A stretch of DNA of 64,000 nt. Source: an uncultured Candidatus Saccharibacteria bacterium. Its GTDB lineage: Bacteria; Patescibacteriota; Minisyncoccia; Phycocordibacterales; UBA5272. Positions 1-64,000 of the stretch are shown piece by piece. Made by a program: the position numbers and the translations under genes. The notes beneath the pieces were generated by a model. The model saw only the letters and a program-made list of their open reading frames with translations. It did no database searches and was not told the DNA's origin. The stretch is taken from positions 17,783 through 81,782 of the forward strand of contig CAYWEW010000001.1 of NCBI GenBank assembly GCA_964457775.1, read 5' to 3'. Position 1 is the stretch's first letter. Each line of letters starts with the position of its first letter.

Positions 1-723
1 TTTAACACTATTTAAATCTCCACCACTAAGAACAACACTCATTTTCCCTTTTGGTAATTCTTGTTTTGAGCCAGGAATAACAGAGGAGGTTACTATGGAA
101 GGTTCAAGTGCAAGGAGAGTGTCTAATTTGTATTTTATAGCATCTTCATCCAAATCATTTTGTTCTGCACTATGCGAAGGGTCATTATTTTGCAAGAATG
201 TATAGATTATGAAAGCGTTCGTTTCAAGCATTACCCTTTCGACTGTTTTACGAACCGACTCTAACTTTTCTTTTGTTTTTTCATCTGCCTTTTCATAGAA
301 TTCCAAAATTTTATGCTTTAGAAGTTTTAATTTTTCACTATTTTCGATGTGAGTACTTATATCTTCTTTATTGTTTACTCTTTCATCTTCTGGAAGATCG
401 GTATCCTTAGATAAACTCTCAACGAAACGATTAGAATCCTCATTTTGTACAGAAGACAATTTGCCATATTCTATATCAGCCTCAACCCCATCTAGAACTA
501 AGCTATTTTCAATCTTGCTTCTTAATGAATCAACTACCTCTCTTTGAGACATTTTGCTCGCCAAAAAAGCCAGGAGATTTTCAATATGTTTATGTACTTC
601 ATAAAATTCTGGTGATTGATGAGGTTTTTCTACATCAAAAAACTTTGGGGTTTTATTTCCATTATCTTCATTTTTATTATCGTGCTTACCTTCAACAAAT
701 TGTGGATTCTCTAAAGTACTCAT
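1..723 (-). CDS. Hypothetical acidic protein, N-terminal ~240 aa; the ORF runs off the left window edge
   Basis: Manual reverse-strand translation from ATG at 723 (MSTLENPQFVEGKHDNK...) has no stop down to position 1. It is absent from the ORF track because its stop lies outside the window. Confidence 0.4.
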   Translation of the reverse strand, partial: MSTLENPQFVEGKHDNKNEDNGNKTPKFFDVEKPHQSPEFYEVHKHIENLLAFLASKMSQREVVDSLRSKIENSLVLDGVEADIEYGKLSSVQNEDSNRFVESLSKDTDLPEDERVNNKEDISTHIENSEKLKLLKHKILEFYEKADEKTKEKLESVRKTVERVMLETNAFIIYTFLQNNDPSHSAEQNDLDEDAIKYKLDTLLALEPSIVTSSVIPGSKQELPKGKMSVVLSGGDLNSVK

Positions 724-727
724 GTTT

Positions 728-1243
728 TTATTTATTTTTATCTCTCAAGTCCATAAGCATGCGAGCCACCACTTCTACATCATTAACATTTTCCATTATA
801 AATTCTTGTTCAGTTCCAGCACTTTGTACTTTTAATTTTCCATATCCAAAAAAAGTAGCCACGAATCCACTTTTCTCAAAAGAAACATCCTGAATGCGGT
901 TAAGTTGCATAAAAGCTTCTTCTCTTTCAAAAATTTGTTTTTGGTTAACTGCAATAATGTGTCTGTCAGTTACATACCAGGTGTCGAGATAGTCTTTTGT
1001 CCAAGCATAAAAAAAGCTAGTCCAAAATATAATCACAAACATAACAAGAAGCATACCAATATAACTATCAATGTTAATATCAATAAAAGACAAAGACCCT
1101 CTAGCGGTAAAATAATTTGCCCCGATTAAAAAAATAAAACAAGCAAAAAAATGAATGAAAAAATCTTCGACATAAACCATCCAGTGTTTACGAACTTTCT
1201 CCAACATTACTTCACCTTCTTCTAATAATTGTTCCTGTTCCAT
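728..1243 (-). CDS. Membrane protein with bacterial PH-like (bPH_2 / YdbS-YdbT-like) domain
   Basis: 171 aa with two N-terminal TM helices followed by a soluble domain (VTDRHIIAVNQKQIFEREEAFMQLNRIQDVSFEKSGF...GYGKLKVQSAG) typical of membrane-flanked bPH_2 proteins. Confidence 0.5.
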   Translation of the reverse strand: MEQEQLLEEGEVMLEKVRKHWMVYVEDFFIHFFACFIFLIGANYFTARGSLSFIDINIDSYIGMLLVMFVIIFWTSFFYAWTKDYLDTWYVTDRHIIAVNQKQIFEREEAFMQLNRIQDVSFEKSGFVATFFGYGKLKVQSAGTEQEFIMENVNDVEVVARMLMDLRDKNK

Positions 1244-1475
1244 ATACTTAAATCGCTAACATATAAATAAATAATAGGACTGAACCAAAAAGAAAAAACA
1301 ATCTCGCTATTTGTACCCCTTTTTCATTTTTACCAAATTTCCACCAAACATATAATAGAATTCCTGCAAGAGGAATATAGATAACTAATGTTGTGAATAA
1401 AATAATAAGCGCTCCGTCCATGTATTAAGTATATCAGAAGATAGTGAATGGATCATATTTTGTTGTTGGTAAAAG

Positions 1476-1504
1476 TTGACATATATACATATTTATGATA
1501 TAAT
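1476..1504 (+). promoter_or_regulatory. Sigma70-type promoter with exact consensus TTGACA-17 nt-TATAAT
   Basis: ttgaca(1476-1481), spacer tatatacatatttatga, tataat(1499-1504). GGAGG RBS at 1535 and ATG at 1545 follow. Confidence 0.6.
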
Positions 1505-1544
1505 ATAGATTGGCAGTTCTTTCTAATTCCTTTTTGGAGGTGTC

Positions 1545-1979
1545 ATGGAAACAGTAATTCAAAAGAAAGTTCAAGGTTTGGCTGAAATGGTTATTGCTTT
1601 GAACGAGCTTTTCGGTAACCATTTGTGCCGTCTTAAGTTAAATGATGGCGCTGTCAATTTTCCGAAAAGGGATTACTCTTTCGGCGAGGCAATTGTTGGT
1701 ACCAATAATTCTTTGGTATTGAGATTCCTTATGTGTGATGACAATAGCCCTGGTGATTTGACGCCGTCGGTTCATGCGGTTGAGATGAACTTTATCAACT
1801 GCGACCACATCATCATAAATGAGCCAGGGTCAGATGACGTGTCGGTCGAGTTTTACTCAATCGATTGGCATACGTACCACAACGCCCCTGGATACGAATC
1901 CCCGATTGCCGGCTTCCAAACCGAAAGGGCTCGTCGCCTACTCGCTCCGATACATGTTGGCAAGTTAACCTACATGTGA
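1545..1979 (+). CDS. Hypothetical protein (144 aa)
   Basis: ORF with GGAGG RBS 6 nt upstream and a perfect promoter. The 3' half is GC-richer than the surroundings. Confidence 0.5.
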   Translation: METVIQKKVQGLAEMVIALNELFGNHLCRLKLNDGAVNFPKRDYSFGEAIVGTNNSLVLRFLMCDDNSPGDLTPSVHAVEMNFINCDHIIINEPGSDDVSVEFYSIDWHTYHNAPGYESPIAGFQTERARRLLAPIHVGKLTYM

Positions 1980-2029
1980 TTCGGATGTCTTTCAGAACCG
2001 CGTAACTTTTATAGTTATGTGGTTTTTTC

Positions 2030-4744
2030 TTATAAAGAGTATTTCTTCATTATTTCCGCTGTTACTTCGTCCACTGGACGGCCGTAGGTTAAGTAACTTA
2101 ACTCTTTTAATGCGTCAATCTTTGTAATGTCACCACGGGGAGGAAATGGTACGAACATATCAAATGGTTTCTTTGGGTCACCATTTGCTAGTATTTTTAT
2201 ATATGCATTATGATTAGATATTTTCATTATATCTCCCGCATTAAATGTTGGTTCAAACTTTGACTCAAGATACTTAGCATCTTCTGGAGAAACTCTATGT
2301 ATTGCCATAGATCCAACGTTACCGAATACTGCACCTTTGATGTCTTCGGTAAGTTGTCCAATATATTGATGAGCAACAGTGAGCGACAATCTATACTTAC
2401 GGGCCTCTGACAGAATAGACGCAATTGCTGGAGTGGTAACGTTTTGGAATTCATCAATATACAAAAAAAAGTCTGGCCGAATATTAGTGTCAACTCTTCC
2501 AAGTGCTGCTTGTGCGAATTTTCCAACAATAATTAGACCGAGTAACTCTGCATTCTTATCACCAAGCTTACCCTTTGCAAGATTAACAAGGAGTATCTTT
2601 TTTGTATCCATTATTTCTCTAAAATTAAACGCGGACTTTTCTTGGGCAATAATTGGACGCATAATGTCGTTTGACATAAACACATCGAATTTACTATTAA
2701 CATATTGTGTCCAATTTTGAAGACCTTGATCCCCTGTTGTCTTCTCCGCATTTTGCCAAAATTGCAAAATGAGAGGATTCTTGCATTTTGATAATTTATA
2801 ATCACGAAAATCTTTATCAGAAAACACACGTGAAATATCAAGTAGAGTGTTACCTGATTCTGGATGCTCCATAACTAACAATGTGGCATTACGGAAATAT
2901 TGCTCAAATCCTGGGCCTCCAGTTGCCTTCATATCAAACAATTTATCAAATATACCAAGAAGTTCATTAACCACAAAAGTCTTCGTTTCTGGATGATTTC
3001 TGTCATATTCAAGCATATTTAGCCCCATAGGACGTGGCATATACGCAGGATCAAAGTAAATCACATCTTTAGCCCTTTCAGCTGGAATATTCGCGAGAAT
3101 ATCTACAATATCCGTACCGTGTGGGTCGATGAAACAACAGCCTTCCCCATTATTAATATCCTGAATTATCATTCGCTTCAAAAAAACGGTCTTACCAGTA
3201 CCCGTCTGCCCTATAACATACATATGCCTCATACGGTCTTCTTTTCCGAAATGAATTTCTGTTTCTAGTCCTCTGTTTTTATTAACTCCAAGAATTATTC
3301 CTTCTGAACATAAATCAACTGGTGCTGGTGATTGTGTATAAGAGCTCTCTCTAACGTTTCCAACATCTTTTGACTGCATTGGAAAATGGAATATTGATGC
3401 AAGTTCTGAAAGATTAAGTGGGTAACTCTCATCCTCATTCCACAAACGATAAGAATAACGATGAAGTAATGCTTTTTGTTTTCTTCCTTCTACTTCTTCC
3501 CATTTTATACTGTTACCATTTATTTCAGCGAATTGTGAAAAAGATGCTTCCAATTCTCCACGTATTGCCTGAGCACGAGAAAGTGAAGATGCTGACGAAA
3601 CGATACGAATATTTGTTTCTATAATTGTCTTTGAAAGTTTTTCTTGGATAAGTTTGGTTGCACTTTCATCTATGTGTGTTGTTTTCTTCTCTTTATCTTT
3701 TTCAATTTCTTCTTTTGATTTTCCACCTGAAAACATTTCTCCTAGAAGATGAAGTGACTCCTTGAGTATGCTTTGTTTATCAATTACACGCTTAAGTGTC
3801 TCTCCTTTTCTTAAATCTTCTAACATTTCTCCGAATCGCTTCGCGAACACATCTCCTGCAGGACGAATTAATATTTGCAAAGCAAGACCTTCATCATCTT
3901 TTGCCATTTTGGTAAAAGAAGCGATTATAACCGTCATTGGGTCACCTTCCATTGTTGCATAAGTTTTAATCGGCAGAACTGGGTGCGTCATATGAGTCGC
4001 ATATGAGCAAGCGGTGATAGCATGGTCGTGGAAAATATTATAATCTTCTTTGCATTCTTTTACCTGTGCAGTCGGGAAAATACCTAAAACTACTTTTTCA
4101 AAAAGTGGGGCATAGTCTATATGAACTGCGCAATAAAATACTGCCGTTGTAACACCGTTTGCAACTGCAAGTTCAAGAGAATAATAATTCTTCTCTTTAT
4201 TCGTTGCATCAGATGCCAGTGCTTGCATAGAAGCATACCACTGCTCCATTAGCCCCATCATTTCTTTTACTTGTTTTGTTTGACCATCCCCTGCATCAGG
4301 CAATACTATTTCGAACAATTTCATGTGGAGAGCTTTCCATTCATCCTTTGATACATCATTTTTTAATTCATGTCCTGAAATTAAATATTGAACAACAAAT
4401 CTTTCAAAATCATCTTCCACTTGTGGGCTATTCAAATCTTCTGCTACTTTAAAAGCATTTTTTATACCCTTTTCAGCCATAACCTGAGAAAGCATACGGA
4501 CTTGAGCGTCTGTTTCCTTTGGTGCTAACCATTCAAGCAATCGGTGCTGTTCACCCGCAGAAACATGGGCTGTTGGTGCAATAATTTTTTCTAAAGGAGT
4601 TTCTTTATAATCACGCACAACTTCATGAGCTCTATCTTTTTCTGTAAATCTACCTTCGAAACCTTTTGCTCTTTCCATTTTATCTGCAACTTGAGAACGA
4701 AGATAAGCAATCTCTTCTTCAGGAGTTGTAAATTGAGTATTCAT
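2030..4744 (-). CDS. FtsK/HerA/TraG-superfamily P-loop ATPase, VirD4/TraD (type IV coupling protein)-like but without N-terminal TM segments
   Basis: 904 aa. Walker A IGQTGTGKT is followed by CFIDPHGTDIV. Walker B FFLYIDEFQNV is followed by EARKYRLSLTVAHQYIGQL, resembling the TraG-D_C RK..(Q..QL) motif. The N-terminal ~450 aa is a soluble helical region. Confidence 0.65.
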   Translation of the reverse strand: MNTQFTTPEEEIAYLRSQVADKMERAKGFEGRFTEKDRAHEVVRDYKETPLEKIIAPTAHVSAGEQHRLLEWLAPKETDAQVRMLSQVMAEKGIKNAFKVAEDLNSPQVEDDFERFVVQYLISGHELKNDVSKDEWKALHMKLFEIVLPDAGDGQTKQVKEMMGLMEQWYASMQALASDATNKEKNYYSLELAVANGVTTAVFYCAVHIDYAPLFEKVVLGIFPTAQVKECKEDYNIFHDHAITACSYATHMTHPVLPIKTYATMEGDPMTVIIASFTKMAKDDEGLALQILIRPAGDVFAKRFGEMLEDLRKGETLKRVIDKQSILKESLHLLGEMFSGGKSKEEIEKDKEKKTTHIDESATKLIQEKLSKTIIETNIRIVSSASSLSRAQAIRGELEASFSQFAEINGNSIKWEEVEGRKQKALLHRYSYRLWNEDESYPLNLSELASIFHFPMQSKDVGNVRESSYTQSPAPVDLCSEGIILGVNKNRGLETEIHFGKEDRMRHMYVIGQTGTGKTVFLKRMIIQDINNGEGCCFIDPHGTDIVDILANIPAERAKDVIYFDPAYMPRPMGLNMLEYDRNHPETKTFVVNELLGIFDKLFDMKATGGPGFEQYFRNATLLVMEHPESGNTLLDISRVFSDKDFRDYKLSKCKNPLILQFWQNAEKTTGDQGLQNWTQYVNSKFDVFMSNDIMRPIIAQEKSAFNFREIMDTKKILLVNLAKGKLGDKNAELLGLIIVGKFAQAALGRVDTNIRPDFFLYIDEFQNVTTPAIASILSEARKYRLSLTVAHQYIGQLTEDIKGAVFGNVGSMAIHRVSPEDAKYLESKFEPTFNAGDIMKISNHNAYIKILANGDPKKPFDMFVPFPPRGDITKIDALKELSYLTYGRPVDEVTAEIMKKYSL

Positions 4745-4785
4745 AGGTACAGTATATAGTTACTGGTTACTAGTTACTAGTGGAT

Positions 4786-4816
4786 ACAAAATCGGCCACT
4801 TCGTGGCCGATTTTGT
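4786..4816. terminator. Rho-independent terminator-like hairpin (13-bp perfect stem)
   Basis: acaaaatcggccac-ttcg-gtggccgattttgt, flanked by T/A runs, lies between two minus-strand genes. Confidence 0.55.
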
Positions 4817-4827
4817 ATTTTCATAAA

Positions 4828-5493
4828 TTAAACTGTTGGCTTTACTGGTTGAGCAAGTGGTGGTGGTACTAATTCCTCTGATATAGCTGGTTCCATATTT
4901 TGAACTACAGGTGCACTAGCTACTTCTACTACAGGAGTCGAATCAATAACCTCTGTTGCTATTGTTTGTGCTGGAATAGATTGTGCTACCACAGGTGATT
5001 CTTCTACTACTGTTGAAACTTCTACTTGAGAAATAACCTCAACTGGAACTTCTACAATTCCTGGTACTTCTACAGCTTCTGTCACTGGAGCTTCTTCAAC
5101 TACAGCAATCGGTTCCGGTGCTGATGGTCTCCATGATGAAACAGGTGGCACAGTTTCTGCAACAACAGGAGCCGTTACAGGCTCTACGGTTGGTGTAGGC
5201 ACTTCCACAACTGGTTGTGCGGGTTCTTGTGCAACTACCGGCTCTGATACTGGAGCTGGTGCAACAACCTCCACGGGAGCAGGAGCACTTACTGGTGTAA
5301 TCACTGGACTAACCACTTCTTCAGCTGGAGATGGGGCGGGTGTTGTCGTAACTGGTGGTACAGGAACTTGCGCTATAACTTCTGCTGGGTGGGATTTGTT
5401 AAGAACAACAAGCAGTACAACCAAAATAAGGATTACCGGTACCAAAAAAATAATTAATGGTGTATTCGCAAAAAAAGAAGAGATGGTTTCCAT
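4828..5493 (-). CDS. Membrane-anchored Pro/Val/Glu/Ala-rich low-complexity protein
   Basis: 221 aa. N-terminal TM (LIIFLVPVILILVVLLVVL) is followed by repetitive PVxxP/EVV tracts. Confidence 0.5.
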   Translation of the reverse strand: METISSFFANTPLIIFLVPVILILVVLLVVLNKSHPAEVIAQVPVPPVTTTPAPSPAEEVVSPVITPVSAPAPVEVVAPAPVSEPVVAQEPAQPVVEVPTPTVEPVTAPVVAETVPPVSSWRPSAPEPIAVVEEAPVTEAVEVPGIVEVPVEVISQVEVSTVVEESPVVAQSIPAQTIATEVIDSTPVVEVASAPVVQNMEPAISEELVPPPLAQPVKPTV

Positions 5494-5592
5494 GAAAAAT
5501 AAGCTTTTAATTTTTAATATATATATAGTGTAACCCCCTTATTAAAGAGAGTAAAGGAATAATGTGAGCAACCATAATATATAAAATCTTAA

Positions 5593-6000
5593 TTAATTAG
5601 TTTTTTCTGGTGGTGTGTACACGGCACTTCCTAAAGCAAGTATCGGTAAAAAGATGAACGGTAACAATACTAGTCCAATTGTAAACGGAATGTCAAATCC
5701 AAATCTTTTACTTAGGTGATAAGATAGATATATACTAACAACCCAACTTACGACTGGTATAAAAAAACCGATCAATAACCACCACGGCTTACCCACAATA
5801 GCAGTCCAAACATACATATTATAAAAAGGAATAATCGCTTCCCACCATTTACGTCCAGCTTTTTTGAAAATTAAAATAATGGACGCAACCATTACAATTA
5901 AAAAAATTGCAAGAAATCCAAAAAATGCACTTCCGCCTAACATTGCCATTGGACCAAAACTAGAGGAACTAAAGGATGATATATTTTGAAAATAATTCAT
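5593..6000 (-). CDS. Small polytopic membrane protein (3-4 TM), hypothetical
   Basis: 135 aa, hydrophobic segments with a KKAGRKWWEAIIPFYNMY loop. Confidence 0.5.
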   Translation of the reverse strand: MNYFQNISSFSSSSFGPMAMLGGSAFFGFLAIFLIVMVASIILIFKKAGRKWWEAIIPFYNMYVWTAIVGKPWWLLIGFFIPVVSWVVSIYLSYHLSKRFGFDIPFTIGLVLLPFIFLPILALGSAVYTPPEKTN

Positions 6001-6044
6001 AATAAATAGATTATTGATAACTTTTTTAGTATATCAAAAACAAA

Positions 6045-6815
6045 TTAAAGAACAGTAAGTATTTCTGCCTTCCCTTCTGTAATCAAAATCGTGTGTTCAA
6101 AATGAGCAGACTTTTTATGGTCCTTGGTAATGAAAGTATAGCCATCGTCTGCCAAATATACTTCATCAGTTCCATGATTAACCATCGGTTCAAGTGCAAG
6201 CACCATACCTGGAACAAGTTTAGGTCCTTTTATACCATCATCAAAGTTCGGCACATATGGTTCTTCATGAACTTTGTAACCGACACCGTGCCCTGATAAT
6301 ATTTTTACAATACCGTATTTTTTTGGTATTGATTTTTCAATGGCTTTTGAAATATCATTTACATAGTTTCCACCTCTAGCAGCATTTATTCCTGCCATGA
6401 GTGCCTCCTTGGTAACTCTCATCAACTCTTCATCTTCTTTACTAATCTTTCCAACAGCAACCGTGACAGCAGAATCAGATATCATTCCTTTATGTGTCAC
6501 TCCACCATCTAACCCAACTATGTCCCCCTCTTTTAGTACTCTATCCCCACCTATACCATGAACTACTTCATCATTAACTGAAATACAAATACTTCCAGGA
6601 TATGGATAGGAGGCTCCAAAAGGCTTGTAGTTAAGAAATGCCGGCTTATCCCCCATATCAGTAATCATTTTATAAACAAAATCATTTAAATAACCAGTTG
6701 TGACTCCCGGTTTTACTTCTTTTGAAACAGCTTGAAGCACCGAGGCTAACCTCTTACCACTTTCCCGTAGTTTTTTTATATCATTTTCATTTTTAAGTTT
6801 AATGTCGTATTTCAT
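6045..6815 (-). CDS. map: Methionine aminopeptidase type I
   Basis: Type I MetAP active-site motifs (VVHGIGGDRVLKEGDIVGLD, HGVGYKVHEEP, LALEPMVN, SAHFEHTILIT). Canonical position after adk. Confidence 0.9.
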   Translation of the reverse strand: MKYDIKLKNENDIKKLRESGKRLASVLQAVSKEVKPGVTTGYLNDFVYKMITDMGDKPAFLNYKPFGASYPYPGSICISVNDEVVHGIGGDRVLKEGDIVGLDGGVTHKGMISDSAVTVAVGKISKEDEELMRVTKEALMAGINAARGGNYVNDISKAIEKSIPKKYGIVKILSGHGVGYKVHEEPYVPNFDDGIKGPKLVPGMVLALEPMVNHGTDEVYLADDGYTFITKDHKKSAHFEHTILITEGKAEILTVL

Positions 6816-6817
6816 AA

Positions 6818-7420
6818 CTAATTATTTTTTAAGGAATTCAATTTCTGCATAATTTCATTTTGAACTTCTTCAATAGTTTGATTGCCATTTATACGTAAAA
6901 CGACATAGCGAGGGTCATTCAAATAAACATCAAGTGTTGGTAATACATCTGTCTCGAACCAATCCATACGATTAGTAACATCAGATTCTATCTTGTCATC
7001 TTCACGTCCACGTAAAGCGATGTGTTTTCTTGAAACACTTTCCGACGTTTCTAAATAAATTACAATTGGTTTCTGATATCCCAAAAAATTAATTGCACTA
7101 TGTAAAACATGAACCTCAAAAGGCTTTCTTGGTGCACCATCTAGGATAATAGTTTCTCCTCCTTTTAAATTATCAATAAAAAAGTTTGACCACCCCCAAA
7201 CTGCCAAAAATTCTGGTTGAAGAGCTCCTGTGTCATTAATATTTTTGGCCAATTTTGCTACATAATTATCTTTTGTAATAAAATCACGAAATCCACCACC
7301 TGTAGTGACATGAATAACTTTCTCCACACCTTGATTCATTAGAGTGCTCCTAAGTAATTCGGCTTGTGTTCCTTTCCCACTCCCAGAACGTCCAATCAAA
7401 ATAAAGAATTGTTTCTGCAT
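6818..7420 (-). CDS. adk: Adenylate kinase
   Basis: P-loop GRSGSGKGTQAELL and ILDGAPR motif. Sits between secY and map as in the spc operon. Confidence 0.85.
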   Translation of the reverse strand: MQKQFFILIGRSGSGKGTQAELLRSTLMNQGVEKVIHVTTGGGFRDFITKDNYVAKLAKNINDTGALQPEFLAVWGWSNFFIDNLKGGETIILDGAPRKPFEVHVLHSAINFLGYQKPIVIYLETSESVSRKHIALRGREDDKIESDVTNRMDWFETDVLPTLDVYLNDPRYVVLRINGNQTIEEVQNEIMQKLNSLKNN

Positions 7421-7561
7421 CTAACAATACTACCATAAAACATATACTTGTAACTAGTTATGCTTCCCTTGATAATAACCTTATTCTCTTTCTAATTCCT
7501 TGGAACAGTAGCACTAATATCTAAAATTGTTTTAAATTTATTAATCATAATTAGTTAATTA

Positions 7562-8413
7562 CTATCTAAAGCCAGACAATTTACCATCTCTTGTATACTC
7601 TGACTGAAGATCTGCTGACTGCTTGCTGCCGTCCTGATTAACTACTTCAATTCTAACTATGTCGAGTTTTTGTGAATAAGTAAAATCAGCATGAAGAGTG
7701 CTGTCATCGTAGCAAACATCTTCATTAAAACTGCCAATTTTACTATTCTTTTTTCTTTCAATACAGACATATGCCGTTCCTTGTGAACTGTCGTTATTGG
7801 GAACTACTTTAGCAACAAGAACCAGATCATGTCTCTCAAAAAAATTAATAGTTGCGTTATCAAATCTAGCTATTTTCAGTAAATTTTCTGGGCTTAATCT
7901 TGGCACTTTTGTTACACGTGCTGGTTCAACTGCAGAAATTCCATACTTTTCTGCTAACCTTGGTATTATTGTTTTTTTCGCTAGTTCAATAAATTCGTAT
8001 CTATTATTAAATTGTTTAAAAGTACAGGATGAATCCATAATATGTTCACCTGTTTCGGAATAAATGCCAAATTGTATTGATGCACATCTAAAAGTAAGAA
8101 CTGCTGGGCCAAATTTAACCAATGGAATATTTCTTTTTGCTAGCTCTTGATTAAAAAGGGTTTCGTTTTGTATGAGCATCCTCCTAAACTGCATCTCACT
8201 ACTTTCTTGAAATTCTACACCAGAGGTCTCTGCTAAAGCATTTTCTGATGTAACAATTTGTCCACCTGCAACAGCTGTACCAACAAGAATTGCTGTACTG
8301 ATTGTATTCCTAACGCGACCAAAAATATCTTTTTCTTTATTATCTGATTTTAATTGTGGTAAATTTTCTTCTATATTTTCCATATTATATATAAGTATAT
8401 ATCTATATAGCAA
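7562..8413 (-). CDS. Hypothetical protein with N-terminal TM anchor, inserted between secY and adk
   Basis: 283-aa ORF with no recognisable motif. The start codon is uncertain (MLYRY... or MENIEEN...). Confidence 0.45.
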   Translation of the reverse strand: MLYRYILIYNMENIEENLPQLKSDNKEKDIFGRVRNTISTAILVGTAVAGGQIVTSENALAETSGVEFQESSEMQFRRMLIQNETLFNQELAKRNIPLVKFGPAVLTFRCASIQFGIYSETGEHIMDSSCTFKQFNNRYEFIELAKKTIIPRLAEKYGISAVEPARVTKVPRLSPENLLKIARFDNATINFFERHDLVLVAKVVPNNDSSQGTAYVCIERKKNSKIGSFNEDVCYDDSTLHADFTYSQKLDIVRIEVVNQDGSKQSADLQSEYTRDGKLSGFR

Positions 8414-8519
8414 TGTTACCTAAATAAAATATAAATATTGATCAAATTTACAAAAAGACCAATAAACTTGGCCAATTTTGTTTATCTAATAAATAATTAC
8501 CGAAAAGACTAATCAATTA

Positions 8520-9788
8520 TTAATACTCCCTCATCGATAGCTGGGCGTCAATTTTCTTAATAACATCAAGAACAACAGACACTGCAATCAAAAGAGATGT
8601 ACCTCCAACCTGTATGGCTGTTAACCCAGTCATACCTTGAACAATAACTGGAAGTACTGCAACAAGACCCAAGAAAATTGCACCAAAGAAAGTAATACGT
8701 CCCAGAACATAACCAATGTATTCTGCGGTCTGAAGACCTGGACGAAAACCTGGAACGAAGGCTCCGTTCTTCTGAAGATTATCTGCTGTTTTTTCTGGAT
8801 CAAACATAACTGCTGTATAGAAGTATGTAAATGAAACAACCAGCAAGAAATAAGCACTTCCATATACCCACTGATTAGCTAAGAGTGTGTTAACTGTACG
8901 TGCAAATGACTGAAGTGATACTTGTGATGATGTTGCAAGCAATTGACCAATTAATTGTGGGAAAAGTAGTATAGAGATAGCAAAAATAATTGGAATAACA
9001 CCAGCTTGATTAAGACGAAGAGGAAGATATGTTGAAGCTCCAAGTGGGCTTCCTCCACCCATTCGTGACTGACGAGCGTAAGTAACAGGAACAGGACGTT
9101 CAGCTTCTGTAACATATACAACTCCAGCAATAACAACGAGAGATAGAACTAGTAGGCCGACAAGCATTGGGATTTGTGAGACATCAAATGTCACAAAAAA
9201 TTGACTAAGACTTTGTGGAATAGCTGCAACAATTCCTGCAAAGATAATAAGTGAGACTCCATTTCCAATACCTCTTTCATTAATTTGTTCTCCGAGCCAC
9301 ATCATGAGCATAGTTCCTGCAGTTACAATAATGATATTTGCAACCATAACTGATTGTGCAAGTTGTGGAATCACATTTTGTCTTTCAAGTAGAGTAATAA
9401 GTGCGAATCCTTGTAATATAGCAAGAGGAAGTGTTAACAGTCTTCCATACTGTACGAATCTACGACGCCCAGCATCCCCTTCTTCTTGATACATCTCTTT
9501 AATACGTGGTGAGAGTACTGTTGTTAATTGCATAATAATTGAGGCAGTAATATATGGACCAACTCCAAGCATTACTATTGAAAAAGATGAGATACCTCCT
9601 CCAGCAAAAACATTAAGCATACTCAAAAAACCGTTATTAGAAAGGTACTCTGCGAGATTTGAAGCATCAACCCCTGGAATTGGAATAACGGCTAATACGC
9701 GAGTAAGTAGCAAAATGCCAATAACAAAGAAAATGCGGTTACGTAGTGACCTGTCGGAAAATATTACCTTGATTGTTTTCATAATCAA
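8520..9788 (-). CDS. secY: Preprotein translocase subunit SecY
   Basis: 422 aa, 10-TM profile, SecY-like N-terminus (RIFFVIGILLLTRVLAVIPIPGVD). Confidence 0.9.
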   Translation of the reverse strand: MIMKTIKVIFSDRSLRNRIFFVIGILLLTRVLAVIPIPGVDASNLAEYLSNNGFLSMLNVFAGGGISSFSIVMLGVGPYITASIIMQLTTVLSPRIKEMYQEEGDAGRRRFVQYGRLLTLPLAILQGFALITLLERQNVIPQLAQSVMVANIIIVTAGTMLMMWLGEQINERGIGNGVSLIIFAGIVAAIPQSLSQFFVTFDVSQIPMLVGLLVLSLVVIAGVVYVTEAERPVPVTYARQSRMGGGSPLGASTYLPLRLNQAGVIPIIFAISILLFPQLIGQLLATSSQVSLQSFARTVNTLLANQWVYGSAYFLLVVSFTYFYTAVMFDPEKTADNLQKNGAFVPGFRPGLQTAEYIGYVLGRITFFGAIFLGLVAVLPVIVQGMTGLTAIQVGGTSLLIAVSVVLDVIKKIDAQLSMREY

Positions 9789-9867
9789 AGTATTATATCA
9801 CAATAAATAGCTTGTGGCTATAAGCCTTTTTTTGAAAAAATCTATTTAAAATGTACAATTTTATTAA

Positions 9868-10512
9868 CTATTTGTACAAAATGTACACGTCACTTAATTT
9901 ACCTTTTGATTCCACTTGAAATGAATATTCTCCATTATAAATATTCCTAAAATCTGTAACTTTAAAGTTAATTTGTTGAGTTTTGTCTGGCATAGGATAC
10001 GCTGGGAGTATCATCTTCTTTGATATTTCTGCTCCCGCCGTTAAAGTTACAATATTAGAACCACTGTCGAAATTTTTTCCAGAAATAGAAACAACCATTG
10101 ATTTGCCATCTTCAGTAATTTTTATGTTATTTATTGTTGGCAAAATTTCTTTTGGTTTATTAGTAGTACTTTTTGAAGATGTTGATTGTGTATTATTGGT
10201 AATAGACAATACTTTTGTACTCGTTGAATTTTCACTAGTACTGGTGGAATAATTTATAATTTTACAATTATCTACACTTGGAATAACGCTCCCATCAGGA
10301 CATGTTTTATTTTTTGGTACACATATTTCATTTTCTAAATATTCATCATCTCCACATTCTATTTTGTCTGTTAATATTGGAGCTAATTCACTAGAAATAT
10401 CCCCATCTTTACTATTTTTCATCTTGTACAAAACATAACCAGAAAAAGCTATGGCTGCGACTGATAGCAACACCACCATTAATACTTTTAAAATATTAAA
10501 GAAATTTTTCAT
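9868..10512 (-). CDS. Hypothetical Ser/Thr-rich secreted/anchored protein inserted between rplO and secY
   Basis: 214 aa, N-terminal TM/signal (LKVLMVVLLSVAAIAFSGYVLY), Cys pairs, S/T/N-rich middle. Confidence 0.45.
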   Translation of the reverse strand: MKNFFNILKVLMVVLLSVAAIAFSGYVLYKMKNSKDGDISSELAPILTDKIECGDDEYLENEICVPKNKTCPDGSVIPSVDNCKIINYSTSTSENSTSTKVLSITNNTQSTSSKSTTNKPKEILPTINNIKITEDGKSMVVSISGKNFDSGSNIVTLTAGAEISKKMILPAYPMPDKTQQINFKVTDFRNIYNGEYSFQVESKGKLSDVYILYK

Positions 10513-10550
10513 ATTATATTAAGTATACATTTATTATAAATAAATACTAA

Positions 10551-10582
10551 ATACAAAGAGCGGCCTTAGGCCGCTCTTTGTA
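10551..10582. terminator. Terminator-like perfect hairpin downstream of rplO
   Basis: atacaaagagcggcc-ttag-ggccgctctttgtat. Confidence 0.55.
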
Positions 10583-10626
10583 TTAATAAATTCACAGTTT
10601 GAATGCAAATCTATATTATAAACATT

Positions 10627-11187
10627 TTATTTCTTTTTCTTAGATACAGTCTTACCCTTATTTGACTTCTTCTCCGCCTTCTTCATTTTCTTATCAGCAA
10701 TTTTCTTCAATTGTTCATCTGACTGTGGCTTTGGCTTTTCTTCAATAGTAATAGTTCCTCCAGCTTTTTCAATCTTTGTTTTTGCTGTTTCTGAAACATT
10801 ACATCTTTCAAATGATAATGCTACAGTTAATTCACCATTTCCAAGAATTTTTACCTTTGGATTCTTTCCGAATGACAGAGCAATAAGTCCTTTTGCAATA
10901 AGAGATGTTGGATTAACAACCTCACCTTTTCCAAATACATTTAATGCTCCAACGTTTACCACAGCCTCAGGACCACGATAGAATACTGAAACTGAACGAT
11001 TCTTACCGTGTCCACGCAATTTTGGAAGCTTCTTGATAATGTCACGCATAGCAGGACGAACACGATGCCCTGCACGAGCTGTTTGTCCCTTTCCTCCATG
11101 ACCTGAAGTTTTTCCACGTGTACCACCACGTCCTACTAATTTACTTTTCTTATGCGCGTGTTCGCGTCTTATTTCGTGTATTTGCAT
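10627..11187 (-). CDS. rplO: 50S ribosomal protein L15 with Lys-rich C-terminal extension
   Basis: KLVGRGGTRGKTSGHGGKGQ...LRGHGKNRS L15 signature. The ~40-aa KK-rich tail is extra. Confidence 0.9.
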   Translation of the reverse strand: MQIHEIRREHAHKKSKLVGRGGTRGKTSGHGGKGQTARAGHRVRPAMRDIIKKLPKLRGHGKNRSVSVFYRGPEAVVNVGALNVFGKGEVVNPTSLIAKGLIALSFGKNPKVKILGNGELTVALSFERCNVSETAKTKIEKAGGTITIEEKPKPQSDEQLKKIADKKMKKAEKKSNKGKTVSKKKK

Positions 11188-11193
11188 AGTCGT

Positions 11194-11943
11194 TTAATTA
11201 GTTGTTGGTAATGGTATTGCAATTGCTTCTCCTTCAACCTTTGTTGCTTGAACTGGAGCTTCACCATGAGCATAAGCAATTTGTTCAAGTGCCTTCATAG
11301 TTGCACGTGCATTGTTTAGTTTATTCTTTGTTCCAGAATAAAACTTTGCAGTAACGTCAGAAAGTCCAGCAAGTGATAATATTGTTCGGGCTGAAGAACC
11401 AGCAATGAGTCCACGACCACGGTTTGGCATTATCATTACAGATGATGACTTAAACTTCGCTTCAATATCATGTGATAATGACTTTTGCTTTGAAAGTTTA
11501 ATTGTAATCATGTTTCTCTTTGCAGCCTTGAGAGCCTTTTCAATAGCAACTTGAGTATCGAGTGCTTTTCCTGTACCTAATCCGATACGTCCATTTCTAT
11601 CTCCAGCAACAATTGCCACTGAAAGCGTAAAACGACGACCACCAGAAACCACACGAGTCACGCGACGAATACTGATAGTCTTACTATCGAATTCTGGCTT
11701 CTCACGAGGAGCACGCGGTGGGCGACCACCTTGTTTTCCACCTGGTTTACCTCCGCGCTGTCCCTGTCCTCCACGAGCTCCACGCGGTGCACCTCTGTCC
11801 ATACGATCTTGAGCAACTGCAACATTTCCTGTTGCAACTGTTGATGCAGGTGTTACTGGAGCAGTTACTTCAACTGCAGGAGCTGGAGTTTCTACTACTG
11901 TTTCTACTACTGTCTCTTCTGTTGTTTTAATTTCTTCTTTCAT
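11194..11943 (-). CDS. rpsE: 30S ribosomal protein S5 with Gly/Arg-rich N-terminal extension
   Basis: S5 core (ISIRRVTRVVSGGRRFTLSVAIVAGDRNGRIGLGTGKA...). Start placed at the internal ATG (MKEEIK) 4 nt after the rplR stop. Confidence 0.9.
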   Translation of the reverse strand: MKEEIKTTEETVVETVVETPAPAVEVTAPVTPASTVATGNVAVAQDRMDRGAPRGARGGQGQRGGKPGGKQGGRPPRAPREKPEFDSKTISIRRVTRVVSGGRRFTLSVAIVAGDRNGRIGLGTGKALDTQVAIEKALKAAKRNMITIKLSKQKSLSHDIEAKFKSSSVMIMPNRGRGLIAGSSARTILSLAGLSDVTAKFYSGTKNKLNNARATMKALEQIAYAHGEAPVQATKVEGEAIAIPLPTTN

Positions 11944-11947
11944 ATAA

Positions 11948-12298
11948 TTAAAAATTAAGACCAGCTTCACGAGCACCTTCAGCTAGTGCTGCTACTCGAC
12001 CACGGTACGAGAACCCGCCACGGTCAAATACGACTGTGGTAATTTTGTTTTTCTTTGCTTCTTCAGCAAGTTTCATCCCCACTTTCTTTGCACGCTCAAC
12101 TTTTGTGATTTTGTCACTAAGGGAAATATCAGATGCTGAGGCTAGTGTTACTGCCTTCACGTCATCAATTAATTGCGCATACATATAGCGGTTTGAACGA
12201 AATACGCAAAGTCTAGGACATTCTGCTGTTCCTGATACACGAGAACGAATCTTCTTATGAAGACGTGCTCGCTTTTCTGTTTTAATATTTGTTTTCAT
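11948..12298 (-). CDS. rplR: 50S ribosomal protein L18
   Basis: C-terminal GGFSYRGRVAALAEGAREAGLNF is L18-specific. Confidence 0.9.
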   Translation of the reverse strand: MKTNIKTEKRARLHKKIRSRVSGTAECPRLCVFRSNRYMYAQLIDDVKAVTLASASDISLSDKITKVERAKKVGMKLAEEAKKNKITTVVFDRGGFSYRGRVAALAEGAREAGLNF

Positions 12299-12315
12299 AT
12301 ATTTATTTTGACAGA

Positions 12316-12849
12316 CTATGCTGATTTCTTACCTTGCTTACGACGTACAACTTCATCACTATAACGAATACCTTTACCCTTATATGGCTCAGGCTTCTTT
12401 AGTGAACGAATTTGATTTCCAAAGAGTCCGACTGCCTCCTTATCGATACTTGTAATAGTGAGAGCACCTTTTTCAGCAACAACATTAATTCCCTTTGGAA
12501 TTACTTTGATGATTTGGTGTGAGAAACCAAGGTTAAGATATAAATCTGTTCCTTTTACTTCCCATTTAAATCCTACACCTTCTACAAGAAGTCTTTTACT
12601 AAATGGAGTAACTACACCTGCCACCATATTTTTGATATGAGACATATATGTTCCCCAGAGTGACCTTGAGAATTTATCGTTACGACGAGGTTCAGCTGTG
12701 ATTACACCGTTTTCAATCTTGAAATCGATTTCATCACGAAGCTCGCGCACGAGTTCTCCTTGTGGCCCTTTGACACGTACAGCATGGGCATCAAATGTTA
12801 CTTCGACACCTGCTGGAATTTGTATTTGTTGTTTTCCTATTCTGCTCAT
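12316..12849 (-). CDS. rplF: 50S ribosomal protein L6
   Basis: MSRIGKQQIQIPAGVEV...; start set at ATG 12849 (the track ORF starts further upstream inside rpsH). Confidence 0.9.
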   Translation of the reverse strand: MSRIGKQQIQIPAGVEVTFDAHAVRVKGPQGELVRELRDEIDFKIENGVITAEPRRNDKFSRSLWGTYMSHIKNMVAGVVTPFSKRLLVEGVGFKWEVKGTDLYLNLGFSHQIIKVIPKGINVVAEKGALTITSIDKEAVGLFGNQIRSLKKPEPYKGKGIRYSDEVVRRKQGKKSA

Positions 12850-12856
12850 ACGTTTT

Positions 12857-13240
12857 TTACCAGATTGTGAATAATAGTTCGCCGCCGACCTGTTCTTTGC
12901 GGGCTTGTTTGTCACTTAAGATTCCTTTCGGAGTCGAAAGTACTGTCATACCATGTCCATACTTGAAAGGCTTGATATCCTTTACGCCAGTATAGATACG
13001 CTTTGACTGCTTTGATACACGCGCTACACCTTGTATACGCGGAGTATCTTTTTTATATGCTAATACTACTTCTACAGTTGGTTTTACACCTTCCGTAACA
13101 GTGTATGTCTTAACATATCCTTCTTGTTTGAGAAGCTCTAATATCGCATTCTTCAGCTTTGACGCAGGAAGAGTAACGGTTGTCTTTTTTACTAGACCAC
13201 CGTTTTTAATTGCGATGAGCATGTTTGCTATTTGATCCAT
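12857..13240 (-). CDS. rpsH: 30S ribosomal protein S8
   Basis: MDQIANMLIAIKNG... S8 N-terminus, 127 aa. Confidence 0.9.
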   Translation of the reverse strand: MDQIANMLIAIKNGGLVKKTTVTLPASKLKNAILELLKQEGYVKTYTVTEGVKPTVEVVLAYKKDTPRIQGVARVSKQSKRIYTGVKDIKPFKYGHGMTVLSTPKGILSDKQARKEQVGGELLFTIW

Positions 13241-13252
13241 ATAATAATTTTA

Positions 13253-13438
13253 TTACCAAGAAGCCTTCTTAATGCCTGGAATCATACCTTCGTTCGCAAG
13301 CTCACGAAAACATGTTCGGCATAGACCAAAATCTCGCATGAATCCGCGCTTTCGACCACATTTAAAGCAACGGTTTACTATTCTTGACGAGAACTTTGGC
13401 TTCTTATTGCTACGAGCAATAGTTGATGTTTTTGCCAT
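13253..13438 (-). CDS. rpsZ: 30S ribosomal protein S14 type Z (zinc-binding)
   Basis: 61 aa with CxxC...CxxC ([10 protein letters not shown]...CRTCFRE). Confidence 0.9.
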
Positions 13439-13613
13439 TGTTGTTGTTTTTTAATTAAACCATCTGAATATCACGCGTTTGTTCGTAAATATTGATTAAA
13501 TATATACGTATTTACCCAAAACTTACGGAGATACACGGATTACAGACAGCTTCGTAATACTACCACAAAAGTCTATTTTAAGCTAGTAATTGTTAGTCAT
13601 AATTATAAAAAAC

Positions 13614-13650
13614 AAAAGCGACATCTTCGATGTCGCTTTTTGTTGTATTA
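13614..13650. terminator. Terminator hairpin; member of a recurring AAAAGCGACATCTT-n-GATGTCGCTTTT family
   Basis: aaaagcgacatc-ttcg-gatgtcgcttttt. Near-identical copies occur at 17309-17340 and 58440-58470. Confidence 0.55.
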
Positions 13651-13683
13651 GCTAAAACCTAATTGCTAATAACTAAAGACTGT

Positions 13684-16600
13684 CTACTGACATGTCTCAT
13701 CTCTCATCGCCTGTCTTGTAACTTCATAAACCATTCCGGTTGGAGCAAGACCTATAGTTGCTTGGTAACCTTTTACAGCTTCTATAGTTTTATCACCATA
13801 AAATCCTGAGACTTCATTTAATAGTCCTTTAGATTGTAGGAATTTTTGTAATGTAGTTACTGCTGATGATTCTGCTCCTCGGTGAAGGTTGCGTGATATG
13901 TAAATGCATGCTGTACTTGCACCTAATACTTTAGCATTACCATTACTTGAGCTACTAAGTGTAACGACTTTTACCAAAACCTGTGTGGATGTTGAACCAT
14001 TTACACCCCCACATTTCATCCCATAATAAATACTATTTGTTACTGGCTTAATTGTTAAAGTGCCACTTGTGGCCCTTGTAACTGGACCATATTGCCCTGC
14101 GTGACTAAAATCACAATAATCAACATTAGTTGACGACCATCTCAAGGTTGTTGATCCATTAAGTGGCACCTGTGTTGGGTTTACTGTCATAGTAATTGTT
14201 GGTATTTTTAATACTGCAGGAGCAACCACTGTTGGGGTTGGAGTCAATGTATAAGTTTTTATAGTACCAGTTCCTCTTAGGCACATATCTGCATTTTTTG
14301 GTCCACTTGCGTCACAATAACTAATACATGCACTATCTGTATCCGCTACTGATGTTGCTGGGTTTGGTGATGCAATCATATTTGTGGCAGTATTTGTTCC
14401 CCCTCTAAAAAGACCACAAGTTAGTCTTGCCGTCGTATTAGTGACAACTGGTGTTGGTGTTGTAACTACAGAACCATTAACTATAAACGAATTTATTGGG
14501 AAATTGTAGATTAAAGCACCATGATGTTGTATATTGCCACCGATAAAATCATTCCATTTAAACGATGCAGGTAAGGCAAGGGAAGAAATTAATTTTGGTG
14601 TAAGACCTGTCTGTATTGTACCTGATACAGTTGCAAATACAGAAAATGTAATTGATGTACCTGCCGGTATCTCAAACGGAGAACTAGACGTTATCAAAAT
14701 ATATGACTCTAAAACCGTTGCAGATAAACCTGCTATAGTTGTATTACCATTTGCAACTCGTGGTGAAGAAATTTTAAAGCCATTTATACCAATTGAGGAA
14801 ACATTAAGAATAGTTGATGTAAAACCTATTTTTCCATTTACATCAGCACTCACTGTGAATTCACCAATCTTATTTTCAGAACCAAGCACTAGTGAGCCCC
14901 CACCATTACTTAAAGTAACTGTTGGTTTTGAAGCAACAAGTGTCATAATATTTGAGGATACTGGTGTGTTATTTATTATTACTGAACCATTAGCATTAGT
15001 TACTTCAATGTAATTAAGTGTTAATTTAACATTAGATACGCCAGAAGTTAAACTTCCTCCTGATGTTGAATTCTGAAAACCACTAAACTTAACTGTAACA
15101 GGCACATCGACTCCTGTTGAAGAAACAGGTAAGCTTAGTCCTGTAGCTGTTACGTTACCATTCACAACTGGAGCCGTTACTCCTCCAACAGTAACACTAG
15201 TTACAGCATCATTGCCTGTAGTTGAGAATCTTAGTTCACGAACAGTTGCAGACGTGTTAAATTCGGAAGTTCTAAGTTTAAATGTTGCAATACCGAATGT
15301 TGAACCGCCAACTACGAATTGTGATACAGGCGATGATGACACTAGTGTTGGATTAGCAATAGAAACAGAAGAAGTGTTCATGGCTGAAACTGCTGCTGTA
15401 GCCTGACTTGAATTAGTTATTGTTGTTGGGGTTTGATTTGGGCTTGGAGATGTCGCCATAGTTGGTGCTGGAGCTGAAGCGGGTGGTATATTTGAGTAAA
15501 TTTCCTCCATTTCCCATGTACATCTAATTGATTTTGTAGGATTATTATAACTATTAGTTACACAGTTAGTATATGCGTATTCTTTTGAAACATTTTCCGT
15601 AGAAATAAATGGCGCTGCACTACCTCCCAAATAACCTTTGTATGAACCCAGTTGAGTGGTAGGTATTGTTGTTATTTCTTGTTGAACATTCAAACCATAA
15701 TTGTTACTATTCCCTGTTCGAGAATTAGTAATATTTATAGTATGAAAACCAGATGAAAGATTTCTTGTTAATGCAAAGTCGCTTTTCTTAATAGAAATAA
15801 TACTATCTGTAGGATTAAATTTACTAACCATAGAATTACCCATGCCGTCTATTTGCAAATAATTACCATCTAAGTTTAATCTAGCTCCAGAAATTGTTAT
15901 ATATCCACTTACATCAGTTGCTTTAGATATATATGGCGAAGTTTCACCGATGATAATTACACTATTACTCTTCGCGTAGTTTACATATGAAGAAACATCA
16001 ACGACTTTTTGTGTGTTGGTGTTAATATCAACATAAGAAAGGTTCGAAGGCCTAAAACTATAAGCGCCAGCAAATAATTCTTTGGTTGGAATTGTATTTC
16101 TAATATAAATTGTAGCTGTATCATTTGCCTTGATTATTAGATTAGTGTCATTGGAATAATTATAGTCAGAAATAAAGCTGGACACAGAGCCTCTGTATTT
16201 TACGCCATTAGAATTAATACGCACATTTTCATTATTAACAAATCCTCCTAAATTTGTTGCAACGCCATACACACCATACACATCTATATCTGAATTTCCA
16301 GCAGTGATTTTTACCTTTGCAACACCAACTAATTCTGTCTCTTTATTATTTAAGTCATAAGAAAGTTTAATTGATGGTGCTCCAACAAACTCAATAACGG
16401 GGTATATCGTATTTGAAGAACTTAGTGCGCTTTCGGTTGTAAATGATAGAAACTCTCCCTTAACATTTCCTTTTGAGCCACTTGCAACTATTCTATAGTA
16501 ATATGTTGTATTGGGAGCCAGTTTGTAAATATTTGTTGAGCAACTTACAACTGTGTTTCCATCGTAGATATATGAACATGGCGTTGCGTTCAATTGTCCG

Positions 16601-17253
16601 TACATTGATGTCCCCCATTCAAACCAAGCTTTGGGTTTTAAAGTTCCATTATTAGGTTCAACATATCCAGCGATAAGAGCACTGTTATTTGTATAGTTAG
16701 CTCCAGTTGTTTTAACAGACACAAAAGAAAGGGTCTCTGATGTATTAGTGCGACACGGTTCATAAGAAACAGCACCATTACAATTATATATAGTTTCAAC
16801 AGGATTGTTTACATTAGGAGTTTTTGTTGACGGAACATCAACTGAAACAGTTTTAGTGTTTACTGAAGAAGCACTTCTACAGCTTATCTCCCTTATCTTC
16901 GCTCGTGTCACAGGACCAACATAACCAGAAGTTATGAACCCGTTCTTTTTTTGAAAATATTTAACTGCTTTAAGAGTAGAAGGACCGAACACGCCATTAG
17001 GTTCTGCTGTAAGAAACCCTTGGTCTTGAAGGAAATATTGTAAATCAGATACTTCTCCGTTAGTATTAGAATCTTTTGATTTCTTATAAGTTAAGTTATA
17101 AGATAAATCTGTACATCCCTCACTTGCTTGGTCTGGGGCTTCATCACCAACAATACTTGTTGTAACAGGAACCGCTATTGATGTTGCTGAAACAATTGAT
17201 AAAGAAAAACAAATTCCACTGATAATAGCACCTACTGTTAAATATTTTTTCAT
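13684..17253 (-). CDS. Giant secreted/surface protein (1189 aa) with two peptidoglycan-binding (PG_binding_1-like) domains
   Basis: Signal peptide (MKKYLTVGAIISGICFSLSIVSA). PGBD-like DLQYFLQDQGFLTAEPNGVFGPSTLKAVKYFQKKNGF near the N-terminus and LQKFLQSKGLLN...GDKTIEAVKGYQATIGL at the C-terminus. Long T/S/N-rich beta-type middle. Confidence 0.7.
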   Translation of the reverse strand: MKKYLTVGAIISGICFSLSIVSATSIAVPVTTSIVGDEAPDQASEGCTDLSYNLTYKKSKDSNTNGEVSDLQYFLQDQGFLTAEPNGVFGPSTLKAVKYFQKKNGFITSGYVGPVTRAKIREISCRSASSVNTKTVSVDVPSTKTPNVNNPVETIYNCNGAVSYEPCRTNTSETLSFVSVKTTGANYTNNSALIAGYVEPNNGTLKPKAWFEWGTSMYGQLNATPCSYIYDGNTVVSCSTNIYKLAPNTTYYYRIVASGSKGNVKGEFLSFTTESALSSSNTIYPVIEFVGAPSIKLSYDLNNKETELVGVAKVKITAGNSDIDVYGVYGVATNLGGFVNNENVRINSNGVKYRGSVSSFISDYNYSNDTNLIIKANDTATIYIRNTIPTKELFAGAYSFRPSNLSYVDINTNTQKVVDVSSYVNYAKSNSVIIIGETSPYISKATDVSGYITISGARLNLDGNYLQIDGMGNSMVSKFNPTDSIISIKKSDFALTRNLSSGFHTINITNSRTGNSNNYGLNVQQEITTIPTTQLGSYKGYLGGSAAPFISTENVSKEYAYTNCVTNSYNNPTKSIRCTWEMEEIYSNIPPASAPAPTMATSPSPNQTPTTITNSSQATAAVSAMNTSSVSIANPTLVSSSPVSQFVVGGSTFGIATFKLRTSEFNTSATVRELRFSTTGNDAVTSVTVGGVTAPVVNGNVTATGLSLPVSSTGVDVPVTVKFSGFQNSTSGGSLTSGVSNVKLTLNYIEVTNANGSVIINNTPVSSNIMTLVASKPTVTLSNGGGSLVLGSENKIGEFTVSADVNGKIGFTSTILNVSSIGINGFKISSPRVANGNTTIAGLSATVLESYILITSSSPFEIPAGTSITFSVFATVSGTIQTGLTPKLISSLALPASFKWNDFIGGNIQHHGALIYNFPINSFIVNGSVVTTPTPVVTNTTARLTCGLFRGGTNTATNMIASPNPATSVADTDSACISYCDASGPKNADMCLRGTGTIKTYTLTPTPTVVAPAVLKIPTITMTVNPTQVPLNGSTTLRWSSTNVDYCDFSHAGQYGPVTRATSGTLTIKPVTNSIYYGMKCGGVNGSTSTQVLVKVVTLSSSSNGNAKVLGASTACIYISRNLHRGAESSAVTTLQKFLQSKGLLNEVSGFYGDKTIEAVKGYQATIGLAPTGMVYEVTRQAMRDETCQ

Positions 17254-17308
17254 ATACTTATTAGTGTAACCTATATATACTCATAAGTCCTTGTTGGAGT
17301 GTTAATAG

Positions 17309-17340
17309 CAAAAGCGACATCTTAAGATGTCGCTTTTGTA
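17309..17340. terminator. Terminator hairpin, identical copy of the 58440 hairpin
   Basis: aaaagcgacatc-ttaa-gatgtcgcttttgtattt. Confidence 0.55.
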
Positions 17341-17406
17341 TTTACTTTCAACTTTTGAATTAATAAATTCGCGACTTGGTTGCAAATTAATTAAATGTTC
17401 TATAAT

Positions 17407-18804
17407 CTACCAAGAGAATGGCGCTGGGTTAGAAACTACCGTTGCCTTTGATGTTCCAATCACTTCCCCTCTTAAATTACTTACAATTACTTCGAAGACA
17501 ACTTCTTGTCTGTACCATGTAGGGTTAGTTATCATTGCTGGAATTTCATTTTGGAATGATGTTGGTGCAAGCGGAATAACAAAGTCTTGGCCACATCCAA
17601 CTCCTGCAATACTTACCGATACAGATGATGGGCAAATTGCATGAATCTTGATTGAATAATTTCCAAACAATGTATTATTCCATGAAGTTCCAGTTGGAAT
17701 ATTCAAATATAATTTGAATTTCTCTCCTGAATCAACTGGTGTCTTACTTGCTCCTAATGTTACATTTGCATAACCATAATATGGGCGACGAATAGTTATA
17801 GGTGCAACTGCGGCACGGAAGTTGGATACATTCCCTGCGATATCAGTCATTGGTGTAGCTATAACAATCTTAAATGATCCCTGTTGATTATTATCACAAG
17901 CTCCAGCACACACTGCATCTAATATTTCTTTTGTAAGTACGAATGAGAAACTATTACCTGATGTAACTGCTACTTGCTTACTTTGTCCTGTGCTTCCATT
18001 TTCAACTAGGATTTGAAGTTGTGCAATATTAAGATTACTTGTTGTCCATGATAAATAGACAGTATCCCCTTCGTTGTATAATGCGTTTGAAGTTGGACTT
18101 GTAATAGTAAGTGTTCCTGGTTGTGGAACAACACCATAAGCATAACCAGTTGATGGATTATATGTTAATCCAGTGCTTTGAATTTGATTTTGTGTTGTTG
18201 CAGGAATAAGTACATTTGTAGGAATAGAAGTATTTATTGCCTGATATTCATTTGAAGAATAGTTTGAAGTGTAAGCTGAAGAATAATAAGGAGTATTATT
18301 ATTTAAGATGTTTGAAAGAGAAATATTATTTTCTTGAGGAGTTGCATAAATAACAGGAGTTGTAACTTGTGGAGAAATAACAACTGCGTATGGGTCATAT
18401 TGATCAACATAAGTGATACCAGAACTATATCCATAATAACTGTACTCGTTATATGAATACATGTCGCCACGAACATCAGAATCACAAAGTCTCTCATTTA
18501 CAGCGTTACGAGTTGATTCTCCAACTTGACCAGTCATTGAGATATTATTATCTCTTTGGAATTTCATCACTGCCTGCTTTGTTCCCTGTCCAAAATAGCC
18601 ATTTGGGGTTGCATATAAATATCCAGCCTTTGAAAGCATATTTTGAAGCACATAAACATCGTTATTTTCTGACCCAACTTGTAAAGTTCTATTGATTTGA
18701 GTTGTACAAGTGTTTACCGGTGTATTGTTAAAATACCCAGCAAATACTGCCGTTTGACCACCAAAAACCCCCAGAAAACCCAATAATATAATAATCTTTT
18801 TCAT
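17407..18804 (-). CDS. Secreted protein (465 aa) with one peptidoglycan-binding-like domain
   Basis: Signal peptide MKKIIILLGFLGVFGGQTAVFA. PGBD-like DVYVLQNMLSKAGYLYATPNGYFGQGTKQAVMKFQRDNNI. Confidence 0.6.
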   Translation of the reverse strand: MKKIIILLGFLGVFGGQTAVFAGYFNNTPVNTCTTQINRTLQVGSENNDVYVLQNMLSKAGYLYATPNGYFGQGTKQAVMKFQRDNNISMTGQVGESTRNAVNERLCDSDVRGDMYSYNEYSYYGYSSGITYVDQYDPYAVVISPQVTTPVIYATPQENNISLSNILNNNTPYYSSAYTSNYSSNEYQAINTSIPTNVLIPATTQNQIQSTGLTYNPSTGYAYGVVPQPGTLTITSPTSNALYNEGDTVYLSWTTSNLNIAQLQILVENGSTGQSKQVAVTSGNSFSFVLTKEILDAVCAGACDNNQQGSFKIVIATPMTDIAGNVSNFRAAVAPITIRRPYYGYANVTLGASKTPVDSGEKFKLYLNIPTGTSWNNTLFGNYSIKIHAICPSSVSVSIAGVGCGQDFVIPLAPTSFQNEIPAMITNPTWYRQEVVFEVIVSNLRGEVIGTSKATVVSNPAPFSW

Positions 18805-18950
18805 AATACCTTCACCCTACACTATTTTTAATAAAATGTCAAGGGTTATTTCGCATAAAAGATTACTGCAAATGGTACAAAAATAGTTCATTTTTGTTAT
18901 GTATTTTGCTAAAACTACGGACTAATGGCAGAAGGCTGTATAATATTCCT

Positions 18951-19871
18951 ATGCCTGAATTACCTGAAGTACATACAACCACGACCGGACTACAGGGAGT
19001 CTTGCCTCGCCTTGTGATAAAAGATATATGGACTGATATGTGGAGTGCCTCAAATCTAGCCAAAAATACTATAAAAGATAAGAAATATTTTCCATATTTT
19101 CAGAAACATGTTCTTAATCAAAAAGTAAAAAATGTAGAACGTAGAGCGAAATATATACTGATAAATTTAGAAAATGATTTTACAGTTATTGTTCACATGA
19201 AAATGACTGGTCATTTGATGTATGGCAAATATGTTATAAATAAAAAAAGTAACGGCAAAGAGTGGTCATGGTTACCAGTTTCCAAAAATACACCTTTGCT
19301 TGATAAATACAATCGTCATATTCATATCGTTTTTACCCTTTCTAACGGTAATCATTTAGTTTATTGTGATTCAAGAAAATTCGGCGGGATGATGGTAATG
19401 AAAACATCTTTAATTCATACCGAAAAATTATCTCACATTGGACCCGAACCTCTCGAAACGTCATTTACGTTAAAATCATTCGAAGAACGCATTATGAAAT
19501 CCCCTACTCGCCCAATCAAAACAGTTCTGATGGACCAAACTATTATTGCCGGCATCGGAAATATTTATTCAGATGAGATGTTACATATGTCACACATTCT
19601 TCCAACAAGAACAGCGAAGAGTTTGGATAAAAAGGAAATAAGTCTACTTTTCAAATCTATGAAGGACGTCTTAGCTAAAGGAATTGATTTTGGTGGAGAC
19701 AGTATGAGTGATTATAGAAATATAAAAGGTGAACGTGGAGAATTCCAAAACAAACATCTTGTATATCTTCGTCACAAGCTTCCTTGTAAGACAAAAAAAT
19801 GTGCTGGGGTTATAAAAAAAGAAAAAATTGGAGGAAGGAGTGGGCATTATTGCCCTGTTTGCCAGAAATAA
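18951..19871 (+). CDS. fpg: Formamidopyrimidine-DNA glycosylase (Fpg/Nei family)
   Basis: Starts MPELPEV (catalytic Pro2/Glu3), H2TH region, C-terminal zinc finger CPVCQK. Start set at the internal ATG rather than the upstream TTG. Confidence 0.8.
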   Translation: MPELPEVHTTTTGLQGVLPRLVIKDIWTDMWSASNLAKNTIKDKKYFPYFQKHVLNQKVKNVERRAKYILINLENDFTVIVHMKMTGHLMYGKYVINKKSNGKEWSWLPVSKNTPLLDKYNRHIHIVFTLSNGNHLVYCDSRKFGGMMVMKTSLIHTEKLSHIGPEPLETSFTLKSFEERIMKSPTRPIKTVLMDQTIIAGIGNIYSDEMLHMSHILPTRTAKSLDKKEISLLFKSMKDVLAKGIDFGGDSMSDYRNIKGERGEFQNKHLVYLRHKLPCKTKKCAGVIKKEKIGGRSGHYCPVCQK

Positions 19872-20237
19872 AAAACAGCGCAATCTTTTGCGCTGTTTTG
19901 GAATACGTTTTGTTTTTCTTGGTGGCTCTGGACCATGCTCATTGAGCAGTGAGTAGAGGAATTTTACATACTCCTCATCTCGCTTCCACCACAAACAAAC
20001 TTTCCAAAGATTCTCCAATGCTTCAATTCTTTCTAATACAAGTTTTCTTGCATATAAACTGTCCCCAATATAAAAATCTGGATTATTTTTTCTCCAAGTG
20101 GTCAAAGCTATGTCTGTTTTGTAGTCCCACTTAAAAGCTTTTTCTTCTCTACTTAAATACCCTGATTGATACAAAATAAAAGAAAGTGACATTAGTCCAA
20201 CTATGTTTGCACAAAGTGTCCCAGTTTCCATTTTCAC
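19671..20237 (-). CDS. Hypothetical protein; the 3' ~200 nt overlap the fpg 3' end convergently
   Basis: 188-aa ORF. The N-terminal 120 aa look protein-like (MKMETGTLCANIVGLMSLSFILYQ...). The tail overlapping fpg is suspicious. Confidence 0.3.
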   Translation of the reverse strand: MKMETGTLCANIVGLMSLSFILYQSGYLSREEKAFKWDYKTDIALTTWRKNNPDFYIGDSLYARKLVLERIEALENLWKVCLWWKRDEEYVKFLYSLLNEHGPEPPRKTKRIPKQRKRLRCFLFLANRAIMPTPSSNFFFFYNPSTFFCLTRKLVTKIYKMFVLEFSTFTFYISIITHTVSTKINSFS

Positions 20238-20321
20238 ACTCCTAAAAATGAACTACAACAATACTAAATTAAAAAATACATAAGCGCAACTATCTATCAA
20301 CTGGTAGCTAATCATTAGTCC

Positions 20322-20507
20322 TTGTATACTATAAACAATATGATGACCTTCATAAAAATCTTTGCAATCTTTTGGGTGATTTGGATTCTTTGGTATATAA
20401 CAGGAGGACCACTTCGGGATGATAAGACTAAACCATTTATTGGATTTAATAAGTCGGGACAGTTGGAGACTTTTGGGACGAGTACGGTAGATGGATTGAA
20501 GAAGTAA
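20322..20507 (+). CDS. Small hydrophobic protein (61 aa), hypothetical
   Basis: One TM segment (FIKIFAIFWVIWILWYI). No clear RBS. Confidence 0.3.
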   Translation: MYTINNMMTFIKIFAIFWVIWILWYITGGPLRDDKTKPFIGFNKSGQLETFGTSTVDGLKK

Positions 20508-20515
20508 GACTGAAC

Positions 20516-21256
20516 TTAAACTAATTTAATGATACTTATTAACAAATAAATACTTAAAATTACCATAGCTAGAATAGTAATTTTATCAGTTAATGATTTA
20601 GACAGCTTTAGCATACCTCTTCTAATTATAATATTAGACACAAATAAAAATGGGATAGCGTACAAAACTCCAACAAGATCACTTGGTTGAATAATTTTAG
20701 CTTCCAACATTACTGATATCTTAACTAAAAAAATGACTGGTAATAAAAAACTTATCGTTCCAAACATCTGTGATAAAGTAAATCCTTTTGAAGCAAAGTA
20801 TGAATTCAAAAATCCCCCACCAGGCAAAGCTGCTCCGGTAACAGACCCAGCAAATATGCCAATAAATTGCTCTTTCCAAAATGAATCTTTAACTACTGTA
20901 GTTTTGTCAATTATTTTTATTTTTTTATAAACATAATAAACAGAGAACACAAACATCAAAACTAGAAGTATTATTGGTTTCATGTTTACCAGAAACAATG
21001 AACCTATAAATGCCCCAACAACACACGGAATCAAAAGATTTTTTGCATCTCTCCAGACAACATCTTTTCTAAACACATACAAAGAAATAATAGCGTTAAC
21101 GAAAAAGAAAGAGCTTGTAAGTCCGGTTGCTTTTATTATATTAATGTCAGTAAAAATATTTAAAGCATTGGTAGTTAGCATACTTCCACCAGCAGTAACA
21201 ACTGGTGCTAAAAAAGAATATGCTATAAAAATTAGTGCTTCGTATATGTGGTTCAT
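20516..21256 (-). CDS. TauE/SafE-family (DUF81) membrane permease
   Basis: 246 aa, ~7-8 TM, glycine-rich motifs AGGSM and ALPGGGF typical of TauE/SafE sulfite-exporter-like proteins. Confidence 0.55.
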   Translation of the reverse strand: MNHIYEALIFIAYSFLAPVVTAGGSMLTTNALNIFTDINIIKATGLTSSFFFVNAIISLYVFRKDVVWRDAKNLLIPCVVGAFIGSLFLVNMKPIILLVLMFVFSVYYVYKKIKIIDKTTVVKDSFWKEQFIGIFAGSVTGAALPGGGFLNSYFASKGFTLSQMFGTISFLLPVIFLVKISVMLEAKIIQPSDLVGVLYAIPFLFVSNIIIRRGMLKLSKSLTDKITILAMVILSIYLLISIIKLV

Positions 21257-21463
21257 AAATTTGTTTGTTGTGCGTTTTTATTCCTTATACGTTTAGAACC
21301 CCCAGAAGGGTGATCTTCCTCAGTAAACTTTTTTCGTCAAAAAAGTTTCATCGGACGGGCTCGTGGTTTTTCTTGCTAGAAAAACATCACTCCGCCTTTC
21401 GATCCCTTACGCAAGTGACACTGGTCACTCGCTCTGGTTTCCCAAAAACGCTTCGCTTATTTT

Positions 21464-21536
21464 GTGCCCCCAGAAGGGATCGAACCTTCGACCGTCTGCT
21501 TAAAAGGCAGCTGCTCTACCGACTGAGCTATAGGGA
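21464..21536 (-). tRNA. tRNA-Lys (anticodon UUU)
   Basis: Manual cloverleaf: acceptor GTCCCTA/TGGGGGC (two G-U pairs), D-arm GCTC-AGTCGGTA-GAGC, anticodon loop CTTTTAA, T-arm GAAGG-TTCGATC-CCTTC, discriminator A, no encoded CCA. Confidence 0.8.
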
Positions 21537-21842
21537 CATGTTTTTTATTTTACTACCTACTAACTAGGTAAACGTTTTAATATATCTACCGACTTGCGTC
21601 AACGCTTGCTAGCTTATGACATCTTCGCTTCCAGGAAGCGAATCTGTTGATTCGGCCACGTTCTCTAGCTACGCGGGACCCTTAATGGTAATTAGGATGA
21701 ATAACATTAAACATCTTTTTACTAATAACGTTTCAATATACTAACATAAAATACAATACTTTTCCAGTATGGGAAGAGAGTTGGTTTATAAACGTACTTT
21801 CTTCCCCATATAATCACAGAGAATATCTGTTACACTTAATTT

Positions 21843-22931
21843 ATGAACAAAAAGTTTCTATATTATTTCATTGCTGTCTTATTGGTCGGTAGTATTCCTG
21901 GAGTTACATACTTGGTTCGTAATCGTATACCACAAACAGAATCACCCTCAAATAAAGAACACACCTGCACACAGGTTCCAAAAATTTGTCCTAACGGTAC
22001 AGCCATTTACAGGACAGGGCCTAGTTGTATATTCTTACCTTGCCCTACTGACACTGGAACAACGACAAATAATATAAATGTGTCAGAATCGACTAGTGCC
22101 AAAATTTCTACGTCTACAATTATTACCGAAAATTTAGTTAAACAAAAATCATCCCCTCAACCTGTAAAAGTGGAAGAGTCCATTTTTTCTAAAATAACTT
22201 CTTCAATCTCTTCTGCCATCAACTCAGTTACATCTTCATTTAGCAATAACCCCACTGTAGTTAATTACAGTCCAAATAACACCAACATCCCACCTTCTAC
22301 TTATGTATCGAGCTCATCCACTTCTCCATACAAACAATTACCACCAGAAAATTTTGCAGGAGAAAAATATATTGTAAAAGATGGTGTCATACTTTCAACA
22401 GATAACAGACTAGTTTATACAATTCCAAAAGAGGTAATTAACAATGTAAGTTCTTCACAACCAGGATGGACCAACACCATAATCAATGTCGTTGCAGTTG
22501 GGGCCGTAGCTCCAGTGCTACCAAATAATGCAATTCCAATTGAAGACCTTCCAGGAAAATATTACTTAAGTCAAAACTCATTCGGGAATATAAATGAATG
22601 TGAATTTTCTAACAAAATATTTATTTTAGACACAATTGCAGACACGGTAACACTTATGTATGAAGAGAATAATACGACCCTTTCACGCGATGACCCAAGA
22701 GCATGTAATAGTGAAATTTTTCTTTTAAAAACAGAAGCAAGTAATCTTATTCTTAAGTATCACACTATTGGGACGAATACGCTTTGTGATAGTGCCTGGA
22801 GTGAGCCAGAAAAAACATTTTATCTTGATGTAACAAAACTACGTACTGAAGGAATGAGAAAATATATTATTCCAGAAAGTCTTTCTGCGGGGGCTGAAGC
22901 TGAGGAGGAAGCATGCAGGAGTAGTTTGTAA
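21843..22931 (+). CDS. Secreted/anchored Ser-Thr-rich hypothetical protein (362 aa)
   Basis: N-terminal TM (YYFIAVLLVGSIPGVTYLV), Cys-containing region, long S/T/N low-complexity tract. Confidence 0.5.
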   Translation: MNKKFLYYFIAVLLVGSIPGVTYLVRNRIPQTESPSNKEHTCTQVPKICPNGTAIYRTGPSCIFLPCPTDTGTTTNNINVSESTSAKISTSTIITENLVKQKSSPQPVKVEESIFSKITSSISSAINSVTSSFSNNPTVVNYSPNNTNIPPSTYVSSSSTSPYKQLPPENFAGEKYIVKDGVILSTDNRLVYTIPKEVINNVSSSQPGWTNTIINVVAVGAVAPVLPNNAIPIEDLPGKYYLSQNSFGNINECEFSNKIFILDTIADTVTLMYEENNTTLSRDDPRACNSEIFLLKTEASNLILKYHTIGTNTLCDSAWSEPEKTFYLDVTKLRTEGMRKYIIPESLSAGAEAEEEACRSSL

Positions 22932-23018
22932 AGTCAAAAGTTTATAAAGTTGAAAGTTAATACAATACGAACCAGTCACGAAATGATTGGTTCGTATTTA
23001 CTTTATAGACTTTTGACT

Positions 23019-23648
23019 TTAAAGACTGAGTATTATTTTCTCTAATTCTACTTTCAAATCAGCTTCACCTCGATGAGCTAATATCGGTGCACGTATTAAT
23101 TTCCCCCCAATTTCTTCGCATTCATTCAGTGTGAATTTTGATGGTTTTCCAAGCTTTACATCACTCCAGACACCTTGGAATTTCCACCACAATGCGCCAT
23201 TTATGGCCTCAGGACTATCCAAATCCCTTATCCTCATCCATTCTATCCAAACCTCCTTTTTGTCTCTCCTTGCGAACAAATTACAAAAAGTAAACACATC
23301 AACATCTTTTTCTTTCCCCTCTCTTGCATCATAAACTTTCTCTGCATATTTTGTTAATCGTGTAACACGATTCGCATCTGAAAACGGCTCATCGATAATA
23401 AATATATTAGTTGATTCTTTCATCTCAGGTAATAATCTAACCACCTCATCACGTGAAGAAGCTACGTCCATAACTTGAATAAGATTCGCGATAACCTTAT
23501 CTCCAAATAAGTTTGATGCGGAAATTAATGGCTCAAGTGTCGCAACTTGTTCACTATAAATATGAGCCGATACATTACCTAGTTTATTAAGCAACTCATA
23601 TGCCTTCTCTCTCTTATTCGTATCTGTTCCAACAATCGCGTATATCAT
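23019..23648 (-). CDS. Hypothetical protein, possibly a short DNA polymerase III delta (HolA)-like subunit
   Basis: 209 aa directly downstream of polA. Weak HolA-like N-terminus (IYAIVGTDTNKREKAYELL...IFIIDEP). Assignment is tentative. Confidence 0.4.
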   Translation of the reverse strand: MIYAIVGTDTNKREKAYELLNKLGNVSAHIYSEQVATLEPLISASNLFGDKVIANLIQVMDVASSRDEVVRLLPEMKESTNIFIIDEPFSDANRVTRLTKYAEKVYDAREGKEKDVDVFTFCNLFARRDKKEVWIEWMRIRDLDSPEAINGALWWKFQGVWSDVKLGKPSKFTLNECEEIGGKLIRAPILAHRGEADLKVELEKIILSL

Positions 23649-23653
23649 ACATG

Positions 23654-26005
23654 TTAAATAATTTGTAAATTACTTCCAAGAGTTCGTGAGGCTTTAATAG
23701 GTAAATCAGACAGCTTTCTTTTTGAGAGAACATTTTCAAGTACGAGAACTAATTCATCTGCAACTTTTTCTGCAATGTCTTCATCTATTTCAAAAACTAG
23801 TTCATCGTGAATCTGTAATACTAACTTAACCTTGTCATCCAACTTCTTTTCATTAATAAAATCCGCCGTATCTAACATTGCCAACTTAATAATATCCGCA
23901 CTCGTCCCCTGCACTGGAGCATTAATCGCAATACGCTCACCGGACGCACGAAGAAATGGTAGAGGACTTTTGAGTAATGGAACTTCACGACGACGGCCTA
24001 ATAGTGTCTCGGTATATCCATGCTTCCACGCGAAAGCTTTCACTTCTTCAAGATATTTCATTAGTGTCGAGAAAGTAAATTTGTACTGATCATAAAATTC
24101 CTGCGCTTCTTTTCGCTCAACACCCATACCCTCTTTCAGAGCTGTTACTCCCATACCATAGAGAATTCCGAAATTAATTGCCTTAGCTTTTCTTCTCATA
24201 TCAGAAGTTACCTTTTCTTCTTTTACCCCGAATACTCTCGCTGCGGTTCCAGTGTGTACATCAATTCCTTTTTGGAAAATCTCAACCAAATTTTCATCCC
24301 CTGACAAAATAGCTGCGGCTCGCAAATCAATCTGAGCATAATCACATGAAAGCAAAACTTTCCCCTTCGCTGAAATAAAAGCAGACCTTACCTTTTGACC
24401 AAGTTCGCTCTTAATTGGAATGTTTTGCAAATTTGGCTCCTCACAACTAAATCTTCCTGTCCCCGAACCTGTCTGCACGAAATGTGCATGTATTCTTCCG
24501 TCATCCTTCACATATGTTGGCAGTGAGTCAATATAAGTTGAAAGTAGTTTTGTAAGTTCACGATATTCTAGAATATAAACAATTGACGGATGTTCATCCT
24601 TAATCTTTTCAAGCTCAGAAACATTGGTGCTCTTCTGCCCAGTTTTGGTTTTTTTAATTTTGGTTCCAAGATCTAGCTTTTCATATAAGACTTCTCCTAA
24701 TTGTTTTGGAGATGAAATATTAAATTCACTGCCTACTGACTCATAAATTTTTTGTTCGAGAACTTTCACTTGAGCATGTAACTCCTCGCTCATCTTTTTT
24801 AATTTATCTACATCTAATGTAATACCATTCTTCTCCATTTCATCCACTCTTTTAATAAGTGGCTTTTCGACATTAATAAACAAATCCCAAAGCTTTTCTT
24901 TTTTGAGTTCCTCTTCTAGGAATTTTCGCATCCCATCTCTAGTTTTTTCTCCGGTAATATTTTCTATATCCTCTATAGGTGCCTTTGTCATTTCACTATG
25001 AAGAAGATGCGTCATAACTTGAAGTTCTTTCATATCTTCTTCACTTATTATTTCTTTTTCTTCTACGACAGTTTCTTGTGTGAGGCCTCCCTCATCTTTC
25101 ATTGCATGTAAACGATTACGCATAGAACGAAATTCGTACAAATCACACATCTCTTGATACTTTGGTATGTTAATTGTTTCTAACCATACTTTTTCTGGTT
25201 CATTATAAGTGACTGGGGCATCACGTCTAATTGTTGCAAGCGTCTTCGAAAATAATGCTTCGTCTTCCCCTTCTTCAAGAAGTCCTACAATACGTTCTTT
25301 GAATCCGTCGTCCAATAATTGTTGTCTGTTGTTTTTCAATACTTCATATATTTTCTCAACTGAACCATAATGCTTAATAAGTTCTGTTGCAGTCTTATCT
25401 CCAATGCCTTTGATGCCAATAATATTATCTGATGTATCTCCAGCGAATCCTTTATAATCAGGAATATGTTCTGGACCAAAACCAAATCTATCCATCACAC
25501 TTTTTGTATTAAATAAAACTGTCTCTGCACCTTTTTTGAAAGTATATACAGTTACTTTATCATCATCAATTAGCTGAAAGGTATCCATATCACCACTAGC
25601 AATAATAATTCTAGTATCTTTATGTTTTTTTAATTGTTCAGCAATTGTTCCTAATAAATCGTCAGCCTCGAACCCTTCGCATGTATAAACTGGTATAGAA
25701 AGAGCTTCACATAATTTGTAAGACTCTTTAATTTGATCAATAAGTTCGTCATCTGTTTTTTGTCTTCCACCTTTATAGGCATCATAACTAAGATGACGAA
25801 ACGTTGGTTTCGGTAAGTCATAACATGCTGCAATATAATCTGGTTTTATGTTTTCGTAAATTTTAAGCACCATAGACAAGAACCCGTACAGTGCTCCTGT
25901 TGGTCTACCGTCACGTGTAGCGAATCCTCCCATAGCATGGTAACCGCGATGTAATATCGCATGTGCATCAAGTAACACAATAGTTTTCATTGTGCTTTTT
26001 TTCAT
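23654..26005 (-). CDS. polA: DNA polymerase I (5'-3' exonuclease + polymerase domains)
   Basis: 783 aa. The N-terminal 5'-nuclease domain carries acidic clusters. Pol A motifs RRKAKAINFGILYGMG and QIHDELVFE. Confidence 0.9.
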   Translation of the reverse strand: MKKSTMKTIVLLDAHAILHRGYHAMGGFATRDGRPTGALYGFLSMVLKIYENIKPDYIAACYDLPKPTFRHLSYDAYKGGRQKTDDELIDQIKESYKLCEALSIPVYTCEGFEADDLLGTIAEQLKKHKDTRIIIASGDMDTFQLIDDDKVTVYTFKKGAETVLFNTKSVMDRFGFGPEHIPDYKGFAGDTSDNIIGIKGIGDKTATELIKHYGSVEKIYEVLKNNRQQLLDDGFKERIVGLLEEGEDEALFSKTLATIRRDAPVTYNEPEKVWLETINIPKYQEMCDLYEFRSMRNRLHAMKDEGGLTQETVVEEKEIISEEDMKELQVMTHLLHSEMTKAPIEDIENITGEKTRDGMRKFLEEELKKEKLWDLFINVEKPLIKRVDEMEKNGITLDVDKLKKMSEELHAQVKVLEQKIYESVGSEFNISSPKQLGEVLYEKLDLGTKIKKTKTGQKSTNVSELEKIKDEHPSIVYILEYRELTKLLSTYIDSLPTYVKDDGRIHAHFVQTGSGTGRFSCEEPNLQNIPIKSELGQKVRSAFISAKGKVLLSCDYAQIDLRAAAILSGDENLVEIFQKGIDVHTGTAARVFGVKEEKVTSDMRRKAKAINFGILYGMGVTALKEGMGVERKEAQEFYDQYKFTFSTLMKYLEEVKAFAWKHGYTETLLGRRREVPLLKSPLPFLRASGERIAINAPVQGTSADIIKLAMLDTADFINEKKLDDKVKLVLQIHDELVFEIDEDIAEKVADELVLVLENVLSKRKLSDLPIKASRTLGSNLQII

Positions 26006-26469
26006 ACTCTATTTTTTTCATCCATCTCTTCATACATCAAAGTAACTTCTCGAGTATCATCATCGATTATGGTAAAAAGCATTTCTAGGTCCGGCTTCAG
26101 ATATTTCATCTTTGTTGGCCATTCAATAGCCAAGATAGTATCTGACTCTCCTAAGTCATCTTCGATTCTAAGAACGCGACCCTCTTGTGGAGTATTGAAT
26201 CTATACGCATCAATGTGAATTAATTTTTTGAATTGGGCATGTTCTGCATCGTATTCTTTTTTTAGAATAAATGTAGGACTATTAACCTTATGTTTATCTA
26301 TACCAATTAAAGATGCAAGTTCTTTTGTAAATGTAGTTTTACCTGAACCTAAATCACCATCAAGTAGAAGCACTTTTGCTTTTGAAGTTTCTTTTGTATA
26401 CAGCAAATGAAGAACTTTTTGAGCAAGTTCTTCCATGTCCTTTTCAGTTACTTCAAAGGTTTCTTTCAT
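26002..26469 (-). CDS. tsaE: tRNA threonylcarbamoyladenosine biosynthesis protein TsaE
   Basis: LLDGDLGSGKTTFTKELA...VNSPTFIL is the YjeE/TsaE signature. Overlaps the polA start by 4 nt. Confidence 0.8.
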   Translation of the reverse strand: MKETFEVTEKDMEELAQKVLHLLYTKETSKAKVLLLDGDLGSGKTTFTKELASLIGIDKHKVNSPTFILKKEYDAEHAQFKKLIHIDAYRFNTPQEGRVLRIEDDLGESDTILAIEWPTKMKYLKPDLEMLFTIIDDDTREVTLMYEEMDEKNRV

Positions 26470-26485
26470 ATAACATATAATACCA

Positions 26486-26518
26486 CAAAAGAGCGACCAC
26501 TTCGTGGTCGCTCTTTTG
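26486..26518. terminator. Terminator hairpin
   Basis: caaaagagcgaccac-ttcg-gtggtcgctcttttg. Confidence 0.55.
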
Positions 26519-26552
26519 TTAACTTTCGTCTCACATAAGGCATTATTTTATG

Positions 26553-28487
26553 TTACTTTGCATTCTCTTTATCTTCTTGATAAGAGGCATATATACTACG
26601 CGCAAGTATGAAGATGATAAATATTATAGCAATGAGAGCTAACCATTCAACAAGATTGTTTGGCATAAAACCTCTCTCACTGCCTGCTCCAATTACTTTC
26701 TTAGCTCCAGTATCTTTATTACTGATACTGTCATTAGGAGTAATTGAACCTACAACATAAGCAGTTACCTCGTCCTGTACAGATGTATTTGGAACCGTAT
26801 AAATTACATATGCTGTAGTTACTATTGATTTACCAATCGTAGCATCTTGTGCAATTTTGCCTGAGATAGCTACAACTCCTTCTGCGTGAGCATCAAGTGT
26901 GTCTTGATTGATTGTTAATATATGTGTTGCTTCATCATATACACCAGAAGTTGCGAGATCGAATTTTATTTCTGCAGGAATTAGAACTTTTACAACTACA
27001 CCTTTAAGACGTGAGTCTGTAGCATTCTTGTAAGTAATTCTATATGACACTGGAGAATTTGCAGAAAGATTTCCTTCACTTTTTTCTACTCTAAGAGTTA
27101 CAAGCTTTTCACCTTGATTAAGCATTGATGCTTGTGTTTCACTTTTTGCATAGAAACTAGAACCATCTGTACATGTTACGAGAGTTTGTTTCTTAACAAC
27201 TTCTGTAACTACTTTCTTTGTAACAGTCTTCTTTGTTGTTGTGACAGGCTTTACATATGTGGTTACAGCATTCTTTGTGACAAAACTCACTATTTCACCT
27301 TTTACAATTCCATATTGATTCTGCATTACAGCACGACAGTAATAACGTGTTGATGGCTTAAGATTTGCAAGTACATTTGAAAATGGTGCAGATGATGAAT
27401 TACCAATTGAAGCAGTTGCTGTTGTTCGACCAAGACTTGATGTTTCACCATATTCGAACCATCCAGTTGAAGGTGCTCCGTTTGCAATAAGCCCAATACC
27501 GTTACAACGACCACTTGTGTTTGTGATTTGAGTTACAACTGAAGTAACAACATTGTTGAATTTAACGGTTGGTAAAGGAGTAACTGTAGGATATCTAACT
27601 ATTGGTTGAGTATTGTAGTAATTCGAACCACTATAATATGTTGTTGGTTGTGTGTAATTATTAGTATTGTAATTTACAGGACAAAGTGATGAATAAGAAA
27701 CGATTGTTCCATTCCAACATGTGTAATTTGTATTTACTGTATTAATTGTACATACACCATTAACTAATGTTGAGCCAGATGGACATGAAGTATTTGTAAT
27801 TTGGCAAGTACCATTTATAAGAGTTGACCCTGATGGACAAGATACTGAATTAATCTGACATGTTCCGTTTACTAATGTTGAGCCTGATGGACAAGATACA
27901 TTATTATTGTTTGTATATCCACCGTAAGTGTATCCATAACTACCAACTGTTGGTGCGTAATTATAACCACCATAGTTATAACCAGCTTGACCATAACTAA
28001 TTCCAATTTGATATGAAGGTGAACTGTATGATGAAACACCGTATGTTGCTGATGAAACATCAGATGTTGTGTATGGTGGGTAGTTTACACCAGTTTCATA
28101 AGTAGGATATGTTGTGTCTGTGTTATAAGTTGGGTAGGTAGTACCACCACTGTACGATGTTGAGTACGTAGTACCGGTGTCATATATTGGATATGTAGTT
28201 CCTCCACTGTATACAGGATATGTAGTTCCCCCACTGTATGTAGTACCAGTGTCATATATTGGATATGTAGTTCCTCCACTGTATACAGGATATGTGGTTC
28301 CCCCACTGTATGTAGTACCAGTATCGTATATTGGATAATTTGTTGTTCCGCCGGAATATGAACTTACTGAACCAACAAACCCATCATCAAATTGAAGTTG
28401 AGCAAAGGCAATAGAAGTACCTTGAAGAAGCAGAACTCCTGCAAGAAAAACAGATACAATGTTTTGTTTTTTCATGATTGTTTTCAT
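26553..28487 (-). CDS. Repetitive cell-surface protein (644 aa) with signal peptide, tandem peptide repeats and C-terminal TM anchor
   Basis: Signal MKTIMKKQNIVSVFLAGVLLLQGTSIAFA. About three 24-aa YSGGTTYP(V/I)Y repeats, three 18-aa SCPSGSTLxNGTCQI repeats, C-terminal LVEWLALIAIIFIIFILA. Confidence 0.65.
   Translation of the reverse strand: MKTIMKKQNIVSVFLAGVLLLQGTSIAFAQLQFDDGFVGSVSSYSGGTTNYPIYDTGTTYSGGTTYPVYSGGTTYPIYDTGTTYSGGTTYPVYSGGTTYPIYDTGTTYSTSYSGGTTYPTYNTDTTYPTYETGVNYPPYTTSDVSSATYGVSSYSSPSYQIGISYGQAGYNYGGYNYAPTVGSYGYTYGGYTNNNNVSCPSGSTLVNGTCQINSVSCPSGSTLINGTCQITNTSCPSGSTLVNGVCTINTVNTNYTCWNGTIVSYSSLCPVNYNTNNYTQPTTYYSGSNYYNTQPIVRYPTVTPLPTVKFNNVVTSVVTQITNTSGRCNGIGLIANGAPSTGWFEYGETSSLGRTTATASIGNSSSAPFSNVLANLKPSTRYYCRAVMQNQYGIVKGEIVSFVTKNAVTTYVKPVTTTKKTVTKKVVTEVVKKQTLVTCTDGSSFYAKSETQASMLNQGEKLVTLRVEKSEGNLSANSPVSYRITYKNATDSRLKGVVVKVLIPAEIKFDLATSGVYDEATHILTINQDTLDAHAEGVVAISGKIAQDATIGKSIVTTAYVIYTVPNTSVQDEVTAYVVGSITPNDSISNKDTGAKKVIGAGSERGFMPNNLVEWLALIAIIFIIFILARSIYASYQEDKENAK
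27757..27920. repeat. Three tandem 54-bp repeats inside the surface-protein gene (encode the SCPSGSTLxNGTCQI units)
   Basis: Units begin at 27757, 27811 and 27865 with about 80% identity. Confidence 0.7.
28100..28345. repeat. About 3.4 tandem 72-bp repeats inside the surface-protein gene (encode the YSGGTTYP units)
   Basis: Near-identical units start at 28179 and 28251 (gtcatatattggatatgtagttcctccactgtatacaggatatgt...). Confidence 0.7.
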
Positions 28488-28521
28488 AATTGTTTTATCT
28501 ATTACCTTTAATAAGAATTAT

Positions 28522-28550
28522 ATTATATCACCTTTATTATTAAATGTCAA
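28522..28550 (-). promoter_or_regulatory. Minus-strand sigma70-type promoter with exact consensus TTGACA-17-TATAAT driving the surface-protein gene
   Basis: Reverse complement reads cTTGACAtttaataataaaggtgaTATAATataattc, about 35 nt upstream of the ATG at 28487. Confidence 0.55.
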
Positions 28551-28564
28551 GCCCTTTTTATAAT

Positions 28565-28595
28565 AAAAAACAGGTCACCAAAGGAGGTGACCTGT
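28565..28595. terminator. Terminator hairpin downstream of the 266-aa minus-strand gene
   Basis: aaaaaacaggtcacc-aaaggag-gtgacctgt. Confidence 0.5.
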
Positions 28596-28615
28596 GCTGA
28601 GCATACAGCTTGCTT

Positions 28616-29416
28616 TTACTTCTGCTGATAGGTAACTTGGTCAATTTCAACCCTTCCACCACCACCAACACGGCCGATCCAGACGCTTTCCGACTCCCCT
28701 TGTTTCGGAGAAATAATCGAGAAAGTGGCACAGAACGGGGGCCTTCCCTCTCCGTTGCCGGAGGAGAAGATGCACCTGCCAGGATTTTGCTGGGTGGCAG
28801 TGTTTTCGCGCCAATACCAAACGGCATCAGAGCGAGAAACGTGACCAGTAACTACGGGTGGAACGACGGCGGGTATGACTGGTGCAGAAGCTGTGGCTGG
28901 AATCACTGGTTTTTTTGGTTTTTCCGCCTTCGGTTTACTGGTCGGCTTTTTGGGAGTCACCGGAGCAACTACCACCTTGTCTTCCATGTTCGGCTTTTGG
29001 ACCTCACTTGTAGGACAAGCAACTTCACACTTCTTCGCCAAGGCGATTAGTGCTTGGTCAGCCTTCTTTTCAACCGAAGCAAGACCGTTCTTGACCCCCG
29101 CAACCTCGCTGTTATCAGCTTTGGTAAACCAGAGAACAGTTCCAGTAATCAGAGCAAGACCAATCGCAAGCAAACTGCACCAGGAGCAACCTTTGTTGTT
29201 CTTAGGTGAATCGCCACCGGATGACGGAGGAGGTGTGTCACCACCAAGTCCGTTTTCCCTGAAAGACTTTTCAGCCTTTCTGGCGGCGTCCGAAGCTTCT
29301 TTCGACGCGGCGTCAGCTGCTTTTTTGGCGGCTGCGGCGGAAACTGCTTTCTGTGCTGCTTTTTCCATTTCCTCCGCAGCAATGCGGAGGCCTTCAGGTG
29401 TGATCTTCTTGGTCAT
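28616..29416 (-). CDS. Hypothetical bitopic membrane protein with N-terminal Ala/Lys-rich coiled coil; GC-rich gene
   Basis: 266 aa. Strong RBS (aaggaggtcatcATG), cytoplasmic AAEEMEKAAQKAVSAAAAKKAADAASK, one TM (CSLLAIGLALITGTVLWF), Pro/Lys-rich extracellular part. The gene is about 55% GC against about 35% background. Confidence 0.55.
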   Translation of the reverse strand: MTKKITPEGLRIAAEEMEKAAQKAVSAAAAKKAADAASKEASDAARKAEKSFRENGLGGDTPPPSSGGDSPKNNKGCSWCSLLAIGLALITGTVLWFTKADNSEVAGVKNGLASVEKKADQALIALAKKCEVACPTSEVQKPNMEDKVVVAPVTPKKPTSKPKAEKPKKPVIPATASAPVIPAVVPPVVTGHVSRSDAVWYWRENTATQQNPGRCIFSSGNGEGRPPFCATFSIISPKQGESESVWIGRVGGGGRVEIDQVTYQQK

Positions 29417-29556
29417 GATGACCTCCTTTAAATTGATTTTTCAAAATATCATTAACGACTGAATTTACCTGTCGATGACTCTGTGGATGATTATATCATA
29501 TTATTATTAAAAAGTCAAGCTTTACATCTACGAAAAGTACTGCATTATTTCAAAAT

Positions 29557-29592
29557 AAAAACCCCTCTAATCTTTCGATTTGAGGGGTTTGT
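29557..29592. terminator. Terminator hairpin downstream of the lipoprotein gene
   Basis: aaaaacccctc-taatctttcgattt-gaggggttt. Confidence 0.5.
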
Positions 29593-29610
29593 TGGGAGTG
29601 CCGGATTCGA

Positions 29611-30267
29611 CTACTCCCCTTTGTGAGGATCGTCCGGCAGCATGCAGACCATGTTGCCGTCTTGCGGATGACCTTGCCATGCGAGCTTAGCCCAGACTTT
29701 GCCATCCTTACAGCGCGATGGAACTGCACTTGCAACCTTTTCGGGTTGGGTACTGTTGCCAGCGCGATGCGAGTCGTCCGGTGCCATGCAGACCATGTTG
29801 CCGTCTTGCGGATGACCTGGCCATGCGAGCTTAGCCCAGACTTTTCCATCACTACAACGGTTCTGCGGTTGGGTCATGACTTGTTGGACTTGTTGTTGTT
29901 CGCTTTCGCAGTATTTGTTACCTGCGAATGCTCCGACAAGCCCACCGATGATGGCACCGATTCCACGGTTTTCCTCACCACCAATCAGTGCACCACCTAC
30001 AGCACCAGCTGCACCGCCGACAAGTTCACACTTACCGATGTTGGCTCCTGCCTGCATCACTGGTGCAAAATTCCCTTGCGGTTGCGTAATCAGGCGCCCA
30101 TCCCAGCATTCCTGAGGTTGGCCGAGTTTTTGTGGTGCAGGAACGCACCCTGGAGGAAGACGATACGAGTTATTCGCACCGACTCCCATACCCATGCCAC
30201 CTGTTGCACATCCTCCGAGGAGGAGTGTGGCAACAGCGAGAAGTACTGCAAACAGTTTGTTTTTCAT
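29611..30267 (-). CDS. Lipoprotein with glycine-zipper (SlyB / 17-kDa-antigen-like) segment and two tandem 45-aa Cys-containing repeats; GC-rich
   Basis: Signal plus lipobox-like LLLGGC. Glycine zipper VGGAAGAVGGALIGG...GAIIGGLVGAFAG. Repeats C(S/K)DGKVWAKLAW(P/Q)GHPQDGNMVCM(A/L)PDD. Confidence 0.6.
   Translation of the reverse strand: MKNKLFAVLLAVATLLLGGCATGGMGMGVGANNSYRLPPGCVPAPQKLGQPQECWDGRLITQPQGNFAPVMQAGANIGKCELVGGAAGAVGGALIGGEENRGIGAIIGGLVGAFAGNKYCESEQQQVQQVMTQPQNRCSDGKVWAKLAWPGHPQDGNMVCMAPDDSHRAGNSTQPEKVASAVPSRCKDGKVWAKLAWQGHPQDGNMVCMLPDDPHKGE
29636..29905. repeat. Two tandem 135-bp repeats inside the lipoprotein gene
   Basis: cgtccggcagcatgcagaccatgttgccgtcttgcggatgacc... at 29641 and again at 29775 (about 90% identity). 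Confidence 0.7.
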
Positions 30268-30381
30268 GACTTTCTCCTGTAATTAGAATCAATGAGCAGA
30301 TCTCATTTGATTGGAATGATTTCCAACCTACTGAGCTGTATATAGTATACATGTTTTATGGATTTTGTCAAGCTAAATTAT

Positions 30382-30410
30382 TTGACAAATGTACTATACT
30401 ATAGTATATT
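30382..30410 (+). promoter_or_regulatory. Sigma70-type promoter TTGACA-17-TATATT
   Basis: ttgacaaatgtactatactatagtatatt; RBS aaaaggag and ATG 30454 follow. Confidence 0.5.
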
Positions 30411-30453
30411 ATATTTGTTCTTTTCCATACGACGATAAAAAGGAGCCTCTAAA

Positions 30454-30651
30454 ATGGTCCACCCAGTACTGAAAAAAGCGATAGTTGACGGCAGAAAGAG
30501 TGAACTCGAGATTCTCGCAACCCAGTTTCACGAGCAACTCAGCCTACGTGATACTGGAGCAACAGCAAAGATCACCTACAAAGCAATCAAGACTCTGGCG
30601 ACTCCAGAAGAAGTGATTGAAATTCTAGAAAATGAATTCAATTTAGTGTAA
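30454..30651 (+). CDS. Small hypothetical protein (65 aa) with strong promoter, RBS and terminator
   Basis: MVHPVLKKAIVDGRKSELEILATQFHEQLSLRDTGATAKITYKAIKTLATPEEVIEILENEFNLV. Confidence 0.45.
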   Translation: MVHPVLKKAIVDGRKSELEILATQFHEQLSLRDTGATAKITYKAIKTLATPEEVIEILENEFNLV

Positions 30652-30661
30652 ACCACAAACA

Positions 30662-30690
30662 TCAACCCCCGACTAGTTCGGGGGATTTAT
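30662..30690 (+). terminator. Terminator hairpin
   Basis: atcaacccccgac-tagt-tcgggggattt. Confidence 0.55.
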
Positions 30691-30751
30691 ATATGTTGTT
30701 TGTTAAAATTTTTTGACAAATTATATAAAGGTTTTATTAAAAATGACTAAA

Positions 30752-30785
30752 AGTGACCCTGTAAGGGGTCACTTTTTTTAAACAC
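30752..30785 (+). terminator. Second terminator hairpin with T-tract
   Basis: aaaagtgaccc-tgtaa-ggggtcacttttttt. Confidence 0.55.
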
Positions 30786-30814
30786 AGAATCCTGAAAACT
30801 TAAGATTTTAGATG

Positions 30815-30897
30815 CAGTACGAGGAGCATAGGAATTTTTCGAGGAAGTCGTACAAATAGTACGACGACTAAGAAAAATTCCGTAGCGACAAAGTAAT
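30815..30897. repeat. Copy a of a ~85-nt structured intergenic repeat family (four copies in the window)
   Basis: acgaggagcataGGAATTTTTCgaggaaGTCGTACaaataGTACGACgactaaGAAAAATTCCgtagcgacaaagta. Outer 10-bp stem encloses an inner 7-bp hairpin. Ends 19 nt after the rplE stop. Confidence 0.6.
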
Positions 30898-30915
30898 GCG
30901 CTAAAATATTAAGTT

Positions 30916-31470
30916 TTATGCTTTTTTGAACGGGATGCCGAGTAGTTCAAAGAATCGAGTCGCCTCCTCTTTTGTCTTTGCCGTTGTTCCAAGAGTAATA
31001 GCCATACCGAACACATCCTTTAATTCTTCATCGTGAATTTCTGGGAAGATAGTATGTTCCTTGATGCCAAATGTCATATTACCAATATTGTCTACTGATG
31101 TACGATTAAGACCACGGAAGTCCTTTGTACGTGGAAGTGAAACATTGAGTACCTTATCCAAGAAACCAAACATGCGAGCACCGCGAAGTGTTACTGCAAC
31201 ACCGATTGGATCCCCTTCACGAGTTTTGAATGACGCAACTGACATCTTCGCTTTACGAATAGTTGCCTTTTGTCCTGTAATCTTTGAAAGACGATCGAGA
31301 ACTAAGTCGTTAAATTTTTTATCACGCTTCATTGCTGAGCCCGTAGCTACAGAAATGTTAACCTTAACAAGTCTTGGGGCTGCCATTATATTCTTATAAC
31401 CAAATTCTTTTGCAAGAACTGTATACGCTTGCTTTTGCTTATCTTGTACACTCATTATTTTTTCTGCCAT
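30916..31470 (-). CDS. rplE: 50S ribosomal protein L5, detached from the rest of the cluster
   Basis: 184 aa, L5 motifs (MAAPRLVKVNISVATGSA..., GVAVTLRGARMFGFLDKV). Confidence 0.9.
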   Translation of the reverse strand: MAEKIMSVQDKQKQAYTVLAKEFGYKNIMAAPRLVKVNISVATGSAMKRDKKFNDLVLDRLSKITGQKATIRKAKMSVASFKTREGDPIGVAVTLRGARMFGFLDKVLNVSLPRTKDFRGLNRTSVDNIGNMTFGIKEHTIFPEIHDEELKDVFGMAITLGTTAKTKEEATRFFELLGIPFKKA

Positions 31471-31647
31471 ATATTTATTCTAAGCACGATTGGTCCTTGA
31501 GGATATACCTTTCCGGACGTTATACGTCGCTTATTTGTAGAAATTTTCCTTTCTACATTACTGTTAGTAGACTTATACTCTACTACAAAATGGACTATTT
31601 GTAAACAACAAAAATCGACCACTTTTGCTATTTAAATATGCATTATT

Positions 31648-32097
31648 TTATTTCTTTTGAGCTTTCTTAATAACCCCCAACCTAAACTCTGAATATATAG
31701 CATATCTATTAGCAAAAAATGGATTCTCTTTTTCCAATATCTTATATGCAAAAGAAACAATTTCTTTAGTTGAAACATATTTACTTCTTAATTTCATAAT
31801 TTCATCAATTATTTCTCTAGTTAATCTCTTAGCCTTAGCTGCATCGTCTCCCTGGTCACGAATTTTTCCCCCTATTACTGCATTAAAAATAGAAACAAAA
31901 AGCTTTTCATAAACGAATTTCTTTCGGACTAAATTCCTTTTAACAACAAACAATGAGTCGTGTGAGAAATATTCTGTTGTTGTATATATTTCTCCACATT
32001 TCAAACACTTTCTTCTCCGCCAAACCCCTACCTCATCAGTTGTTTTTCGAGAATTAATGACTTCAGTTTTTATACTTTTACAAAATGGACATTTCAT
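31648..32097 (-). CDS. nrdR: Transcriptional repressor NrdR (zinc ribbon + ATP-cone)
   Basis: MKCPFCKS...TEVINSRKT...RRRKCLKCGEIYTTTE N-terminal zinc ribbon; 149 aa. Confidence 0.85.
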   Translation of the reverse strand: MKCPFCKSIKTEVINSRKTTDEVGVWRRRKCLKCGEIYTTTEYFSHDSLFVVKRNLVRKKFVYEKLFVSIFNAVIGGKIRDQGDDAAKAKRLTREIIDEIMKLRSKYVSTKEIVSFAYKILEKENPFFANRYAIYSEFRLGVIKKAQKK

Positions 32098-32226
32098 GTA
32101 TACATATTGTCATAAAAATATATAAATATCAATAGATATGTATACATACAGCCATATCAATTATTTTGATAACAAATACACTGATATGTGTAGTTCTTTT
32201 ATTAATCACAAATAAGGAGAATCAAA

Positions 32227-33318
32227 ATGAATAAAGATATTAAAAGAATCGTCATCACTGGTGGCCCCTGCTCTGGTAAAACTACAGGCATGAGCTATCT
32301 TTCACAAAAACTTTCCGACTTAGGTTATCATGTTATTGTTGTCCCGGAATATGCAACTGAAGTCATAAATGGAGGTGTTACCCCTAGTAAAAATATTTCT
32401 ATTTATGACTTTCAAGAAAACATCGTTCTTGGCCAAATAGAAAGAGAAAAACGTTATCTTTCTTTTGCAAAATGTCTTGAAAGTGAAAAAGTTATTATTA
32501 TTTTCGACCGTGGGACCCTTGATTCGAAAGCGTATATCGATGAAGAATCTTGGTTAGTGATGTTGGAAGAAAATAGTTTAAATGAAGTCAAACTTCGTGA
32601 TGAAAGTTATGACGCGGTTATTCATATGCGTACTGTTGCATTAGGTAAAGAAGAGTTTTATACCAAATTGAACAACAGCGCTAGATTTGAAAATCCAGAA
32701 GAAGCAAGAGTGGCTGACGAAAAAACTTTATCCTCATGGATTGGACACACACATCTACGTGTTATTGATAATCGTGATGATTTTTCTTCCAAAATACATC
32801 GAGTTCTTGCTGAAGTACTTCATGTGCTAGGTGAGCCAATACCTCTTGAGATTGAAAGGAAATACTTGGTGAATGAATCTTTTGATTGGAAAAATATTCC
32901 TGTCGCCTACCAAGAAATAGATATTGAGCAAGCATACTTGGTCATAGGTGGAAGAATCAGAAAAAGAGGTCAAGGTGATGTCTTTATTTATACCGAGACC
33001 CATAAAGAAGACATTGGTGGAAGTTTCATTCGCACTGAAGTTGAGAAGAGGATTTCTTCTCGTGAATATCACGATAAGTTAAAAAATATTGTCCCTGGAA
33101 GTAGTATTATCAAGAAAAAAAGAATTTGCTTTGTCTATAATGAGCAATACTTTGAACTTGATTACTTCATCGATATAAAACAAAATCCTTATCTTGAAAT
33201 AGAACTCACCGACAAAAATCACGAAATTAATCTTCCTCCTTGGATTCCAGTTATTAGGGATGTGACGGAAGAAGTGGGTTTTAGTAATCGTGAACTTGCT
33301 CTTAAGTCTTGTGGTTAA
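32227..33318 (+). CDS. Fusion protein: N-terminal P-loop NTPase (AAA_28/NadR-like) + C-terminal CYTH (triphosphate tunnel metalloenzyme) domain
   Basis: Walker A ITGGPCSGKTT and Walker-B-like IIIFDRGTLD in the first ~190 aa. The second half begins with the CYTH signature IEIERKYLV. Confidence 0.55.
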   Translation: MNKDIKRIVITGGPCSGKTTGMSYLSQKLSDLGYHVIVVPEYATEVINGGVTPSKNISIYDFQENIVLGQIEREKRYLSFAKCLESEKVIIIFDRGTLDSKAYIDEESWLVMLEENSLNEVKLRDESYDAVIHMRTVALGKEEFYTKLNNSARFENPEEARVADEKTLSSWIGHTHLRVIDNRDDFSSKIHRVLAEVLHVLGEPIPLEIERKYLVNESFDWKNIPVAYQEIDIEQAYLVIGGRIRKRGQGDVFIYTETHKEDIGGSFIRTEVEKRISSREYHDKLKNIVPGSSIIKKKRICFVYNEQYFELDYFIDIKQNPYLEIELTDKNHEINLPPWIPVIRDVTEEVGFSNRELALKSCG

Positions 33319-33323
33319 AACTA

Positions 33324-33351
33324 AAAAACGGACACTTAGGTGTCCGTTTTT
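33324..33351 (+). terminator. Terminator hairpin
   Basis: aaaaaacggacac-ttag-gtgtccgtttttg. Confidence 0.55.
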
Positions 33352-33522
33352 GATCAGCAAATTATAAATCACCAAATTTATTTCATGGAAGAAGCTTTAC
33401 TATAAAATATTCTGCTTTCTTTAGTTATTTAAGAATGACTTACAATCAAAATTATACGTGATTTTTTACTTAACTATCGTTTTGTAAAAACATATTATAA
33501 TAATTGTTATATTAAAAATAAA

Positions 33523-34425
33523 TTAACCTCCACCACTACCTCCACCAACATCGCCAGGACCTTCATAATTAGGATCTCCTAATATTATTAAATCAAAAAA
33601 ACTATCAGACATTCCTTGGTGTGTATTTACCCCAGATTTTATACTAGTTACACCATCCGCTTTATCTCCAGAACCCCTAGGAGAATAAAATCCATGATTA
33701 TAGTATTTCATATACCAAGAATAGCTGCCTGCTCTAGGGTCTAAAACTTTCCAAACACGAGCTGGACCAGCCCCACCCCCACAAGCATTCATGTCATTTG
33801 CCCACATTACATAGCGAATTTTTTGGCCACAGTTTTGTGTTGTTGGTGGTTTAGTTTGTGTACATAAAGAATCTGATATGGTTTGCCCCAAAGAATTAAC
33901 ACAAGGGATGACTCTTGTTTGTGCTAATAATTGAGTGTAAGACTTTGTAACTCTTTGACCACAACCATCCGAACCGTTATAAACAATTTCATTATGAGTA
34001 GTAGTGTTCACGACTGTACTACATGACCCCCATGTAGCGGTAGTACTCCAACCAGCGTCACAAATAACGTTACCATTAATGTCTGTAATAAGACCAGCCT
34101 TACAATTAATAGGAAAACCTCCAGAAGAAACACTCTTAGAAACTTTTGAGTCCACATAACTCTTAGTAACCAAAGTAGAAGGATCATCTGCATCCTGTGT
34201 AAGAGCAGAGTATCCTTTATTCCCTCCTGTAATAGTAAAAGGGGATCTTACTTTAAAAGGTCCCAATTTTTCTTGTAAAACAGTACCTACGTTCACAGGG
34301 GCACTTACATTATTAGCTGGAGGTATTCCTGCTGGAGCCCCCGTCCATGCATAAGCAACAGTTCCAAGTACAACAGAAAGCACAAAAATAACTGATGCTT
34401 TATTAAAGGAATCTACTTTATTCAT
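33523..34425 (-). CDS. Secreted hypothetical protein, paralog 1 (300 aa), Gly-rich C-terminus
   Basis: N-terminus MNKVDSFNKASVIFVLSVVLGTVAYAWTGAPAGIPPANNV is shared with the neighbouring gene. Multiple Cys. Ends GDVGGGSGGG. Confidence 0.5.
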   Translation of the reverse strand: MNKVDSFNKASVIFVLSVVLGTVAYAWTGAPAGIPPANNVSAPVNVGTVLQEKLGPFKVRSPFTITGGNKGYSALTQDADDPSTLVTKSYVDSKVSKSVSSGGFPINCKAGLITDINGNVICDAGWSTTATWGSCSTVVNTTTHNEIVYNGSDGCGQRVTKSYTQLLAQTRVIPCVNSLGQTISDSLCTQTKPPTTQNCGQKIRYVMWANDMNACGGGAGPARVWKVLDPRAGSYSWYMKYYNHGFYSPRGSGDKADGVTSIKSGVNTHQGMSDSFFDLIILGDPNYEGPGDVGGGSGGG

Positions 34426-34631
34426 ATTATCTTAATTTTAATTGTTTTAAATTCTAATGTAAAGGAACAAAAGGTAAAAAGGACACCGCCATTTGTCGTT
34501 CTTGATCAGCAAATTATAAATCACCAAATTTATTTCACAGAAGAAGCTTTACTATAAAAATATTCTGCTTTCTTTTGGTCTTTCAAAAATTAATTTATAA
34601 TAAATGTTATATTTACTTTTTGTTACTTAAA

Positions 34632-35609
34632 TTAATAAGCTCCGTATAAATTGTAACAAACGTTCTTAACAGCTGTTGGATTTCCACATGCACCATATGC
34701 ATAACAACTTGCTACATATCCCATTTTTTGATCAGGTGTAGGTTTAGCTCTGTAACAATCAAAACATTCTCCAGAACCACCACAAATATCAGTACGAACC
34801 ACATAAGTATACAAATGTGTACAAACATCATTAAGAACATAATATTGTGCGCCACACACTGTACAATTTCTATTTGTATAAGAACCGCCAAGAACGCCAT
34901 TTGTACATAGGCGACTCTCACTAACAGAGGCGCAAGTTTGACCAGAAGTTACCGCAGTTGTTTGGTATGCTGTTACTGATTGACCACTTGAAACTGTTGT
35001 ATTCCAAGGAGATGGACACGACGCACCCGGCGTTACCGTACAATTTCTATTAGTATAAGACCCGCTTAGCACAGTATTAGTACATAGACGATTCTGACTT
35101 ACTGACTCACAAGTTTGACCATAAGGAACAGCAGCTGTTTGATATGTGGTTACTGATTGACCGCTAGCAATTGTGCCACCCCAAGGCACAGTACAGGATG
35201 TTGGACTCAAAACTTTACAAACAATATTACCATTAAAATCTGTACCTAGAACGTCACAACCCGAAAGAGCGCTAAAGTTAATACCATCTATACCACTTGT
35301 ACCAATACCTAAAGATGAGGTAGATGTCCAGGAAGCATTTCCTTCGGCATCAGAAGTTAATATTTTACCTTCTCCTGCACCCGGAGCAAAGTTAAAAGCA
35401 GTATATGCTTTTAATAAACCGTCTATACCAAGTGACCCTGCCTTAAGTTGAATTGTATTACCTACGTTTACTGGTGCGTCAACATTATTAGCAGGTGGTG
35501 TTCCTGCTGGTGCCCCTGTCCAAGCATAAGCAACAGTTCCAAGTACAACAGATAGCGCAAAAATAACTGATGCTTTATTAAAGGAATCTACCTTGACTGA
35601 TTTGTTCAT
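34632..35609 (-). CDS. Secreted hypothetical protein, paralog 2 (~325 aa), with internal ~55-aa Cys-containing repeat
   Basis: N-terminus MNKSVKVDSFNKASVIFALSVVLGTVAYAWTGAPAG. Repeats CT(V)PW..TxxSGQSVTxYQTxAVxxGQTCxSVSxxRLCTNxVLxGSYTNRNCTV x2. Start set at the internal ATG 35609. Confidence 0.5.
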   Translation of the reverse strand: MNKSVKVDSFNKASVIFALSVVLGTVAYAWTGAPAGTPPANNVDAPVNVGNTIQLKAGSLGIDGLLKAYTAFNFAPGAGEGKILTSDAEGNASWTSTSSLGIGTSGIDGINFSALSGCDVLGTDFNGNIVCKVLSPTSCTVPWGGTIASGQSVTTYQTAAVPYGQTCESVSQNRLCTNTVLSGSYTNRNCTVTPGASCPSPWNTTVSSGQSVTAYQTTAVTSGQTCASVSESRLCTNGVLGGSYTNRNCTVCGAQYYVLNDVCTHLYTYVVRTDICGGSGECFDCYRAKPTPDQKMGYVASCYAYGACGNPTAVKNVCYNLYGAY

Positions 35610-35660
35610 TATATAAGTATACCTTTTTCTGAGGTGTTTAGAAGTGTACAAGATAAATAA

Positions 35661-35687
35661 AAAACAGACACTTTCGTGTCTGATTTT
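35661..35687 (-). terminator. Terminator hairpin immediately downstream of rplX, ending the S10-to-L24 block
   Basis: aaaacagacac-tttc-gtgtctgatttt. Confidence 0.55.
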
Positions 35688-35727
35688 ATTTATCTTTCGA
35701 AAATTTATTCTAAAAACTCCCTATAAA

Positions 35728-35985
35728 CTATTTTACCTTCTTTTCTTTCTTAACTTCCTTTACTTTCTTTTCAGTTAATTTTACATTACTTGCGTCCATG
35801 GACATTGCAATTTCTACAATACCACCTTTCTCCCCTGCTTTCTTGGCCTTGATATGCTTCTTCATAAGGTTAACACCTTCAAGCACTACACGATTCTTCT
35901 CGCGTAACACAGATGTTACAACAGAAGACTTTCCTTTGTCCTTACCTGCTATCACTATTACTTTGTCTCCTTTTTTTACGTGCAT
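35728..35985 (-). CDS. rplX: 50S ribosomal protein L24
   Basis: MHVKKGDKVIVIAGKDKGK KOW motif, Lys-rich C-terminal tail. Confidence 0.85.
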   Translation of the reverse strand: MHVKKGDKVIVIAGKDKGKSSVVTSVLREKNRVVLEGVNLMKKHIKAKKAGEKGGIVEIAMSMDASNVKLTEKKVKEVKKEKKVK

Positions 35986-36001
35986 ATATTTATTATTAAA
36001 A

Positions 36002-36382
36002 TTAAATTATTTCAGGTGCTAGGGACGCAATCTTCTTATAACCTTCGATACCAGTTAATGAAAGTTCGCGTGGAATTGGACCGAAAACACGTCCTGCCTT
36101 AGGTTCCTTCTTTGTCTTATCAACAACAACAACTGCATTGTCATCAAAACAAATATATGAGCCATCAGAACGACGAACTTGCTTTGTTGTACGAACAACA
36201 ACACCATAAACGATATCCTTCTTCTTTACTTGCTTTCGAGGTTCTGCAACCTTAACAGAAAGTACAACCAAATCACCAATCGATGCATAGCGACGCTTTG
36301 AACCACCGAGAACTTTGAAAACACGGCCAAATTTTCCGCCTGAGTTATCTGTTATCTTTACATTTGTGCCTGCTTGTATCAT
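36002..36382 (-). CDS. rplN: 50S ribosomal protein L14
   Basis: MIQAGTNVKITDNSGGKFGRVFKVLGG... Confidence 0.9.
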   Translation of the reverse strand: MIQAGTNVKITDNSGGKFGRVFKVLGGSKRRYASIGDLVVLSVKVAEPRKQVKKKDIVYGVVVRTTKQVRRSDGSYICFDDNAVVVVDKTKKEPKAGRVFGPIPRELSLTGIEGYKKIASLAPEII

Positions 36383-36414
36383 ATATTTCTGTTTAGATTG
36401 CTAATAAATTATTT

Positions 36415-36690
36415 TTACTTACTGTTTTCTTTGTAACCAAGAACTGTAAAATTCTTATCCTTTGAAAGTGGACGACATTCTTCAATAATTACATTGTCCC
36501 CTATTTTGTAAGTATTGTTTTCATCGTGAGCCTTGTAACGCTTATCGATTTTGAAATACTTTCCGTATTTTTTGTGAGCAACGTAACGGTTTACGTTTAC
36601 AACAACAGTCTTATCCATCTTGTCAGATACAACTTTACCAGTAAGTTTCTTTGGTGATGTTGTTGTTGGTTTTGTTTGAGTAGTTTTCAT
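36415..36690 (-). CDS. rpsQ: 30S ribosomal protein S17
   Basis: LTGKVVSDKMDKTVVVNVNRYVAHKKYGKYFK matches the S17 core. Start set at ATG 36690 (the TTG at 36717 would overlap rplP). Confidence 0.85.
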   Translation of the reverse strand: MKTTQTKPTTTSPKKLTGKVVSDKMDKTVVVNVNRYVAHKKYGKYFKIDKRYKAHDENNTYKIGDNVIIEECRPLSKDKNFTVLGYKENSK

Positions 36691-36703
36691 ATATTTAAAA
36701 TAA

Positions 36704-37123
36704 TTAACGAGCGACAACGCGTGTCTTTACAGGAAGCTTACACCCAGCCTTACGAAGTGCTTCACGAGCAACCACTTCTGTAACTCCATCAATTTCAAAA
36801 AGAATTCTTCCTGGACGAACTTCAAAAACATATCGATCTGGATCTCCTTTACCTTTACCCATAGGAACTTCAGCTGCTTTTTGAGTTACAGGACGGTCTG
36901 GGAAAATACGAATCCAAAGCTTTGCAGTCTTACCTGCTGAACGCTGGCAAGCACGACGAGCAGCTTCGATTTGATTTGCAGCAACACGGCAAGGTGTTTC
37001 AGCCTTAAGACCGAACGATCCAAAAGCAACAGTAATACCACGTGATTCTGGGCGTGCTAGTTTAGCCTCTGAGAGGCGGGCGGTCTGCCATTTTCGGTGT
37101 TTTACTTTCTTTGGGAATAACAT
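36704..37123 (-). CDS. rplP: 50S ribosomal protein L16
   Basis: MLFPKKVKHRKWQ...GKGKGDPDRYVFEVRPGRILFEI. Confidence 0.9.
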   Translation of the reverse strand: MLFPKKVKHRKWQTARLSEAKLARPESRGITVAFGSFGLKAETPCRVAANQIEAARRACQRSAGKTAKLWIRIFPDRPVTQKAAEVPMGKGKGDPDRYVFEVRPGRILFEIDGVTEVVAREALRKAGCKLPVKTRVVAR

Positions 37124-37138
37124 ATACGTTTCTTTAAA

Positions 37139-37813
37139 TTATTTAGTTGTGTCCTTCTTATCAAACTTCATACCACGATATATCCATACCTTGATACCGA
37201 TAACACCGTAGGTCATATTCGCACGTTCACGAGCAAAGTCAATGTCGGCACGAAGTGTTTGTAGTGGAATACCTCCACGCTTGATTTGTTCACGACGAGC
37301 CATTTCAGCTCCTCCTAAACGACCAGATACTGCGATACGTGCACCTTGTACATCACGATTAGCCATCACCTTCTCAATTGTTGTCTTAAGTACACGACGG
37401 AAAGGAAGACGCTTCTCAATTCCTTCTACAATCATAGCTGCAACAATAGCTGCATCCGCTTCTGGAGAAGAAACTTCAATAATATCTAACTTAACATCTT
37501 GTGGAACAATAATCTTAAGACGTGCCATTTCTTTCTTAAGTGATGCACGGAGTTTTTCGATACCGTCTCCACCACGACCAATAATCATACCTGGGCGTGA
37601 AGTGTGAATCATAATGCGGTACTGCTTCTCAGTTCTTTCAATTTCAATAAGTGAAAGATACATCCCTTTTAGGCGCTTTGTCATCCATGCACGAACAAGA
37701 ACATCAGCACGAAGATGATCAACGTATTGATTGGTATCCTTGCCGAACCAACGTGACTTCCAGTCGCGGATGATTCCAAGTCTATGTGAATATGGGTGTA
37801 CTACGTGTGTCAT
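37139..37813 (-). CDS. rpsC: 30S ribosomal protein S3
   Basis: KH domain and S3 C-terminal domain (GIIRDWKSRWFG...). Confidence 0.9.
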   Translation of the reverse strand: MTHVVHPYSHRLGIIRDWKSRWFGKDTNQYVDHLRADVLVRAWMTKRLKGMYLSLIEIERTEKQYRIMIHTSRPGMIIGRGGDGIEKLRASLKKEMARLKIIVPQDVKLDIIEVSSPEADAAIVAAMIVEGIEKRLPFRRVLKTTIEKVMANRDVQGARIAVSGRLGGAEMARREQIKRGGIPLQTLRADIDFARERANMTYGVIGIKVWIYRGMKFDKKDTTK

Positions 37814-37817
37814 AAAA

Positions 37818-38153
37818 TTATTTTGCTTCTTTCTTAACTGCTACCGGTGCTAATTCGATAAACACTTTACTTGTGTGCTTATGAATTGGAAATGCGCGAC
37901 CCATTGCTCTTGGCATCCAACGCTTAATTACTACTCCCTTATCTACTGTTGCAGTCTTCACCATAAGTTCTGCTGCTGGCACTCCAGCGTTTGCTACAGC
38001 TGAATCAAGAAGCTTCTTAATTGGAAGAGCTCCACGCTTAATAAGATGTGAAAGTATAGCTTGTGCTTGTACAGCTGACTTACCTTTAACAAGTTCGGTA
38101 ATTAAACGAACTTTTCTAGGTGCTTGGCGATAATTGTTAAGTGATGCTTTCAT
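37818..38153 (-). CDS. rplV: 50S ribosomal protein L22
   Basis: 111 aa, L22 fold signature (AVQAQAILSH...KRWMPRAMGRAFPIHKHTSKVFIEL). Confidence 0.9.
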   Translation of the reverse strand: MKASLNNYRQAPRKVRLITELVKGKSAVQAQAILSHLIKRGALPIKKLLDSAVANAGVPAAELMVKTATVDKGVVIKRWMPRAMGRAFPIHKHTSKVFIELAPVAVKKEAK

Positions 38154-38156
38154 ATA

Positions 38157-38501
38157 TTATTTCTTCTTAGTATCAGTTGCGGACTTTGCAGCCTTAGCAG
38201 CAGTAATTTCTGATTCTTTCTTCTTCTGATCAATTTCCTTTTGCATCTTACCTCCGTGTCTTGTAAATTTACGTGTTGGAGAAAATTCACCAAGCTTATG
38301 ACCAACCATATCTTCAGTAATAAGAACTGGAATATGAGTCTTGCCATTGTATACACCAAAAGTGAAACCTACCATTTCAGGCGCAATGTCAGAACGACGA
38401 ATCCATGTCTTAATAACGTCCGTTGTTTCTGGGCGTTTACCAAGTACTTTCTTTAGTACTCGTTCGTCTACGTATGGTCCTTTGTGAAGTGATCTTGTCA
38501 T
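38157..38501 (-). CDS. rpsS: 30S ribosomal protein S19 with Lys-rich C-terminal extension
   Basis: [19 protein letters not shown]...[27 protein letters not shown]. Confidence 0.9.
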
Positions 38502-38612
38502 TTTGGTTAAGTTGGCTTATTATATCAGATTTTGGCTTAAAGTAAAGCGTTTTATGGATTTTAGGTTTGTATTTTACTACTCATTAATTTCCAATCTCTA
38601 CTTTAAAATTTA

Positions 38613-39452
38613 TTATTTCTTCTTACGTACTACACGACGGGATACAATGTGTACATTTGAATATTTCTTTGGAGTTCTTGTCTTATGTCCTCCGGTTGTC
38701 TTTCCTTGCTTTGTCTTTGGACGACGTGTTCCTCGTGGTTGTGCTCCTTCACCTCCTCCGTATGGGTGGTCTACTGGGTTACGAGCCATCGCACGTGTCT
38801 TTGGACGAATACCCAAGTGGCGTGAACGTCCAGCCTTTCCAATGTTACGAAGACGATACTCTTCATTTGAAACTTCACCAATTGAAGCAAAACATGTATC
38901 CACTACTTTACGAATTTCGGTTGATGGAAGTTTGATTGAAGTAAATCCATTATCGTGAGCAACGACTTGAGCGTAAGTTCCAGCTGAACGAACTAGCTTA
39001 GCACCTGCACGTAACTTAAGTTCTACGTTGTATACAAAAGTACCTACAGGGATATTCTTAAGTGCAAGACGATTACCTACATTTAGGTCAGCTTTTTCTG
39101 AAACAATAAATGTATCCCCTACTTTCATTGAACGAGGAACAAGAACATAACGTTTTGCTCCATCTGCATATGATGCTAGCGCAATAAAACCTGAACGATT
39201 TGGATCGTATTCAATAGTTTGAAGTTTTGCAGGAATATCTTTTTTGTCATATACAAAATCAATCTCACGGAAAGAACGCTTGTGGCCTCCTCCTCTGTGT
39301 TGTGATGTAATACGTCCGAAAGCGTTACGTCCTGAACCACGTCTAAAACCTGATGTGAGCGGCTTATATGGATCGTTGGTTGTAAGTACTCCTCGGTATG
39401 TTACCGTGGTCATATTACGACGTGATGGGGTTGTTGGTTTATAGGTTTTCAT
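38613..39452 (-). CDS. rplB: 50S ribosomal protein L2
   Basis: 279 aa; GRNAFGRITSQHRGGGHKR and C-terminal PVDHPYGGGEG motifs. Confidence 0.9.
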   Translation of the reverse strand: MKTYKPTTPSRRNMTTVTYRGVLTTNDPYKPLTSGFRRGSGRNAFGRITSQHRGGGHKRSFREIDFVYDKKDIPAKLQTIEYDPNRSGFIALASYADGAKRYVLVPRSMKVGDTFIVSEKADLNVGNRLALKNIPVGTFVYNVELKLRAGAKLVRSAGTYAQVVAHDNGFTSIKLPSTEIRKVVDTCFASIGEVSNEEYRLRNIGKAGRSRHLGIRPKTRAMARNPVDHPYGGGEGAQPRGTRRPKTKQGKTTGGHKTRTPKKYSNVHIVSRRVVRKKK

Positions 39453-39470
39453 ATTCGTTTACTATCTTAA

Positions 39471-39800
39471 TTATGAGAGTGAAATAGTATCTCCTTTGTT
39501 AAGGAAAATAACTGCTTTCTTGAGACCAGCCTTTGTTCCAAATTTTCCACGAATGAATGTATTCTTGCGAGGCATGTTAGTGATGTTAATCGCTTTAGGA
39601 GTTACTTTGTACTCTTTTTTGAAAGCATCTAATACAGTGTGCTTGGTTGCGTCTTTTCTAACTACGAATGTATATGCATTTGCAGATGATTGCATTGAAG
39701 CTTTTTCAGTAATACGAGGAGCGATAATAACCTTTGAAGATGCTACTGTGTCTACTTTTTCTACTGCTGTCTTTTCAGTTGTTGTTTTCTTTGTTGCCAT
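39471..39800 (-). CDS. rplW: 50S ribosomal protein L23
   Basis: 109 aa, position between L4 and L2, L23-like core. Confidence 0.85.
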   Translation of the reverse strand: MATKKTTTEKTAVEKVDTVASSKVIIAPRITEKASMQSSANAYTFVVRKDATKHTVLDAFKKEYKVTPKAINITNMPRKNTFIRGKFGTKAGLKKAVIFLNKGDTISLS

Positions 39801-39806
39801 ATACGT

Positions 39807-40472
39807 TTATTTATTTACTTTAGAAGAAAGATAAGCAATTGTTTCTTCTGGATTAGCAATAACCAAGTATCTTGTATTAGCTAAATCAAGAGGGTTAAGA
39901 TCATCCATATTATGAAGAGTCATGTATGGAAGATTACGGAATGCGCGCTTTGTTACATCCTCACCTTTCTTAATTGTCATATACACATTGTTTGGCTTCT
40001 TGTAACAAAGAGTCTTGAAACCTTCGATAGTAGTAAGACCTTTCATAGCCATATCTGCATCTTTTGTCTTACCGGTTTGAGTAGGAACAGAATCAACGAA
40101 AATAACTTTACCCGCTTTAACCTTTGCAGACAAAAGTGAGAATAGTGCAGCAACTTTCATTCCCTTAGGAATAGTCTTCTTATAATCCTTATCATTTCTA
40201 GGACCAAAAGTTACACCTCCACCTTTCCATAATGGTGACTGTGCAGAACCATGACGAGCACGTCCAGAACCTTTTTGTGCCCATGGCTTCTTGTGAGTTC
40301 CACGAACTTCAGCTCTGTTTTTTGTGTGAGCAGTACCAGCGCGTCTATTAGACGCTTGTGAATAAAGAACTTGTGATACGAGATCAGCATTCCACTTAGC
40401 ACCAAAAATATTCTCTGGTACTTCGAGTGACTTTGCTATCTTTCCTTCCATTGTATAGACGTTTACTTTCAT
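39807..40472 (-). CDS. rplD: 50S ribosomal protein L4
   Basis: 221 aa; GTAHTKNRAEVRGTHKKPWAQKGSGRARHGS motif. Confidence 0.9.
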   Translation of the reverse strand: MKVNVYTMEGKIAKSLEVPENIFGAKWNADLVSQVLYSQASNRRAGTAHTKNRAEVRGTHKKPWAQKGSGRARHGSAQSPLWKGGGVTFGPRNDKDYKKTIPKGMKVAALFSLLSAKVKAGKVIFVDSVPTQTGKTKDADMAMKGLTTIEGFKTLCYKKPNNVYMTIKKGEDVTKRAFRNLPYMTLHNMDDLNPLDLANTRYLVIANPEETIAYLSSKVNK

Positions 40473-40478
40473 ATAATT

Positions 40479-41087
40479 TTACTTAGTTGTCTTGATTTCC
40501 ACAAGTGTTCCACGCTTTCCTGCAACCGCACCCTTAAGAAGGATGATTCCATTCTCAAAATCAACATCAAGAATTGTTACATTCTTTTGTGTGATACGAT
40601 CACTTCCCATACGACCCGCCATTCTCTTTCCCTTGAAAACTCTCTGTGGGCCTGTTGCTCCAATAGAACCAATTTCACGCATTGAGTGCTTCTGACCATG
40701 CTGATGCCAACCTCCGTGCATACCATGACGCTTCATTGGACCTTGAAAACCTTTACCTTTTGAAACACTAGATACTGTTACAATATCTCCTTTGTTGAAA
40801 ACATCACATGCAATTGTAGCTCCAAGTGACAAGTCCCCTGGTGCTGTACGGAATTCCTTAGATACTTTATGAGGAGTTCCCTTAAAGTGTCCAAGTAACG
40901 CCTTTGACATACGCTCCTTCTTTTGTTCCCCTTGTCCAACTTGTATAGCATCATATCCATCAGTTGCTACAGTCTTAAGAGCGGTCACTGTTAAGGGTGT
41001 TGCCTTAAGAATTGTTGCAGGGTGAACTTTTCCGTCTTCGGAAAAGAATTCTGTCATATGTTGTTTTGTTGCGAGTGTGAATTTCAT
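40479..41087 (-). CDS. rplC: 50S ribosomal protein L3
   Basis: 202 aa; VSSVSKGKGFQGPMKRHGMHGGWHQHGQ motif. Confidence 0.9.
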   Translation of the reverse strand: MKFTLATKQHMTEFFSEDGKVHPATILKATPLTVTALKTVATDGYDAIQVGQGEQKKERMSKALLGHFKGTPHKVSKEFRTAPGDLSLGATIACDVFNKGDIVTVSSVSKGKGFQGPMKRHGMHGGWHQHGQKHSMREIGSIGATGPQRVFKGKRMAGRMGSDRITQKNVTILDVDFENGIILLKGAVAGKRGTLVEIKTTK

Positions 41088-41127
41088 GGTGTTTTCTTGT
41101 GTCTGATAGATTATCTGACTATTTTAT

Positions 41128-41514
41128 CTATGCCATCTTTACATCTATATCAACTCCAGATGGAAGTGATAGATTTGTAAGAGCTTCAATTAGCTTTGCA
41201 TTTGGATTTACGATGTCAACGAGACGCTTATGCACTCTCATTTCGAACTGTTCACGTGCATCTTTATAAATAAATGATGAACGGTTAACTGTATAACGCT
41301 TGATTTCTGTTGGAAGCGGAATTGGTCCAAGAATTATAGCCTCGAAACGACGTGCAGTGTCAATAATCTGCTTCACGGAAGCATCAAGAACTTTACTTTC
41401 ATATGCGCGTACACGAATACGAAGCTTCTGGGTGTCTTGAGCTTTAGATGGCTTTGTTACTTTTTTTACAGCTTTTTTAGTTGCTGTTTTTGTAGCTGTT
41501 TCGGTTGCTGTCAT
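41128..41514 (-). CDS. rpsJ: 30S ribosomal protein S10 with ~28-aa Thr/Lys-rich N-terminal extension
   Basis: QKLRIRVRAYESKVLDASVKQIIDTARRFEAIILGPIPLPTEIKRYTVNRS is the S10 core. Confidence 0.9.
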   Translation of the reverse strand: MTATETATKTATKKAVKKVTKPSKAQDTQKLRIRVRAYESKVLDASVKQIIDTARRFEAIILGPIPLPTEIKRYTVNRSSFIYKDAREQFEMRVHKRLVDIVNPNAKLIEALTNLSLPSGVDIDVKMA

Positions 41515-41560
41515 GCTTGTAAGGATTTAATCTATCATACTTTGATAGAAAGTTAAAATA

Positions 41561-42754
41561 TTATGCAATTATCTTTGTTACCACACCGGCACCAACTGTC
41601 TTACCTCCTTCACGGATAGCAAAACGTCCTTGTTCTTCAAGAGCAATTGGAGCGAGAAGCTTAACAGTGAACTTTGCAGTATCTCCTGGCATAATCATTT
41701 CTACACCAGCCGCTAATGTAACTTCACCTGTAACGTCAGTTGTACGTACATAGAACTGTGGCTTGTAACCATTCAAGAATGGAGTGTGGCGTCCACCTTC
41801 TTCCTTCTTAAGGATGTAAACTTCACATTCAAAGTCTGTATGAGGCTTTACTGAACCTGGCTTAGCAAGAACTTGTCCACGCATAATGTCTTCCTTCTTG
41901 ATACCACGAATAAGAATACCGGCGTTATCACCTGCTTGTCCTTCTGGAAGTGACTTGTTGAACATTTCAATACCAGTAACAACTGTCTTAACAGTGTCCT
42001 TAAGACCGACAATTTCAATTTCTTCGTTAATCTTAACGATACCACGTTCAATACGTCCTGTTACCACAGTTCCACGTCCTTCGATAGTGAAAATGTCTTC
42101 TACAGGCATAAGGAATGGCTTTGTAGTATCACGCTCTGGAACTGGAATCCATGTATCAAGAGCAGTCATAAGTTCTACAATTCTTTGTGCCCAAGGATCA
42201 TTAATATCAGTAGCTTCTGATGCCTTAAGACCTGAACCACGGATAACTGGTGTATTAGCACCATCAAATCCTTGCTTTGTAAGGAGTTCACGAACTTCTT
42301 CTTCAACGAGTTCAATCATATCTGGATCATCAACCATATCACACTTGTTTAGGAAAACCACGATCTTTGGCACTCCAACCTGCTTGGCTAGGAGAATGTG
42401 TTCACGTGTTTGTGGCATAGGTCCATCAGTTGCTGCTACTACGAGAATAGCACCGTCCATTTGAGCTGCACCAGTAATCATGTTCTTAATATAGTCAGCG
42501 TGACCAGGAGCATCAATATGCGCATAGTGACGATTAGCTGTCCAATACTCTGAGTGAGAAAGAGAAATGGTAATACCACGAGCTTTTTCTTCAGGAGCCT
42601 TGTCAATTTCATCAACACCCTTTAACTTAATAGTTTGATCCATTAAGTGAAGTACGTTTAAAATACCTGATGTAAGAGTAGTCTTTCCGTGGTCAACGTG
42701 ACCGATAGTTCCTACGTTTACGTGTGGTTTTGAGCGATCAAATGTATCTGCCAT
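41561..42754 (-). CDS. tuf: Elongation factor Tu
   Basis: [23 protein letters not shown]-motifs; 397 aa. Confidence 0.95.
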
Positions 42755-42823
42755 ATGTTTTTGTTGGGTCTTGTCTCATCTCTAATTTGTCGGCTAAACA
42801 ATTTTTGTTAAAATTGTCGCCCG

Positions 42824-42843
42824 AACATTTGTAAACAAATGTT
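42824..42843. promoter_or_regulatory. Perfect 9-bp inverted repeat (operator-like palindrome) in the tuf/cmk divergent intergenic region
   Basis: AACATTTGT-AA-ACAAATGTT, about 70 nt upstream of the tuf start codon. Confidence 0.3.
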
Positions 42844-43039
42844 TTAGGGAGGATATTGGACTAATTAATTATTTAAATAAAAAGAAACTGGAAACTAATA
42901 AATTACACACTACTTAGCCAAGCAAGATTTCAGTAGATGCTAAGTGAGTCTTGCAATACTATCACATTTCATGACTATTTGCAAATTATATATTCTATTG
43001 CTATTTAAGGTGTTAAATTTTTGATATACTCTATATTAT

Positions 43040-43720
43040 ATGAAGATAAACCCTGTTCCAATTATCGCAATTGATGGGACTTCCTCCTCTGGAAAAGGTA
43101 CTATTGCTTACAAACTTGCAGAATATTTTGGTTATAATTATTTAAATGCTGGTGCACTTTATCGCCTATCTGCTTATACCGCACTTGCGAATAATGTTAA
43201 CCTTTCACACAAGGAAGCGCTGATTCAAATCGCCTCTCAGCTTCGTCCACATTTTAAAGGAAAGCAAATTATTGTTGACGGAAAAGACGTGTGGCCTATC
43301 ATTTCCACCCAAGAATACGGTAATCATGCATCAGTAATAAGTCCAATTAAAGAGCTCAGAGAAGCTCTTTTTTATGCCCAAAGAAAAATGATTGCTCCCC
43401 CTGGCCTGGTCGCTGAAGGGAGAGATATGTGTAACCATGTTTTTACTGATGCAAAAGTAAAATTTTACCTTAATGCGGATGTAACGGTGCGAGCAGAACG
43501 TAGATTAATTGATGAGCAAAAGAAAGGTACAGGTAAAACACTTGAAATGATAGAAAAAGAATTAGAATTGCGTGACCATCGTGATATGACTCGTGAATTA
43601 GGAAGATTATATCCAGCAGATGATGCTTGTATTATTGATACAGGAAATAAAACAATTGAAGAAGTGTTGGAAGAATGTATTGATTGGTGCGAGGTACAAG
43701 GTATAGTCGTTAGTCGTTAG
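43040..43720 (+). CDS. cmk: Cytidylate kinase
   Basis: IIAIDGTSSSGKGTIAYKLAEYFGYNYLNAGALYR P-loop/NMP-binding signature; 226 aa. Confidence 0.85.
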   Translation: MKINPVPIIAIDGTSSSGKGTIAYKLAEYFGYNYLNAGALYRLSAYTALANNVNLSHKEALIQIASQLRPHFKGKQIIVDGKDVWPIISTQEYGNHASVISPIKELREALFYAQRKMIAPPGLVAEGRDMCNHVFTDAKVKFYLNADVTVRAERRLIDEQKKGTGKTLEMIEKELELRDHRDMTRELGRLYPADDACIIDTGNKTIEEVLEECIDWCEVQGIVVSR

Positions 43721-43744
43721 TCGTTAGGAAAATTATACAGAACA

Positions 43745-43767
43745 AAAGCGCGTCGTAGACGCGCTTT
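43745..43767 (+). terminator. Terminator hairpin after cmk
   Basis: aaagcgcgtc-gtag-acgcgcttt followed by an A/T run. Confidence 0.5.
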
Positions 43768-43784
43768 ACCAAAAAAAACTGGCT

Positions 43785-44168
43785 TCACAATTTTTCTCTT
43801 TGAATCTTCTCCAAATTATTGTAATCAAGCAGATGTACACGAGCCTCAAGAACTAAAACGATCCCACTCCATAGTGTGTAGAAATTTTTCACATCAACCA
43901 CAGAAGGTTGATTTTCTTCTGGCTGTATAGCCTTAATGCGCCTTATTAAACTACGCACATCCCCAATATCAGCTCTTCCAGACCAAGCAATTGACCTTCC
44001 AGCCCAGTAGGAAATTACAGCGTTAGTGACTCCTATAGACCTTTCCGTCCAGCAAGGTAAAGCTTTGACCGATTTGAAAAGAATATCTACTCCTTCAAAA
44101 AGAGGTCTAACCATTAATGTTTCCACATCATCTGAATCAAAATCAAACAACTTTGTAGGTTTTTCCAT
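43785..44168 (-). CDS. Hypothetical protein (~127 aa)
   Basis: Start set at ATG 44168, which has GGAGGAG 5 nt upstream (MEKPTKLFDFDSDD...). Confidence 0.45.
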   Translation of the reverse strand: MEKPTKLFDFDSDDVETLMVRPLFEGVDILFKSVKALPCWTERSIGVTNAVISYWAGRSIAWSGRADIGDVRSLIRRIKAIQPEENQPSVVDVKNFYTLWSGIVLVLEARVHLLDYNNLEKIQREKL

Positions 44169-44224
44169 GACTCCTCCAGTATTGAACAAGCTAAATGCAA
44201 TCTAACATAGTTAATTGTAAGAGA

Positions 44225-44249
44225 AAAGCACGGCCTGCGGCCGTGCTTT
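44225..44249 (-). terminator. Terminator hairpin abutting the stop of the Nudix gene
   Basis: aaagcacggcc-tgc-ggccgtgcttt. Confidence 0.5.
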
Positions 44250-44772
44250 AAAGAACTTCATCTAAAACTTTTATTTCTGGTTCAACTTTTTTGCCAAGCA
44301 ATTTCACTTCATAAACATTCCTTTCCCCTTTGAACATTTTTTCAAAGATGTGTTTGTCGGCAGGCATCATTTCATTATATGGAATAGTTTCCACACTAAA
44401 AAATGTTGGTGCCCCCATTTCTTCACCTTCTACTGGTTCACTTAACCATTTTTTAAGAAAGAAAAAAGAAACGTCCATAAATGGTTCAAAACTTCCGTCA
44501 TCTTTCTTTGTATAAAAATAAACTCGCGCAACAATTTCCAAATCTTTTTTACTTGCAGTAACCCCTGATTCATCTAGTAACTCACGAATAGCAGTATCAA
44601 AGATGTTTGTATCTCCTTCTTCCATCTTTCCACCATATCCGTTATATGTTCCTAGACTATACCCGATGGAACCATTTTCATGATGTATTGCCTGCTTTTT
44701 ACGAGCGAGACAAATATTTCCAACACCATCAATTAAAAGAACGACAGTTGCTTTTTTCGTGGGTTTTTCCAT
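44248..44772 (-). CDS. Nudix-family hydrolase (degenerate Nudix box)
   Basis: GYGGKMEEGDTNIFDTAIRELLDESGV approximates Gx5Ex7REUxEExGU; 174 aa. Confidence 0.55.
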   Translation of the reverse strand: MEKPTKKATVVLLIDGVGNICLARKKQAIHHENGSIGYSLGTYNGYGGKMEEGDTNIFDTAIRELLDESGVTASKKDLEIVARVYFYTKKDDGSFEPFMDVSFFFLKKWLSEPVEGEEMGAPTFFSVETIPYNEMMPADKHIFEKMFKGERNVYEVKLLGKKVEPEIKVLDEVL

Positions 44773-44804
44773 GATGATTCTCCTGTAAAGTTCAACTATT
44801 AAAA

Positions 44805-45380
44805 CTATATACTTTTATTAAAATTTGTAAACTTTTTACTAATAATAACTATTACTATCAAAAAGCCAAATAATACTGCAGACATGAGTGGGAATGTAAC
44901 AAATCCGAATTCTATGAATGATGGCTTTGAACAATCAACGGCGAATGGGGCAGTTGAGCATGGCGCAAGTACATTATAACCAATTTGTAAAATGTGATGG
45001 TCTATAGCGATAATAAGCCCAACCGCGGAGAGTAATAATGAGTAAGGGAGAATATTTCTGTCTTTTTTGTACCATGCAAAACCAAATAAAAATATTTGTG
45101 AGTACAAAAATATTCTTTGATACCAACATAAACTACACGGAGCATAGAAAAGATAATCAGAATAAAAAAGTGACATCAGTGTCCCCCACAATGTCGCAAA
45201 AAATCCGAGAGGTAGAACGTTTTCAGAAATAAATTTCAGTAACTTTGGCTCCCGCCTATCCTCTCTAAAGTAAATTGCAAACGAAATATAACAAACGAGA
45301 AGCAACAGCGCTCCACCACCTATAATTGTTGCGATGGATAAATAGTGATTCAAAAATGAGGCAATAGTTTCTTTGTTCAT
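44805..45380 (-). CDS. DsbB/BdbC-like disulfide oxidoreductase membrane protein
   Basis: 4 TM. First loop CxxC (APCSLCWYQR), second loop Cys pair (APCSTAPFAVDC). Confidence 0.5.
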   Translation of the reverse strand: MNKETIASFLNHYLSIATIIGGGALLLLVCYISFAIYFREDRREPKLLKFISENVLPLGFFATLWGTLMSLFYSDYLFYAPCSLCWYQRIFLYSQIFLFGFAWYKKDRNILPYSLLLSAVGLIIAIDHHILQIGYNVLAPCSTAPFAVDCSKPSFIEFGFVTFPLMSAVLFGFLIVIVIISKKFTNFNKSI

Positions 45381-45482
45381 AATTACATTCTATCAAATTA
45401 CAAACTAAAAGCACGGCACCGTAGGTGTCGTACTTTCTATGTATCTTGAATGTATCCCCTAAAAAGTCAGAAATTGAATGAA

Positions 45483-45563
45483 ATGCGCGAAGCGAGGATA
45501 TTTTTATGAGAAGACATACTTACGCGTACGGCGACTCGTAAAAATATTATCGCGACAAAGCAG
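45483..45563. repeat. Copy d of the ~85-nt structured repeat family
   Basis: gcgcgaagcgagGATATTTTTAtgagaagacatacttacgcgtacggcgactcgTAAAAATATTatcgcgacaaagcag, 10 nt past the secF stop. Confidence 0.55.
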
Positions 45564-45572
45564 TTCGTCAAT

Positions 45573-46448
45573 TTATAACTTTTTACCATTCCAGACGGTA
45601 AGGAGAGGAGAAGCCACAAATATCGATGAGTAAGTCCCCACAAACATACCGATAATAAGTGTAAGCGTAAACCACTTTGTCATAACTGGACCAAAGAAGA
45701 ATAGGGCAAGCAAAGCTAAAATAACAGTTACTGAAGTATTAATAGAACGTGTAAATGTTTGCATAAGACTCGCACCAACTATTTCATCGAATGATTGCTT
45801 CTTGCCTGATAACTTCAAATTCTCACGAATTCTATCGAACACCACAATCTTATCTGAAATAGAAATACCAATAATAGTAAGAAGAGCAATTACAAAAAGT
45901 GTATCTACTTCAGCACCATACTTATGTGAAAGAATCACATACACACCAGTTGGAACAATTATGTCGTGAATAAGTGTAACCATTGCTATTACACCATATT
46001 TCCATGATTGAACTGGGAGTGAAACTTCACGGAAAGAGAAAGCGATGAAAGCAAGAATAGCAAGAACCACAACAATAAGAGCAATGATTGCCTTCTTAGT
46101 CATCTCAGCACCGAGTGTTGGACCGACTGTGTTCACTTGAGTAAATTCAAAAGGGGTAGCATTGTTTACGTTTGCAAGTTTTGTAATTACTGGACCAATT
46201 TCTTCATATGTTTTTGAAGAAATAAAACGATAAGTTAATTCCCCTGTTTTATATAATGCTATACCTTCTTGCTCAAAAACTTCTTCTATAAGTTCTGCAG
46301 ATTGAGTACTATAAGTAATATCAATAACTGAACCTCCAGTAAAATCAATACCTTGCTTGATGCCGTATGTGCTAATAAGAAGTAAGGAAGCGACAACTAG
46401 TGTTATTGATAATCCAATAAAGAATATTTTGTGTTTAATTATTTGCAT
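45573..46448 (-). CDS. secF: Protein translocase subunit SecF
   Basis: 291 aa, 6 TM, downstream of secD. Confidence 0.85.
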   Translation of the reverse strand: MQIIKHKIFFIGLSITLVVASLLLISTYGIKQGIDFTGGSVIDITYSTQSAELIEEVFEQEGIALYKTGELTYRFISSKTYEEIGPVITKLANVNNATPFEFTQVNTVGPTLGAEMTKKAIIALIVVVLAILAFIAFSFREVSLPVQSWKYGVIAMVTLIHDIIVPTGVYVILSHKYGAEVDTLFVIALLTIIGISISDKIVVFDRIRENLKLSGKKQSFDEIVGASLMQTFTRSINTSVTVILALLALFFFGPVMTKWFTLTLIIGMFVGTYSSIFVASPLLTVWNGKKL

Positions 46449-46467
46449 AAATTTTATGTTAAAGAAA

Positions 46468-47754
46468 TTATTTACTAGAAAATCCAGAACTGAATAAGAA
46501 TTTCATCAATCGACTACTTGATTTATTTGCAATCGCTCTCATGAATACACGAGTAACCAGTTGAGCAGAAATAAGGGAGACTACTGCACCTAAGAAGAAA
46601 GTGAAGGCAAAGCCTTTCACAACAGATGTTCCCATCCAGAAAAGAATTACTGATACGATGATAGCTGCAATATGTGAATCACGAATAGATGTCCAAGCTC
46701 TTGCGAACCCTAGTTCTACAGCATCGAACAATCCCTTACCTCCACGTATTTCTTCTTTCATGCGTTCAAATGTAAGCACATTCGCATCCACCGCGAGCCC
46801 AACAGAAATAATGAATCCAGCAATACCAGCTGAAGTCAGAGTTACTGGAATAAATTTAAAGAGTGCAAGCATAATCGCACTGTAGGCCACAAGACCAAGT
46901 GATGCCATTATTCCTGGAAGACGATACCAGACTATCATGAAGATAACAACGAGAATAAATCCAATTATTCCTGCCCTAACTCCTGCATTCACCGCTGACG
47001 TTCCTAGTGTTGGTCCAACAACATTTGTTCCAGAAAGTATAACGGGGAGAGGAAGAGCTCCTGCGTTTAAGCGCCCAACGAGCGTTCGCGCTTCATCGAT
47101 TGTAAAATTCCCGGAAATAACTGCCTTACCCCCTGTGATTTCTTCATTTACTACTGGTGCAGAAATTGGAAGACCGTCTAAGAATATCGCAACTTGCTTC
47201 CCGATATTTGCTTTTGTAATTTGAGCGAAAAGTTTTGCCCCTTCATCGTCAAAAATAAGTTCCACTTTTGGTTTGTTAGTTGTTTGATCAAACACGAGTC
47301 CAGCACGATCTAAGTAACGACCAGTAAGTGCTGATAATTCATAACCATTTATAAAATCAATTGACGAAGTTGACTCTTTTGTTCCTGGTTTAATTGTACG
47401 AAAGTCTAGCACTGGCGTCTCCCCAATCATCTTTTCTGCAGCGGCTACATCAGTTACACCTGGTAATTCAACAATCAATCTCCATTCGGAAGCTAAGCGT
47501 GAATACTGTGTTGTAACTGTCGGTTCACGTACACCGAAGAGATTCACACGACGCTCAACCACATCACGAAGTGATGCGACAGACGCTGATACATCCGCAT
47601 CTTTTGGTAATGAACTTATATCAATTTTGTAAGTAAGTGCAGAACCCCCTGCCAAATCAAGACCTAAAACAAAGTCTTTTCCACCATTTATTAAAAAATA
47701 CCCCAATGCAATCGTTGCAATCACCACCCATACTGCTTTAATTTTATGCTTCAT
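46468..47754 (-). CDS. secD: Protein translocase subunit SecD
   Basis: 428 aa with periplasmic domain and C-terminal 6-TM SecD/SecF fold. Confidence 0.85.
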   Translation of the reverse strand: MKHKIKAVWVVIATIALGYFLINGGKDFVLGLDLAGGSALTYKIDISSLPKDADVSASVASLRDVVERRVNLFGVREPTVTTQYSRLASEWRLIVELPGVTDVAAAEKMIGETPVLDFRTIKPGTKESTSSIDFINGYELSALTGRYLDRAGLVFDQTTNKPKVELIFDDEGAKLFAQITKANIGKQVAIFLDGLPISAPVVNEEITGGKAVISGNFTIDEARTLVGRLNAGALPLPVILSGTNVVGPTLGTSAVNAGVRAGIIGFILVVIFMIVWYRLPGIMASLGLVAYSAIMLALFKFIPVTLTSAGIAGFIISVGLAVDANVLTFERMKEEIRGGKGLFDAVELGFARAWTSIRDSHIAAIIVSVILFWMGTSVVKGFAFTFFLGAVVSLISAQLVTRVFMRAIANKSSSRLMKFLFSSGFSSK

Positions 47755-47846
47755 AATCTGACGATTATATCATAAAGGTATTAGTTAGACACTAGTTGCG
47801 TTTATTAAGTAATATATAATACATGATGCCGTGATATACTTTTATT

Positions 47847-48212
47847 ATGTTTAATTTTTGGCCATATTTATTAAGACTTGCCGTTGCTTTCTATTTTATT
47901 TACCCTCACGGGCAAGCACTAATGTTGGGGGTAAAGAAGGTTGGGGTCGCTGCTTTTACTTGTATTAATGAATACATTCCGACGACTATTGCTTTTACTA
48001 TTTGGCATGCATGTTTTGTTTTACTGGGAATTCTTATCCTTATTTGGCCAAGACCAATACTACCACTTCTGGTAGCTCTTATTATTCTTTCTAGTCAGTT
48101 ATACATTAACTTCGCAATGCATGGATACGCCACAAACAGCATGCTGTTATTTATTCTACTTCTTGTATCTCTTGCCCTTATAATTTATCATTCTCGTCCA
48201 CAGTTTCGTTAA
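47847..48212 (+). CDS. Small polytopic membrane protein, hypothetical
   Basis: 121 aa, 4 predicted TM. Confidence 0.4.
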   Translation: MFNFWPYLLRLAVAFYFIYPHGQALMLGVKKVGVAAFTCINEYIPTTIAFTIWHACFVLLGILILIWPRPILPLLVALIILSSQLYINFAMHGYATNSMLLFILLLVSLALIIYHSRPQFR

Positions 48213-48252
48213 ACAGCTACTTACATTGAATTGTGATTGCAAATAAATAAAA

Positions 48253-50421
48253 ATGACTTCGTACAATCTCACATCTTCAATTTCCTCAATTGCTCGAATA
48301 AATCCTGACCATCAAGAAGGGTTAAAGCGACTACATATAGAAAACATAAGTGATTTACTTTATCATTTCCCTACTCGTTATGCAGATATACGCGAAGAAG
48401 CTCATGTTGTAAATATAAAAAAGGGAGACCAGGTTACTATTTATGGTGTCATGGAAAAAGTCACTATCAAAAGAAGTTTCAGAGGACATATGCCAATGAC
48501 AGAAGCAAGAGTTGCAGATGATACTGGAATAATAAAATGCATTTGGTTTAATCAAGCATATATTGGCAAGATGTATCCTGACGGAACCAAGGTAAAAGTT
48601 GCGGGGGTGGTTAATGAAGATAGCCGTGGAGTATTCCTTTCTAATCCAACAATAGAACGACTAGTTGCACTACCTGAACACAGTGACTCACTTTTCGCAT
48701 CCACTGTTGCTCCAGAATTTCTTACACCTATATATAGAGAAACAAAGGGTGTCTCATCTTTATATCTTTACACACTCATCAAGAAAGCTATTTCAGGTGG
48801 AGTACTCGATAATGTCACTGACCCTATTCCATCACATATAACCAAAAAACTTCACCTTCCAGAATTAAAAGATGCGCTTCTTTATATTCACTTTCCAAAG
48901 AACGAAGCCTTAACTGTGGCTGCTCGTAAAAGATTCGCTTTTGAAGAAATATTTTATCTTCAACTAAAACAATATAAAGAAAAAGTTGAAGCCAAACATT
49001 CTCTTGCTTATCCCATAACTATCGACAACAAAGAAATTGATAAGTTCATCAAATCCTTCCCCTTTACTCCAACTAAGGCCCAATTAGATGCCATAGAATC
49101 AATTTTAAAAGACGTTTCAAGAAAAGAACCAATGGGAAGACTGCTTGAAGGTGACGTTGGTAGTGGTAAGACTTTTGTTGCTGCGGTTGTGTCGCATGCC
49201 ATACTACAAAATAGAGTTGGAAAATCTGGAACAAATCTTCAAATTGCATATATGGCCCCAACTGAAATTTTGGCCAAGCAACACTTCGAAAGTTTTATTA
49301 GTTATTTTAAAGGAACTGGAATTGAAATTGGGTTGTTAACCAGCGCTGGTTGTTCGAAGTTCCCAAGTAAAACTGACAAAACGTCCCACACTACTATTTC
49401 CCGTGCACAATTACTTAAATGGTTAGCTGATGGCAGAGTATCAATTGTTATAGGAACACATTCACTTATTCAAAAAACAATACAATTTTCTAATCTCGCA
49501 TTAATTATTATTGATGAACAACATCGCTTCGGAGTAAAACAACGAAAACTTCTAGCTTCTAAAAAAGGTGAAGTCAGAAAAGAACTCCCTCACCTACTAT
49601 CGATGACTGCTACCCCGATTCCACGAACACTAGCTCTCACTATCTTCGGAGACCTAGACCTCACTGTAATTGACACAATGCCAAAGGAACGCAAAAAAAT
49701 TATTACTGAAATAATAAAAAGTAAAGACAGGACTGAAACCTATGAGAAAATTCGTAAAGAATTAGAAGCTGGACGACAAGTCTATGTAATATGTCCACGT
49801 ATAGATGAACAAGATGAGGAAGAAGCTCAAAAAAGAACTTTAAAAAGTGTGAAGGAGGAAGCGAAAAGATTATCAGAAATTATTTTCCCAGAATTTATTG
49901 TTGATATCTTGCACAGCAAAATGAAAAAAGAAGAGAAGGAAGAAGTTATGCAAGATTTCTTGGATAAAAAATCTGACATATTAGTTGCTACTTCAGTTAT
50001 CGAAGTTGGTATCAATGTACCGAATGCAACGGTGATTGTTATAGAACACGCTGATAGATTCGGACTCGCACAACTTCACCAACTTCGTGGTCGTGTCGGA
50101 CGACGAGAGTACCAATCCTATTGTTATCTGTTTACTGAGAGCGTTGGCGAGATAACACAAACACGACTGAAGGCACTAGTTAATGCAAAGAATGGGTTCG
50201 AGCTTGCAGAAGCAGATATGATGGCACGTGGCATAGGAATGCTTATGGATGGAAAACAGTGGGGAATTAGTGATCTTGCAATGGAAGCTATTAAGAATCC
50301 GAAGTTAGTTGAGATAGCACGTGATGAAGCGCGCGAGTTACTCGATAATGACGGAACATTAGAAAATTATCCCGACCTAGCAGAAATAATTAAAAGTCGC
50401 GAAACTGTTCACATGGAATAA
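48253..50421 (+). CDS. recG: ATP-dependent DNA helicase RecG
   Basis: Wedge/OB N-domain, helicase motif I LLEGDVGSGKTFVA, DEQHRFG, C-terminal helicase domain; 722 aa. Confidence 0.9.
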   Translation: MTSYNLTSSISSIARINPDHQEGLKRLHIENISDLLYHFPTRYADIREEAHVVNIKKGDQVTIYGVMEKVTIKRSFRGHMPMTEARVADDTGIIKCIWFNQAYIGKMYPDGTKVKVAGVVNEDSRGVFLSNPTIERLVALPEHSDSLFASTVAPEFLTPIYRETKGVSSLYLYTLIKKAISGGVLDNVTDPIPSHITKKLHLPELKDALLYIHFPKNEALTVAARKRFAFEEIFYLQLKQYKEKVEAKHSLAYPITIDNKEIDKFIKSFPFTPTKAQLDAIESILKDVSRKEPMGRLLEGDVGSGKTFVAAVVSHAILQNRVGKSGTNLQIAYMAPTEILAKQHFESFISYFKGTGIEIGLLTSAGCSKFPSKTDKTSHTTISRAQLLKWLADGRVSIVIGTHSLIQKTIQFSNLALIIIDEQHRFGVKQRKLLASKKGEVRKELPHLLSMTATPIPRTLALTIFGDLDLTVIDTMPKERKKIITEIIKSKDRTETYEKIRKELEAGRQVYVICPRIDEQDEEEAQKRTLKSVKEEAKRLSEIIFPEFIVDILHSKMKKEEKEEVMQDFLDKKSDILVATSVIEVGINVPNATVIVIEHADRFGLAQLHQLRGRVGRREYQSYCYLFTESVGEITQTRLKALVNAKNGFELAEADMMARGIGMLMDGKQWGISDLAMEAIKNPKLVEIARDEARELLDNDGTLENYPDLAEIIKSRETVHME

Positions 50422-50467
50422 TTGAGGTGGAAATTTTCCATTATTTTTGATATAGTTTAGAGCAATT

Positions 50468-50540
50468 GCATCCGTAGCTCAGTTGGTAGAGCCGTCGTCT
50501 TATACACGACTGGTCCCTGGTTCGAGTCCAGGCGGATGCA
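50468..50540 (+). tRNA. tRNA-Ile with unusual UAU anticodon (reads AUA)
   Basis: Manual fold: acceptor GCATCCG/CGGATGC, D-arm GCTC-AGTTGGTA-GAGC, anticodon stem GTCGT/ACGAC with loop CTTATAC (U33, UAU, A37), T-arm CCTGG-TTCGAGT-CCAGG, discriminator A, no CCA. Confidence 0.75.
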
Positions 50541-50745
50541 CAAAAGAACGAAGTGAATTTTGTGCATCCGAAGAAACACAACTGCTTGTGTTTCGTCTGG
50601 ACGAGAAAGCCACAAGCATATTTTGCTAGCAAGCAAAATGCTATACCTAAAAGGTCATTCTGTTGAATGAGGAGTGACTGATTAGAAAATCATGTCGTGA
50701 GACCAAAGCAAAAATTTTTGTGACAACAAAAATTTATTTGTAGGA

Positions 50746-50766
50746 GAGTCCAGGCGGATGCACAAA
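50746..50766 (+). repeat. 21-bp direct repeat of the tRNA-Ile 3' end (att-like)
   Basis: gagtccaggcggatgcacaaa is identical to 50524-50544. Confidence 0.7.
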
Positions 50767-50866
50767 TTACGCACCTGTTCACAACTAGTATTTACTTACT
50801 TTTTTGTGGGTGTACCATTAAGTTAGGCTCTTTAAAGTAAGACTGTTCAAAAAAGGAGGAATCACC

Positions 50867-51094
50867 ATGAATGCAATAGATTCAGTTTCAAATGTATCAC
50901 GACTGCAACCTCAATCCGGAGTTGCAAATGAACCCAAAGCGTCTGCAGTTAAGACAAGAGAAGAAGCTCCGCCTTCATCTGTTGTTCATCTCAGCAGAAA
51001 AATAGAACCTGACACAGATGTCGGATACGGGCATTTGTCAGACAGGAAAAATGCTGGGCGGTCACCATACCCAGCTGATGTTCTGAAATCGTAA
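50867..51094 (+). CDS. Small hypothetical protein (75 aa)
   Basis: RBS aaaggagg 7 nt upstream. Terminator aaaggcgacc-ttgt-ggtcgccttttt at 51115-51142. GC higher than background. Confidence 0.45.
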   Translation: MNAIDSVSNVSRLQPQSGVANEPKASAVKTREEAPPSSVVHLSRKIEPDTDVGYGHLSDRKNAGRSPYPADVLKS

Positions 51095-51214
51095 CTACGC
51101 TACGATTCAAACATAAAAGGCGACCTTGTGGTCGCCTTTTTGTATTGAGCACAACACAAATAAAATATGATAGTATTCATTTAGAAAGTCCTATCTTAAT
51201 TACGAGGAGTTAAA

Positions 51215-51529
51215 ATGAGTAGAGAAGAATACACTTTTATTGGTGGGATGATTGCTGGTCAACACTGTATGGTTTTGAATCCAAGGCACCCATCATGGAC
51301 AAAAGAAGAGGATGACCGTTATCGAAGAGATTTTTTAAGTGAAATTTATATGGATACATCTATAAGTGAATTTCGTCACGGTTGTCGTACCAATCTCGGT
51401 CGTTATAATGGTCGAGACATAGAAAGACTTTCTCTTCCTGATGTGTTGCAATTATGTTTTCCAGAAACACCAGAAGAAGCAATGCTTGCGTTTTCTATCT
51501 CAAACTTTTGGGTTGGGAGAGTTTTGTAA
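51215..51529 (+). CDS. Small hypothetical protein (104 aa)
   Basis: RBS gaggag. Terminator aaaggcaatc-gcaa-gattgccttttt at 51543-51570. Confidence 0.45.
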   Translation: MSREEYTFIGGMIAGQHCMVLNPRHPSWTKEEDDRYRRDFLSEIYMDTSISEFRHGCRTNLGRYNGRDIERLSLPDVLQLCFPETPEEAMLAFSISNFWVGRVL

Positions 51530-51606
51530 ATCATTCACCAAAAAAAGGCAATCGCAAGATTGCCTTTTTGTATTTTAACTACACACTACCAACTACGTAC
51601 TATTCT

Positions 51607-53517
51607 TTATACTACTTCCACTTTCTTCTTCACTGGTATACCATGTAGAGTTAAAATCTTTTCAAACTCCTCTCTTTCAATATTTTCTACACGCATAAGT
51701 TCTTCTGCGATAGCAACTAGCACTGTACGTTTATCAAGAATAATATTTCTAGCTCTCTGCCATGCTTCATCTAAGATACGCTTCACTTCGCCATCGATTT
51801 TTTCTCCATACGCTTCACTATATTCTTTGCTGTAGAAAACACTACGTTGTTCTCCTTCTGGTACATAAGTCACCGGACCAAGTGTACTCATACCATAACG
51901 CGTAACCATAGCGCGAGCCATCGCTGTTGCTACTTGCAAATCATTTGATGGGCCAGTTGTGATATCACCAAATATTTCTTTCTCTGTAACATAACCACCG
52001 AGTGACATCGCGATATCATCCAAGAATGTCGCACGACTCATGAGTCGTCTTTCATCAAGCGGAAGCTTAAGTGTATACCCTCCAGCGTGTCCTCGAGCAA
52101 TAATAGATATCTTATGTATTGGGTCAGCATCAGGTAAACATGATGCAACAAGAGCGTGTCCTGCTTCATGATATGCAGTTATTTTCTTTTCTTGTGGAGT
52201 AAGCACATGACTCTTTCTTTCGGGACCGAGCATAACCTTTTCAATAGAGCGTATGAGGTCATACTGTGCGACACTCTTTCTTTCTTCCCGTGCTGCTAGG
52301 ATTGCTGATTCATTCATAAGTGAATAAAGATCTGCACCAGAAAATCCTGGAGTGCGTTCTGCGATGACTTTCAAATTAACATCTTCTGCGAGTGGTTTTA
52401 ATTTTACATGCACACCAAGTATTGCTTCACGATCATTTCTGTCTGGCAAATCAAGTGTGACTCGTCTATCGAATCTTCCTGGACGAAGAAGTGCTTGATC
52501 AAGTACATCCGGTCTGTTAGTTGCTGCCATAATAATCAAATTCATAGTTGGTTCGAATCCATCCATCTCAACCAGTATTTGATTAAGTGTTTGCTCACGT
52601 CCTTCACCTTGACCACCGAGTGACGGTGAACGTGTGCGTCCAACTGCATCTATTTCATCAATAAAAATAATTGCTGGTGCCGCTTTCTTTGCCATGTCAA
52701 ATAAATCACGCACACGAGACGCTCCTACACCGACGAACATCTCTTCGAATTCACTTCCAGATAAATGGAAGAATGGTACTGCTGCCTCACCTGCCACAGC
52801 ACGAGCAAGCATTGTCTTTCCTGTTCCTGGTGCCCCCATCAAAAGAACCCCTTTTGGAATTTGTGCGCCTATGTCTGTAAACTTTTGTGGAGCTCGAAGG
52901 AATTCTACGATTTCTAATAATTCTTCTTTAGCTTCTTTTGCACCTGCAACGTCTTTGAACAGTATTTTTTCTTTCGTGTCGTCTGGATAAATAACTTTTG
53001 CACGTGATTGTCCAAAAGAAAGAGCTTGAACATTTGCTCCTTTGATTCCACGAGCTAGCCACCAAATCATGAATCCTAAGAAAAGAATTGGAAGTATGAT
53101 TGGAATAAGTGAACCCCAAAATGACAACCCTCTCTCAGACGAAACGGTAATCGTAGTTGTTGCGAGTGTTGAAGTGCTAACTCCGTATATTTTGAGTGCT
53201 TCAAGAATTGAAACCCCTGTTTCTTTTTTACTTAAAACTTTTGTTTTATCTATTTTTTCTCCTGTAAGGGCATCTCCTTCTACAGTGATTGCTATTATTT
53301 GTTGTTGATTAACAAGCTCTGCAAATGAAGAAAGTGGAATAATTGGTGTGGCTTTCTTTTCAGAAAAAATAGAGTACCCCCAAACTAGGAACATAAAAAT
53401 AATAAAGGAACCGAACAACTGCTGAGAAAAACTCTGCACCTTTTTTGCAGTTGTAACTTTTTCCCCATCCTTTTTTGTTATTTTTCCTATTTTTGGCATT
53501 TTCATCTTTTTCATCAA
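51607..53517 (-). CDS. ftsH: ATP-dependent zinc metalloprotease FtsH
   Basis: N-terminal TMs, AAA module [18 protein letters not shown]...DEIDAVGR, protease HEAGHAL motif. Confidence 0.9.
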
Positions 53518-53569
53518 ACCATTCTATCATATTCAACTAAATAGGTAATGTATATGCTAAAATCTAAAT

Positions 53570-54001
53570 ATGCGTTTGATAGATAGTAAAAAACTACATC
53601 TCACTTATGTAATAACAGATAGCCTTGAAGCAGGTGTTGAGCTTTTTGGTTTTGAGGTAAAGGCTCTACGTAAAAAGTTGGGTTCACTTGATGGTGCTAA
53701 GGTTTTAATTCGTGGTGGTGAGGCATTTCTTGTTGGTGTTTATATTCCACCATACCAAGTAGCGAATACTCCGAAGGGTTATGACCCCTATCGTACTCGT
53801 AAATTACTTCTCAAAAGATCTGACATTGAGAATTTGTACAACAAAGAACAATCAAAGACCTTGACATTACATCCAAATTCATTGTATTCTACACACAACC
53901 TCATTAAATGTGAGGTTGCTGTTTGTAAGAAAAAAGATAGTAAAGATAAGCGAGAAGATATTAAGAAAGATATTGCTCGCAGAGAATTACGTTCTATATA
54001 A
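53570..54001 (+). CDS. smpB: SsrA-binding protein SmpB
   Basis: 143 aa; GxEVKAL and RTRKLLL motifs; tmRNA gene lies directly downstream. Confidence 0.85.
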   Translation: MRLIDSKKLHLTYVITDSLEAGVELFGFEVKALRKKLGSLDGAKVLIRGGEAFLVGVYIPPYQVANTPKGYDPYRTRKLLLKRSDIENLYNKEQSKTLTLHPNSLYSTHNLIKCEVAVCKKKDSKDKREDIKKDIARRELRSI

Positions 54002-54044
54002 TCACGACAACGTGTCTGAATTTTAAAATTAAGAATATTACCTT

Positions 54045-54128
54045 AGATACGCGAAGCAACAAATTTTTAGAAGAAGGCGTACTAATAGTACGACGACTGA
54101 TAAAAATGAAGTTGCGACAAAGTAGATG
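54045..54128. repeat. Copy b of the ~85-nt structured repeat family, 23 nt upstream of the tmRNA 5' end
   Basis: tacgcgaagcaacAAATTTTTAgaagaagGCGTACtaataGTACGaCgactgaTAAAAATgaagttgcgacaaagtagat. Confidence 0.55.
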
Positions 54129-54151
54129 AGGTAAGATTGTTTATTTTAATT

Positions 54152-54538
54152 GGGGGTGACTTTGGCTTCGATACTAAGAATATGATGTATGTGCTGTATC
54201 GAGACTGCTCTTACACTCGTAAACGTTTTGAGCAACCATGTTGCAAACTCAACTGGCAAGGCTATCCGTTCGCCATACGCGTTCGGACTAGTTCCAGCAT
54301 TCGTCTAATTTAGACCTATCTGGTGTCCTTCTTTTTCGTATCTACGGAAAAAGTCTGGGCAATATAACAGAAGATGTAGGTTATCTTGTTGCATAGCAAC
54401 CTAACCGAAACAAACATGCTATACATTCATTGTTTTCGTTTGTTTTCTATAATGAATACGAACACATGAAGCAAACTACATACAGTAGATTCATGCACCA
54501 TACATTATTACACGCGGGTTCAATTCCCGCCACCTCCA
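54152..54538 (+). ncRNA. ssrA: tmRNA (ssrA), one-piece, ~387 nt, CCA not encoded
   Basis: 5' GGGGGTGACTTTGGCTTCGAT and 3' CACGCGGGTTCAATTCCCGCCACCTCCA match the conserved tmRNA tRNA-like ends; acceptor strands pair. Candidate tag ORF GCA AAC ... GTC TAA at 54243-54308 (ANSTGKAIRSPYAFGLVPAFV). Confidence 0.7.
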
Positions 54539-54592
54539 CAAATACAAAATACTCCACCCCTCTGGTGGAGTATTTTGTATTTGTGGAGGTGG
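54530..54592 (+). terminator. 29-bp perfect hairpin that includes the tmRNA 3' acceptor strand
   Basis: CCACCTCCACAAATACAAAATACTCCACC-cctct-GGTGGAGTATTTTGTATTTGTGGAGGTGG. Confidence 0.5.
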
Positions 54593-54617
54593 AGAAAGCC
54601 AACTGCTTGGCTTTCAA

Positions 54618-54804
54618 GGGAATTGAATACTGGGTCGCGAAATCATCTGTTACGAACAAAGTGAGTAACTGATTTTGTGACCAATTCCCCCACCTTCGTC
54701 ACTTTCGGGGAACTGAATGCGGGTCGGGAATCTGCTTCGATCAAAGCTGATTAGTAAATCACGTCGGGAGACGCTAGGCAGATTTGTGACCGATTCCATC
54801 TCCT
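54618..54804 (+). repeat. Two tandem structured units (79 and 98 nt) downstream of tmRNA; each has a long-range closing helix and ends with a degenerate copy of the tmRNA 3' end
   Basis: Unit 1 GGGAATTGAATaCtGGGTCGcGAAATCATCTG...CTGATTTTGTGACCAATTCCCCCACCT. Unit 2 GGGGAACTGAATgCgGGTCGgGAATCTG...CAGATTTGTGACCGATTCCATCTCC. Compare tmRNA TTCAATTCCCGCCACCTCC. Confidence 0.5.
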
Positions 54805-54902
54805 AAAATAAAATTTGATGTTGATTTGATATCTCCCCTCTTGTATTGTAGGATACGAAACAGAACTCATTTTGAGTCGTGTACTTTTAAAGGGAGAAAC
54901 CC

Positions 54903-55562
54903 GTGAACGAAATCACTTTACATGCTATTGCTACAAAATTCGTTGACCTCATCTTGAAGTATCAGGACAGTTGGCAAGTAATTACAGAGTTACCAGAAAA
55001 CGAAATGTCTGTATTTTTTTTAATTGTCAGAACAGTTGGTTTTGAAATAACAGAAGTAAAAGAAGGAAAACTTGTTGGTCATTATCATGACCAAGACGGT
55101 ATCACTGGGAAAACGTATCCGATCAACAAACTTTGTCCATTTAAAGTAGTCAATAAAGATCGTGATAACTACAACGCAACAAATTGGTTAGATAGTATGT
55201 TTTCTACTGTAATATCTTCACACAATGGTAAGCCCTACGGGGAATATGATCTACTTGTCGAAAGAGTAATTGAAGCTGTAAGAAAAAGTATTCACCTTAC
55301 TCCTGTTTTGTTGACATCTGAAGGCGACACGCTGCGTGAATATCCATCTGACAATCTTTTCAAACACACAAACGATAGCGACAAACTTGGTTCAAGTGTC
55401 GGTGTTCACAAAGTTTGTAATGGATTCATGGACCGAAAATCTACAACAGAAACACACGATGTAATTCTCTGTAGAAGTTGTGGACTTAGAGTTTCTTTCC
55501 CAAACACAATAAAAACATACGGTGAACTGAGGCAATTCTTTAACTCAAAGCTTAACAATTGA
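54903..55562 (+). CDS. Hypothetical protein (219 aa), GTG start, C-terminal Cys cluster
   Basis: RBS agggag; HKVCNGF...CRSCG possible zinc-binding; no recognisable domain. Confidence 0.45.
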   Translation: MNEITLHAIATKFVDLILKYQDSWQVITELPENEMSVFFLIVRTVGFEITEVKEGKLVGHYHDQDGITGKTYPINKLCPFKVVNKDRDNYNATNWLDSMFSTVISSHNGKPYGEYDLLVERVIEAVRKSIHLTPVLLTSEGDTLREYPSDNLFKHTNDSDKLGSSVGVHKVCNGFMDRKSTTETHDVILCRSCGLRVSFPNTIKTYGELRQFFNSKLNN

Positions 55563-55681
55563 AGCATTAACCTTTTGCAACAATCCCCAACTCCTATCTA
55601 GTAACTATATGTGAACGGTGGGAGTTTTTATAACAAAAATGCCACTAACTTTCGAAAGTGGCATCTGAGAAACTTTTTCAT

Positions 55682-56167
55682 TTAACGCGAAACATCTCCA
55701 CAAAACTTACAAACACCTTCAGAATAAACACCGAGGCAGTTTTTGCTTATATGAATCCTTGCATGAAAATTGTAGCTGTCTGCCAAATTAACCGCAAAAT
55801 TAACCATGGAATTCATTCCCTTTCTTTCTTTGTTACTGAACATGCTTCTACTGACAGCTTCAAAGACACCTCCTGAAATGTATCCTTTATTATTTTTTTG
55901 CCAAATCTCTGATGTTTTTGAAACAATGTTATGGTCAAGACCTTTACGCGGAACTGGCCAAGTTACAACTTCTATTGGCTCTTCAGCTACTGATAAATCA
56001 TATTTTGGGAGACCAGCTTTTTCCTCAAGCTTCCGTAAACAATCATCAATACTTGAGCCGACAACATTCATACGAATATGTTGTGGTGGGCTAATAATTT
56101 GACTAACCCTTCCAAAAATTCCAAAACCTTGAAAAAACCCAATCATTTTTTGACTGATGGATAACAT
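55682..56167 (-). CDS. Hypothetical protein (~161 aa) with C-terminal CxxxxxxCxxC
   Basis: Start set at ATG 56167, which has GGAGG upstream (MLSISQKMIGFF...). Confidence 0.45.
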   Translation of the reverse strand: MLSISQKMIGFFQGFGIFGRVSQIISPPQHIRMNVVGSSIDDCLRKLEEKAGLPKYDLSVAEEPIEVVTWPVPRKGLDHNIVSKTSEIWQKNNKGYISGGVFEAVSRSMFSNKERKGMNSMVNFAVNLADSYNFHARIHISKNCLGVYSEGVCKFCGDVSR

Positions 56168-56344
56168 GGCACACCTCCGTAATGTGTAGACATTTAAAAA
56201 AACTACTGAGTGCATCCTACTATAATGAATAATATAGTCAATAAAAATAAATACTCAAACCCTTCCCAATATTCCAATAATATGTTATAAAATATCTAGC
56301 CAAATTTAGTCAAATTTTGTTCATTAACTAAAGGGGAAGTAGCT

Positions 56345-56902
56345 ATGAGTGACGTTGTGATTGCACTACGCGGTGACGAGTCCGAAAAACTCATCAATGG
56401 AATTCGTGCAGTTGTTACACCCTTTGTCGGTATATCTGGCGAGGGGTACCGCGCGCAACTCGGCATTGGTCTTGCGATTTCGGGAAATACAGCGATTTTT
56501 TGGGGAACCATTGTTCCTCATTCATTGATTCAGTCCTGGCGTGGTATGAAAATACTTGAACAGGCTGATTCCATTAATTCCACTGAGACATTGTGCTCGT
56601 GTTTCACTGTTGCTAAAAACGATATCAACAATGCAACAAATCACTATATCAAATCATTGGCTCGTTCTTTTGGAGGAGTGGATGCTTTGCAAGATATTCG
56701 TTATGAAATACTACGCTCTTTTCCAACCGCTGACGAAATCACAACCATGATTACAAAGTTGCGCGAACATAACCTTCCTGTTGACACCCGAGAGATTGAA
56801 GAGGCGGTGAACCTTAACCACATTGCAGATACTTCCGTCATAAGGGAGATGATTCGCACAAACCGTGAATTGTTCTCACGCGCCGTCCTCAATTTTGCTT
56901 AA
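56345..56902 (+). CDS. Hypothetical protein (185 aa)
   Basis: RBS aaagggga; perfect terminator CCCTCTTGATGAATTC...GAATTCATCAAGAGGGTTTTTG at 56913-56958; GC elevated. Confidence 0.45.
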   Translation: MSDVVIALRGDESEKLINGIRAVVTPFVGISGEGYRAQLGIGLAISGNTAIFWGTIVPHSLIQSWRGMKILEQADSINSTETLCSCFTVAKNDINNATNHYIKSLARSFGGVDALQDIRYEILRSFPTADEITTMITKLREHNLPVDTREIEEAVNLNHIADTSVIREMIRTNRELFSRAVLNFA

Positions 56903-56987
56903 CCCCTTTTCAACCCTCTTGATGAATTCCCTCAAACAGAATTCATCAAGAGGGTTTTTGTTTGTATTGTAATAAGAGAACATTTTA

Positions 56988-57545
56988 TTGCCCTTCATGT
57001 ATTTATATGGTATTATCTATGTATATAACCCCTTGGCAGAAAAAGTAAACATCAATAATAATATCCGTTCACTAAAACTTCGTGTCATTGGACACAACGG
57101 AGATAACTTAGGTGTTCTCACAAAAGATGAAGCTTTAGCTCAAGCAAAAGCTCTTGGACTAGACCTTATCGAAGTATCTCCTCATGCTGAACCCCCTGTT
57201 GCTCGTATTGCTGATTACGGAAAGTACACATATGAAACTTCTAAGAAATTAAAAGAAGTTAAAGCAAAGGCACACATCACTGAAACCAAAACAGTACAGA
57301 TTAGTGTGTCCATTAGTGATAATGACCTTATGATGAAAGCTAAGAAAACTGCTGAGTGGATTAATGAAGGCCACCGTGTAAAAATCGACCTACAATTAAA
57401 AGGCCGTACAAAATATATGGACGACAAATTCCTTCGTGAACGCATGAATCGCATTTTGGCTATTATCCCTGCGGATTATAAAATTGCTGAACCTTTGAAG
57501 AAGATTCCGAAGTCTATGATGGTGGTACTGGAGAAGGCTAAGTAA
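56988..57545 (+). CDS. infC: Translation initiation factor IF-3; start codon uncertain (possibly non-AUG)
   Basis: INNNIRSLKLRVIGHNGDNLGVLTKDEALAQAKALGLDLIEVSP aligns with the IF-3 N-domain. The C-domain follows. Canonical infC-rpmI-rplT order. Confidence 0.8.
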   Translation: MPFMYLYGIIYVYNPLAEKVNINNNIRSLKLRVIGHNGDNLGVLTKDEALAQAKALGLDLIEVSPHAEPPVARIADYGKYTYETSKKLKEVKAKAHITETKTVQISVSISDNDLMMKAKKTAEWINEGHRVKIDLQLKGRTKYMDDKFLRERMNRILAIIPADYKIAEPLKKIPKSMMVVLEKAK

Positions 57546-57554
57546 TTTAAATAC

Positions 57555-57582
57555 TTGACAAAAAGTATCAGTATGATATACT
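57555..57582 (+). promoter_or_regulatory. Promoter TTGACA-16-TATACT upstream of rpmI-rplT
   Basis: ttgacaaaaagtatcagtatgatatact. Confidence 0.45.
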
Positions 57583-57781
57583 GTTACTTGTCCGACGGAG
57601 AGGGTTCTCCGTTAAGCGACCTAAAATCAATTAGCCAGATTCTGGTGGTCCCTACTGCATTGTGCGGTGGGGACTTTTTCGTTTTGTAATATACTCACTT
57701 AAACCAATGTACGAAGCCCTTGATATTCTTGATAATGTATGATAAAATACCCCAACTATCTGAAAGGTATAGAAAAATTCT
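57583..57781 (+). promoter_or_regulatory. ~200-nt structured leader with attenuator-like hairpin + U-run upstream of rpmI (candidate L20-responsive ribosomal-protein leader)
   Basis: ACGGAGAgggtTCTCCGT hairpin, then GGTCCCtactgcattgtgcggtGGGGACTTTTTCGTTTTG. Confidence 0.3.
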
Positions 57782-57970
57782 ATGAAGACAAACAAATCAT
57801 TCTTAAAACGTCTCCGTGTTACCAAAAATGGTAAAATCTTAGCTCGTAAGCCAGGACTTAACCATTTCAATGCAAAAGCATCACGATCAAAGCAACTTGC
57901 TGGCAAAAGAGCTCAGGATTTTGCTATGACAGGAAAGGAAAAGTCACGTTTTCTTCCAGGAATGTTCTAA
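57782..57970 (+). CDS. rpmI: 50S ribosomal protein L35
   Basis: MKTNKSFLKRLRVTKNGKILARKPGLNHFNAK... Confidence 0.85.
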   Translation: MKTNKSFLKRLRVTKNGKILARKPGLNHFNAKASRSKQLAGKRAQDFAMTGKEKSRFLPGMF

Positions 57971-58006
57971 TCCTTTAAGACTCATTAATTTATTTAATCA
58001 ACCACT

Positions 58007-58357
58007 ATGTCACGCGTAAAAAGAAGTTTAATGGCGATGAAGCATCGCAGAAATGTACTCAAGCAAGCTAAAGGCTTTCGTTTTGGTCGTTCAAAGAAAG
58101 AAGTAGAAGCAAAGGTTGCTCTTCGTCATGCTGGAGCTCATGCTTTTGCACACAGAAAAGACAAGAAGACTGACATGCGTCGCCTCTTCACTACTCGTCT
58201 TAACGCTGGACTACGCGCTCTTGATATTACTTACTCTGTTTTCATTGGAATGCTATCAAAGAAGAATATTTCAATAAATCGTAAAATGCTCGCAGAAATT
58301 GCAGCAGAGAACCCAGAAACATTCACAAGAATTGTTGCACAAGTTCGAGAAGCGTAG
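58007..58357 (+). CDS. rplT: 50S ribosomal protein L20
   Basis: MSRVKRSLMAMKHRRNVLKQAKGFRFGRSK... Confidence 0.9.
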   Translation: MSRVKRSLMAMKHRRNVLKQAKGFRFGRSKKEVEAKVALRHAGAHAFAHRKDKKTDMRRLFTTRLNAGLRALDITYSVFIGMLSKKNISINRKMLAEIAAENPETFTRIVAQVREA

Positions 58358-58439
58358 AGCTTCGAAGAGTTCCGTAGCTAGCAAGCGAAGGAACGTTCAT
58401 AAACTACTAAGTCAAAAGTATAAGGCACTTAAAAAACAC

Positions 58440-58470
58440 AAAAGCGACATCTTAAGATGTCGCTTTTGTA
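58440..58470 (+). terminator. Terminator hairpin (identical to the 17309 copy)
   Basis: aaaagcgacatc-ttaa-gatgtcgcttttgtattttt. Confidence 0.6.
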
Positions 58471-58514
58471 TTTTTACAAACTCCATCAGCACAGACTTTA
58501 GTCAAAAATTGCTT

Positions 58515-58598
58515 TAGCTACGCGAAGCATAGATATTTTTTAAAGAAGACGTAGTAGACCTACGGCGACTGAAAAAAATATCTTAGCGACAAAGTAGA
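58515..58598. repeat. Copy c of the ~85-nt structured repeat family, 16 nt past the stop of the LOG-like gene
   Basis: tacgcgaagcatAGATATTTTTTaaagaagaCGTAGtagacCTACGgcgactgAAAAAAATATCTtagcgacaaagtagat. Confidence 0.6.
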
Positions 58599-58613
58599 TA
58601 AAATAATTTTTAA

Positions 58614-59186
58614 CTAAAGTCTAAGTTCCCTTTCGCCGTTAAGCTCTTGCTTTCTTACCATCTTAATCAACTTTTCTATCATTATTTTTGGGTCTTTTTC
58701 AAAAATAACATTTGGATTTGTTCGATCACTATTTTTTATGATATTTTGAATCACTTCATCTGTCGCCCACTCTCCAACAAGTACTCCAAGAGGCATATTA
58801 GCTTCCCAAGCCACTGTAAACTCATGAATAGTACCAATACGACCACAACCAATTACAACCGCATCTGACGAGCGTATAAGCATGAGGTCGCGTCCAGGAA
58901 AACCGAACCCTGTGTATACGACGGTGTCCATAGCCTTAAGTGGTAATCTGTACACCTCCACATGTTCTTTCTTGCTTGCTGCAGGAGAAAGACCAAAAGA
59001 AAATCCCCCTGCCTCCTTTGCCCCTTCAGCTGCATACATAGGAAAACCGCTTGTTGCACCTGTAACAATCTGACATCCTTGTCTAGCAATCTCACGACCA
59101 ATTTCTTTAGCAATTGGTATTACAGATGGTCCACAATGTGCTATTTCAGCAGCGCCTGAGACACTGATAGTAATTCGTTGTTTCAT
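58614..59186 (-). CDS. LOG-family / TIGR00725-type Rossmann-fold nucleotide-binding protein (lysine-decarboxylase-like)
   Basis: GATSGFPMYAAEGA and VVIGCGRIGTIHEF match the LOG GGGxGxM / PGGxGTxEE motifs. Confidence 0.55.
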   Translation of the reverse strand: MKQRITISVSGAAEIAHCGPSVIPIAKEIGREIARQGCQIVTGATSGFPMYAAEGAKEAGGFSFGLSPAASKKEHVEVYRLPLKAMDTVVYTGFGFPGRDLMLIRSSDAVVIGCGRIGTIHEFTVAWEANMPLGVLVGEWATDEVIQNIIKNSDRTNPNVIFEKDPKIMIEKLIKMVRKQELNGERELRL

Positions 59187-59225
59187 TTTACTAGTATATA
59201 GTTACTGGTTGATAGTTACTAGTGG
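59187..59225 (-). promoter_or_regulatory. Promoter cassette: CCACTA + three tandem heptamers + TATATACT + 6 nt + ATG (likely short-leader or leaderless mRNA)
   Basis: Minus strand reads CCACTAGTAACTATCAACCAGTAACTATATACTagtaaaATG, 31/33 identical to the cassette at 4751-4783. Confidence 0.45.
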
Positions 59226-59230
59226 ACTAC

Positions 59231-60604
59231 TTAATCTAATTCAAGAACATCCCCTCTTTCTGGAACAACAACCGGAACATCATATGTTTCGTGAATTCGT
59301 TGACCTAAGAAATATGTACTCTTTGGTTCACCAAGTACAACAATCACCTTCTTAAGTGACGGAGCAGTTGTACCAACGAATTCAACAAGATGCTCTGAGT
59401 CTTTGTGCGCAGAGAATCCATGAATGTTAACCACACGCGCTCGAAGTGGAATCATATTTCCATTAATGTATAGTTCTTTTTCTTCATCAACTATACGGCG
59501 TCCTAATGTATTAACCGCCATATATCCGACAATAATAATTGTACTGTTTGGATCTGGAAGATACTTCGCCTCATGATGTAAGATACGTCCACCATTACTC
59601 ATACCACTTCCAGCGATAATAACTTTTGGACGATTATCACCATTAATAGCCTTACTCTCTTCTGGTGTTGCTGTTTGTATTAAACCCTTGAATGCAAAAA
59701 TATCATCACCACTTTTAATTGTAGCCTCAATATTTTCATTGAACCAACTGTCATATTTTTTATAAATTTTTGTAATATTAATACCAAGTGGGGAATTAAG
59801 GTAAACAGGAATTTCTGGTATTTGCTTACTTTCAACTAATTCATTAAATGCGAGTAACATTTCTTGTGTGCGTTCAATAGAGAATGCTGGAATAAGAACT
59901 GTACCTCCCTTTGCAACCGTACTTACAACCGCCTCCTTAAAAATCTCAATACGTCTATCCTTGTCTTTGTGATTTCTGTCTCCATATACACTCTCAATCA
60001 CCAAGTAATCAATATCCTTAAGCGGTGTTGTGTCTTTCATTAATGGTGAAGGGGTATTCCCGAGATCACCAGTAAAGGCAAGTTTCTTTCCTTTGTATGC
60101 AATTTCAACAATTGAACTTCCCAGTATATGTCCAGCATCATGTAGAGTAATTACAGCATTACCATCATTTGTTTCTATGACAAATTCCTTTTCATAAGTA
60201 AGTGTTGTTCCCCATAGGTGCATACTCTCAAATACATCTTTTTCTTCATAAATCATTGGCGCACCTGAGTGAAGCGACTCTTTTGTTAAAAGTCCCAATG
60301 AATCAAGCATGATAAGTTCTGCCATTTCACGCGTAGGTTCGGTACTGATAATTTGATTTTTGAATCCTTCACGAACAAGATATGGAATACGTCCAACATG
60401 GTCAAGGTGAGCGTGAGTCACAAAAAGATAGTCAATACTTTTTGGGTCATAAATAAAAGGTGCACTGTTAATCGGAATAGAATATTTCTCGCCTTGTACA
60501 AGACCGCAGTCAATGAGAATTTTTTTGCCTCCGAATTCAACTAGGAAGTTGGAACCTGTAGGCATTTGAGCGCCACCCGCAAAAGTAATTTTAAATGTAG
60601 ACAT
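59231..60604 (-). CDS. MBL-fold beta-CASP hydrolase (RNase J / CPSF-like RNA-metabolising enzyme)
   Basis: HxHxDH motif VTHAHLDHVGRIPYL; 457 aa with downstream beta-CASP-like region (His/Asp-containing motifs). Confidence 0.65.
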   Translation of the reverse strand: MSTFKITFAGGAQMPTGSNFLVEFGGKKILIDCGLVQGEKYSIPINSAPFIYDPKSIDYLFVTHAHLDHVGRIPYLVREGFKNQIISTEPTREMAELIMLDSLGLLTKESLHSGAPMIYEEKDVFESMHLWGTTLTYEKEFVIETNDGNAVITLHDAGHILGSSIVEIAYKGKKLAFTGDLGNTPSPLMKDTTPLKDIDYLVIESVYGDRNHKDKDRRIEIFKEAVVSTVAKGGTVLIPAFSIERTQEMLLAFNELVESKQIPEIPVYLNSPLGINITKIYKKYDSWFNENIEATIKSGDDIFAFKGLIQTATPEESKAINGDNRPKVIIAGSGMSNGGRILHHEAKYLPDPNSTIIIVGYMAVNTLGRRIVDEEKELYINGNMIPLRARVVNIHGFSAHKDSEHLVEFVGTTAPSLKKVIVVLGEPKSTYFLGQRIHETYDVPVVVPERGDVLELD

Positions 60605-60664
60605 GAGAATAGTTGGTGGTTATTAGTTACTGGTTCTTAGTTTAATACTAAAAATTAAAAATAC

Positions 60665-61021
60665 CTACTTACGAACAAAAAGGTAGGCAATACTCATACC
60701 AATAAACCCATTAATTAAATCTTTTATTGTATCTACCCAACCTCCCCAGTCTTGAGCAAACATTACGTCGTGTATATATTCATAAGCTTCCCATGTAACT
60801 GCGATCATGATGTAAGTCAAGTATAATTTCTTATATGAGACAGAATTTCCTTTATATGAAAGAATTGCCCCTGTAAGTGATGCAACTCCGAAACCTCCCA
60901 TAATATGCATCGGAATATCTAACCACCATAATTCATAATATAAATATGAAGGATCAAAAACGAATTTTGAAAGACAAAACAATATAATAAGATATGATGC
61001 TGAAATAATGATATGTTTCAT
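60665..61021 (-). CDS. Small 4-TM membrane protein, possibly VanZ-like
   Basis: 118 aa; C-terminal DTIKDLINGFIGMSIAYLF. Assignment is weak. Confidence 0.4.
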   Translation of the reverse strand: MKHIIISASYLIILFCLSKFVFDPSYLYYELWWLDIPMHIMGGFGVASLTGAILSYKGNSVSYKKLYLTYIMIAVTWEAYEYIHDVMFAQDWGGWVDTIKDLINGFIGMSIAYLFVRK

Positions 61022-61121
61022 AATTACAGTATATAGCGTTTAGTGTTTAGCGTATAGTGGGGGACATATTCATAAATTTGTTTTATAAAAACAAATGAGG
61101 TCAAGCAAATTATGCTCAACC

Positions 61122-61664
61122 TCATGTAATACGAAACTGTTTTGATTTTATTTTGTGAATCCATGATTCCACCCCTTTTGATGTGAGTAGAGTCCGATAA
61201 TGCCTTGTTCTCTTGGTCGTATGAAGGGCTATCTTTTTCTTTCTTGCGAAGCTACTCCACTTTTTCCTTTTCTGATTTGCTGTTAGAAAAACCCATTCCA
61301 AGTGAGAAGGATTGAAGCACAGAGTCCTTTTGCAAAGATGATCGATACTTAGCCCACAAGCAGAGTATGCAGCATACAACTCGAAAAAAGTTTCCTTATC
61401 CTGTTTGTTATAAAAATCAAAACCTGGACGAAGAATAAGTAACTCCTCTAGAACTTTTGCCACTCTATGTACTGGGAATTTAAGTGACCTCCCTTTGTAG
61501 GTTAAATTAATTCGCCCATAAGAACCATCCTCACCACGTGTGGAAACTGTTACTTTTTGGCAATAACCAGTCCAAAGAGCGCAGTCCCCTTCTCTTTTTG
61601 AATGAGTGCACAATCGATCTACTAAACTAATGTATTTTCCCAAAATTTTCCTTTCGTTAATCAA
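61122..61664 (-). CDS. HNH homing-type endonuclease (HNH_3 family), free-standing
   Basis: CGLSIDHLCKRTLCFNPSHLEWV is the His-Me finger; upstream beta-hairpin region GYCQKVTVSTRGEDGSYGRINL. Confidence 0.6.
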   Translation of the reverse strand: MINERKILGKYISLVDRLCTHSKREGDCALWTGYCQKVTVSTRGEDGSYGRINLTYKGRSLKFPVHRVAKVLEELLILRPGFDFYNKQDKETFFELYAAYSACGLSIDHLCKRTLCFNPSHLEWVFLTANQKRKKWSSFARKKKIALHTTKRTRHYRTLLTSKGVESWIHKIKSKQFRIT

Positions 61665-61916
61665 GTTATAAAAACAACAATGTTAAAAGGATGGTAACAA
61701 AAACAGCCACTTTGTGCAATTAGAAATTAAACAAATTAAAAATCCCTTTATAAATAAAGAGATTTTTAATTTGGGAACTTGGGGCATCTTCCTGATGTTT
61801 TATGTCAGGTGGGTGGGAAACGAATAGGACCACGGTCCAGTTCTCAATATTCCATAACCCAAAGATGCATTATCCAGAAAAATACCTAAGTTCCCTATCT
61901 AGTATTATATTCCTGC

Positions 61917-62485
61917 TATAAAAAAAGTAAAGGGAAAGAAAATATCCATGCTTAAGCATGGATATTTTCTTTAATGGAGGTACTTCGTATCATGTATCTG
62001 TTCGATTGTCGATACGTGGGTAGAGAATCGTAGGTCCTCGAACTCGTACTAATATCTCATCACCCTTGATACTTGATTAGGCAGATACATATTCTTGAAG
62101 TACCTATACTCATTCTATTCCCGCCGCAAAAAATTGCAATATCCCTCCAAGCGATTTTGCGGTGGATTAGGTGGATATGTAATTAGCATGTAACTTGTAG
62201 CGTGTAGCGTGTAGCGTGTAGCGTGTAGTAAAATTATAGAAAAGAAAATACCCGATGACACTCATCGGGTATTTTCTATAGTGGAGGTACTTACGATTAT
62301 TGTTTGTATTATAAGATATGAGAGAGACATGCGTCACGAACGACTATGCACTATCTGACATCCTATAATCCTTCGAAGGTAAACAAACAAATATATCAAA
62401 GCACCTATGACCATTATAGCCCTCAAAAAAAACCATGCAAGTCTAAATTTTCATGTGGATTAGGTGGACAGTGGGGACAACAAAT
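61917..62485 (-). repeat. Two tandem diverged ~250-nt non-coding units, each ending (minus strand) in a hairpin + U-tract; candidate paralogous sRNAs
   Basis: Shared blocks include GAAAATAYCC...GGRTATTTTC hairpins (61936-61967, 62249-62281), GGAGGTACTT and TGGATTAGGTGGA. No ORF of 60 aa or more lies in 61665-62596. Confidence 0.4.
62195..62229. repeat. Heptamer microsatellite (GTGTAGC)x4.5
   Basis: tgtagcgtgtagcgtgtagcgtgtagcgtgtagta. Confidence 0.8.
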
Positions 62486-62523
62486 AGTTTAAAGTCTGTA
62501 AAGTCAAAAGTCCTTAAAGTGGT

Positions 62524-62556
62524 TAAAAATAGAAGCGAAACCTTTGGTTTCGCTTG
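62524..62556 (-). terminator. Terminator hairpin downstream of ndk
   Basis: agaagcgaaacc-tttg-gtttcgcttgtattttt. Confidence 0.5.
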
Positions 62557-62596
62557 TATTTTTACTTTCGACTTTATAGACTTTACGGACTTTTGA

Positions 62597-63208
62597 CTAT
62601 TCTAATATTCCATCCAAGTTCACGTCGTAAAGAATTTCATCTTGAACTAAACGGTAGTCCAAAATCTCATTTTCGTTAAACCAAATTGGAATTTCGTATG
62701 ATGCTTCCGCTGGATTATCTGTGCAGTGAATTAGGTTTCTTACTGCGCGACCATCAACATCACAAATATTATATGTATCTATTGTGAAGTCCCCTCTTAT
62801 TGTTCCAACATCTGATGTTGCTGGTTCAGTTCCACCAACCAACTTCTTCACTATAGCAACAGATGAGTTACCTTCAACAATAAATCCAACCACAGGCCCT
62901 GCTGTCATGTATTTTACTAGAGCACGAATAATATCTTTTCCGTATTCTATTGCCTCCTTTTCAACTGGAAGTCCTGCCTTTTTAAGATACTCTATGGTGT
63001 TTGACCCTTTCTTATTGAACCATACATCATCTTTATTATAATGCTTCCAACATTGATCTTCTGTTGGTATGAACATTTTGAGACCAATAATTTTGAGACC
63101 TGTTCTTTCAATTCTCTTAATTATTTCACCAACGAGTGAACGCTGAATTCCGTCAGGCTTAATCATTACATAGGTTCGTTCTTTTTTTGGATGTGTTGCT
63201 TGTGACAT
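62597..63208 (-). CDS. ndk: Nucleoside diphosphate kinase, long variant with ~55-aa insertion
   Basis: ERTYVMIKPDGIQRSLVGEIIKRIERTGLKI and NLIHCTDNPAEA (active-site His) motifs; 203 aa against the usual ~140. Confidence 0.75.
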   Translation of the reverse strand: MSQATHPKKERTYVMIKPDGIQRSLVGEIIKRIERTGLKIIGLKMFIPTEDQCWKHYNKDDVWFNKKGSNTIEYLKKAGLPVEKEAIEYGKDIIRALVKYMTAGPVVGFIVEGNSSVAIVKKLVGGTEPATSDVGTIRGDFTIDTYNICDVDGRAVRNLIHCTDNPAEASYEIPIWFNENEILDYRLVQDEILYDVNLDGILE

Positions 63209-63218
63209 AAAATAGATA

Positions 63219-63265
63219 GTAGTTTGTATTCAGTAGAATGTAGCTAAATACAAATACTGAATACA
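63219..63265. promoter_or_regulatory. 14-bp perfect inverted repeat with 19-nt loop between ndk and the downstream gene
   Basis: GTTTGTATTCAGTA-gaatgtagctaaatacaaa-TACTGAATACAAAC. Confidence 0.35.
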
Positions 63266-63335
63266 AACAAAATTAAAAAACTAATAAATAATGTAGATTA
63301 TTCTAGCATAATTTAGCAACTTTTTCTAACAAACA

Positions 63336-63785
63336 CTAAGCTTGTGGTGGAGTAGGTGCTGTAGCAGATTGGGCATTCCCTTCTTGTGATAGTGGTTTAT
63401 TATTTACTTCATTGTTGACTGGGATACCAGCAATAGGTGATACATTTACAAACTGATTAGAGTTAGTTAGAGACTTTTTAAAGTCTGCTGAGTAAAAAAG
63501 TTTTATAAATATTTGGAGAGCTATATAATAAAAAAATATCAAAAAAAGTAAATACGATAAATAAATGAATTTATGGTAAAGCAAAGGGTATACAATTACA
63601 AAAACAAAAATTGATGGTGCTACAGAATTTAAAAGGTTTGAAAATGAGCTACATTGGTTTATGTCTATATTAATAAAAATTCCGGAACAAAAAATAATAT
63701 GATTTGAAAAATAGAATAATGAAACCATACCAACAACATACGTAGCAAAAAGTAAAAATTTATTAAGAACGGTAGAGGTAGTCAT
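63336..63785 (-). CDS. Hypothetical polytopic membrane protein (149 aa) with Asn/Pro-rich C-terminal tail
   Basis: ORF with hydrophobic core; C-terminus ...IPVNNEVNNKPLSQEGNAQSATAPTPPQA. Confidence 0.4.
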   Translation of the reverse strand: MTTSTVLNKFLLFATYVVGMVSLFYFSNHIIFCSGIFINIDINQCSSFSNLLNSVAPSIFVFVIVYPLLYHKFIYLSYLLFLIFFYYIALQIFIKLFYSADFKKSLTNSNQFVNVSPIAGIPVNNEVNNKPLSQEGNAQSATAPTPPQA

Positions 63786-63886
63786 AAATTAAGTATATCT
63801 ATTTATAAACTAAAAACAAATCACATGCGTGATTTGTTTTTAAACATATTTAATTCTTACTAAGAATTAAATAAAAATAACAAAAA

Positions 63887-64000
63887 CTAAGCTTGTGGTG
63901 GAGTGGGTACTGCTGTGAGCTGTGAATTATTTTCTTGTGGTGCAGAATTGTTAACTACTTCGTTATTGACTGGGATACTTGCCACAGATGAAACATTTTC
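63887..64000 (-). CDS. Partial tandem paralog of the preceding gene (C-terminal 37 aa in window)
   Basis: ...IPVNNEVVNNSAPQENNSQLTAVPTPPQA*; the DNA is ~80% identical to 63336-63450. Confidence 0.35.
   Translation of the reverse strand, partial: ENVSSVASIPVNNEVVNNSAPQENNSQLTAVPTPPQA

Follow-up and report, generated by a model that had tools for sequence, protein, structure and literature searches.

A predicted anchor-less type IV coupling ATPase kept as a core chromosomal gene in Patescibacteria

The ATPase gene and its neighbours

The window, that is, the whole 64-kb stretch of DNA analysed here, encodes a 904-aa ATPase that we assign to the type IV coupling protein (T4CP) family. Its gene and the features around it are as follows:

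728-1243, (-): two-TM bPH_2 protein (ORF and domain match)
1248-1421, (-): two-TM protein of 57 aa (ORF and TM count)
1545..1979, (+): convergent gene of 144 aa, with a consensus promoter at 1476-1504 and a terminator-like hairpin at 1994-2026
2030..4744, stop codon included, (-): predicted anchor-less T4CP-family ATPase gene, 904 aa (ATG-started ORF from the ORF list; T4CP matches in Pfam and NCBIfam; PHROG 5156; AF2 model)
4784..4818, (-): perfect 16-bp hairpin in the gap that separates the ATPase gene from the PVE-rich gene (RNA folding energy -24.4 kcal/mol, z -7.1, 0/200 shuffles as stable)
4828..5493, (-): PVE-rich protein of 221 aa, with one N-terminal TM segment and a Pro/Val/Glu/Ala-rich low-complexity sequence (ORF and composition)
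5593..6000, (-): DUF5684 membrane protein of 135 aa with three TM segments (Pfam DUF5684, 76.8 bits), inserted after map and before the ATPase gene in a lineage-specific manner
6045..9788, (-): 3' end of the spc ribosomal-protein operon, comprising secY (8520-9788), a 283-aa ORF, adk (6818-7420) and map (6045-6815), identified from their translations

The ATPase reading frame is genuine and not a chance ORF, since it has more than 120 full-length homologues with 73-100% identity and thousands of family representatives. Public data already hold an identical protein.

What is conserved upstream of the ATPase gene is the 3' end of the spc operon, and in close relatives the gene directly upstream is map. 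The interval between map and the ATPase gene is a hotspot of lineage-specific insertions. At this position, the DUF5684 gene was not found in relatives, and the PVE-rich gene is absent from the interval in relatives L002, L003, L009 and L006; a positional analogue occurs only in the related locus L008. The PVE-rich protein (24% V, 18% P, 11% E and 11% A) gave no match in Pfam, NCBIfam or PADLOC searches. We conclude that it is a lineage-specific neighbour and no conserved partner of the ATPase. The initial annotation had pointed to a PVE-rich protein and small membrane proteins as flanking genes. These genes are indeed present, but they are not conserved partners, as map is directly upstream in close relatives and a hairpin intervenes in the window. 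The hairpin at 4784-4818 is likely a terminator or insulator. On its 3' side, the ATPase transcription unit is bounded by the convergent gene on the plus strand.

Domain architecture and class of the ATPase

Coupling ATPases feed DNA into bacterial conjugation machines. The segments of the window ATPase that bear on its assignment to this class are listed below:

4340..4744, (-): N-terminal helical module, aa 1-135 (AF2 helices H8-H122), found only in the long-form clade
3335..4336, (-): alpha/beta N-domain, Pfam DUF8128 (PF26449), aa ~137-470 (precomputed annotation)
2033..3334, (-): T4CP-type nucleotide-binding domain with an inserted all-alpha region, aa 471-904
3188..3211, (-): Walker A motif GQTGTGKT, aa 512-519, aligned to the TrwB P-loop GATGTGKS
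3116..3127, (-): DPHG motif, aa 540-543; counterpart in TrwB, DPNG
2450..2470, (-): Walker B motif FFLYIDE, aa 759-765; counterpart in TrwB, LWLFIDE
2351..2401, (-): RKYRLSLTVAHQYIGQL, putative Arg-finger/sensor segment, aa 782-798, at the start of Pfam TraG-D_C; counterpart in TrwB, GRKAGLRVVAGLQSTSQL

GQTGTGKT, DPHG and the TraG-D_C-like RKYRLSLTVAHQYIGQL, which had been proposed as the hallmarks of the ATPase core, were all located, at aa 512-519, 540-543 and 782-798. In alignments A2 and A3 (42 and 74 sequences), the invariant residues are G512, G515, G517 and K518 of Walker A, D540, P541 and G543 of DPHG, D764 and E765 of Walker B, and R782, K783, Q793 and Q797 of the RKYRLSLTVAHQYIGQL segment. 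By its motifs, the window ATPase is catalytically intact. The TraG-D_C score of 20.6 bits lies slightly under the gathering score of 22. The all-alpha region consists of AF2 helices at aa ~587-700, which lie between the two Walker motifs, and the hhalign alignment to TrwB runs through it; this region presumably corresponds to the AAD of TrwB, within the limits that we take for that domain. The AF2 model has a pLDDT of 83.5, but its pTM of only 0.57 leaves it uncertain how the domains are placed relative to one another.

The proposed VirD4/TraD/TrwB-type ATPase of 904 aa was borne out by Pfam, in which T4SS-DNA_transf (24.2 bits) and TrwB_AAD_bind (23.9 bits) each barely exceeded their gathering cut-offs. 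The HerA, VirB4 and FtsK models scored lower than the T4CP models by sequence, and the T4CP assignment therefore withstood the comparison with HerA and FtsK on which it had been made to depend. When the family profile was compared with the PDB, TrwB was matched at 9e-8, DotL at 3e-5 and HerA at 4e-4. An hhalign comparison with TrwB gave 96% probability over aa 497-801, an alignment that runs from Walker A through the all-alpha region to Walker B and on to the RK…Q…Q segment. These profile and motif matches place the window ATPase in the T4CP superfamily, as a protein of the VirD4/TraD/TrwB type.

The structural searches leave some room for a HerA- or VirB4-like ATPase that is no coupling protein, for example, a HerA repair or anti-phage helicase or a second VirB4-like assembly ATPase. 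The top PDB match by E-value in Foldseek is full-length TrwK/VirB4 (1.7e-13, ~900 aligned columns), and HerA follows closely; moreover, there is a Pfam DUF87 match near threshold, PADLOC mad8 scores 46.8 bits, and some sources label homologues as 'DUF87' or 'HerA-like'. Against a VirB4 profile of 30 sequences, however, hhalign aligned only the C-terminal ATPase domain (80%, E 1.4e-5), compared with 96% for the single TrwB sequence, and the N-domain found no match in that profile. No NurA, Sir2, other HerA partner or defence genes lie nearby in the 64-kb window, and family members outside the CPR fill the T4CP slot beside a relaxase, with a separate VirB4-like ATPase in the same operon. The window ATPase combines neither a VirB4-type N-terminal domain (Pfam CagE_TrbE_VirB) with a VirB4 C-terminal ATPase domain, nor a HAS-barrel N-domain and HerA-type ATPase with a NurA or defence-effector partner, nor the alpha/beta motor and gamma domain of FtsK/SpoIIIE with an N-terminal membrane domain. 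We therefore consider a HerA- or VirB4-like identity very unlikely.

The predicted lack of a TM anchor was confirmed by the Kyte-Doolittle hydropathy (19-residue windows), which peaks at 1.37, under 1.6, and thus reveals no TM helix by this crude criterion; TrwB of R388, scored identically, has two TM segments above 1.6. The two N-terminal TM helices of TrwB have no counterpart in the window ATPase, and the DUF8128 domain of the window ATPase has none in TrwB. The TrwB gene adjoins its own relaxase gene on the plasmid, while the window ATPase gene is unlinked to a relaxase. The relationship to TrwB, VirD4, DotL and Cagβ is remote, with 13-16% identity and 33 bits for TrwB against the A2 family profile. 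T4CPs without a TM domain are a recognised subclass, class iii of the Llosa and Alkorta scheme, and TraJ of pIP501 is such a protein, recruited by the membrane protein TraI (PMC7431656). The window ATPase can be likened to TraJ by description only, as a coupling protein that has no TM domain and would reach the membrane via another protein, but no conserved membrane recruiter was found beside the patescibacterial ATPase gene.

A single helical N-domain of ~450 aa had been expected from the initial annotation. The AF2 model instead divides the N-terminal ~450 aa into a helical module of ~135 aa and an alpha/beta domain of ~330 aa, DUF8128. The helical module (aa 1-135) is homologous to a stand-alone protein of 125-156 aa encoded just upstream of short-form ATPases. 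An HMM built from 13 of these small proteins matched long-form N-termini with E-values from 2e-10 to 1e-5 in a local set of ~240 sequences, including the window ATPase at aa 52-113 (E 1.8e-5), and the motif KG[IV]..A..VA...D.[YH].LD.FH is common to both groups. The module is thus a putative split or fused partner, fused in the window lineage. The N-domain is conserved family-wide from aa ~137/185 onwards, carries a flexible K/E-rich insert at aa ~313-372 and ends in a conserved LNxxELASxFHFP motif. It found no match in the PDB, and it is also present in the Bacillus plasmid and phage homologues.

Relatives on plasmids and phages and conservation in Patescibacteria

Homologues with the same architecture were found on mobile elements. 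PHROG 5156 matched the ATPase with E 8e-79 (aa 158-901 on profile positions 43-807 of 824), and BFVD structural matches extend over the full length (TM 0.6 over 842 columns). The A2 family profile matched proteins of pBM69 and a B. subtilis plasmid (E ~1e-89), phage G gp156 (3e-92) and SPO1 gp27.4 (8e-62), in each case over nearly the full length including the N-domain. The proteins of B. methanolicus pBM69 (WP_003349917.1) and the B. subtilis MH-1 plasmid (WP_121549396.1) share the N-domain and the T4CP ATPase, and the hydropathy test detected no TM-like segment in these two or in the SPO1 homologue. An Embleya plasmid protein (WP_331738717.1) is similar by tblastn only, in the ATPase half (aa 443-890, E 2e-47). 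The plasmid relatives resemble the window ATPase in motif set and size (812-886 aa) and are annotated as 'DUF87 domain-containing' or 'type IV secretory system conjugative DNA transfer family'. Taken together, the alignments show that the window ATPase belongs to a distinct anchor-less T4CP lineage defined by a DUF8128 N-domain and a VirD4/TrwB-type domain.

The plasmid T4CP genes head or lie within conjugation operons and adjoin genes for a Replic_Relax relaxase, TcpE/PrgI, a VirB4-like ATPase and a cell-wall hydrolase, the operon order being T4CP, replication-relaxation protein, conjugal transfer proteins, TcpE/PrgI and VirB4-like ATPase. The window gene, by contrast, is chromosomal, unlinked to conjugation genes and ~23% identical to the plasmid T4CPs, and it encodes the extra N-terminal helical module. 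In phage G, the ATPase homologue gp156 is accompanied by TrbL-like gp153, VirB4-like gp155 and the Replic_Relax protein gp146. In SPO1, the T4CP homologue gp27.4 is paired with gp27.3, a Replic_Relax protein, and there is an actin-like partition protein too; no obvious mating-pore gene was found in the 16-kb stretch inspected around gp27.4. SPO1 gp27.4 and phage G gp156 (PHROG 5156, 'unknown function') match the ATPase structurally with Foldseek E-values of 5e-39 and 6e-37 and a TM of up to 0.61; unlike the window protein they are phage-borne and paired with a Replic_Relax nickase, and their functions are predicted only. We conclude that, outside Patescibacteria, the lineage provides the coupling ATPase of monoderm conjugation modules (Bacillus and actinomycete plasmids, phage G) and forms a T4CP-relaxase pair in SPO1-like phages. 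An orphan relative was observed among CHAT/TPR genes on a Bradyrhizobium plasmid.

The family is very large and extends across Patescibacteria, with 4,620 representatives of 50%-identity clusters at E<=1e-30. At least 600 GTDB species have a family match, and the best 80 loci of these matched species are nearly all labelled Patescibacteria. The identity of the ATPase to its orthologues tracks that of Map, SecY and L15; its rate of evolution is about as low as that of Map and SecY, and purifying selection acts on it at the level typical of housekeeping genes. In 22 of the 85 related loci, down to ~41-50% identity, secY, adk, map and the ATPase gene follow one another in this order on one strand, and ndk often comes next. 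We conclude that in Patescibacteria the ATPase gene is a vertically inherited core chromosomal gene, often the last of the spc operon. The flanking genes that are conserved in distant CPR lineages code for small soluble proteins, not membrane proteins. Canonical FtsK and RecA are encoded a few genes away in related loci, a proximity that is not conserved family-wide.

These data also bear on whether a conjugative element or prophage once integrated at the locus and is now decaying, with the ATPase, the PVE-rich protein and the small membrane proteins as its remnant. Plasmid and phage homologues are common and the map-ATPase interval is a hotspot of insertions, as a remnant would lead one to expect. 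Yet the orthologues in more than 120 clusters are 73-100% identical with all motifs invariant, the spc-operon synteny reaches down to ~41-50% identity, the base composition of the gene is that of the surrounding DNA, no integrase, relaxase or repeat boundary was found at the locus, and the neighbours differ between close relatives. Decay is extremely improbable, being effectively refuted by conservation and synteny. Likewise, the word 'degenerate' in the initial annotation does not apply to a protein whose catalytic motifs are all invariant and whose conservation is about that of Map, SecY and L15.

Candidate functions in Patescibacteria

Neither the window nor the 85 related loci contained the conjugation, DNA-uptake or secretion module that had been suspected at the locus. 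Genes for VirB4, VirB3, VirB6, a pilin or a relaxase were found neither in the 64-kb window nor within 6-10 kb of the gene in the 85 related loci, and tblastn with Replic_Relax, VirB4-like, TcpE and TrbL queries gave no match in the window or these loci. The closest relatives outside Patescibacteria are coupling ATPases of Gram-positive conjugation, and the relaxase and the operon context have been lost here. Patescibacteria have tiny genomes, yet nearly all of them keep this ATPase of ~800-900 aa, whose evolution is about as slow as that of SecY or Map. An important function is therefore implied.

T4CP homologues that putatively represent the same family have been described by Quiñonero-Coronel et al. 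(2025; PMC12102498). In that paper, VirD4-type matches occur in nearly every genome but almost never near virB4 (148 of 5,713 T4CP matches), VirB4 is present in 2,417 of 3,035 Patescibacteria assemblies (about 80%) with a phylogeny nested within the monoderm MPF-FATA class, and relaxases occur in only 103 Patescibacteria genomes. In S. epibionticum, the T4CP homologue, a putative orthologue of the window ATPase, is reported to be non-essential for epibiotic growth, whereas T4SS genes are essential, and the authors raise a possible exaptation of the T4CP homologues (PMC12102498). A 20-genome sample from Table S3 of this source includes 5 genomes with a t4cp1 match (putative family members) and no VirB4 match, which may be explicable by MAG incompleteness. 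The phylum-wide pattern is already in print, and the protein is in public databases, so the practical value of the window itself is modest. The portion of the paper considered here mentions neither the DUF8128 N-domain nor the lack of a TM anchor, and it does not describe the synteny with the spc operon, the N-terminal partner that is either split off or fused, or the link to the T4CPs of Bacillus plasmids and phages.

Most likely, the ATPase is a functional hexameric coupling motor that either serves a T4SS encoded elsewhere or has been exapted to a T4SS-independent DNA role. The explanation we consider best, albeit with slightly less than even confidence, is an intact anchor-less T4CP, now a core gene, that forms a TrwB-like hexamer and serves a chromosomal T4SS elsewhere in the genome. 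The protein would assemble into a hexameric ring, as TrwB does, and would hydrolyse ATP at the subunit interfaces with K518 of Walker A, D764/E765 of Walker B and R782 in trans. Hydrolysis would drive or gate the passage of substrate through or past the ring. Contacts between proteins, instead of TM helices, would give it access to the membrane or to its partners. The DUF8128 domain would make these contacts together with the N-terminal helical module, whose counterpart in other lineages is encoded upstream as a protein of its own. The partner, in what is the weakest step, may be the chromosomal MPF-FATA-derived T4SS carried elsewhere in the genome by about 80% of Patescibacteria, for which the ATPase would recruit a non-essential, relaxase-independent cargo, DNA or protein. 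The earlier proposal of a 'non-canonical substrate-recruiting ATPase' is plausible. If the ATPase feeds the essential patescibacterial T4SS, the question becomes what its cargo is.

Exaptation is a serious contender, although we think it somewhat improbable. Here, the descendant of a conjugative T4CP would now act as a T4SS-independent soluble hexameric nucleic-acid motor, with DUF8128 and the helical module binding a Patescibacteria-specific partner; it might draw in or process DNA that arrives by the competence/type IV pilus route, or it might resolve or segregate chromosomal DNA. The housekeeping-like position and conservation, after secY-adk-map and often before ndk, are consistent with such a role, as are the soluble nature of the conserved flanking proteins in distant CPR lineages and, in PMC12102498, the near absence of virB4 linkage and of relaxases from the phylum, the t4cp1 matches in genomes lacking a VirB4 match, and the reported dispensability of the putative orthologue in S. 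epibionticum co-culture, which was shared by comEC. The SPO1 pair of gp27.4 and a Replic_Relax nickase, with its actin-like partition protein and no mating-pore gene in the 16 kb inspected, points the same way, as it may serve replication or segregation, and so does the orphan Bradyrhizobium relative among CHAT/TPR genes. On the other hand, no DNA-processing partner (nickase, nuclease, ComEC/ComFA or recombinase) is consistently adjacent, and canonical FtsK and RecA are already encoded a few genes away in related loci. In addition, the N-domain is common to bona fide conjugative T4CPs, which argues that its docking function has been retained.

One rather doubtful form of this scenario is that the coupling ATPase was domesticated early in Patescibacteria and became a T4SS-independent housekeeping DNA motor with a small helical partner. 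Its gene may be expressed together with the spc operon, even though in the window the strong hairpin at 4784-4818 separates the ATPase gene from the upstream genes. Its candidate roles are the import or processing of host-derived or environmental DNA, or chromosome handling in host-attached dividing cells. If domestication is true, a component of plasmid transfer became core cell biology of a whole phylum. Either outcome, T4SS feeding or exaptation, bears on how episymbionts exchange material with their hosts, and interaction studies have concrete handles in the DUF8128 domain and in the N-terminal partner, whether split or fused.

Domain structure and family assignment

The ATPase gene and its motifs are as follows.

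2030-4744, minus strand: ATG-started ORF encoding the 904-aa ATPase
aa 512-519: Walker A motif, GQTGTGKT
aa 540-543: DPHG
aa 759-765: Walker B motif, FFLYIDE
aa 782-798: RKYRLSLTVAHQYIGQL

The initial annotation had described the protein as a VirD4/TraD-like coupling ATPase without a transmembrane (TM) anchor, and this description held. All motifs were found, and the Kyte-Doolittle mean, taken over all 19-residue windows, peaked at 1.37; the same scoring recovered the two known TM helices of TrwB from R388. The proposed single helical N-domain of ~450 aa has to be revised. In the AF2 model (pLDDT 83.5, pTM 0.57), which was based on a 74-sequence alignment including relatives of 34-66% identity, a helical module (aa ~1-135) precedes an alpha/beta domain (aa ~137-470), which contains a disordered insert rich in K and E. 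When AF2 was run on 28 close homologues alone, the pLDDT was 44 and the model unusable. Public precomputed annotation assigns the alpha/beta domain to PF26449 (DUF8128). Family alignments revealed that all catalytic positions are invariant, and so are the DUF8128 residues E191, P258, Q290, and E447.

In Pfam searches, T4SS-DNA_transf (24.2 bits) and TrwB_AAD_bind (23.9 bits) each scored slightly above the gathering score, while TraG-D_C, DUF87, and FtsK_SpoIIIE all remained below it; in NCBIfam, TraD and VirD4-like models matched in fragments only, all of them below threshold. We also used a family profile, A2, built from 42 sequences with 29-51% identity to the window ATPase. Compared with the PDB, it matched TrwB at 9e-8, DotL at 3e-5, and HerA at 4e-4. 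Aligned by hhalign to the single TrwB sequence, it reached 96% probability across aa 497-801, pairing the P-loop, the helical insertion, Walker B, and the RK…Q…Q segment with those of the ATPase family. A 30-sequence VirB4 profile reached only 80% probability, confined to the C-terminal ATPase. Higher scores for HerA or FtsK than for VirD4 had been named beforehand as evidence against a coupling protein; instead, models of type IV coupling proteins (T4CPs) ranked on top both in Pfam and in the comparison of A2 with the PDB. Since HerA and FtsK do not beat VirD4, the ATPase is of the T4CP type; judged by its sequence, it is intact. A role of the HerA/VirB4 type is very improbable. A defence-system reading, for which generic P-loop similarity to mad8/HerA was the sole support, was rejected.

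Distribution and gene neighbourhood

A protein identical to the window ATPase is already present in NCBI and Logan data, and more than 120 clusters of the same length share 73-100% identity with it; their named members stem from MAGs of Candidatus Paceibacterota, Parcubacteria, or Nomurabacteria. The family was searched for exhaustively among 1.84 billion representatives of 50%-identity clusters; 19,151 matched at E ≤ 1e-3, and 4,620 still matched at E ≤ 1e-30. The conserved core extends from aa ~137-190 to the C-terminus. Scanning one genome per GTDB species, we obtained matches in at least 600 species. The best 80 loci among these belong in nearly all cases to Patescibacteria and cover Paceibacterota, Nomura-, Taylor-, Zambryski-, Adler-, Kaiser-, Niyogi-, Moran-, Falkow-, Vogel-, and Azambacteria. 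Some TPA bins carry taxon designations such as 'Saccharibacteria', 'Bdellovibrionales', and 'Gammaproteobacteria'; these were regarded as automatic labels of low reliability and left out. Some family members (1,200-2,000 aa; e.g. the representatives P0167, P0172, and P0181) are extended at the C-terminus by 400-1,200 aa, and a Pfam scan of four extended members (P0181, P0167, P0127, P0165) detected no fused domains in the extension.

The window is core chromosome. It encodes ribosomal proteins, secY, adk, map, polA, tsaE, fpg, EF-Tu, secDF, recG, ftsH, RNase J, IF-3, ndk, cmk, nrdR, and a tmRNA. In relatives whose ATPases are 79%, 74%, and 51% identical, the ATPase gene directly follows map and is the last same-strand gene after …L18-S5-L15-secY-adk-map. 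The order secY-adk-map-ATPase is kept in 22 of the 85 patescibacterial loci compared, and ndk lies downstream of the ATPase gene in 20 (immediately next to it in 14 of these). Even in a relative of 41% identity, adk-map is only two genes away. As listed below for three related loci, ATPase orthologues reach identities that follow those of the housekeeping proteins encoded next to them.

Identity of window proteins to their counterparts in loci L002 / L003 / L006
ATPase: 79% / 74% / 51%
Map: 91% / 84% / 56%
SecY: 83% / 82% / 59%
L15: 88% / 80% / 48%
Adk: 47% / 65% / 34%

The ATPase gene thus has core-gene status in Patescibacteria. Its housekeeping-like identity and the invariant catalytic residues contradict the suggestion that the protein is degenerate, and that it is a decaying mobile-element remnant is hardly credible.

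The initial annotation had also considered a conjugation, DNA-uptake, or secretion module beside the ATPase. No VirB4, VirB6, pilin, relaxase, T4SS, or competence genes were seen in the 64-kb window, nor was a paralogue of the ATPase. Queries of relaxase (Replic_Relax), VirB4-, TcpE-, and TrbL-like proteins gave no tblastn match, either in the window or in any of the 85 patescibacterial loci. The membrane proteins noted around the ATPase gene are real neighbours:

5593-6000, minus strand: DUF5684 membrane protein
4828-5493, minus strand: 221-aa V/P/E/A-rich protein with one N-terminal TM segment (PVE gene)
1248-1421, minus strand: 57-aa protein with two TM segments
728-1243, minus strand: 171-aa bPH_2 protein with two TM segments

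The PVE and DUF5684 genes are insertions between map and the ATPase gene in the closest clade only, with a positional analogue in locus L008; in other relatives this interval holds other inserts or none. Because the membrane genes are confined to the closest clade, they do not form a conserved module, and all four products were rejected as conserved partners, being absent from other loci or found only in the closest relatives. Overall, the interpretation in the initial annotation was partly right: the coupling-type ATPase without anchor stands, but it is not degenerate and does not belong to a local module.

A perfect 16-bp hairpin (-24.4 kcal/mol, z -7.1) separates the PVE gene from the ATPase start. 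Downstream of the ATPase gene, the pair encoding the 57-aa protein and the bPH_2 (bacterial PH domain) protein is conserved at 60-63% identity within the closest relatives (window 728-1421, minus strand; L002 13079-13794; L008; L009). A perfect extended sigma-70 consensus (TTGACA-17-TATAAT with TG; 1476-1504, plus strand) precedes a 144-aa ORF without assigned function (1545-1979), which is convergent with the ATPase gene; a terminator-like hairpin (1994-2026) lies between the two stop codons.

Elsewhere in the window, the S10/spc ribosomal-protein cluster (12857-39452) is split up by lineage-specific inserts. L5 (30916-31470) is followed, in order, by a Gly-zipper protein, a GC-rich stretch, a DUF11 protein, tsaE, polA, and others, and two large PG_binding_1 proteins (13684-17253, 1189 aa; 17407-18804, 465 aa) lie before S8; L002 and L003 likewise have a PG_binding_1 protein between L5 and S8. 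The GC content peaks at 28000-30300 (0.46 vs. ~0.35-0.38 elsewhere), where long ORFs overlap on both strands. One of the minus-strand ORFs there (29611-30267) encodes a glycine-zipper protein, and another (28616-29416) gave no Pfam match. The tmRNA and two tRNA genes, at 54152-54541 (plus), 50468-50540 (plus), and 21465-21537 (minus), all exceed the Rfam gathering scores.

The N-terminal module and its separately encoded counterpart

Short-form family members (~760-840 aa) start near window residue 137-160, and in 17 loci a same-strand ORF of 125-156 aa lies immediately upstream of the short-form ATPase gene. An HMM built from 13 of the small upstream proteins matched the N-terminal ~30-137 residues of ~45 long-form ATPases with up to 35 bits, and aa 52-113 of the window ATPase with 19.3 bits (E-values being relative to a local set of ~240 sequences). 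Moreover, the small proteins and the long-form N-termini have the motif KG[IV]..A..VA….D.[YH].LD.FH in common. From the HMM matches and the common motif, we conclude that the N-module of the window ATPase corresponds, in fused form, to a stand-alone protein of other lineages. Such a fusion is a Rosetta-stone indication that module and ATPase act together.

In seven loci from distant lineages only (L004, L065, L066, L075, L080, L082, L085), the slot of the 125-156-aa partner directly upstream of the ATPase gene is taken by a second family (164-194 aa), which has an acidic N-terminus and the C-terminal motif WLKxIPGVNKFFLEQEAKIKTDKI. No relation of this family was detectable to the 125-156-aa partner or, by hmmsearch with its profile, to the window N-module. 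Directly after the ATPase gene, again in distant patescibacterial lineages only, a family of soluble proteins (205-268 aa) with the motif NYASKSKLVEGDILKLTI is encoded in L004 (12717-13334), L005 (12632-13438), L066, and L085; the L004 and L005 copies are 46% identical. It may represent a lineage-specific partner. The window contains no homologue of either family by tblastn.

Plasmid and phage relatives and possible function

Among viral models, Foldseek found full-length matches to phage G gp156 (E 5e-39) and to S5MSQ0 of Bacillus phage JL (E 6e-37, TM 0.61, 842 columns). By tblastn, the ATPase matched 67 phage records, 63 of them from Bacillus phages, with SPO1 gp27.4 covering aa 201-900 and phage G gp156 aa 166-852. 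It also matched PHROG 5156 ('unknown function'; E 8e-79, aa 158-901). Plasmid matches amounted to 525 records (318 from Bacillus), the homologues being 833-886 aa long and annotated as 'DUF87 domain-containing protein'. The A2 profile scored the pBM69 and B. subtilis plasmid proteins at ~1e-89 over nearly the whole length, compared with 33 bits for TrwB, and none of the plasmid or SPO1 homologues scored with it has a TM-like segment.

On pBM69 and the B. subtilis MH-1 plasmid, the T4CP homologue is followed by a replication-relaxation family protein, a conjugal transfer protein, a TcpE-family/conjugal transfer membrane protein, an ATP-binding (VirB4-like) protein of ~850 aa, and a conjugal transfer protein. 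An Embleya plasmid has the order PrgI, ATP-binding protein, T4CP homologue, replication-relaxation protein, NlpC/P60. Conjugation-type modules also occur within the lytic Bacillus phages SPO1 and G. Phage G encodes TrbL-like gp153, VirB4-like gp155, and the ATPase homologue gp156 (85059-93336) as well as Replic_Relax gp146. In SPO1 (92636-97329), gp27.3 (Replic_Relax) begins within gp27.4, the two forming a T4CP-like/Replic_Relax pair, and an actin-like (Alp7A/ParM-type) partition protein, gp27.9, is encoded upstream. The record annotations give no function for the T4CP-like proteins of either phage. These plasmid and phage contexts identify the family as true coupling proteins, a lineage that belongs to monoderm conjugation-type modules and is naturally without a TM anchor. 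T4CPs lacking the TM domain are an accepted subclass, e.g. TraJ/TraI of pIP501 (PMC7431656). Whereas the Bacillus plasmid homologues lie in operons with relaxase and VirB4-like genes, those in the window and the 85 patescibacterial loci do not; linkage to a relaxase and to mating-pore genes has been lost. The window ATPase has the N-domain specific to the family and, fused to it, the partner module.

An orphan 708-aa T4CP-like protein is encoded on plasmid p131_1 of Bradyrhizobium sp. 131 (150073-152199). Its ATPase domain is 33% identical to the window ATPase (E 3e-56), and its neighbours are CHAT-domain and TPR proteins instead of conjugation genes, a possible further case in which this ATPase clade serves outside conjugation.

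According to Quiñonero-Coronel et al. (2025; PMC12102498), VirB4 occurs in 2,417 of 3,035 Patescibacteria assemblies, in a clade nested within the monoderm MPF-FATA class. The same authors report 5,713 T4CP hits in 2,918 genomes, only 148 of the hits near virB4, and relaxases in only 103 patescibacterial genomes. In a 20-genome sample from their Table S3, a t4cp1 (VirD4-profile) hit is present in 19 genomes and never near virB4; VirB4 is present in 15, and t4cp1 occurs without VirB4 in five. The ATPase and its phylum-wide pattern are thus already known from databases and print, and its kind is functionally uncharacterised: our literature search found no functional study of DUF8128 or SPO1 gp27.4 and no mention of DUF8128.

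By analogy with TrwB, the ATPase would form a hexameric ring, hydrolyzing ATP at the subunit interfaces through K518, D764/E765, and R782 in trans, and its helical insertion would engage the substrate. For TrwBΔN70, stimulation of the ATPase by DNA has been observed. Recruitment would be mediated by DUF8128 and the helical module rather than by TM helices. As partner, we tentatively favour a chromosomal MPF-FATA-like T4SS encoded elsewhere, a proposal close to evenly balanced and the weakest step of the model, because this T4SS and the ATPase lineage have a common monoderm-conjugation origin and the N-domain, a docking candidate, has been kept. The main rival, exaptation of the ATPase to a T4SS-independent DNA transaction, is a real possibility on the improbable side. 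It is supported by the housekeeping gene context and the missing linkage to relaxase and mating-pore genes, and SPO1 offers a precedent, a T4CP-nickase pair around which the 16 kb inspected contain no gene for a mating pore. Furthermore, the t4cp homologue of S. epibionticum is reported to be non-essential, the T4SS being essential there, and the authors raise possible exaptation from the linkage, relaxase, and essentiality data (PMC12102498). In the published passages available, we found no description of the spc-operon synteny, of the split or fused N-terminal partner, or of the link that connects the patescibacterial ATPase to PHROG 5156 and the T4CP-Replic_Relax modules of Bacillus plasmids.

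Follow-up and report, generated by a model that had tools for sequence, protein, structure and literature searches.

A 64,000-nt stretch of DNA (hereafter the window; G+C = 37%) from an ultra-small uncultured bacterium of the Patescibacteria (CPR) carries, ahead of the gene for a VirD4-like ATPase, a 33-nt sequence in which CCACTA, three tandem heptamers and TATACT follow one another and end 6 nt before the ATG. This locus raises the question of what such an arrangement does. The original prediction took it for a recurrent leaderless promoter and proposed that the heptamers are either iterated binding sites of a regulator or part of a portable promoter module.

When the whole window was scanned for CCACTA-(N4CYA)3-TATACT-N6-ATG, three copies were recovered, all on the minus strand. 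Cassette 1 (4751..4783, 33 nt) reads CCACTA (4783-4778), GTAACTA (4777-4771), GTAACCA (4770-4764), GTAACTA (4763-4757) and TATACT (4756-4751), exactly where it had been announced, and, counted from the A of the ATG, its C[CT]A triplets stand at -36, -29, -22 and -15. The discriminator gtacct (4750-4745) leads to the ATG (4744-4742) of a 904-aa TraG/VirD4-like ATPase (ORF 2030-4744, minus strand), whose N-terminus is conserved in the orthologues of two other loci, L005 and L037; the predicted transcription start is the A at 4744. A perfect bidirectional intrinsic terminator of the upstream gene (AAAATCGGCCAC-gaa-GTGGCCGATTTT, 4788..4814, minus strand) ends 4 nt before the cassette. Cassette 2 (59193..59225, minus strand) reads CCACTA GTAACTA TCAACCA GTAACTA TATACT and is identical to cassette 1 at 31 of 33 positions, with 2 mismatches. 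It starts 5 nt past the stop codon of the MBL gene and is followed by the discriminator agtaaa and an ATG (59184..59192, minus strand; ATG at 59186) opening a 190-aa SLOG/LDcluster4 gene of the TIGR00725 type; both the copy and its place before this gene, then called LOG-like, were as predicted. Cassette 3 (61028..61060, minus strand) reads CCACTA TACGCTA AACACTA AACGCTA TATACT, with the same geometry as cassettes 1 and 2 and different variable bases, and continues with the discriminator gtaatt and an ATG (61019..61027, minus strand; ATG at 61021). Here the predicted architecture holds, but the downstream gene, earlier taken for VanZ-like, is on record as a 118-aa DUF2238 (PF09997) membrane protein. 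The intrinsic terminator of an HNH-like gene (61095..61125, minus strand) lies about 35 nt upstream of this third cassette.

These matches greatly exceed chance. With up to 3 mismatches allowed, the cassette 1 33-mer was matched twice in the window against 0.00 in shuffled sequences, the pattern CTATAHACT-N6-ATG three times against 0.04 by chance, and four phased CYA triplets gave 11 overlapping matches at 8 window loci for 0.07 expected. TATACT stands 6 nt ahead of the ATG in all three cassettes and has the A2 and T6 of a -10 hexamer; a simple sigma-70 consensus scan called none of the three as promoters. No Rfam match was obtained at or near the cassettes, and their folding z-scores of -0.5 to +0.6 reveal no RNA structure beyond that of shuffles. 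Other contigs carrying the window's own cassettes were all 100% identical and gave no strain variants. No sigma factor gene is found near the arrays in the window; an RpoD-like gene occurs in locus L077 and is not informative. Many other genes of the window have a TGnTATAAT-type hexamer 6-10 nt before the ATG and no Shine-Dalgarno sequence, which agrees with the leaderless mode of expression claimed for the cassettes, and a minority have GGAGG leaders.

Heptad arrays lacking a canonical -10 unit were also found. Upstream of the MBL/beta-CASP gene (60605..60645, minus strand), where a partial version of the cassette had been reported, there is a genuine phased array of 5 units (60640..60610), TAAACTA AGAACCA GTAACTA ATAACCA CCAACTA, followed by ttctc and the ATG. 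Its last CTA is 5 nt from the ATG and its triplets, at -36 to -8, keep the phase of the cassettes relative to the ATG, but it has no TATACT, nor any TAnnnT at -12..-7. The other partial version, ahead of adk (7447-7462), is a chance likeness: it consists of a single CTA without phasing, and adk has its own extended -10, TGgTAGTAT-N6-ATG. Two further predicted sites are genuine arrays that no ORF follows. The one antisense to cmk (43700..43727, minus strand) reads TTTCCTA (ACGACTA)x3, then TACCTT and gtacct; on the plus strand it is (TAGTCGT)x3 and includes the cmk stop codon, with a terminator adjacent; it belongs to a 3'-end class. The other, described earlier as (GCTACAC)x4, is a (CACGCTA)n array (62184..62228, minus strand) reading TTTACTA (CACGCTA)x4 CAAGTTA CATGCTA, flanked by a terminator and by the sigma-70-type promoter that serves a small non-coding unit; no -10 element is fused to it. 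Two plus-strand arrays of the 3'-end class had escaped the original prediction. That at 13648..13675, whose minus-strand reading is TAGTTAT TAGCAAT TAGGTTT TAGCTAA, lies 8 nt past the stop codon of a 1189-aa gene, with a bidirectional terminator following directly; that at 51575..51602, TTAACTA CACACTA CCAACTA CGTACTA, has a bidirectional terminator on one side and, on the other, the stop codon of the convergent gene 51607-53517.

Arrays of 4-5 units are also present in reversed orientation just after stop codons, beside bidirectional terminators, three of them in the window. Eleven arrays without a TAnnnT unit keep the geometry of the cassettes (last CTA, 5 nt, ATG), and the -10-less arrays include that of the window's MBL gene and those located between rpmI and rplT in four related loci, with no terminator between the two genes. 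For such arrays before ATGs to be promoters, the canonical -10 would have to be dispensable. No upstream array was present at any of 41 tRNA genes, and a promoter devoted to RNA genes was rejected on this count. Together, the -10-less arrays, the reversed 3' arrays and the tRNA genes keep alive a role at the RNA level or a DNA-binding factor that does more than initiate transcription.

One genome per prokaryotic species was scanned with the pattern CCACTA-N4-CYA-N4-CYA-N4-CTATATACT. As a result, 69 matches were recovered in 65 loci, about 1 being expected by chance according to our own estimate. By record title, 43 of these loci belong to CPR lineages (Saccharibacteria, Paceibacterota, Parcubacteria, Nomurabacteria, Kaiser-, Colwell- and Taylorbacteria, Gracilibacteria and Peribacteria), 8 are labelled merely as bacteria and 14 are assigned to other phyla. 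Adding the three cassettes of the window yields 72 instances, in 59 of which the ATG of an ORF of 40 aa or more lies 6 to 9 nt after TATACT, with spacings of 6 nt (32 instances), 7 nt (10), 8 nt (9) and 9 nt (8). The recurrent downstream families are SLOG proteins (9 instances), a methyltransferase (6), a 430-aa membrane protein (5) and TraG/HerA-like ATPases (5), next to GAPDH, transketolase, FMN reductase, DUF2238, SOD, TrxB, GatC, RuvX and PriA. Downstream orthologues are 56-93% identical under inconsistent labels (Saccharibacteria, Paceibacterota, Nomurabacteria), so that many matches stem from one related clade; the named members of the 90% cluster of the window's SLOG protein are Candidatus Paceibacterota. 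The cassette-to-ATG geometry is also kept in two Chloroflexi-labelled loci and in a Treponema-labelled one (L026). In a second Treponema-labelled locus, L045, a 21-nt leader containing AAGGAGG comes after the cassette. The one viral match was a simple TATAC repeat, and a phage origin was discarded. A motif search across genomes had been recommended for defining a regulon; the genes downstream of the 65 loci being functionally unrelated, no local regulon emerged from it.

Metagenome contigs were scanned with CTA-N4-CYA-N4-CTATATACT-N6-ATG, in which the fourth triplet is left free, and returned at least 119 loci, with a G+C content of 0.30 to 0.58 among the matches listed. Because the search patterns preset TATACT and two or three triplets, only the positions left unfixed count as evidence. 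Among the matches listed, 104 unique metagenome promoters have C at -36 in 100 cases, T at -35 in 101 and A at -34 in 98, all three positions being unfixed, and the same 104 show no conservation at -43..-41. Pooling the pattern-selected promoters among the matches listed, CYA is present at -36 in 130 of 138, at -43 in 16 and at -50 in 7, and the edge of the array is sharp at -40. The element hence consists of CTA at -36, -29, -22 and -15, TATACT at -12..-7 and ATG at +1. The triplets are spaced by exactly 7 bp and the CT(A/G) at -8..-6 of the -10 unit continues their phase; each triplet is preceded by an A about half of the time, and the first is followed by a G in half. CCACTA is the outermost heptad in the flavour of this lineage and not a general element. 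The 6-nt discriminator is G-poor, and 88% of array promoters have a pyrimidine at position -1 (G in 1%) versus 52% of Shine-Dalgarno-led genes. A pyrimidine-purine preference is known at transcription start sites, and the A of the ATG is the purine here.

The cassette geometry was found in about 190 independent instances outside the window. In 549 kb, 145 arrays with 4 or more units were counted, where 0.4 are expected, and the start codons downstream of cassettes are conserved in orthologues. In related bacteria the layout stands ahead of more than 100 unrelated housekeeping genes, which suggests a promoter architecture, and the unrelated families concerned are counted in dozens (more than 40); those downstream of the metagenome matches listed include RuvA, RuvX, YebC, Pth, RpiB, YchF, SerS, MutM, DnaX, GltX and AroC. 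With dozens of unrelated families downstream, and with only CTA conserved while the other bases track G+C content, the proposal of iterated binding sites for the regulator of a regulon is not supported.

Two kinds of leaderless start can be told apart within the same 1.28 Mb of contigs. Those of class i combine TGn with TAnnnT, usually xxxAAT, and carry no -35 information; those of class ii combine the phased array with TA(T/A)ACT. Arrays were never paired with TATAAT or TGn, the latter being present in 0 of 138 array promoters among the matches listed, which have C/T at -15/-14. Forward arrays are located upstream of 4 of 147 class i starts and 2 of 212 Shine-Dalgarno-led starts. No -35 of the TTGACA type was detected in the array class, where the best match averages 2.9/6 versus 2.5/6 at arbitrary control sites. 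Terminators precede 14% of array promoters versus 11% of TGn promoters, rates on which a general RNA module made of array and terminator was rejected. In E. coli promoters a -10 that has neither a -35 nor a TGn is insufficient. Since a bare -10 does not suffice, the array is most simply a positive promoter element.

We consider it probable that each of the three cassettes is a core promoter giving a leaderless mRNA, and that its phased CTAs take the place of both the -35 and the TGn. The parts of this proposal differ in firmness. That the cassettes are leaderless promoters is very likely, as the original prediction held from TATACT lying 6 nt from the ATG: it agrees with the roughly 190 instances elsewhere, with the 88% of pyrimidines at -1 and with the terminators abutting cassettes 1 and 3, which leave no room for another upstream promoter. 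We infer that +1 is the A of the ATG. We lean only slightly towards the view that the transcription machinery reads the phased triplets as a positive basal element. The triplets may supply the promoter strength normally given by a -35 or a TGn, and their reader would be the RNA polymerase holoenzyme or a general DNA-binding factor, common to the lineage, that recruits it. Since many housekeeping genes are served, the class would be one of basal promoters, as opposed to operators under a gene-specific regulator. With a 7-bp period, consecutive triplets point to different sides of the helix, and this is not a known way for the sigma-70 holoenzyme to read the spacer. The -10-less arrays bring in a further reading, which we regard as unlikely: the array might be an unrecognised basal initiation element of Patescibacteria, possibly also of Chloroflexota, that would fix the start 5 nt past the last CTA without a -10, as at rplT and MBL. 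Its reader would then be some feature of RNA polymerase or sigma peculiar to the lineage, or a general initiation factor, and bacteria would have a second way to specify transcription starts at leaderless genes.

The near-identity of cassettes 1 and 2 calls for an explanation of its own. Per unit only (A)CTA is conserved, the remaining bases differing between sites even inside one genome. The N4 blocks within a cassette share 2.55 of 4 positions versus 1.35 of 4 between GC-matched cassettes, and their GC is higher the higher that of the contig, over a range of 0.26 to 0.60. Between orthologous cassettes all three N4 change in parallel (GTAA/GTAA/GTAA vs GTGG/ATGG/GTAG before the same ATPase), and cassettes of GTAA type and GTCC type occur before VirD4-like and SLOG orthologues. 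To judge from these comparisons, the N4 bases are not individually selected; they would follow genome composition and be homogenised by slippage or conversion, in what looks like the signature of a turnover of units, with selection keeping the CTA triplets and the number of units. It is possible, though doubtful, that the likeness of cassettes 1 and 2 reflects the copy-and-paste of a portable promoter, by propagation or gene conversion, and no per-base selection. Near-identical upstream sequences do precede unrelated genes in this pair, as in a putative mobile promoter. The order of variable bases, which are otherwise unconstrained, is common to the cassettes of one genome (cassettes 1 and 2 of the window; L010 and L028; L001, L031 and L051 of one MAG), and loci on separate contigs encode an identical SLOG protein behind entirely different cassettes. 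Against copying, the likeness of cassettes 1 and 2 stops exactly at the cassette edges, the identical 33-mer precedes other genes in other genomes (L002, L036, L051), and orthologous genes across species retain the cassette at the same position; moreover, neither a transposase nor an inverted repeat or a target duplication was seen. What survives of the predicted portable module is the resemblance of same-genome cassettes, a resemblance that ends at their edges; orthologues keep the site and exchange the variable bases. Copying would in any case account for likeness and not for function, and is compatible with the leaderless core promoter proposed above. Very improbable, by comparison, is the view of the arrays as neutral microsatellites, or as phase-variable contingency repeats that alter promoter spacing by slippage. 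It draws on the long perfect arrays lying nearby, (AGTTCTA)x16 in L002, (CAGTCTA)x8 in L061 and (CACGCTA)x7 in L031, on (CTGTCTA)n counting 3 copies in L031 and 6 in L062, and on a flanking array that differs between near-identical strains, (TAGCTCG)x3 in L188 vs x2 in L196. Only these flanking perfect arrays vary, however: the core cassettes are identical in eight strain-level contigs, their units are imperfect, and their number is fixed, with the sharp -40 edge, over more than 100 loci (four units in 130 of 138 among the matches listed), CTA being about 95% conserved next to free neighbouring bases.

Two other explanations concern what reads the heptads. They might form the operator array of a global DNA-binding protein occupying one unit per 7 bp, in the manner of ribbon-helix-helix proteins, and repressing or gating a -10-only promoter, TATACT(A) having been chosen to serve as both -10 hexamer and heptad. 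Contiguous 7-bp units with a conserved core of 3-4 bp, (A)CTA, and free flanking bases would suit such a protein, as would a -10 that is always of the xxxACT type and so continues the heptad pattern, and arrays of the same size at non-promoter sites; the omega protein of pSM19035 offers a precedent on contiguous promoter heptads (PMC9499535). We nevertheless hold this to be rather unlikely. A derepressed promoter without -35 and TGn is expected to be very weak, yet these drive core housekeeping genes; an independent operator need not keep a single register and length with respect to the -10, nor be almost absent from the other promoter class (4/147), and no candidate protein was identified. 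Alternatively, the sequence (NNNNCUA)n-5 nt-AUG might act in the RNA, by ribosome recruitment or by RNase trimming to a 5'-terminal AUG. The same 5-nt register before the ATG in -10-less arrays, the rpmI/rplT arrays without an intervening terminator, the position of cassette 2 right behind the MBL stop codon and the lack of arrays at all 41 tRNA genes are in its favour, and repeats ending beside start codons without ribosome binding sites provide an analogue (PMC4679880). But the terminators abutting cassettes 1 and 3 imply that those arrays cannot be 5' UTR, and a perfect TATACT at -12..-7 with a pyrimidine at -1 and a purine at +1 are transcription signals. The leader-bearing cassette of L045 further indicates that the ATG register is not obligatory, and no structure was found (z-scores as above), all of which makes an RNA role quite improbable.

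Three other identities were considered and rejected. A DnaA box was suggested by the likeness of TnTCCACT to TTATCCACA, but the A of box position 9 is T here, position 3 is unconstrained, and CCAC is not general. An ECF-type promoter, AAC-N16-CGT, would correspond to GTAAC-N16-TATACT, which fits the window only, AAC being absent from the other flavours. A wall of stop codons in the three frames of the opposite strand cannot be the main function: TTA and TCA should then replace CTA, which the near-exclusive use of CTA contradicts (C in 100 of 104 at -36 among the matches listed), and CCA, that is TGG on the other strand, is tolerated.

Much of bacterial diversity belongs to the Patescibacteria, and to our knowledge almost nothing is known of how they start transcription. 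The signature of four CTA, TATACT and ATG would improve the annotation of start codons and operons in thousands of MAGs, and the cassettes would offer strong native promoters for new genetic systems in Saccharibacteria. They would also pose a biochemical question, namely what reads a triplet phased by 7 bp, a pattern that no known sigma-70 contact explains. Finally, they would provide a case of concerted evolution within a 28-bp regulatory element, where the triplets are frozen and the intervening bases turn over together in genomes of 31-58% GC.

A limited full-text search of the literature, which is no proof of novelty, returned no description of four phased triplets fused to a -10. Leaderless promoters with the -10 adjacent to the ORF are known in Actinobacteria. 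They are also described in Deinococcus-Thermus, where a TANNNT -10 adjoins the ORF of leaderless mRNAs having neither 5' UTR nor Shine-Dalgarno sequence (PMC12340547). The cassettes resemble these promoters in having the hexamer a few bases before the start codon at a defined spacing from the ORF (PMC12340547). Unlike those motifs, upstream of which no such array is described in the passages considered, their TA(T/A)ACT is fused in phase to four CTA triplets spaced by 7 bp (PMC12340547). With the extended -10, TGnTATAAT, used by other leaderless genes of the same genomes, they share an element directly upstream of the -10 and the lack of a -35; they differ from it by C/T in place of T/G at -15/-14 and by an element spanning 28 bp in four repeats. 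A likeness in layout exists with forward tandem heptamers next to start codons without ribosome binding sites, ahead of unrelated genes. Such intergenic TAACTGA repeats of Beggiatoaceae, cyanobacteria and Bacteroidetes occur in 2-6 copies ending beside the start codon (MacGregor 2015, PMC4679880); their downstream genes are unrelated and a post-transcriptional role was proposed (PMC4679880). (GTAACTA)n can be re-registered as (TAACTAG)n, which is near TAACTGA, but no cassette unit is TAACTGA. In those repeats all seven positions are fixed, the number of copies varies, the distance to the start codon is mostly 1 nt and there is no -10 (PMC4679880), whereas in the cassettes only CTA is fixed and the four units abut TATACT as their -10. 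Other tandem heptamers are reported in Nostoc (bioRxiv 10.1101/2022.06.06.494920).

Among DNA-binding proteins, omega of plasmid pSM19035 occupies contiguous 7-bp operators in promoters (PMC9499535). Contiguous, spacer-free units of 7 bp, or of 8 bp for MetJ, located in promoter regions are a feature that the cassettes share with the sites of these two proteins. Omega is a ribbon-helix-helix protein whose heptads, WATCACW, bind one dimer per unit and are conserved at 5 of 7 positions; they occur in both orientations, in 7-10 copies, at plasmid genes and serve repression or partition. MetJ binds contiguous 8-bp metboxes. Unlike the omega heptads, the units of the cassettes are conserved in their triplets only, number four and precede housekeeping genes. 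Neither the leaderless promoters nor the heptamer repeats nor the omega operators described above combine a fixed number of four phased triplets with a -10 hexamer fused to them. The SARP activators of Streptomyces bind heptameric direct repeats that replace the -35, and recruit RNA polymerase. The cassettes are similar in that direct heptamers lie just upstream of the -10 in place of a -35, but SARP repeats have a period of 11 bp, on the same face of the helix, a fixed sequence and pathway-specific targets. Lastly, the HutP site of the Bacillus hut mRNA is (UAG-N4)3, and HutP acts on the RNA of one operon; the reverse complement of the arrays, (TAG-N4)n, is like this site, but before genes it is N4-CTA that stands on the sense strand.

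Tandem N4CTA heptads were also found at positions separate from a -10 element. In four of the loci retrieved by our genome-collection and metagenome scans for cassette-like sequences (L016, 4259-4300; L079, 2095-2135; L131, 700-740; L191, about 3655-3705, minus strand), five N4CTA units fill nearly the whole rpmI-rplT intergenic region and end 4-5 nt ahead of the rplT ATG. No TAnnnT hexamer is present in these four arrays, and the rpmI-rplT junction of the window (about 57960-58006) carries no array.

Arrays of four units were detected in the reverse sense as well, reading (TAG-N4)4 on the strand of the gene, at window positions 13648-13675 (+), 51575-51602 (+) and 43700-43727. They are located at or directly past stop codons, beside bidirectional terminators, and 54 arrays of this kind were counted in the retrieved loci. 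Antisense promoters, relics and factor-binding sites are all candidate roles for them.

The number of units in an array can change. Loci L188 and L196 lie on contigs that are nearly identical elsewhere and share one SLOG protein (the product found downstream of the second window cassette); at about 2290-2330 they carry (TAGCTCG)x3 and (TAGCTCG)x2, respectively. This copy-number difference is direct evidence for slippage in a flanking array. Long perfect arrays of the N4CTA type were also recovered, namely (AGTTCTA)x16 in L002 (6269-6380), (CAGTCTA)x8 in L061 (200-260) and (CACGCTA)x7 in L031 (1-50), the last sharing its CACGCTA unit with the window array at 62184-62228. In contigs of Bacteroidales/Paludibacter, such perfect arrays comprise 12-24 units (loci listed: L046 and L034). 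Repetition was also observed in the window within a 644-aa ORF (26553-28487), probably a repetitive surface protein, which contains large in-frame tandem repeats at 27756-28337 with periods of 54, 27 and 72 nt, the longest-period one being 95% identical over 2.4 copies.

The full cassette was also identified in genomes not labelled as CPR. It precedes a response-regulator gene, at 6-7 nt from the ATG, in two Chloroflexi-labelled loci (L023 and L029); of two Treponema-labelled loci, one has a ParA gene downstream of the cassette (L026) and the other a 21-nt leader containing an SD (L045). Binning errors are a possible source of these four labels. Among the record titles of L001-L065, contigs whose proteins are 56-93% identical bear different phylum-level names (Saccharibacteria, Paceibacterota, Nomurabacteria, Gracilibacteria), and taxonomic statements based on labels are therefore unreliable.

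Leaderless starts with a TGn-extended -10 exhibit essentially zero -35 information (78 sites in the window and loci L001-L187). The tRNA-Ile of the window is preceded by TGaTATAGT 10 nt upstream, and a tmRNA gene was detected at 54152-54541 (+) with 89 bits.

Adjoining the cassette cluster is an ORF of 180 aa (61122-61664, minus strand) that begins with TTG and weakly matches His-Me finger proteins of the homing-endonuclease type. Three non-coding units were found on the same strand. One, bounded by a terminator (61732-61931), lies upstream of the HNH-like gene that precedes the third window cassette; its promoter is TTTACT-N16-TATAAT, and it is conserved in the related contig L191 (150-470), preceded there by the array GTAACTA GTAACCA TCAACTA TAAACTA. 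The other two (61935-62480) are small paralogs of ~190 nt each with 75% identity. Upstream, both share the box TCCACCTAATCCAC; each has a promoter of the sigma-70-like type (TTGCAT/TTGCAA-N16-TATAAT/TAGAAT), with AAGTACCTCCA as a conserved 3' motif plus an intrinsic terminator. Searching Rfam with these paralogs returned nothing above threshold, RsaE/RoxS being among the weak matches, and their CCUCC motif is a possible pairing partner for Shine-Dalgarno sequences.

Follow-up and report, generated by a model that had tools for sequence, protein, structure and literature searches.

Our comparisons indicate that the split S10-spc gene cluster in the window (the whole 64,000-nucleotide stretch of DNA under analysis) is an old lineage trait, and neither a recent insertion nor a mis-assembly, because dozens of related genomes from the candidate phyla (Paceibacteria) carry identical cuts. 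It is likely that the cluster first broke up into units with their own transcription and probably their own regulation, and that the spacers between these units then became permissive for gene turnover.

Cluster layout and gap contents

Pfam scans place the ribosomal protein genes of the window in five separated pieces on the minus strand, in the order EF-Tu-S10...L24, 4.3 kb, L5, 17.5 kb, S14...L15, a 214-aa ORF, secY, a 283-aa ORF and adk-map (Table 1), the gaps L24-L5 and L5-S14 measuring 4257 and 17477 bp. The ribosomal gene order and coordinates of the original prediction were all confirmed by Pfam, and the insert genes it had named were confirmed as well (nrdR, fpg, TauE, tRNA-Lys, polA, tsaE, the DUF11 repeat protein and two PG_binding_1 proteins). 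The EF-Tu/S10 junction is tight in all relatives; the str operon is unattached, since the 5' neighbour of tuf is a divergent cmk. Three features had gone unremarked: L29 is absent from the window, where L16 and S17 overlap (Pfam), and from the close clade; L30 is absent from the window, where the S5-L15 spacer is just 6 nt; and alpha-operon genes do not lie downstream of map. Neither intervening ORF matches a Pfam family. The 214-aa ORF has weak homologues (34-41% identity) at the equivalent position in L086 and L087, and the 283-aa ORF has one at 67% identity, equally placed, in L086. The extended -10 box 15 nt ahead of the adk start codon suggests a near-leaderless adk mRNA.

Table 1. Features of the window discussed in the text
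Feature	Position	Strand	Basis
tuf (EF-Tu), heads first block, directly 5' of S10	41561..42754	-	Pfam GTP_EFTU + D2/D3 domains
Block 1: S10-L3-L4-L23-L2-S19-L22-S3-L16-S17-L14-L24	35728..41514	-	Pfam
Terminator-like hairpin and T-run, 46 nt 3' of L24 stop codon	35665..35682	-	hairpin scan
Gap A (4.3 kb)	31648..35651	mixed	Pfam
sec339, secreted protein gene	34632-35651	-	gap A
sec300, secreted protein gene	33523-34425	-	gap A
AAA_28 ATPase	32227-33318	+	gap A; Pfam
nrdR	31648-32097	-	gap A; Pfam
L5 promoter candidate: TTTACA, 17 nt, TAGAGT; TRTRG box 5'	31577..31605	-	scan and conservation
L5 leader RNA candidate, ends 7 nt 5' of L5 ATG	31478..31537	-	alignment A2 and RNAalifold
rplE (L5), stands alone	30916..31470	-	Pfam Ribosomal_L5 + L5_C
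Terminator-like hairpin 3' of L5, 11-bp stem	30749..30776	-	hairpin scan
Second terminator-like hairpin 3' of L5	30666-30684	-	hairpin scan
Gap B (17.5 kb)	13684..30267	mixed	Pfam; tRNA
Terminator-like hairpin 3' of 1189-aa gene, 12-bp stem and GTTTTTT, 5' of S14 promoter	13614..13640	-	scan
Extended -10 box TGGTAGTAT, candidate S14-operon promoter	13557..13565	-	conservation
S14-operon leader RNA candidate, ends 18 nt 5' of S14 ATG	13457..13552	-	alignment A3
A642-equivalent adenine of S14 leader	13469	-	loop comparison
Block 3: S14-S8-L6-L18-S5-L15	10627..13438	-	Pfam
Terminator-like hairpin 3' of L15, 16-bp stem	10550..10584	-	hairpin scan
214-aa Ser/Thr-rich ORF, L15-secY interval	9868..10512	-	ORF
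secY	8520..9788	-	Pfam SecY
Weak terminator-like hairpin with secY	8457-8473	-	hairpin scan
283-aa hypothetical ORF, secY-adk interval	7562..8413	-	ORF
Extended -10 box TGGTAGTAT, 5' of adk	7427-7435	-	
adk-map pair	6045..7420	-	Pfam ADK + Peptidase_M24

The secreted proteins of gap A, sec339 and sec300, had rightly been called paralogous: they share 47% identity over the N-terminal ~140 aa (E=5e-28) and are a tandem duplication. Of the proposed AAA-CYTH fusion only the first half was recovered, as AAA_28 at residues 7-187; for the C-terminal part Pfam is silent at E<=1, and CYTH was not found. In relatives, nrdR occupies gap A three times and AAA_28 twice, including in L034, the most divergent member of the clade. 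Gap B begins, from L5, with a glycine-zipper lipoprotein, an Ala/Pro-rich ORF (the GC-rich islet), a DUF11 repeat protein, tsaE and polA, continues with a 209-aa ORF, a 362-aa ORF (+), tRNA-Lys, TauE, a 188-aa ORF and fpg (+), and ends on the S14 side with PG_binding_1 proteins of 465 and then 1189 aa. Gap ORFs are mostly singletons; the only recurrent ones are DUF2177 (12 cases) and the 465-aa PG_binding_1 protein, whose orthologue sits between L5 and S14, with place and orientation unchanged, in 26/26 examinable close relatives.

The breakpoints are shared by relatives

The close set comprised 34 species-level relatives with L5 at least 75% identical, and their loci span 10 kb either side of L5, so that gaps of up to 10 kb could be measured. 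Breaks in these genomes are limited to L24/L5, L5/S14, L15/secY and secY/adk, with none at the 17 other junctions. The L24/L5 junction is split in all 34 (minimum 208 bp; >500 bp in 21/30), as is L5/S14 (>500 bp in 24/25, the remaining one being rearranged), while L15/secY exceeds 500 bp in 4/14 and secY/adk in 5/10. The interior of block 1 has no junction >500 bp in the close set, and the junctions inside block 3 are tight across relatives. Further away, the L5/S14 break is present in 17/26 distant Paceibacteria and an L2/S19 break in 15/22 distant relatives; S14 directly follows L5 in L055, L057 and L061. The synteny comparison thus finds the arrangement to be lineage-typical, the outcome that the original prediction had itself named as speaking against a recent origin.

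That prediction had read the inserts as the result of repeated insertion events, which as a rival reading would make them recent arrivals (genomic islands or mobile elements, for example) in a previously intact operon of the window's genome. In keeping with this, the gap genes are unrelated and have their own terminators, gap contents vary widely across relatives, gap B contains tRNA-Lys, a classic integration target, and GC rises to 0.43-0.50 at 28.5-30.3 kb (vs ~0.36). Yet all 34 close species, and others further out, are broken at identical points, and the order of the inserts is itself shared: L086 has polA...fpg-PG465...S14 and matches the window's insert order including tRNA-Lys (~75-93% nucleotide identity), L090 has fpg-PG465-S14, and L002 has L5-glyzip-gc266-DUF11. 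Neither an integrase or transposase gene nor any flanking direct repeat was detected, the GC rise is at least partly due to the Gly/Ala/Pro-rich proteins encoded there, and the essential single-copy polA and tsaE are unlikely as island cargo. We therefore regard recent insertion as quite improbable, and it appears already largely refuted; what stands of the claim is its clade-level part, namely that gap contents turn over rapidly at fixed sites, and not its application to the window's genome.

A chimeric contig that joins separate cluster fragments, in assembly or binning, is still harder to believe. The DNA evidently derives from a metagenome assembly, and no identical independent assembly was found across three junctions (L24/sec339, DUF11/tsaE and PG465/PG1189/S14). 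Against this, more than 30 independent assemblies from different studies show identical breaks, and Logan contigs of other runs are 100% identical to the window over 29789-33385 (L001; 3597 bp, nrdR-L5-glyzip) and over 17314-19772 (L084 and L085; 2459 bp, fpg-PG465). The S14-side context recurs in L086 and L087, composition is continuous through the window, and GC skew has no sign switch.

Terminator-like hairpins coincide with the breaks

The breakpoints coincide with strong terminator-like hairpins. Counting perfect stems of 9 bp or more that lie no further than 150 nt from the L24 stop codon, hairpins follow L24 in 21/30 close relatives; of the 8 relatives whose L24-L5 spacer measures 124-273 nt and contains no inserted gene, 7 have the L24 hairpin. 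Hairpins also follow L15 (12/18 close relatives), L5 (13/34 close and 23/42 distant relatives), secY (5/12) and, in one case, map (1/7), and none of at least 9 bp follows 15 other ribosomal genes in the close relatives. In the window, the hairpin and T-run expected after L24 are present, and the L5 hairpin has a weak T-tail. Terminator-like sites, which had been described as numerous, reach about twice the shuffle expectation (20 vs 9.0+/-2.6; 21 vs 11.5+/-3.1). Generic sigma-70-like promoter matches are at chance (76 vs 70+/-8; 67 vs 56+/-8), so promoter evidence must rest on conservation. The terminators, promoters and leaders described here are predicted elements. With hairpins marking the breaks, and with L5 and S14 each preceded by a conserved promoter box and leader, the pieces do look independently transcribed, as had been proposed.

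Could resident genes, for instance the conserved PG_binding_1 gene, nrdR or polA, instead be coupled to ribosome synthesis and co-expressed with the ribosomal proteins through read-through, making an enlarged growth-rate regulon and not a broken operon? The fixed place and orientation of the 465-aa PG_binding_1 gene would fit this idea, as would the scarcity of L5 hairpins in close relatives and the location of nearly all insert genes on the ribosomal strand. Such a strand bias is what co-orientation with replication would produce, the conserved PG_binding_1 protein is secreted, binds the wall and has no tie to translation, the remaining gap genes are variable or unique, and S14 is preceded by strong hairpins, a dedicated promoter and a leader. 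We consider such a regulon unlikely.

Candidate leader RNAs of L5 and S14

The 33 aligned regions upstream of L5 share, with at least 90% conservation, the candidate extended -10 promoter box (A/G)T(A/G)GTAGAGT. The candidate leader that follows comprises a helix P1 (AAGCGACG/CGUGCUU), the internal loop UAUAAC/YAAU and a hairpin P2 that varies. In alignment A2, 95% of cells are paired, with compensatory change at 6/10 pairs (slid controls <=37%), and the fold z is -2.5 to -3.4. Model R1 matches the window and 32 close-clade loci, every one just 5' of L5 (33/33), and nothing elsewhere in 1.3 Mb; a related form precedes the isolated L5 of L035-L045, L059 and L068. The L5 leader has no Rfam match and resembles no known protein site.

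In 38/43 relatives the 45 nt ahead of the S14 leader include a TGnTAnnAT-type box, in many cases together with a canonical TTGACx -35; box and leader are also present in L055, L057 and L061, where S14 is contiguous with L5. The leader itself has a proximal helix, an internal loop 5'-UAAU/5'-AUAUU and a long distal helix, which is the architecture of an S8-binding site. Over the 38 sequences of alignment A3, 94.5% of cells are paired with compensatory change at 16/20 pairs; not one of 500 shuffles equals these values, slid controls stay at <=52% paired, and the fold z is -4.9. Model R2 matched 44 sequences (E 8e-18 to 5e-6), one per locus and all just 5' of S14, with no match away from S14 upstream regions in 1.3 Mb and none in Rfam.

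We compared this loop with the E. coli 16S helix 21 sequence and its description in PMC4176348. The leader loop, 5'-[U]AA[U]C / 5'-G[AUA]UU, and the E. coli one, 5'-[A595]A596 G597[U598]C599 / 5'-G639[A640 U641 A642]C643 U644, have the same 4+5 nt architecture, and 8/11 bases are identical; G597-C643 of E. coli becomes A-U in the leader and A595 becomes U. The equivalent of 596-644 covaries in the S14 leaders (AU 35, GC 2, GU 1) and is C-G in Thermus.

We infer an autoregulatory role for the S14 leader, as an operator to which S8, the product of the second gene in the S14 operon, would bind. It is possible, although we hold it doubtful, that both leaders are real RNA structures whose roles involve no protein ligand (5' stabilisers, processing sites or transcription attenuators) and that the S8 likeness is coincidental. 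With the S14 leader model, E. coli helix 21 ranks no higher than third among the matches (E=5), which is not significant, and the L5 leader is unlike any known site. Across relatives the S14 leader lies anywhere between 24 and 170 nt from the start codon, which counts against simple occlusion of the ribosome-binding site, and the start regions are G-poor and lack a Shine-Dalgarno sequence. In favour of an operator, the helices covary freely around loop nucleotides that do not vary, a hallmark of a site for a specific ligand; S8 reads A640, A642 and the 597-643 pair, and it is the equivalents of these positions that are invariant in the leader; covariation at the 596-644 equivalent parallels that in rRNA; S8 is encoded in the operon itself; and both motifs are confined, within the 1.3 Mb, to their places upstream of L5 and S14.

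Proposed history of the cluster

We propose that in Patescibacteria (CPR) of the Paceibacteria / 'Nomurabacteria' type, to which the window's genome belongs, the S10-spc cluster was divided long ago into the units [EF-Tu-S10...L24], [L5], [S14...L15], [secY] and [adk-map]. The S14 operon would be autoregulated by binding of S8 to a leader loop that copies its 16S helix 21 site, and L5, unlinked from the S8-controlled unit, would have acquired a leader of its own, whose ligand may, on the simplest guess, be L5 itself. Transcriptional splitting would precede filling, an order drawn from present-day states. The terminator-promoter spacers may thereby have become selectively permissive, so that unrelated genes can enter, drop out, duplicate or move there, mostly genes for fast-evolving surface proteins but also the housekeeping polA, tsaE, fpg, nrdR and tRNA-Lys, and the 4.3-kb and 17.5-kb fillings of the window would represent the state of its own subclade.

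The ribosomal-protein cluster of the window

Gene identities were assigned by Pfam scans of all sizeable ORFs in the window, and these reproduced the order and coordinates of the fragmented cluster as first described from the sequence; the CYTH half attributed to the AAA fusion protein found no Pfam support. On the minus strand the canonical relative order from S10 to map is retained, and the contiguity of L24-L5-S14 and of L15-secY-adk is broken, by gaps of 4257 bp (L24-L5) and 17477 bp (L5-S14) and by extra ORFs between L15, secY and adk. The GC content is about 0.36, and GC skew is negative without interruption.

L30 is absent, the S5-L15 spacer being 6 nt. Between L16 and S17, which overlap, uL29 is lacking in the window and in every locus of the close clade (L002-L034; three-digit handles denote loci of relatives, not ribosomal proteins), and was found at that place in 25 more distant relatives. 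A tblastn search with the relatives' L29 over the 64-kb window gave nothing convincing (best E=0.004, across 13 residues). The alpha operon (infA-L36-S13-S11-S4-rpoA-L17) does not follow map, and no member of it occurs among the larger ORFs scanned in the window. The genes 3' of map code for a DUF5684 protein, a 221-aa ORF and a 904-aa TrwB/DUF8128-like T4SS coupling-protein ATPase. In L086 and L087, map is likewise followed by DUF5684 and another ORF before the ATPase, which lies 63-833 nt past map in six further relatives where both were detected (L007, L046, L050, L057, L058 and L074).

Two of the ribosomal proteins are extended: S5 (260 aa in total) by about 95 aa at the N-terminus, its Pfam domains beginning at residue 96, and S10 by about 31 aa. 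Elsewhere in the window there is a tRNA-Ile with anticodon UAU, an uncommon bacterial route to AUA, which most bacteria read with a lysidine-modified CAU tRNA. The smpB gene is directly followed by a tmRNA (Rfam, 89 bits) absent from the ARAGORN output, and a 180-aa ORF has a weak match to the His-Me finger (homing-endonuclease zinc loop).

Features of the ribosomal-protein cluster and of its surroundings in the window
Feature	Position	Strand	Basis
DUF5684, 221-aa ORF, 904-aa ATPase	2030-6000	-	
adk-map	6045-7420	-	
Extended -10 box before adk	7427-7435	-	
214-aa ORF, secY, 283-aa ORF (downstream of L15, before adk)		-	
Terminator-like hairpin after secY			
Terminator-like hairpin after L15, 16-bp stem	10550-10584		
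S14-S8-L6-L18-S5-L15	10627-13438	-	Pfam
S5	11194-11976	-	
S8	12857-13240	-	
S14 start region	13439-13456		
Candidate S14 leader	13457-13552	-	
S14 promoter -10 box	13557-13565		
Terminator-like hairpin after 1189-aa gene, just ahead of S14	13614-13640		
L5-S14 gap, continued: two unknown ORFs, tRNA-Lys, TauE, fpg (+), PG_binding_1 proteins of 465 and 1189 aa			
L5-S14 gap, L5 side: glycine-zipper lipoprotein, Ala/Pro-rich ORF, DUF11 repeat protein, tsaE, polA			
Extended -10 box before tsaE	26477-26485	-	
GC-rich islet	28500-30400		
Islet promoter, 12/12	28522-28550		
Islet promoters, 11/12	29490-29518, 30344-30371		
Terminator-like hairpin after L5	30749-30776		
L5, solitary	30916-31470	-	Pfam
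L5 start region	31471-31477		
Candidate L5 leader	31478-31537	-	
L5 promoter box	ending at 31577	-	
L24-L5 gap: two secreted paralogues, AAA_28 ATPase (+), nrdR			Pfam
Secreted paralogues sec300 and sec339	33345-35651		
Terminator-like hairpin after L24	35665-35682		
S10-L3-L4-L23-L2-S19-L22-S3-L16-S17-L14-L24	35728-41514	-	Pfam
L16-S17 overlap	36704-36717		
L2-S19 spacer	38502-38612		
Promoter-like site in L2-S19 spacer	38519-38546		
S10	41128-41514	-	
EF-Tu	41561-42754	-	Pfam
tRNA-Ile (UAU)	50468-50541	+	
smpB	53570-54001	+	
tmRNA	54152-54541		Rfam
180-aa ORF, His-Me finger	61122-61664	-	

The breakpoints are shared by the clade

Searching the L5 protein against one genome per species gave 80 loci, with L5 identities from 92% to 54% and nearly all titled as Patescibacteria ('Paceibacterota', 'Nomurabacteria', 'Parcubacteria' or the mislabelled 'Saccharibacteria'); no species representative was identical to the window. 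On these loci 45 window proteins were placed by tblastn, in 34 close genomes (L5 at least 75% identical) and 46 more distant ones. Among the close genomes L24 and L5 are never tightly joined: the minimum between aligned segments is 208 bp, and the distance exceeds 500 bp in 21 of 30, reaching 6.1 kb. L5 and S14 are more than 500 bp apart in 24 of 25, and in the other one L5 has been relocated downstream of L15; the mapping thus found contiguous L5-S14 in no close relative. The L15-secY and secY-adk junctions exceed 500 bp in 4/14 and 5/10 cases, and of the remaining 18 junctions only adk-map does so, once (1/9).

The distant genomes show a different set of breaks, with L24-L5 tight (median 112 bp) and openings at L5-S14 (17/26) and at L2-S19 (15/22, with inserts of 1-4.8 kb). 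About a dozen of them (L035-L045, L059, L068) have no other cluster gene within 10 kb of L5. Judging by L016, where L5 follows L15 (L24-PG465-S14...L15-L5, PG465 being the 465-aa PG_binding_1 protein), and by L038, where 326 bp separate it from EF-Tu downstream, L5 behaves like a unit of one gene that can move. The L2-S19 spacer of the window measures 111 nt and contains a promoter-like site (TTTACT, 16 nt, TATAAT with TG).

The break pattern of the window is exactly that of its clade. The original prediction had favoured repeated and recent insertion into the operon, and had named a lineage-typical arrangement as the alternative; since the close clade carries the same breakpoints throughout and the nearest relatives share the order of the inserts, the arrangement is lineage-typical rather than recent: a form of the ribosomal cluster that is ancient and spans the clade.

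Contents of the gaps

The 199 ORFs of both gaps from all loci were clustered. PG465 is the sole universal resident, lying between L5 and S14 in all 26 close genomes where the interval was examinable. A DUF2177 membrane protein is frequent (12 genomes). The L24-L5 gap has small clusters, among them nrdR in 3 relatives and AAA_28 in 2, and more than 100 gap ORFs occur once only; many of these code for large surface proteins. Gap contents turn over and gap positions stay put.

The 17.5-kb filling of the window is not private to it, as parts are common to three relatives: L086 has the order polA-209aa-362aa-tRNA-Lys-TauE-x-fpg-PG465-...-S14, as in the window, L090 has fpg-PG465-S14, and the nearest species, L002, with an L5 identity of 92%, has L5-...-glycine-zipper-gc266-DUF11, gc266 being the Ala/Pro-rich ORF. 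No gap ORF has an integrase, transposase or recombinase Pfam domain, and neither gap is flanked by direct repeats, the repeats found being intragenic or due to local tandem duplication. When an empty site was sought among the relatives, the nearest of them were found to have the arrangement in common with the window.

Local duplication is seen in the two secreted paralogues, sec300 and sec339, which form a tandem duplication of about 1.15 kb including the downstream spacers (95% identical); their first 50 or so residues are nearly identical (KVDSFNKASVIF.LSVVLGTVAYAWTGAPAG.PPANNV.APVNVG) and the remainder is divergent. The GC-rich islet (GC up to 0.50) encodes Gly/Ala/Pro-rich proteins, among them a glycine-zipper lipoprotein with an internal 144-nt repeat and an Ala/Pro/Lys-rich membrane protein. 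It consists of three small units with near-consensus sigma-70 promoters and is partly conserved in L002.

Could the split cluster be a product of misassembly? Window positions 29789-33385, crossing AAA_28-nrdR-L5-glycine-zipper, are matched at 100% identity by a Logan contig, and 17314-19772, crossing fpg-PG465, by two further ones. The exact L5, L24, S14 and PG465 proteins occur on short contigs of several public assemblies, those with L24 being only 388-658 bp long and ending just past the gene; exact-protein look-ups for tsaE and sec339, in search of contigs across their junctions, found neither on record. Runs SRR10036065 and SRR10036063 contain the organism. The split cluster is not an assembly artefact, and the more decisive point is that dozens of independent assemblies are broken at the same places.

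Predicted terminators and promoters at the breaks

Terminator-like hairpins stand at the breaks of the window (see table). Across relatives we counted perfect hairpins of at least 9 bp, at most 150 nt from the stop codon. In the close genomes they occur 3' of L24 (21/30), L5 (13/34), L15 (12/18) and secY (5/12), and no other ribosomal gene has one, save a single case after map (1/7). Hairpins of the distant genomes again match their own breakpoints, following L5 (23/42), L2 (8/22), S10 (4/17) and secY (7/19). The L24 hairpin is kept in 7 of 8 relatives with spacers of 124-273 nt and no inserted gene. Conserved promoter boxes precede L5 and S14, and a box is also found before adk. From these hairpins and boxes, we predict that transcription of the cluster as one or two long operons does not hold.

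Other sites in the window bear on expression. The start codons of adk and tsaE have an extended -10 box, TGGTA(G/T)TAT, 15-16 nt upstream, a distance that suggests leaderless or near-leaderless mRNAs, and a like box lies 18 nt upstream of tRNA-Lys. The ribosomal-gene start regions are G-poor and have no Shine-Dalgarno sequence. In many relatives (L003, L006, L009, L013, L016, L024, L046, L052, L064-L066, L069) leader and ATG are separated by 40-150 nt of short CTAAC/ACTAAT-type tandem repeats.

A candidate leader upstream of L5

Upstream of both L5 and S14, conservation is far higher than expected under neutrality. Ahead of L5 is a box of the extended -10 type, (A/G)T(A/G)GTAGAGT, which in the window comes 17 nt after TTTACA. 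The candidate leader has a helix P1 (AAGCGACG/CGUGCUU, with one bulge), an internal loop UAUAAC/YAAU in which GUA and AAUC are invariant, and a hairpin P2 of variable length. In the alignment 95% of the cells are paired, as against at most 37% in slid controls, and 6 of 10 pairs show compensatory change. With a covariance model, the leader was located ahead of L5 in the window and in each of the 32 close genomes modelled, and 1.3 Mb of sequence gave no other match. The window copy folds as predicted (z = -2.5 to -3.4), and the leader matches no Rfam 15 family.

Genomes with an isolated L5 have a recognisable variant, in some of which P2 is deleted and P1 is closed by UAUACAAAU; here P1 covaries (C-G to U-A) and the outer pairs differ. 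Where L24 adjoins L5 the leader is missing, because the L24 coding sequence occupies the upstream region. The distribution rests on the covariance-model search and on inspected sequences. Sorting leaders by regular expression against adjacency was discarded, as it missed P1 variants and mislabelled members of the clade with short spacers.

To our knowledge, no L5-associated leader has been described. The likeness of the leader's CYAAUC to CCGAAC, which we take to be the loop C sequence of 5S rRNA, is too weak to claim. The leader was also tried as a strand-swapped S8 site and rejected as an obvious mimic of it: the YAAU strand and an AUA triplet fit, but the two Watson-Crick pairs would be A.A and A.C.

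A candidate leader upstream of S14 that resembles the S8 site

The predicted S14 promoter (TTGACx, 16-17 nt, TGnTAGTAT) is present in 38 of 43 relatives. The candidate leader downstream of it measures about 85-95 nt and has a proximal helix of 7 bp and a long distal helix, separated by an internal loop. Its alignment has 94.5% of cells paired and compensatory change in 16 of 20 pairs; none of 500 shuffles matched the observed values, and the covariation score is 0.52 versus at most 0.14 when slid. The model matched 44 sequences, one per locus, all directly upstream of S14-S8-..., and there was no Rfam 15 match even at E<=10. The window copy folds as predicted (z = -4.9). In L055, L057 and L061 the leader is present with S14 only about 180 nt after L5, so promoter and leader exist there without any inserted gene.

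In 16S helix 21, the S8 site is a helix broken by a conserved internal loop with an odd nucleotide count, and contains the triples A595.(A596-U644) and (G597-C643).U641; in Thermus the 595/596/644 triple is G.(C-G) (PMC4176348). The helix 21 sequence used for E. coli (GUUAAGUCAG...CUGAUACUGG) was confirmed in every one of the 5426 genomes of that species. The S14 leader loop reads proximal helix-U-A-A-U-C... on one strand and ...G-A-U-A-U-U-proximal helix on the other, the same 4+5 arrangement as in helix 21, except that A-U replaces G597-C643 and U replaces A595. The equivalents of G639, A640, A642, 597, 598, 599 and 643 are invariant in 38 leaders, and the 596-644 equivalent covaries (AU 35, GC 2, GU 1), which the alternative register given by RNAalifold would not explain. 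S8 is the second gene of the S14 operon, and its protein has retained the Ser-Thr and Tyr residues to which RNA contact is attributed. From these correspondences at the level of sequence, the loop looks like an imitation of the S8 site.

When the S14-leader model was run on E. coli 16S, helix 21 was the third match, which is not significant (E=5). Neither the window nor any relative locus fetched contains a 16S gene, and a metagenome pattern scan for 16S with a leader-like core (TAATC...GATATT...GTAGNGGTRRAAT) returned 120 stretches of coding sequence and no rRNA. Among relatives the distance from leader to ATG is variable (24-170 nt), so the mechanism may not be simple start-site occlusion.

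Discussion

In this work, we have followed a broken ribosomal-protein cluster through its relatives and find it accompanied by two new candidate regulatory RNAs. In the sections available of the studies of the S10-spc-alpha cluster of E. coli and B. subtilis (PMC8046335, PMC6735719), the relative order from S10 to map is the same as in the window. The same sections report multigene insertions, which relax linkage selection (Brandis 2021, PMC8046335; Brandis et al. 2019, PMC6735719), and place those of Gammaproteobacteria and Bacilli between operons, as at rpoBC-str and str-S10. In contrast, the cuts in the window fall inside the spc unit (L24-L5, L5-S14, L15-secY), leaving L5 as a unit of one gene. 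The cluster also lacks L29 and L30, EF-Tu stands apart from the str genes, and map has no alpha-operon genes after it. We know of no orphan L5 in the clusters of Leptospira or the Asgard archaea. As far as the available parts of the reports go, both groups have departures from the canonical cluster that are lineage-specific and lineage-stable, as here (PMC2481283, PMC10833476).

The S8 operator of the E. coli spc operon (Cerretti 1988 and Merianos 2004, via PMC3616713 and PMC4176348) lies in the mRNA of the operon that contains S8, as does our candidate. Both have a helix-internal loop-helix structure with an odd loop, the equivalents of A640/U641/A642, and two Watson-Crick pairs equivalent to 596-644 and 597-643. 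The E. coli operator overlaps the rplE start codon within the operon and has been reported only in Gammaproteobacteria (PMC3616713, PMC4176348), whereas the S14 leader precedes rpsN in the 5' untranslated region, has a predicted promoter of its own and does not reach into coding sequence. If functional, it would be an independent invention with respect to the E. coli S8-interacting RNA. S8 of E. coli exerts its effect at the start of rplE, and L5 and the later genes come under its control through translational coupling (PMC3616713). The candidate operator stands one gene later, so L5 would fall outside S8 control; a separate leader on the orphaned L5 is consistent with such a loss.

Like the r-leaders described earlier (Fu et al. 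2013, PMC3616713; Eckert and Weinberg 2020, PMC7247131), which often imitate rRNA, both leaders covary and lie upstream of ribosomal-protein genes. In a term search, the 2020 survey (PMC7247131) named none of uS8, uL5, uS14, Parcubacteria and candidate phyla. Our literature search, of incomplete coverage, found no description of the split cluster or of either leader, an absence that is no proof.

We regard it as possible, though a little short of probable, that this Paceibacteria lineage dismantled its spc operon by moving autoregulation, a new S8 operator heading S14-S8-L6-L18-S5-L15 and the orphan L5 having a leader of its own. The former would have evolved independently of the gammaproteobacterial operator, and the latter would be a new fold, possibly with L5 as ligand.

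Our model of the break-up has three steps. In a first step, an internal promoter and operator upstream of S14 would have made L5-S14 a unit boundary, as the contiguous L055, L057 and L061 suggest. Subsequently, the common ancestor of the close clade and of the isolated-L5 genomes would have acquired a terminator for L24 and a promoter plus leader for L5, a step for which the short-spacer genomes (L012, L014, L015, L021, L022, L028, L029) speak. Genes then accumulated or were exchanged, or small units moved (L016, L038, the isolated-L5 genomes), as the variable gap contents show. The order of the three steps we infer without a dated tree.

What would this mean for the ribosomal genes? The L24-L5-S14 adjacency is regarded as near-universal and is the basis for metagenome binning and tree building with syntenic ribosomal proteins. 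With L5 kilobases off or elsewhere, pipelines that concatenate 16 ribosomal proteins from one scaffold lose or mis-pair it. If the operon was indeed dismantled by moving autoregulation, the candidate phyla radiation would have its first described ribosomal-protein leaders in these two. Confirmation would make the S8-like leader a second S8 operator, of independent origin and outside the Gammaproteobacteria, and the L5 leader a new RNA-protein recognition motif. The lineage would also be a natural experiment in which self-regulating modules, not co-transcription, keep ribosomal genes coordinated, and in which the spacers between terminator and promoter turn into insertion hot spots once the operon is modular. 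Here an ancient operon would erode at fixed points, once its pieces have their own promoter, terminator and feedback element.
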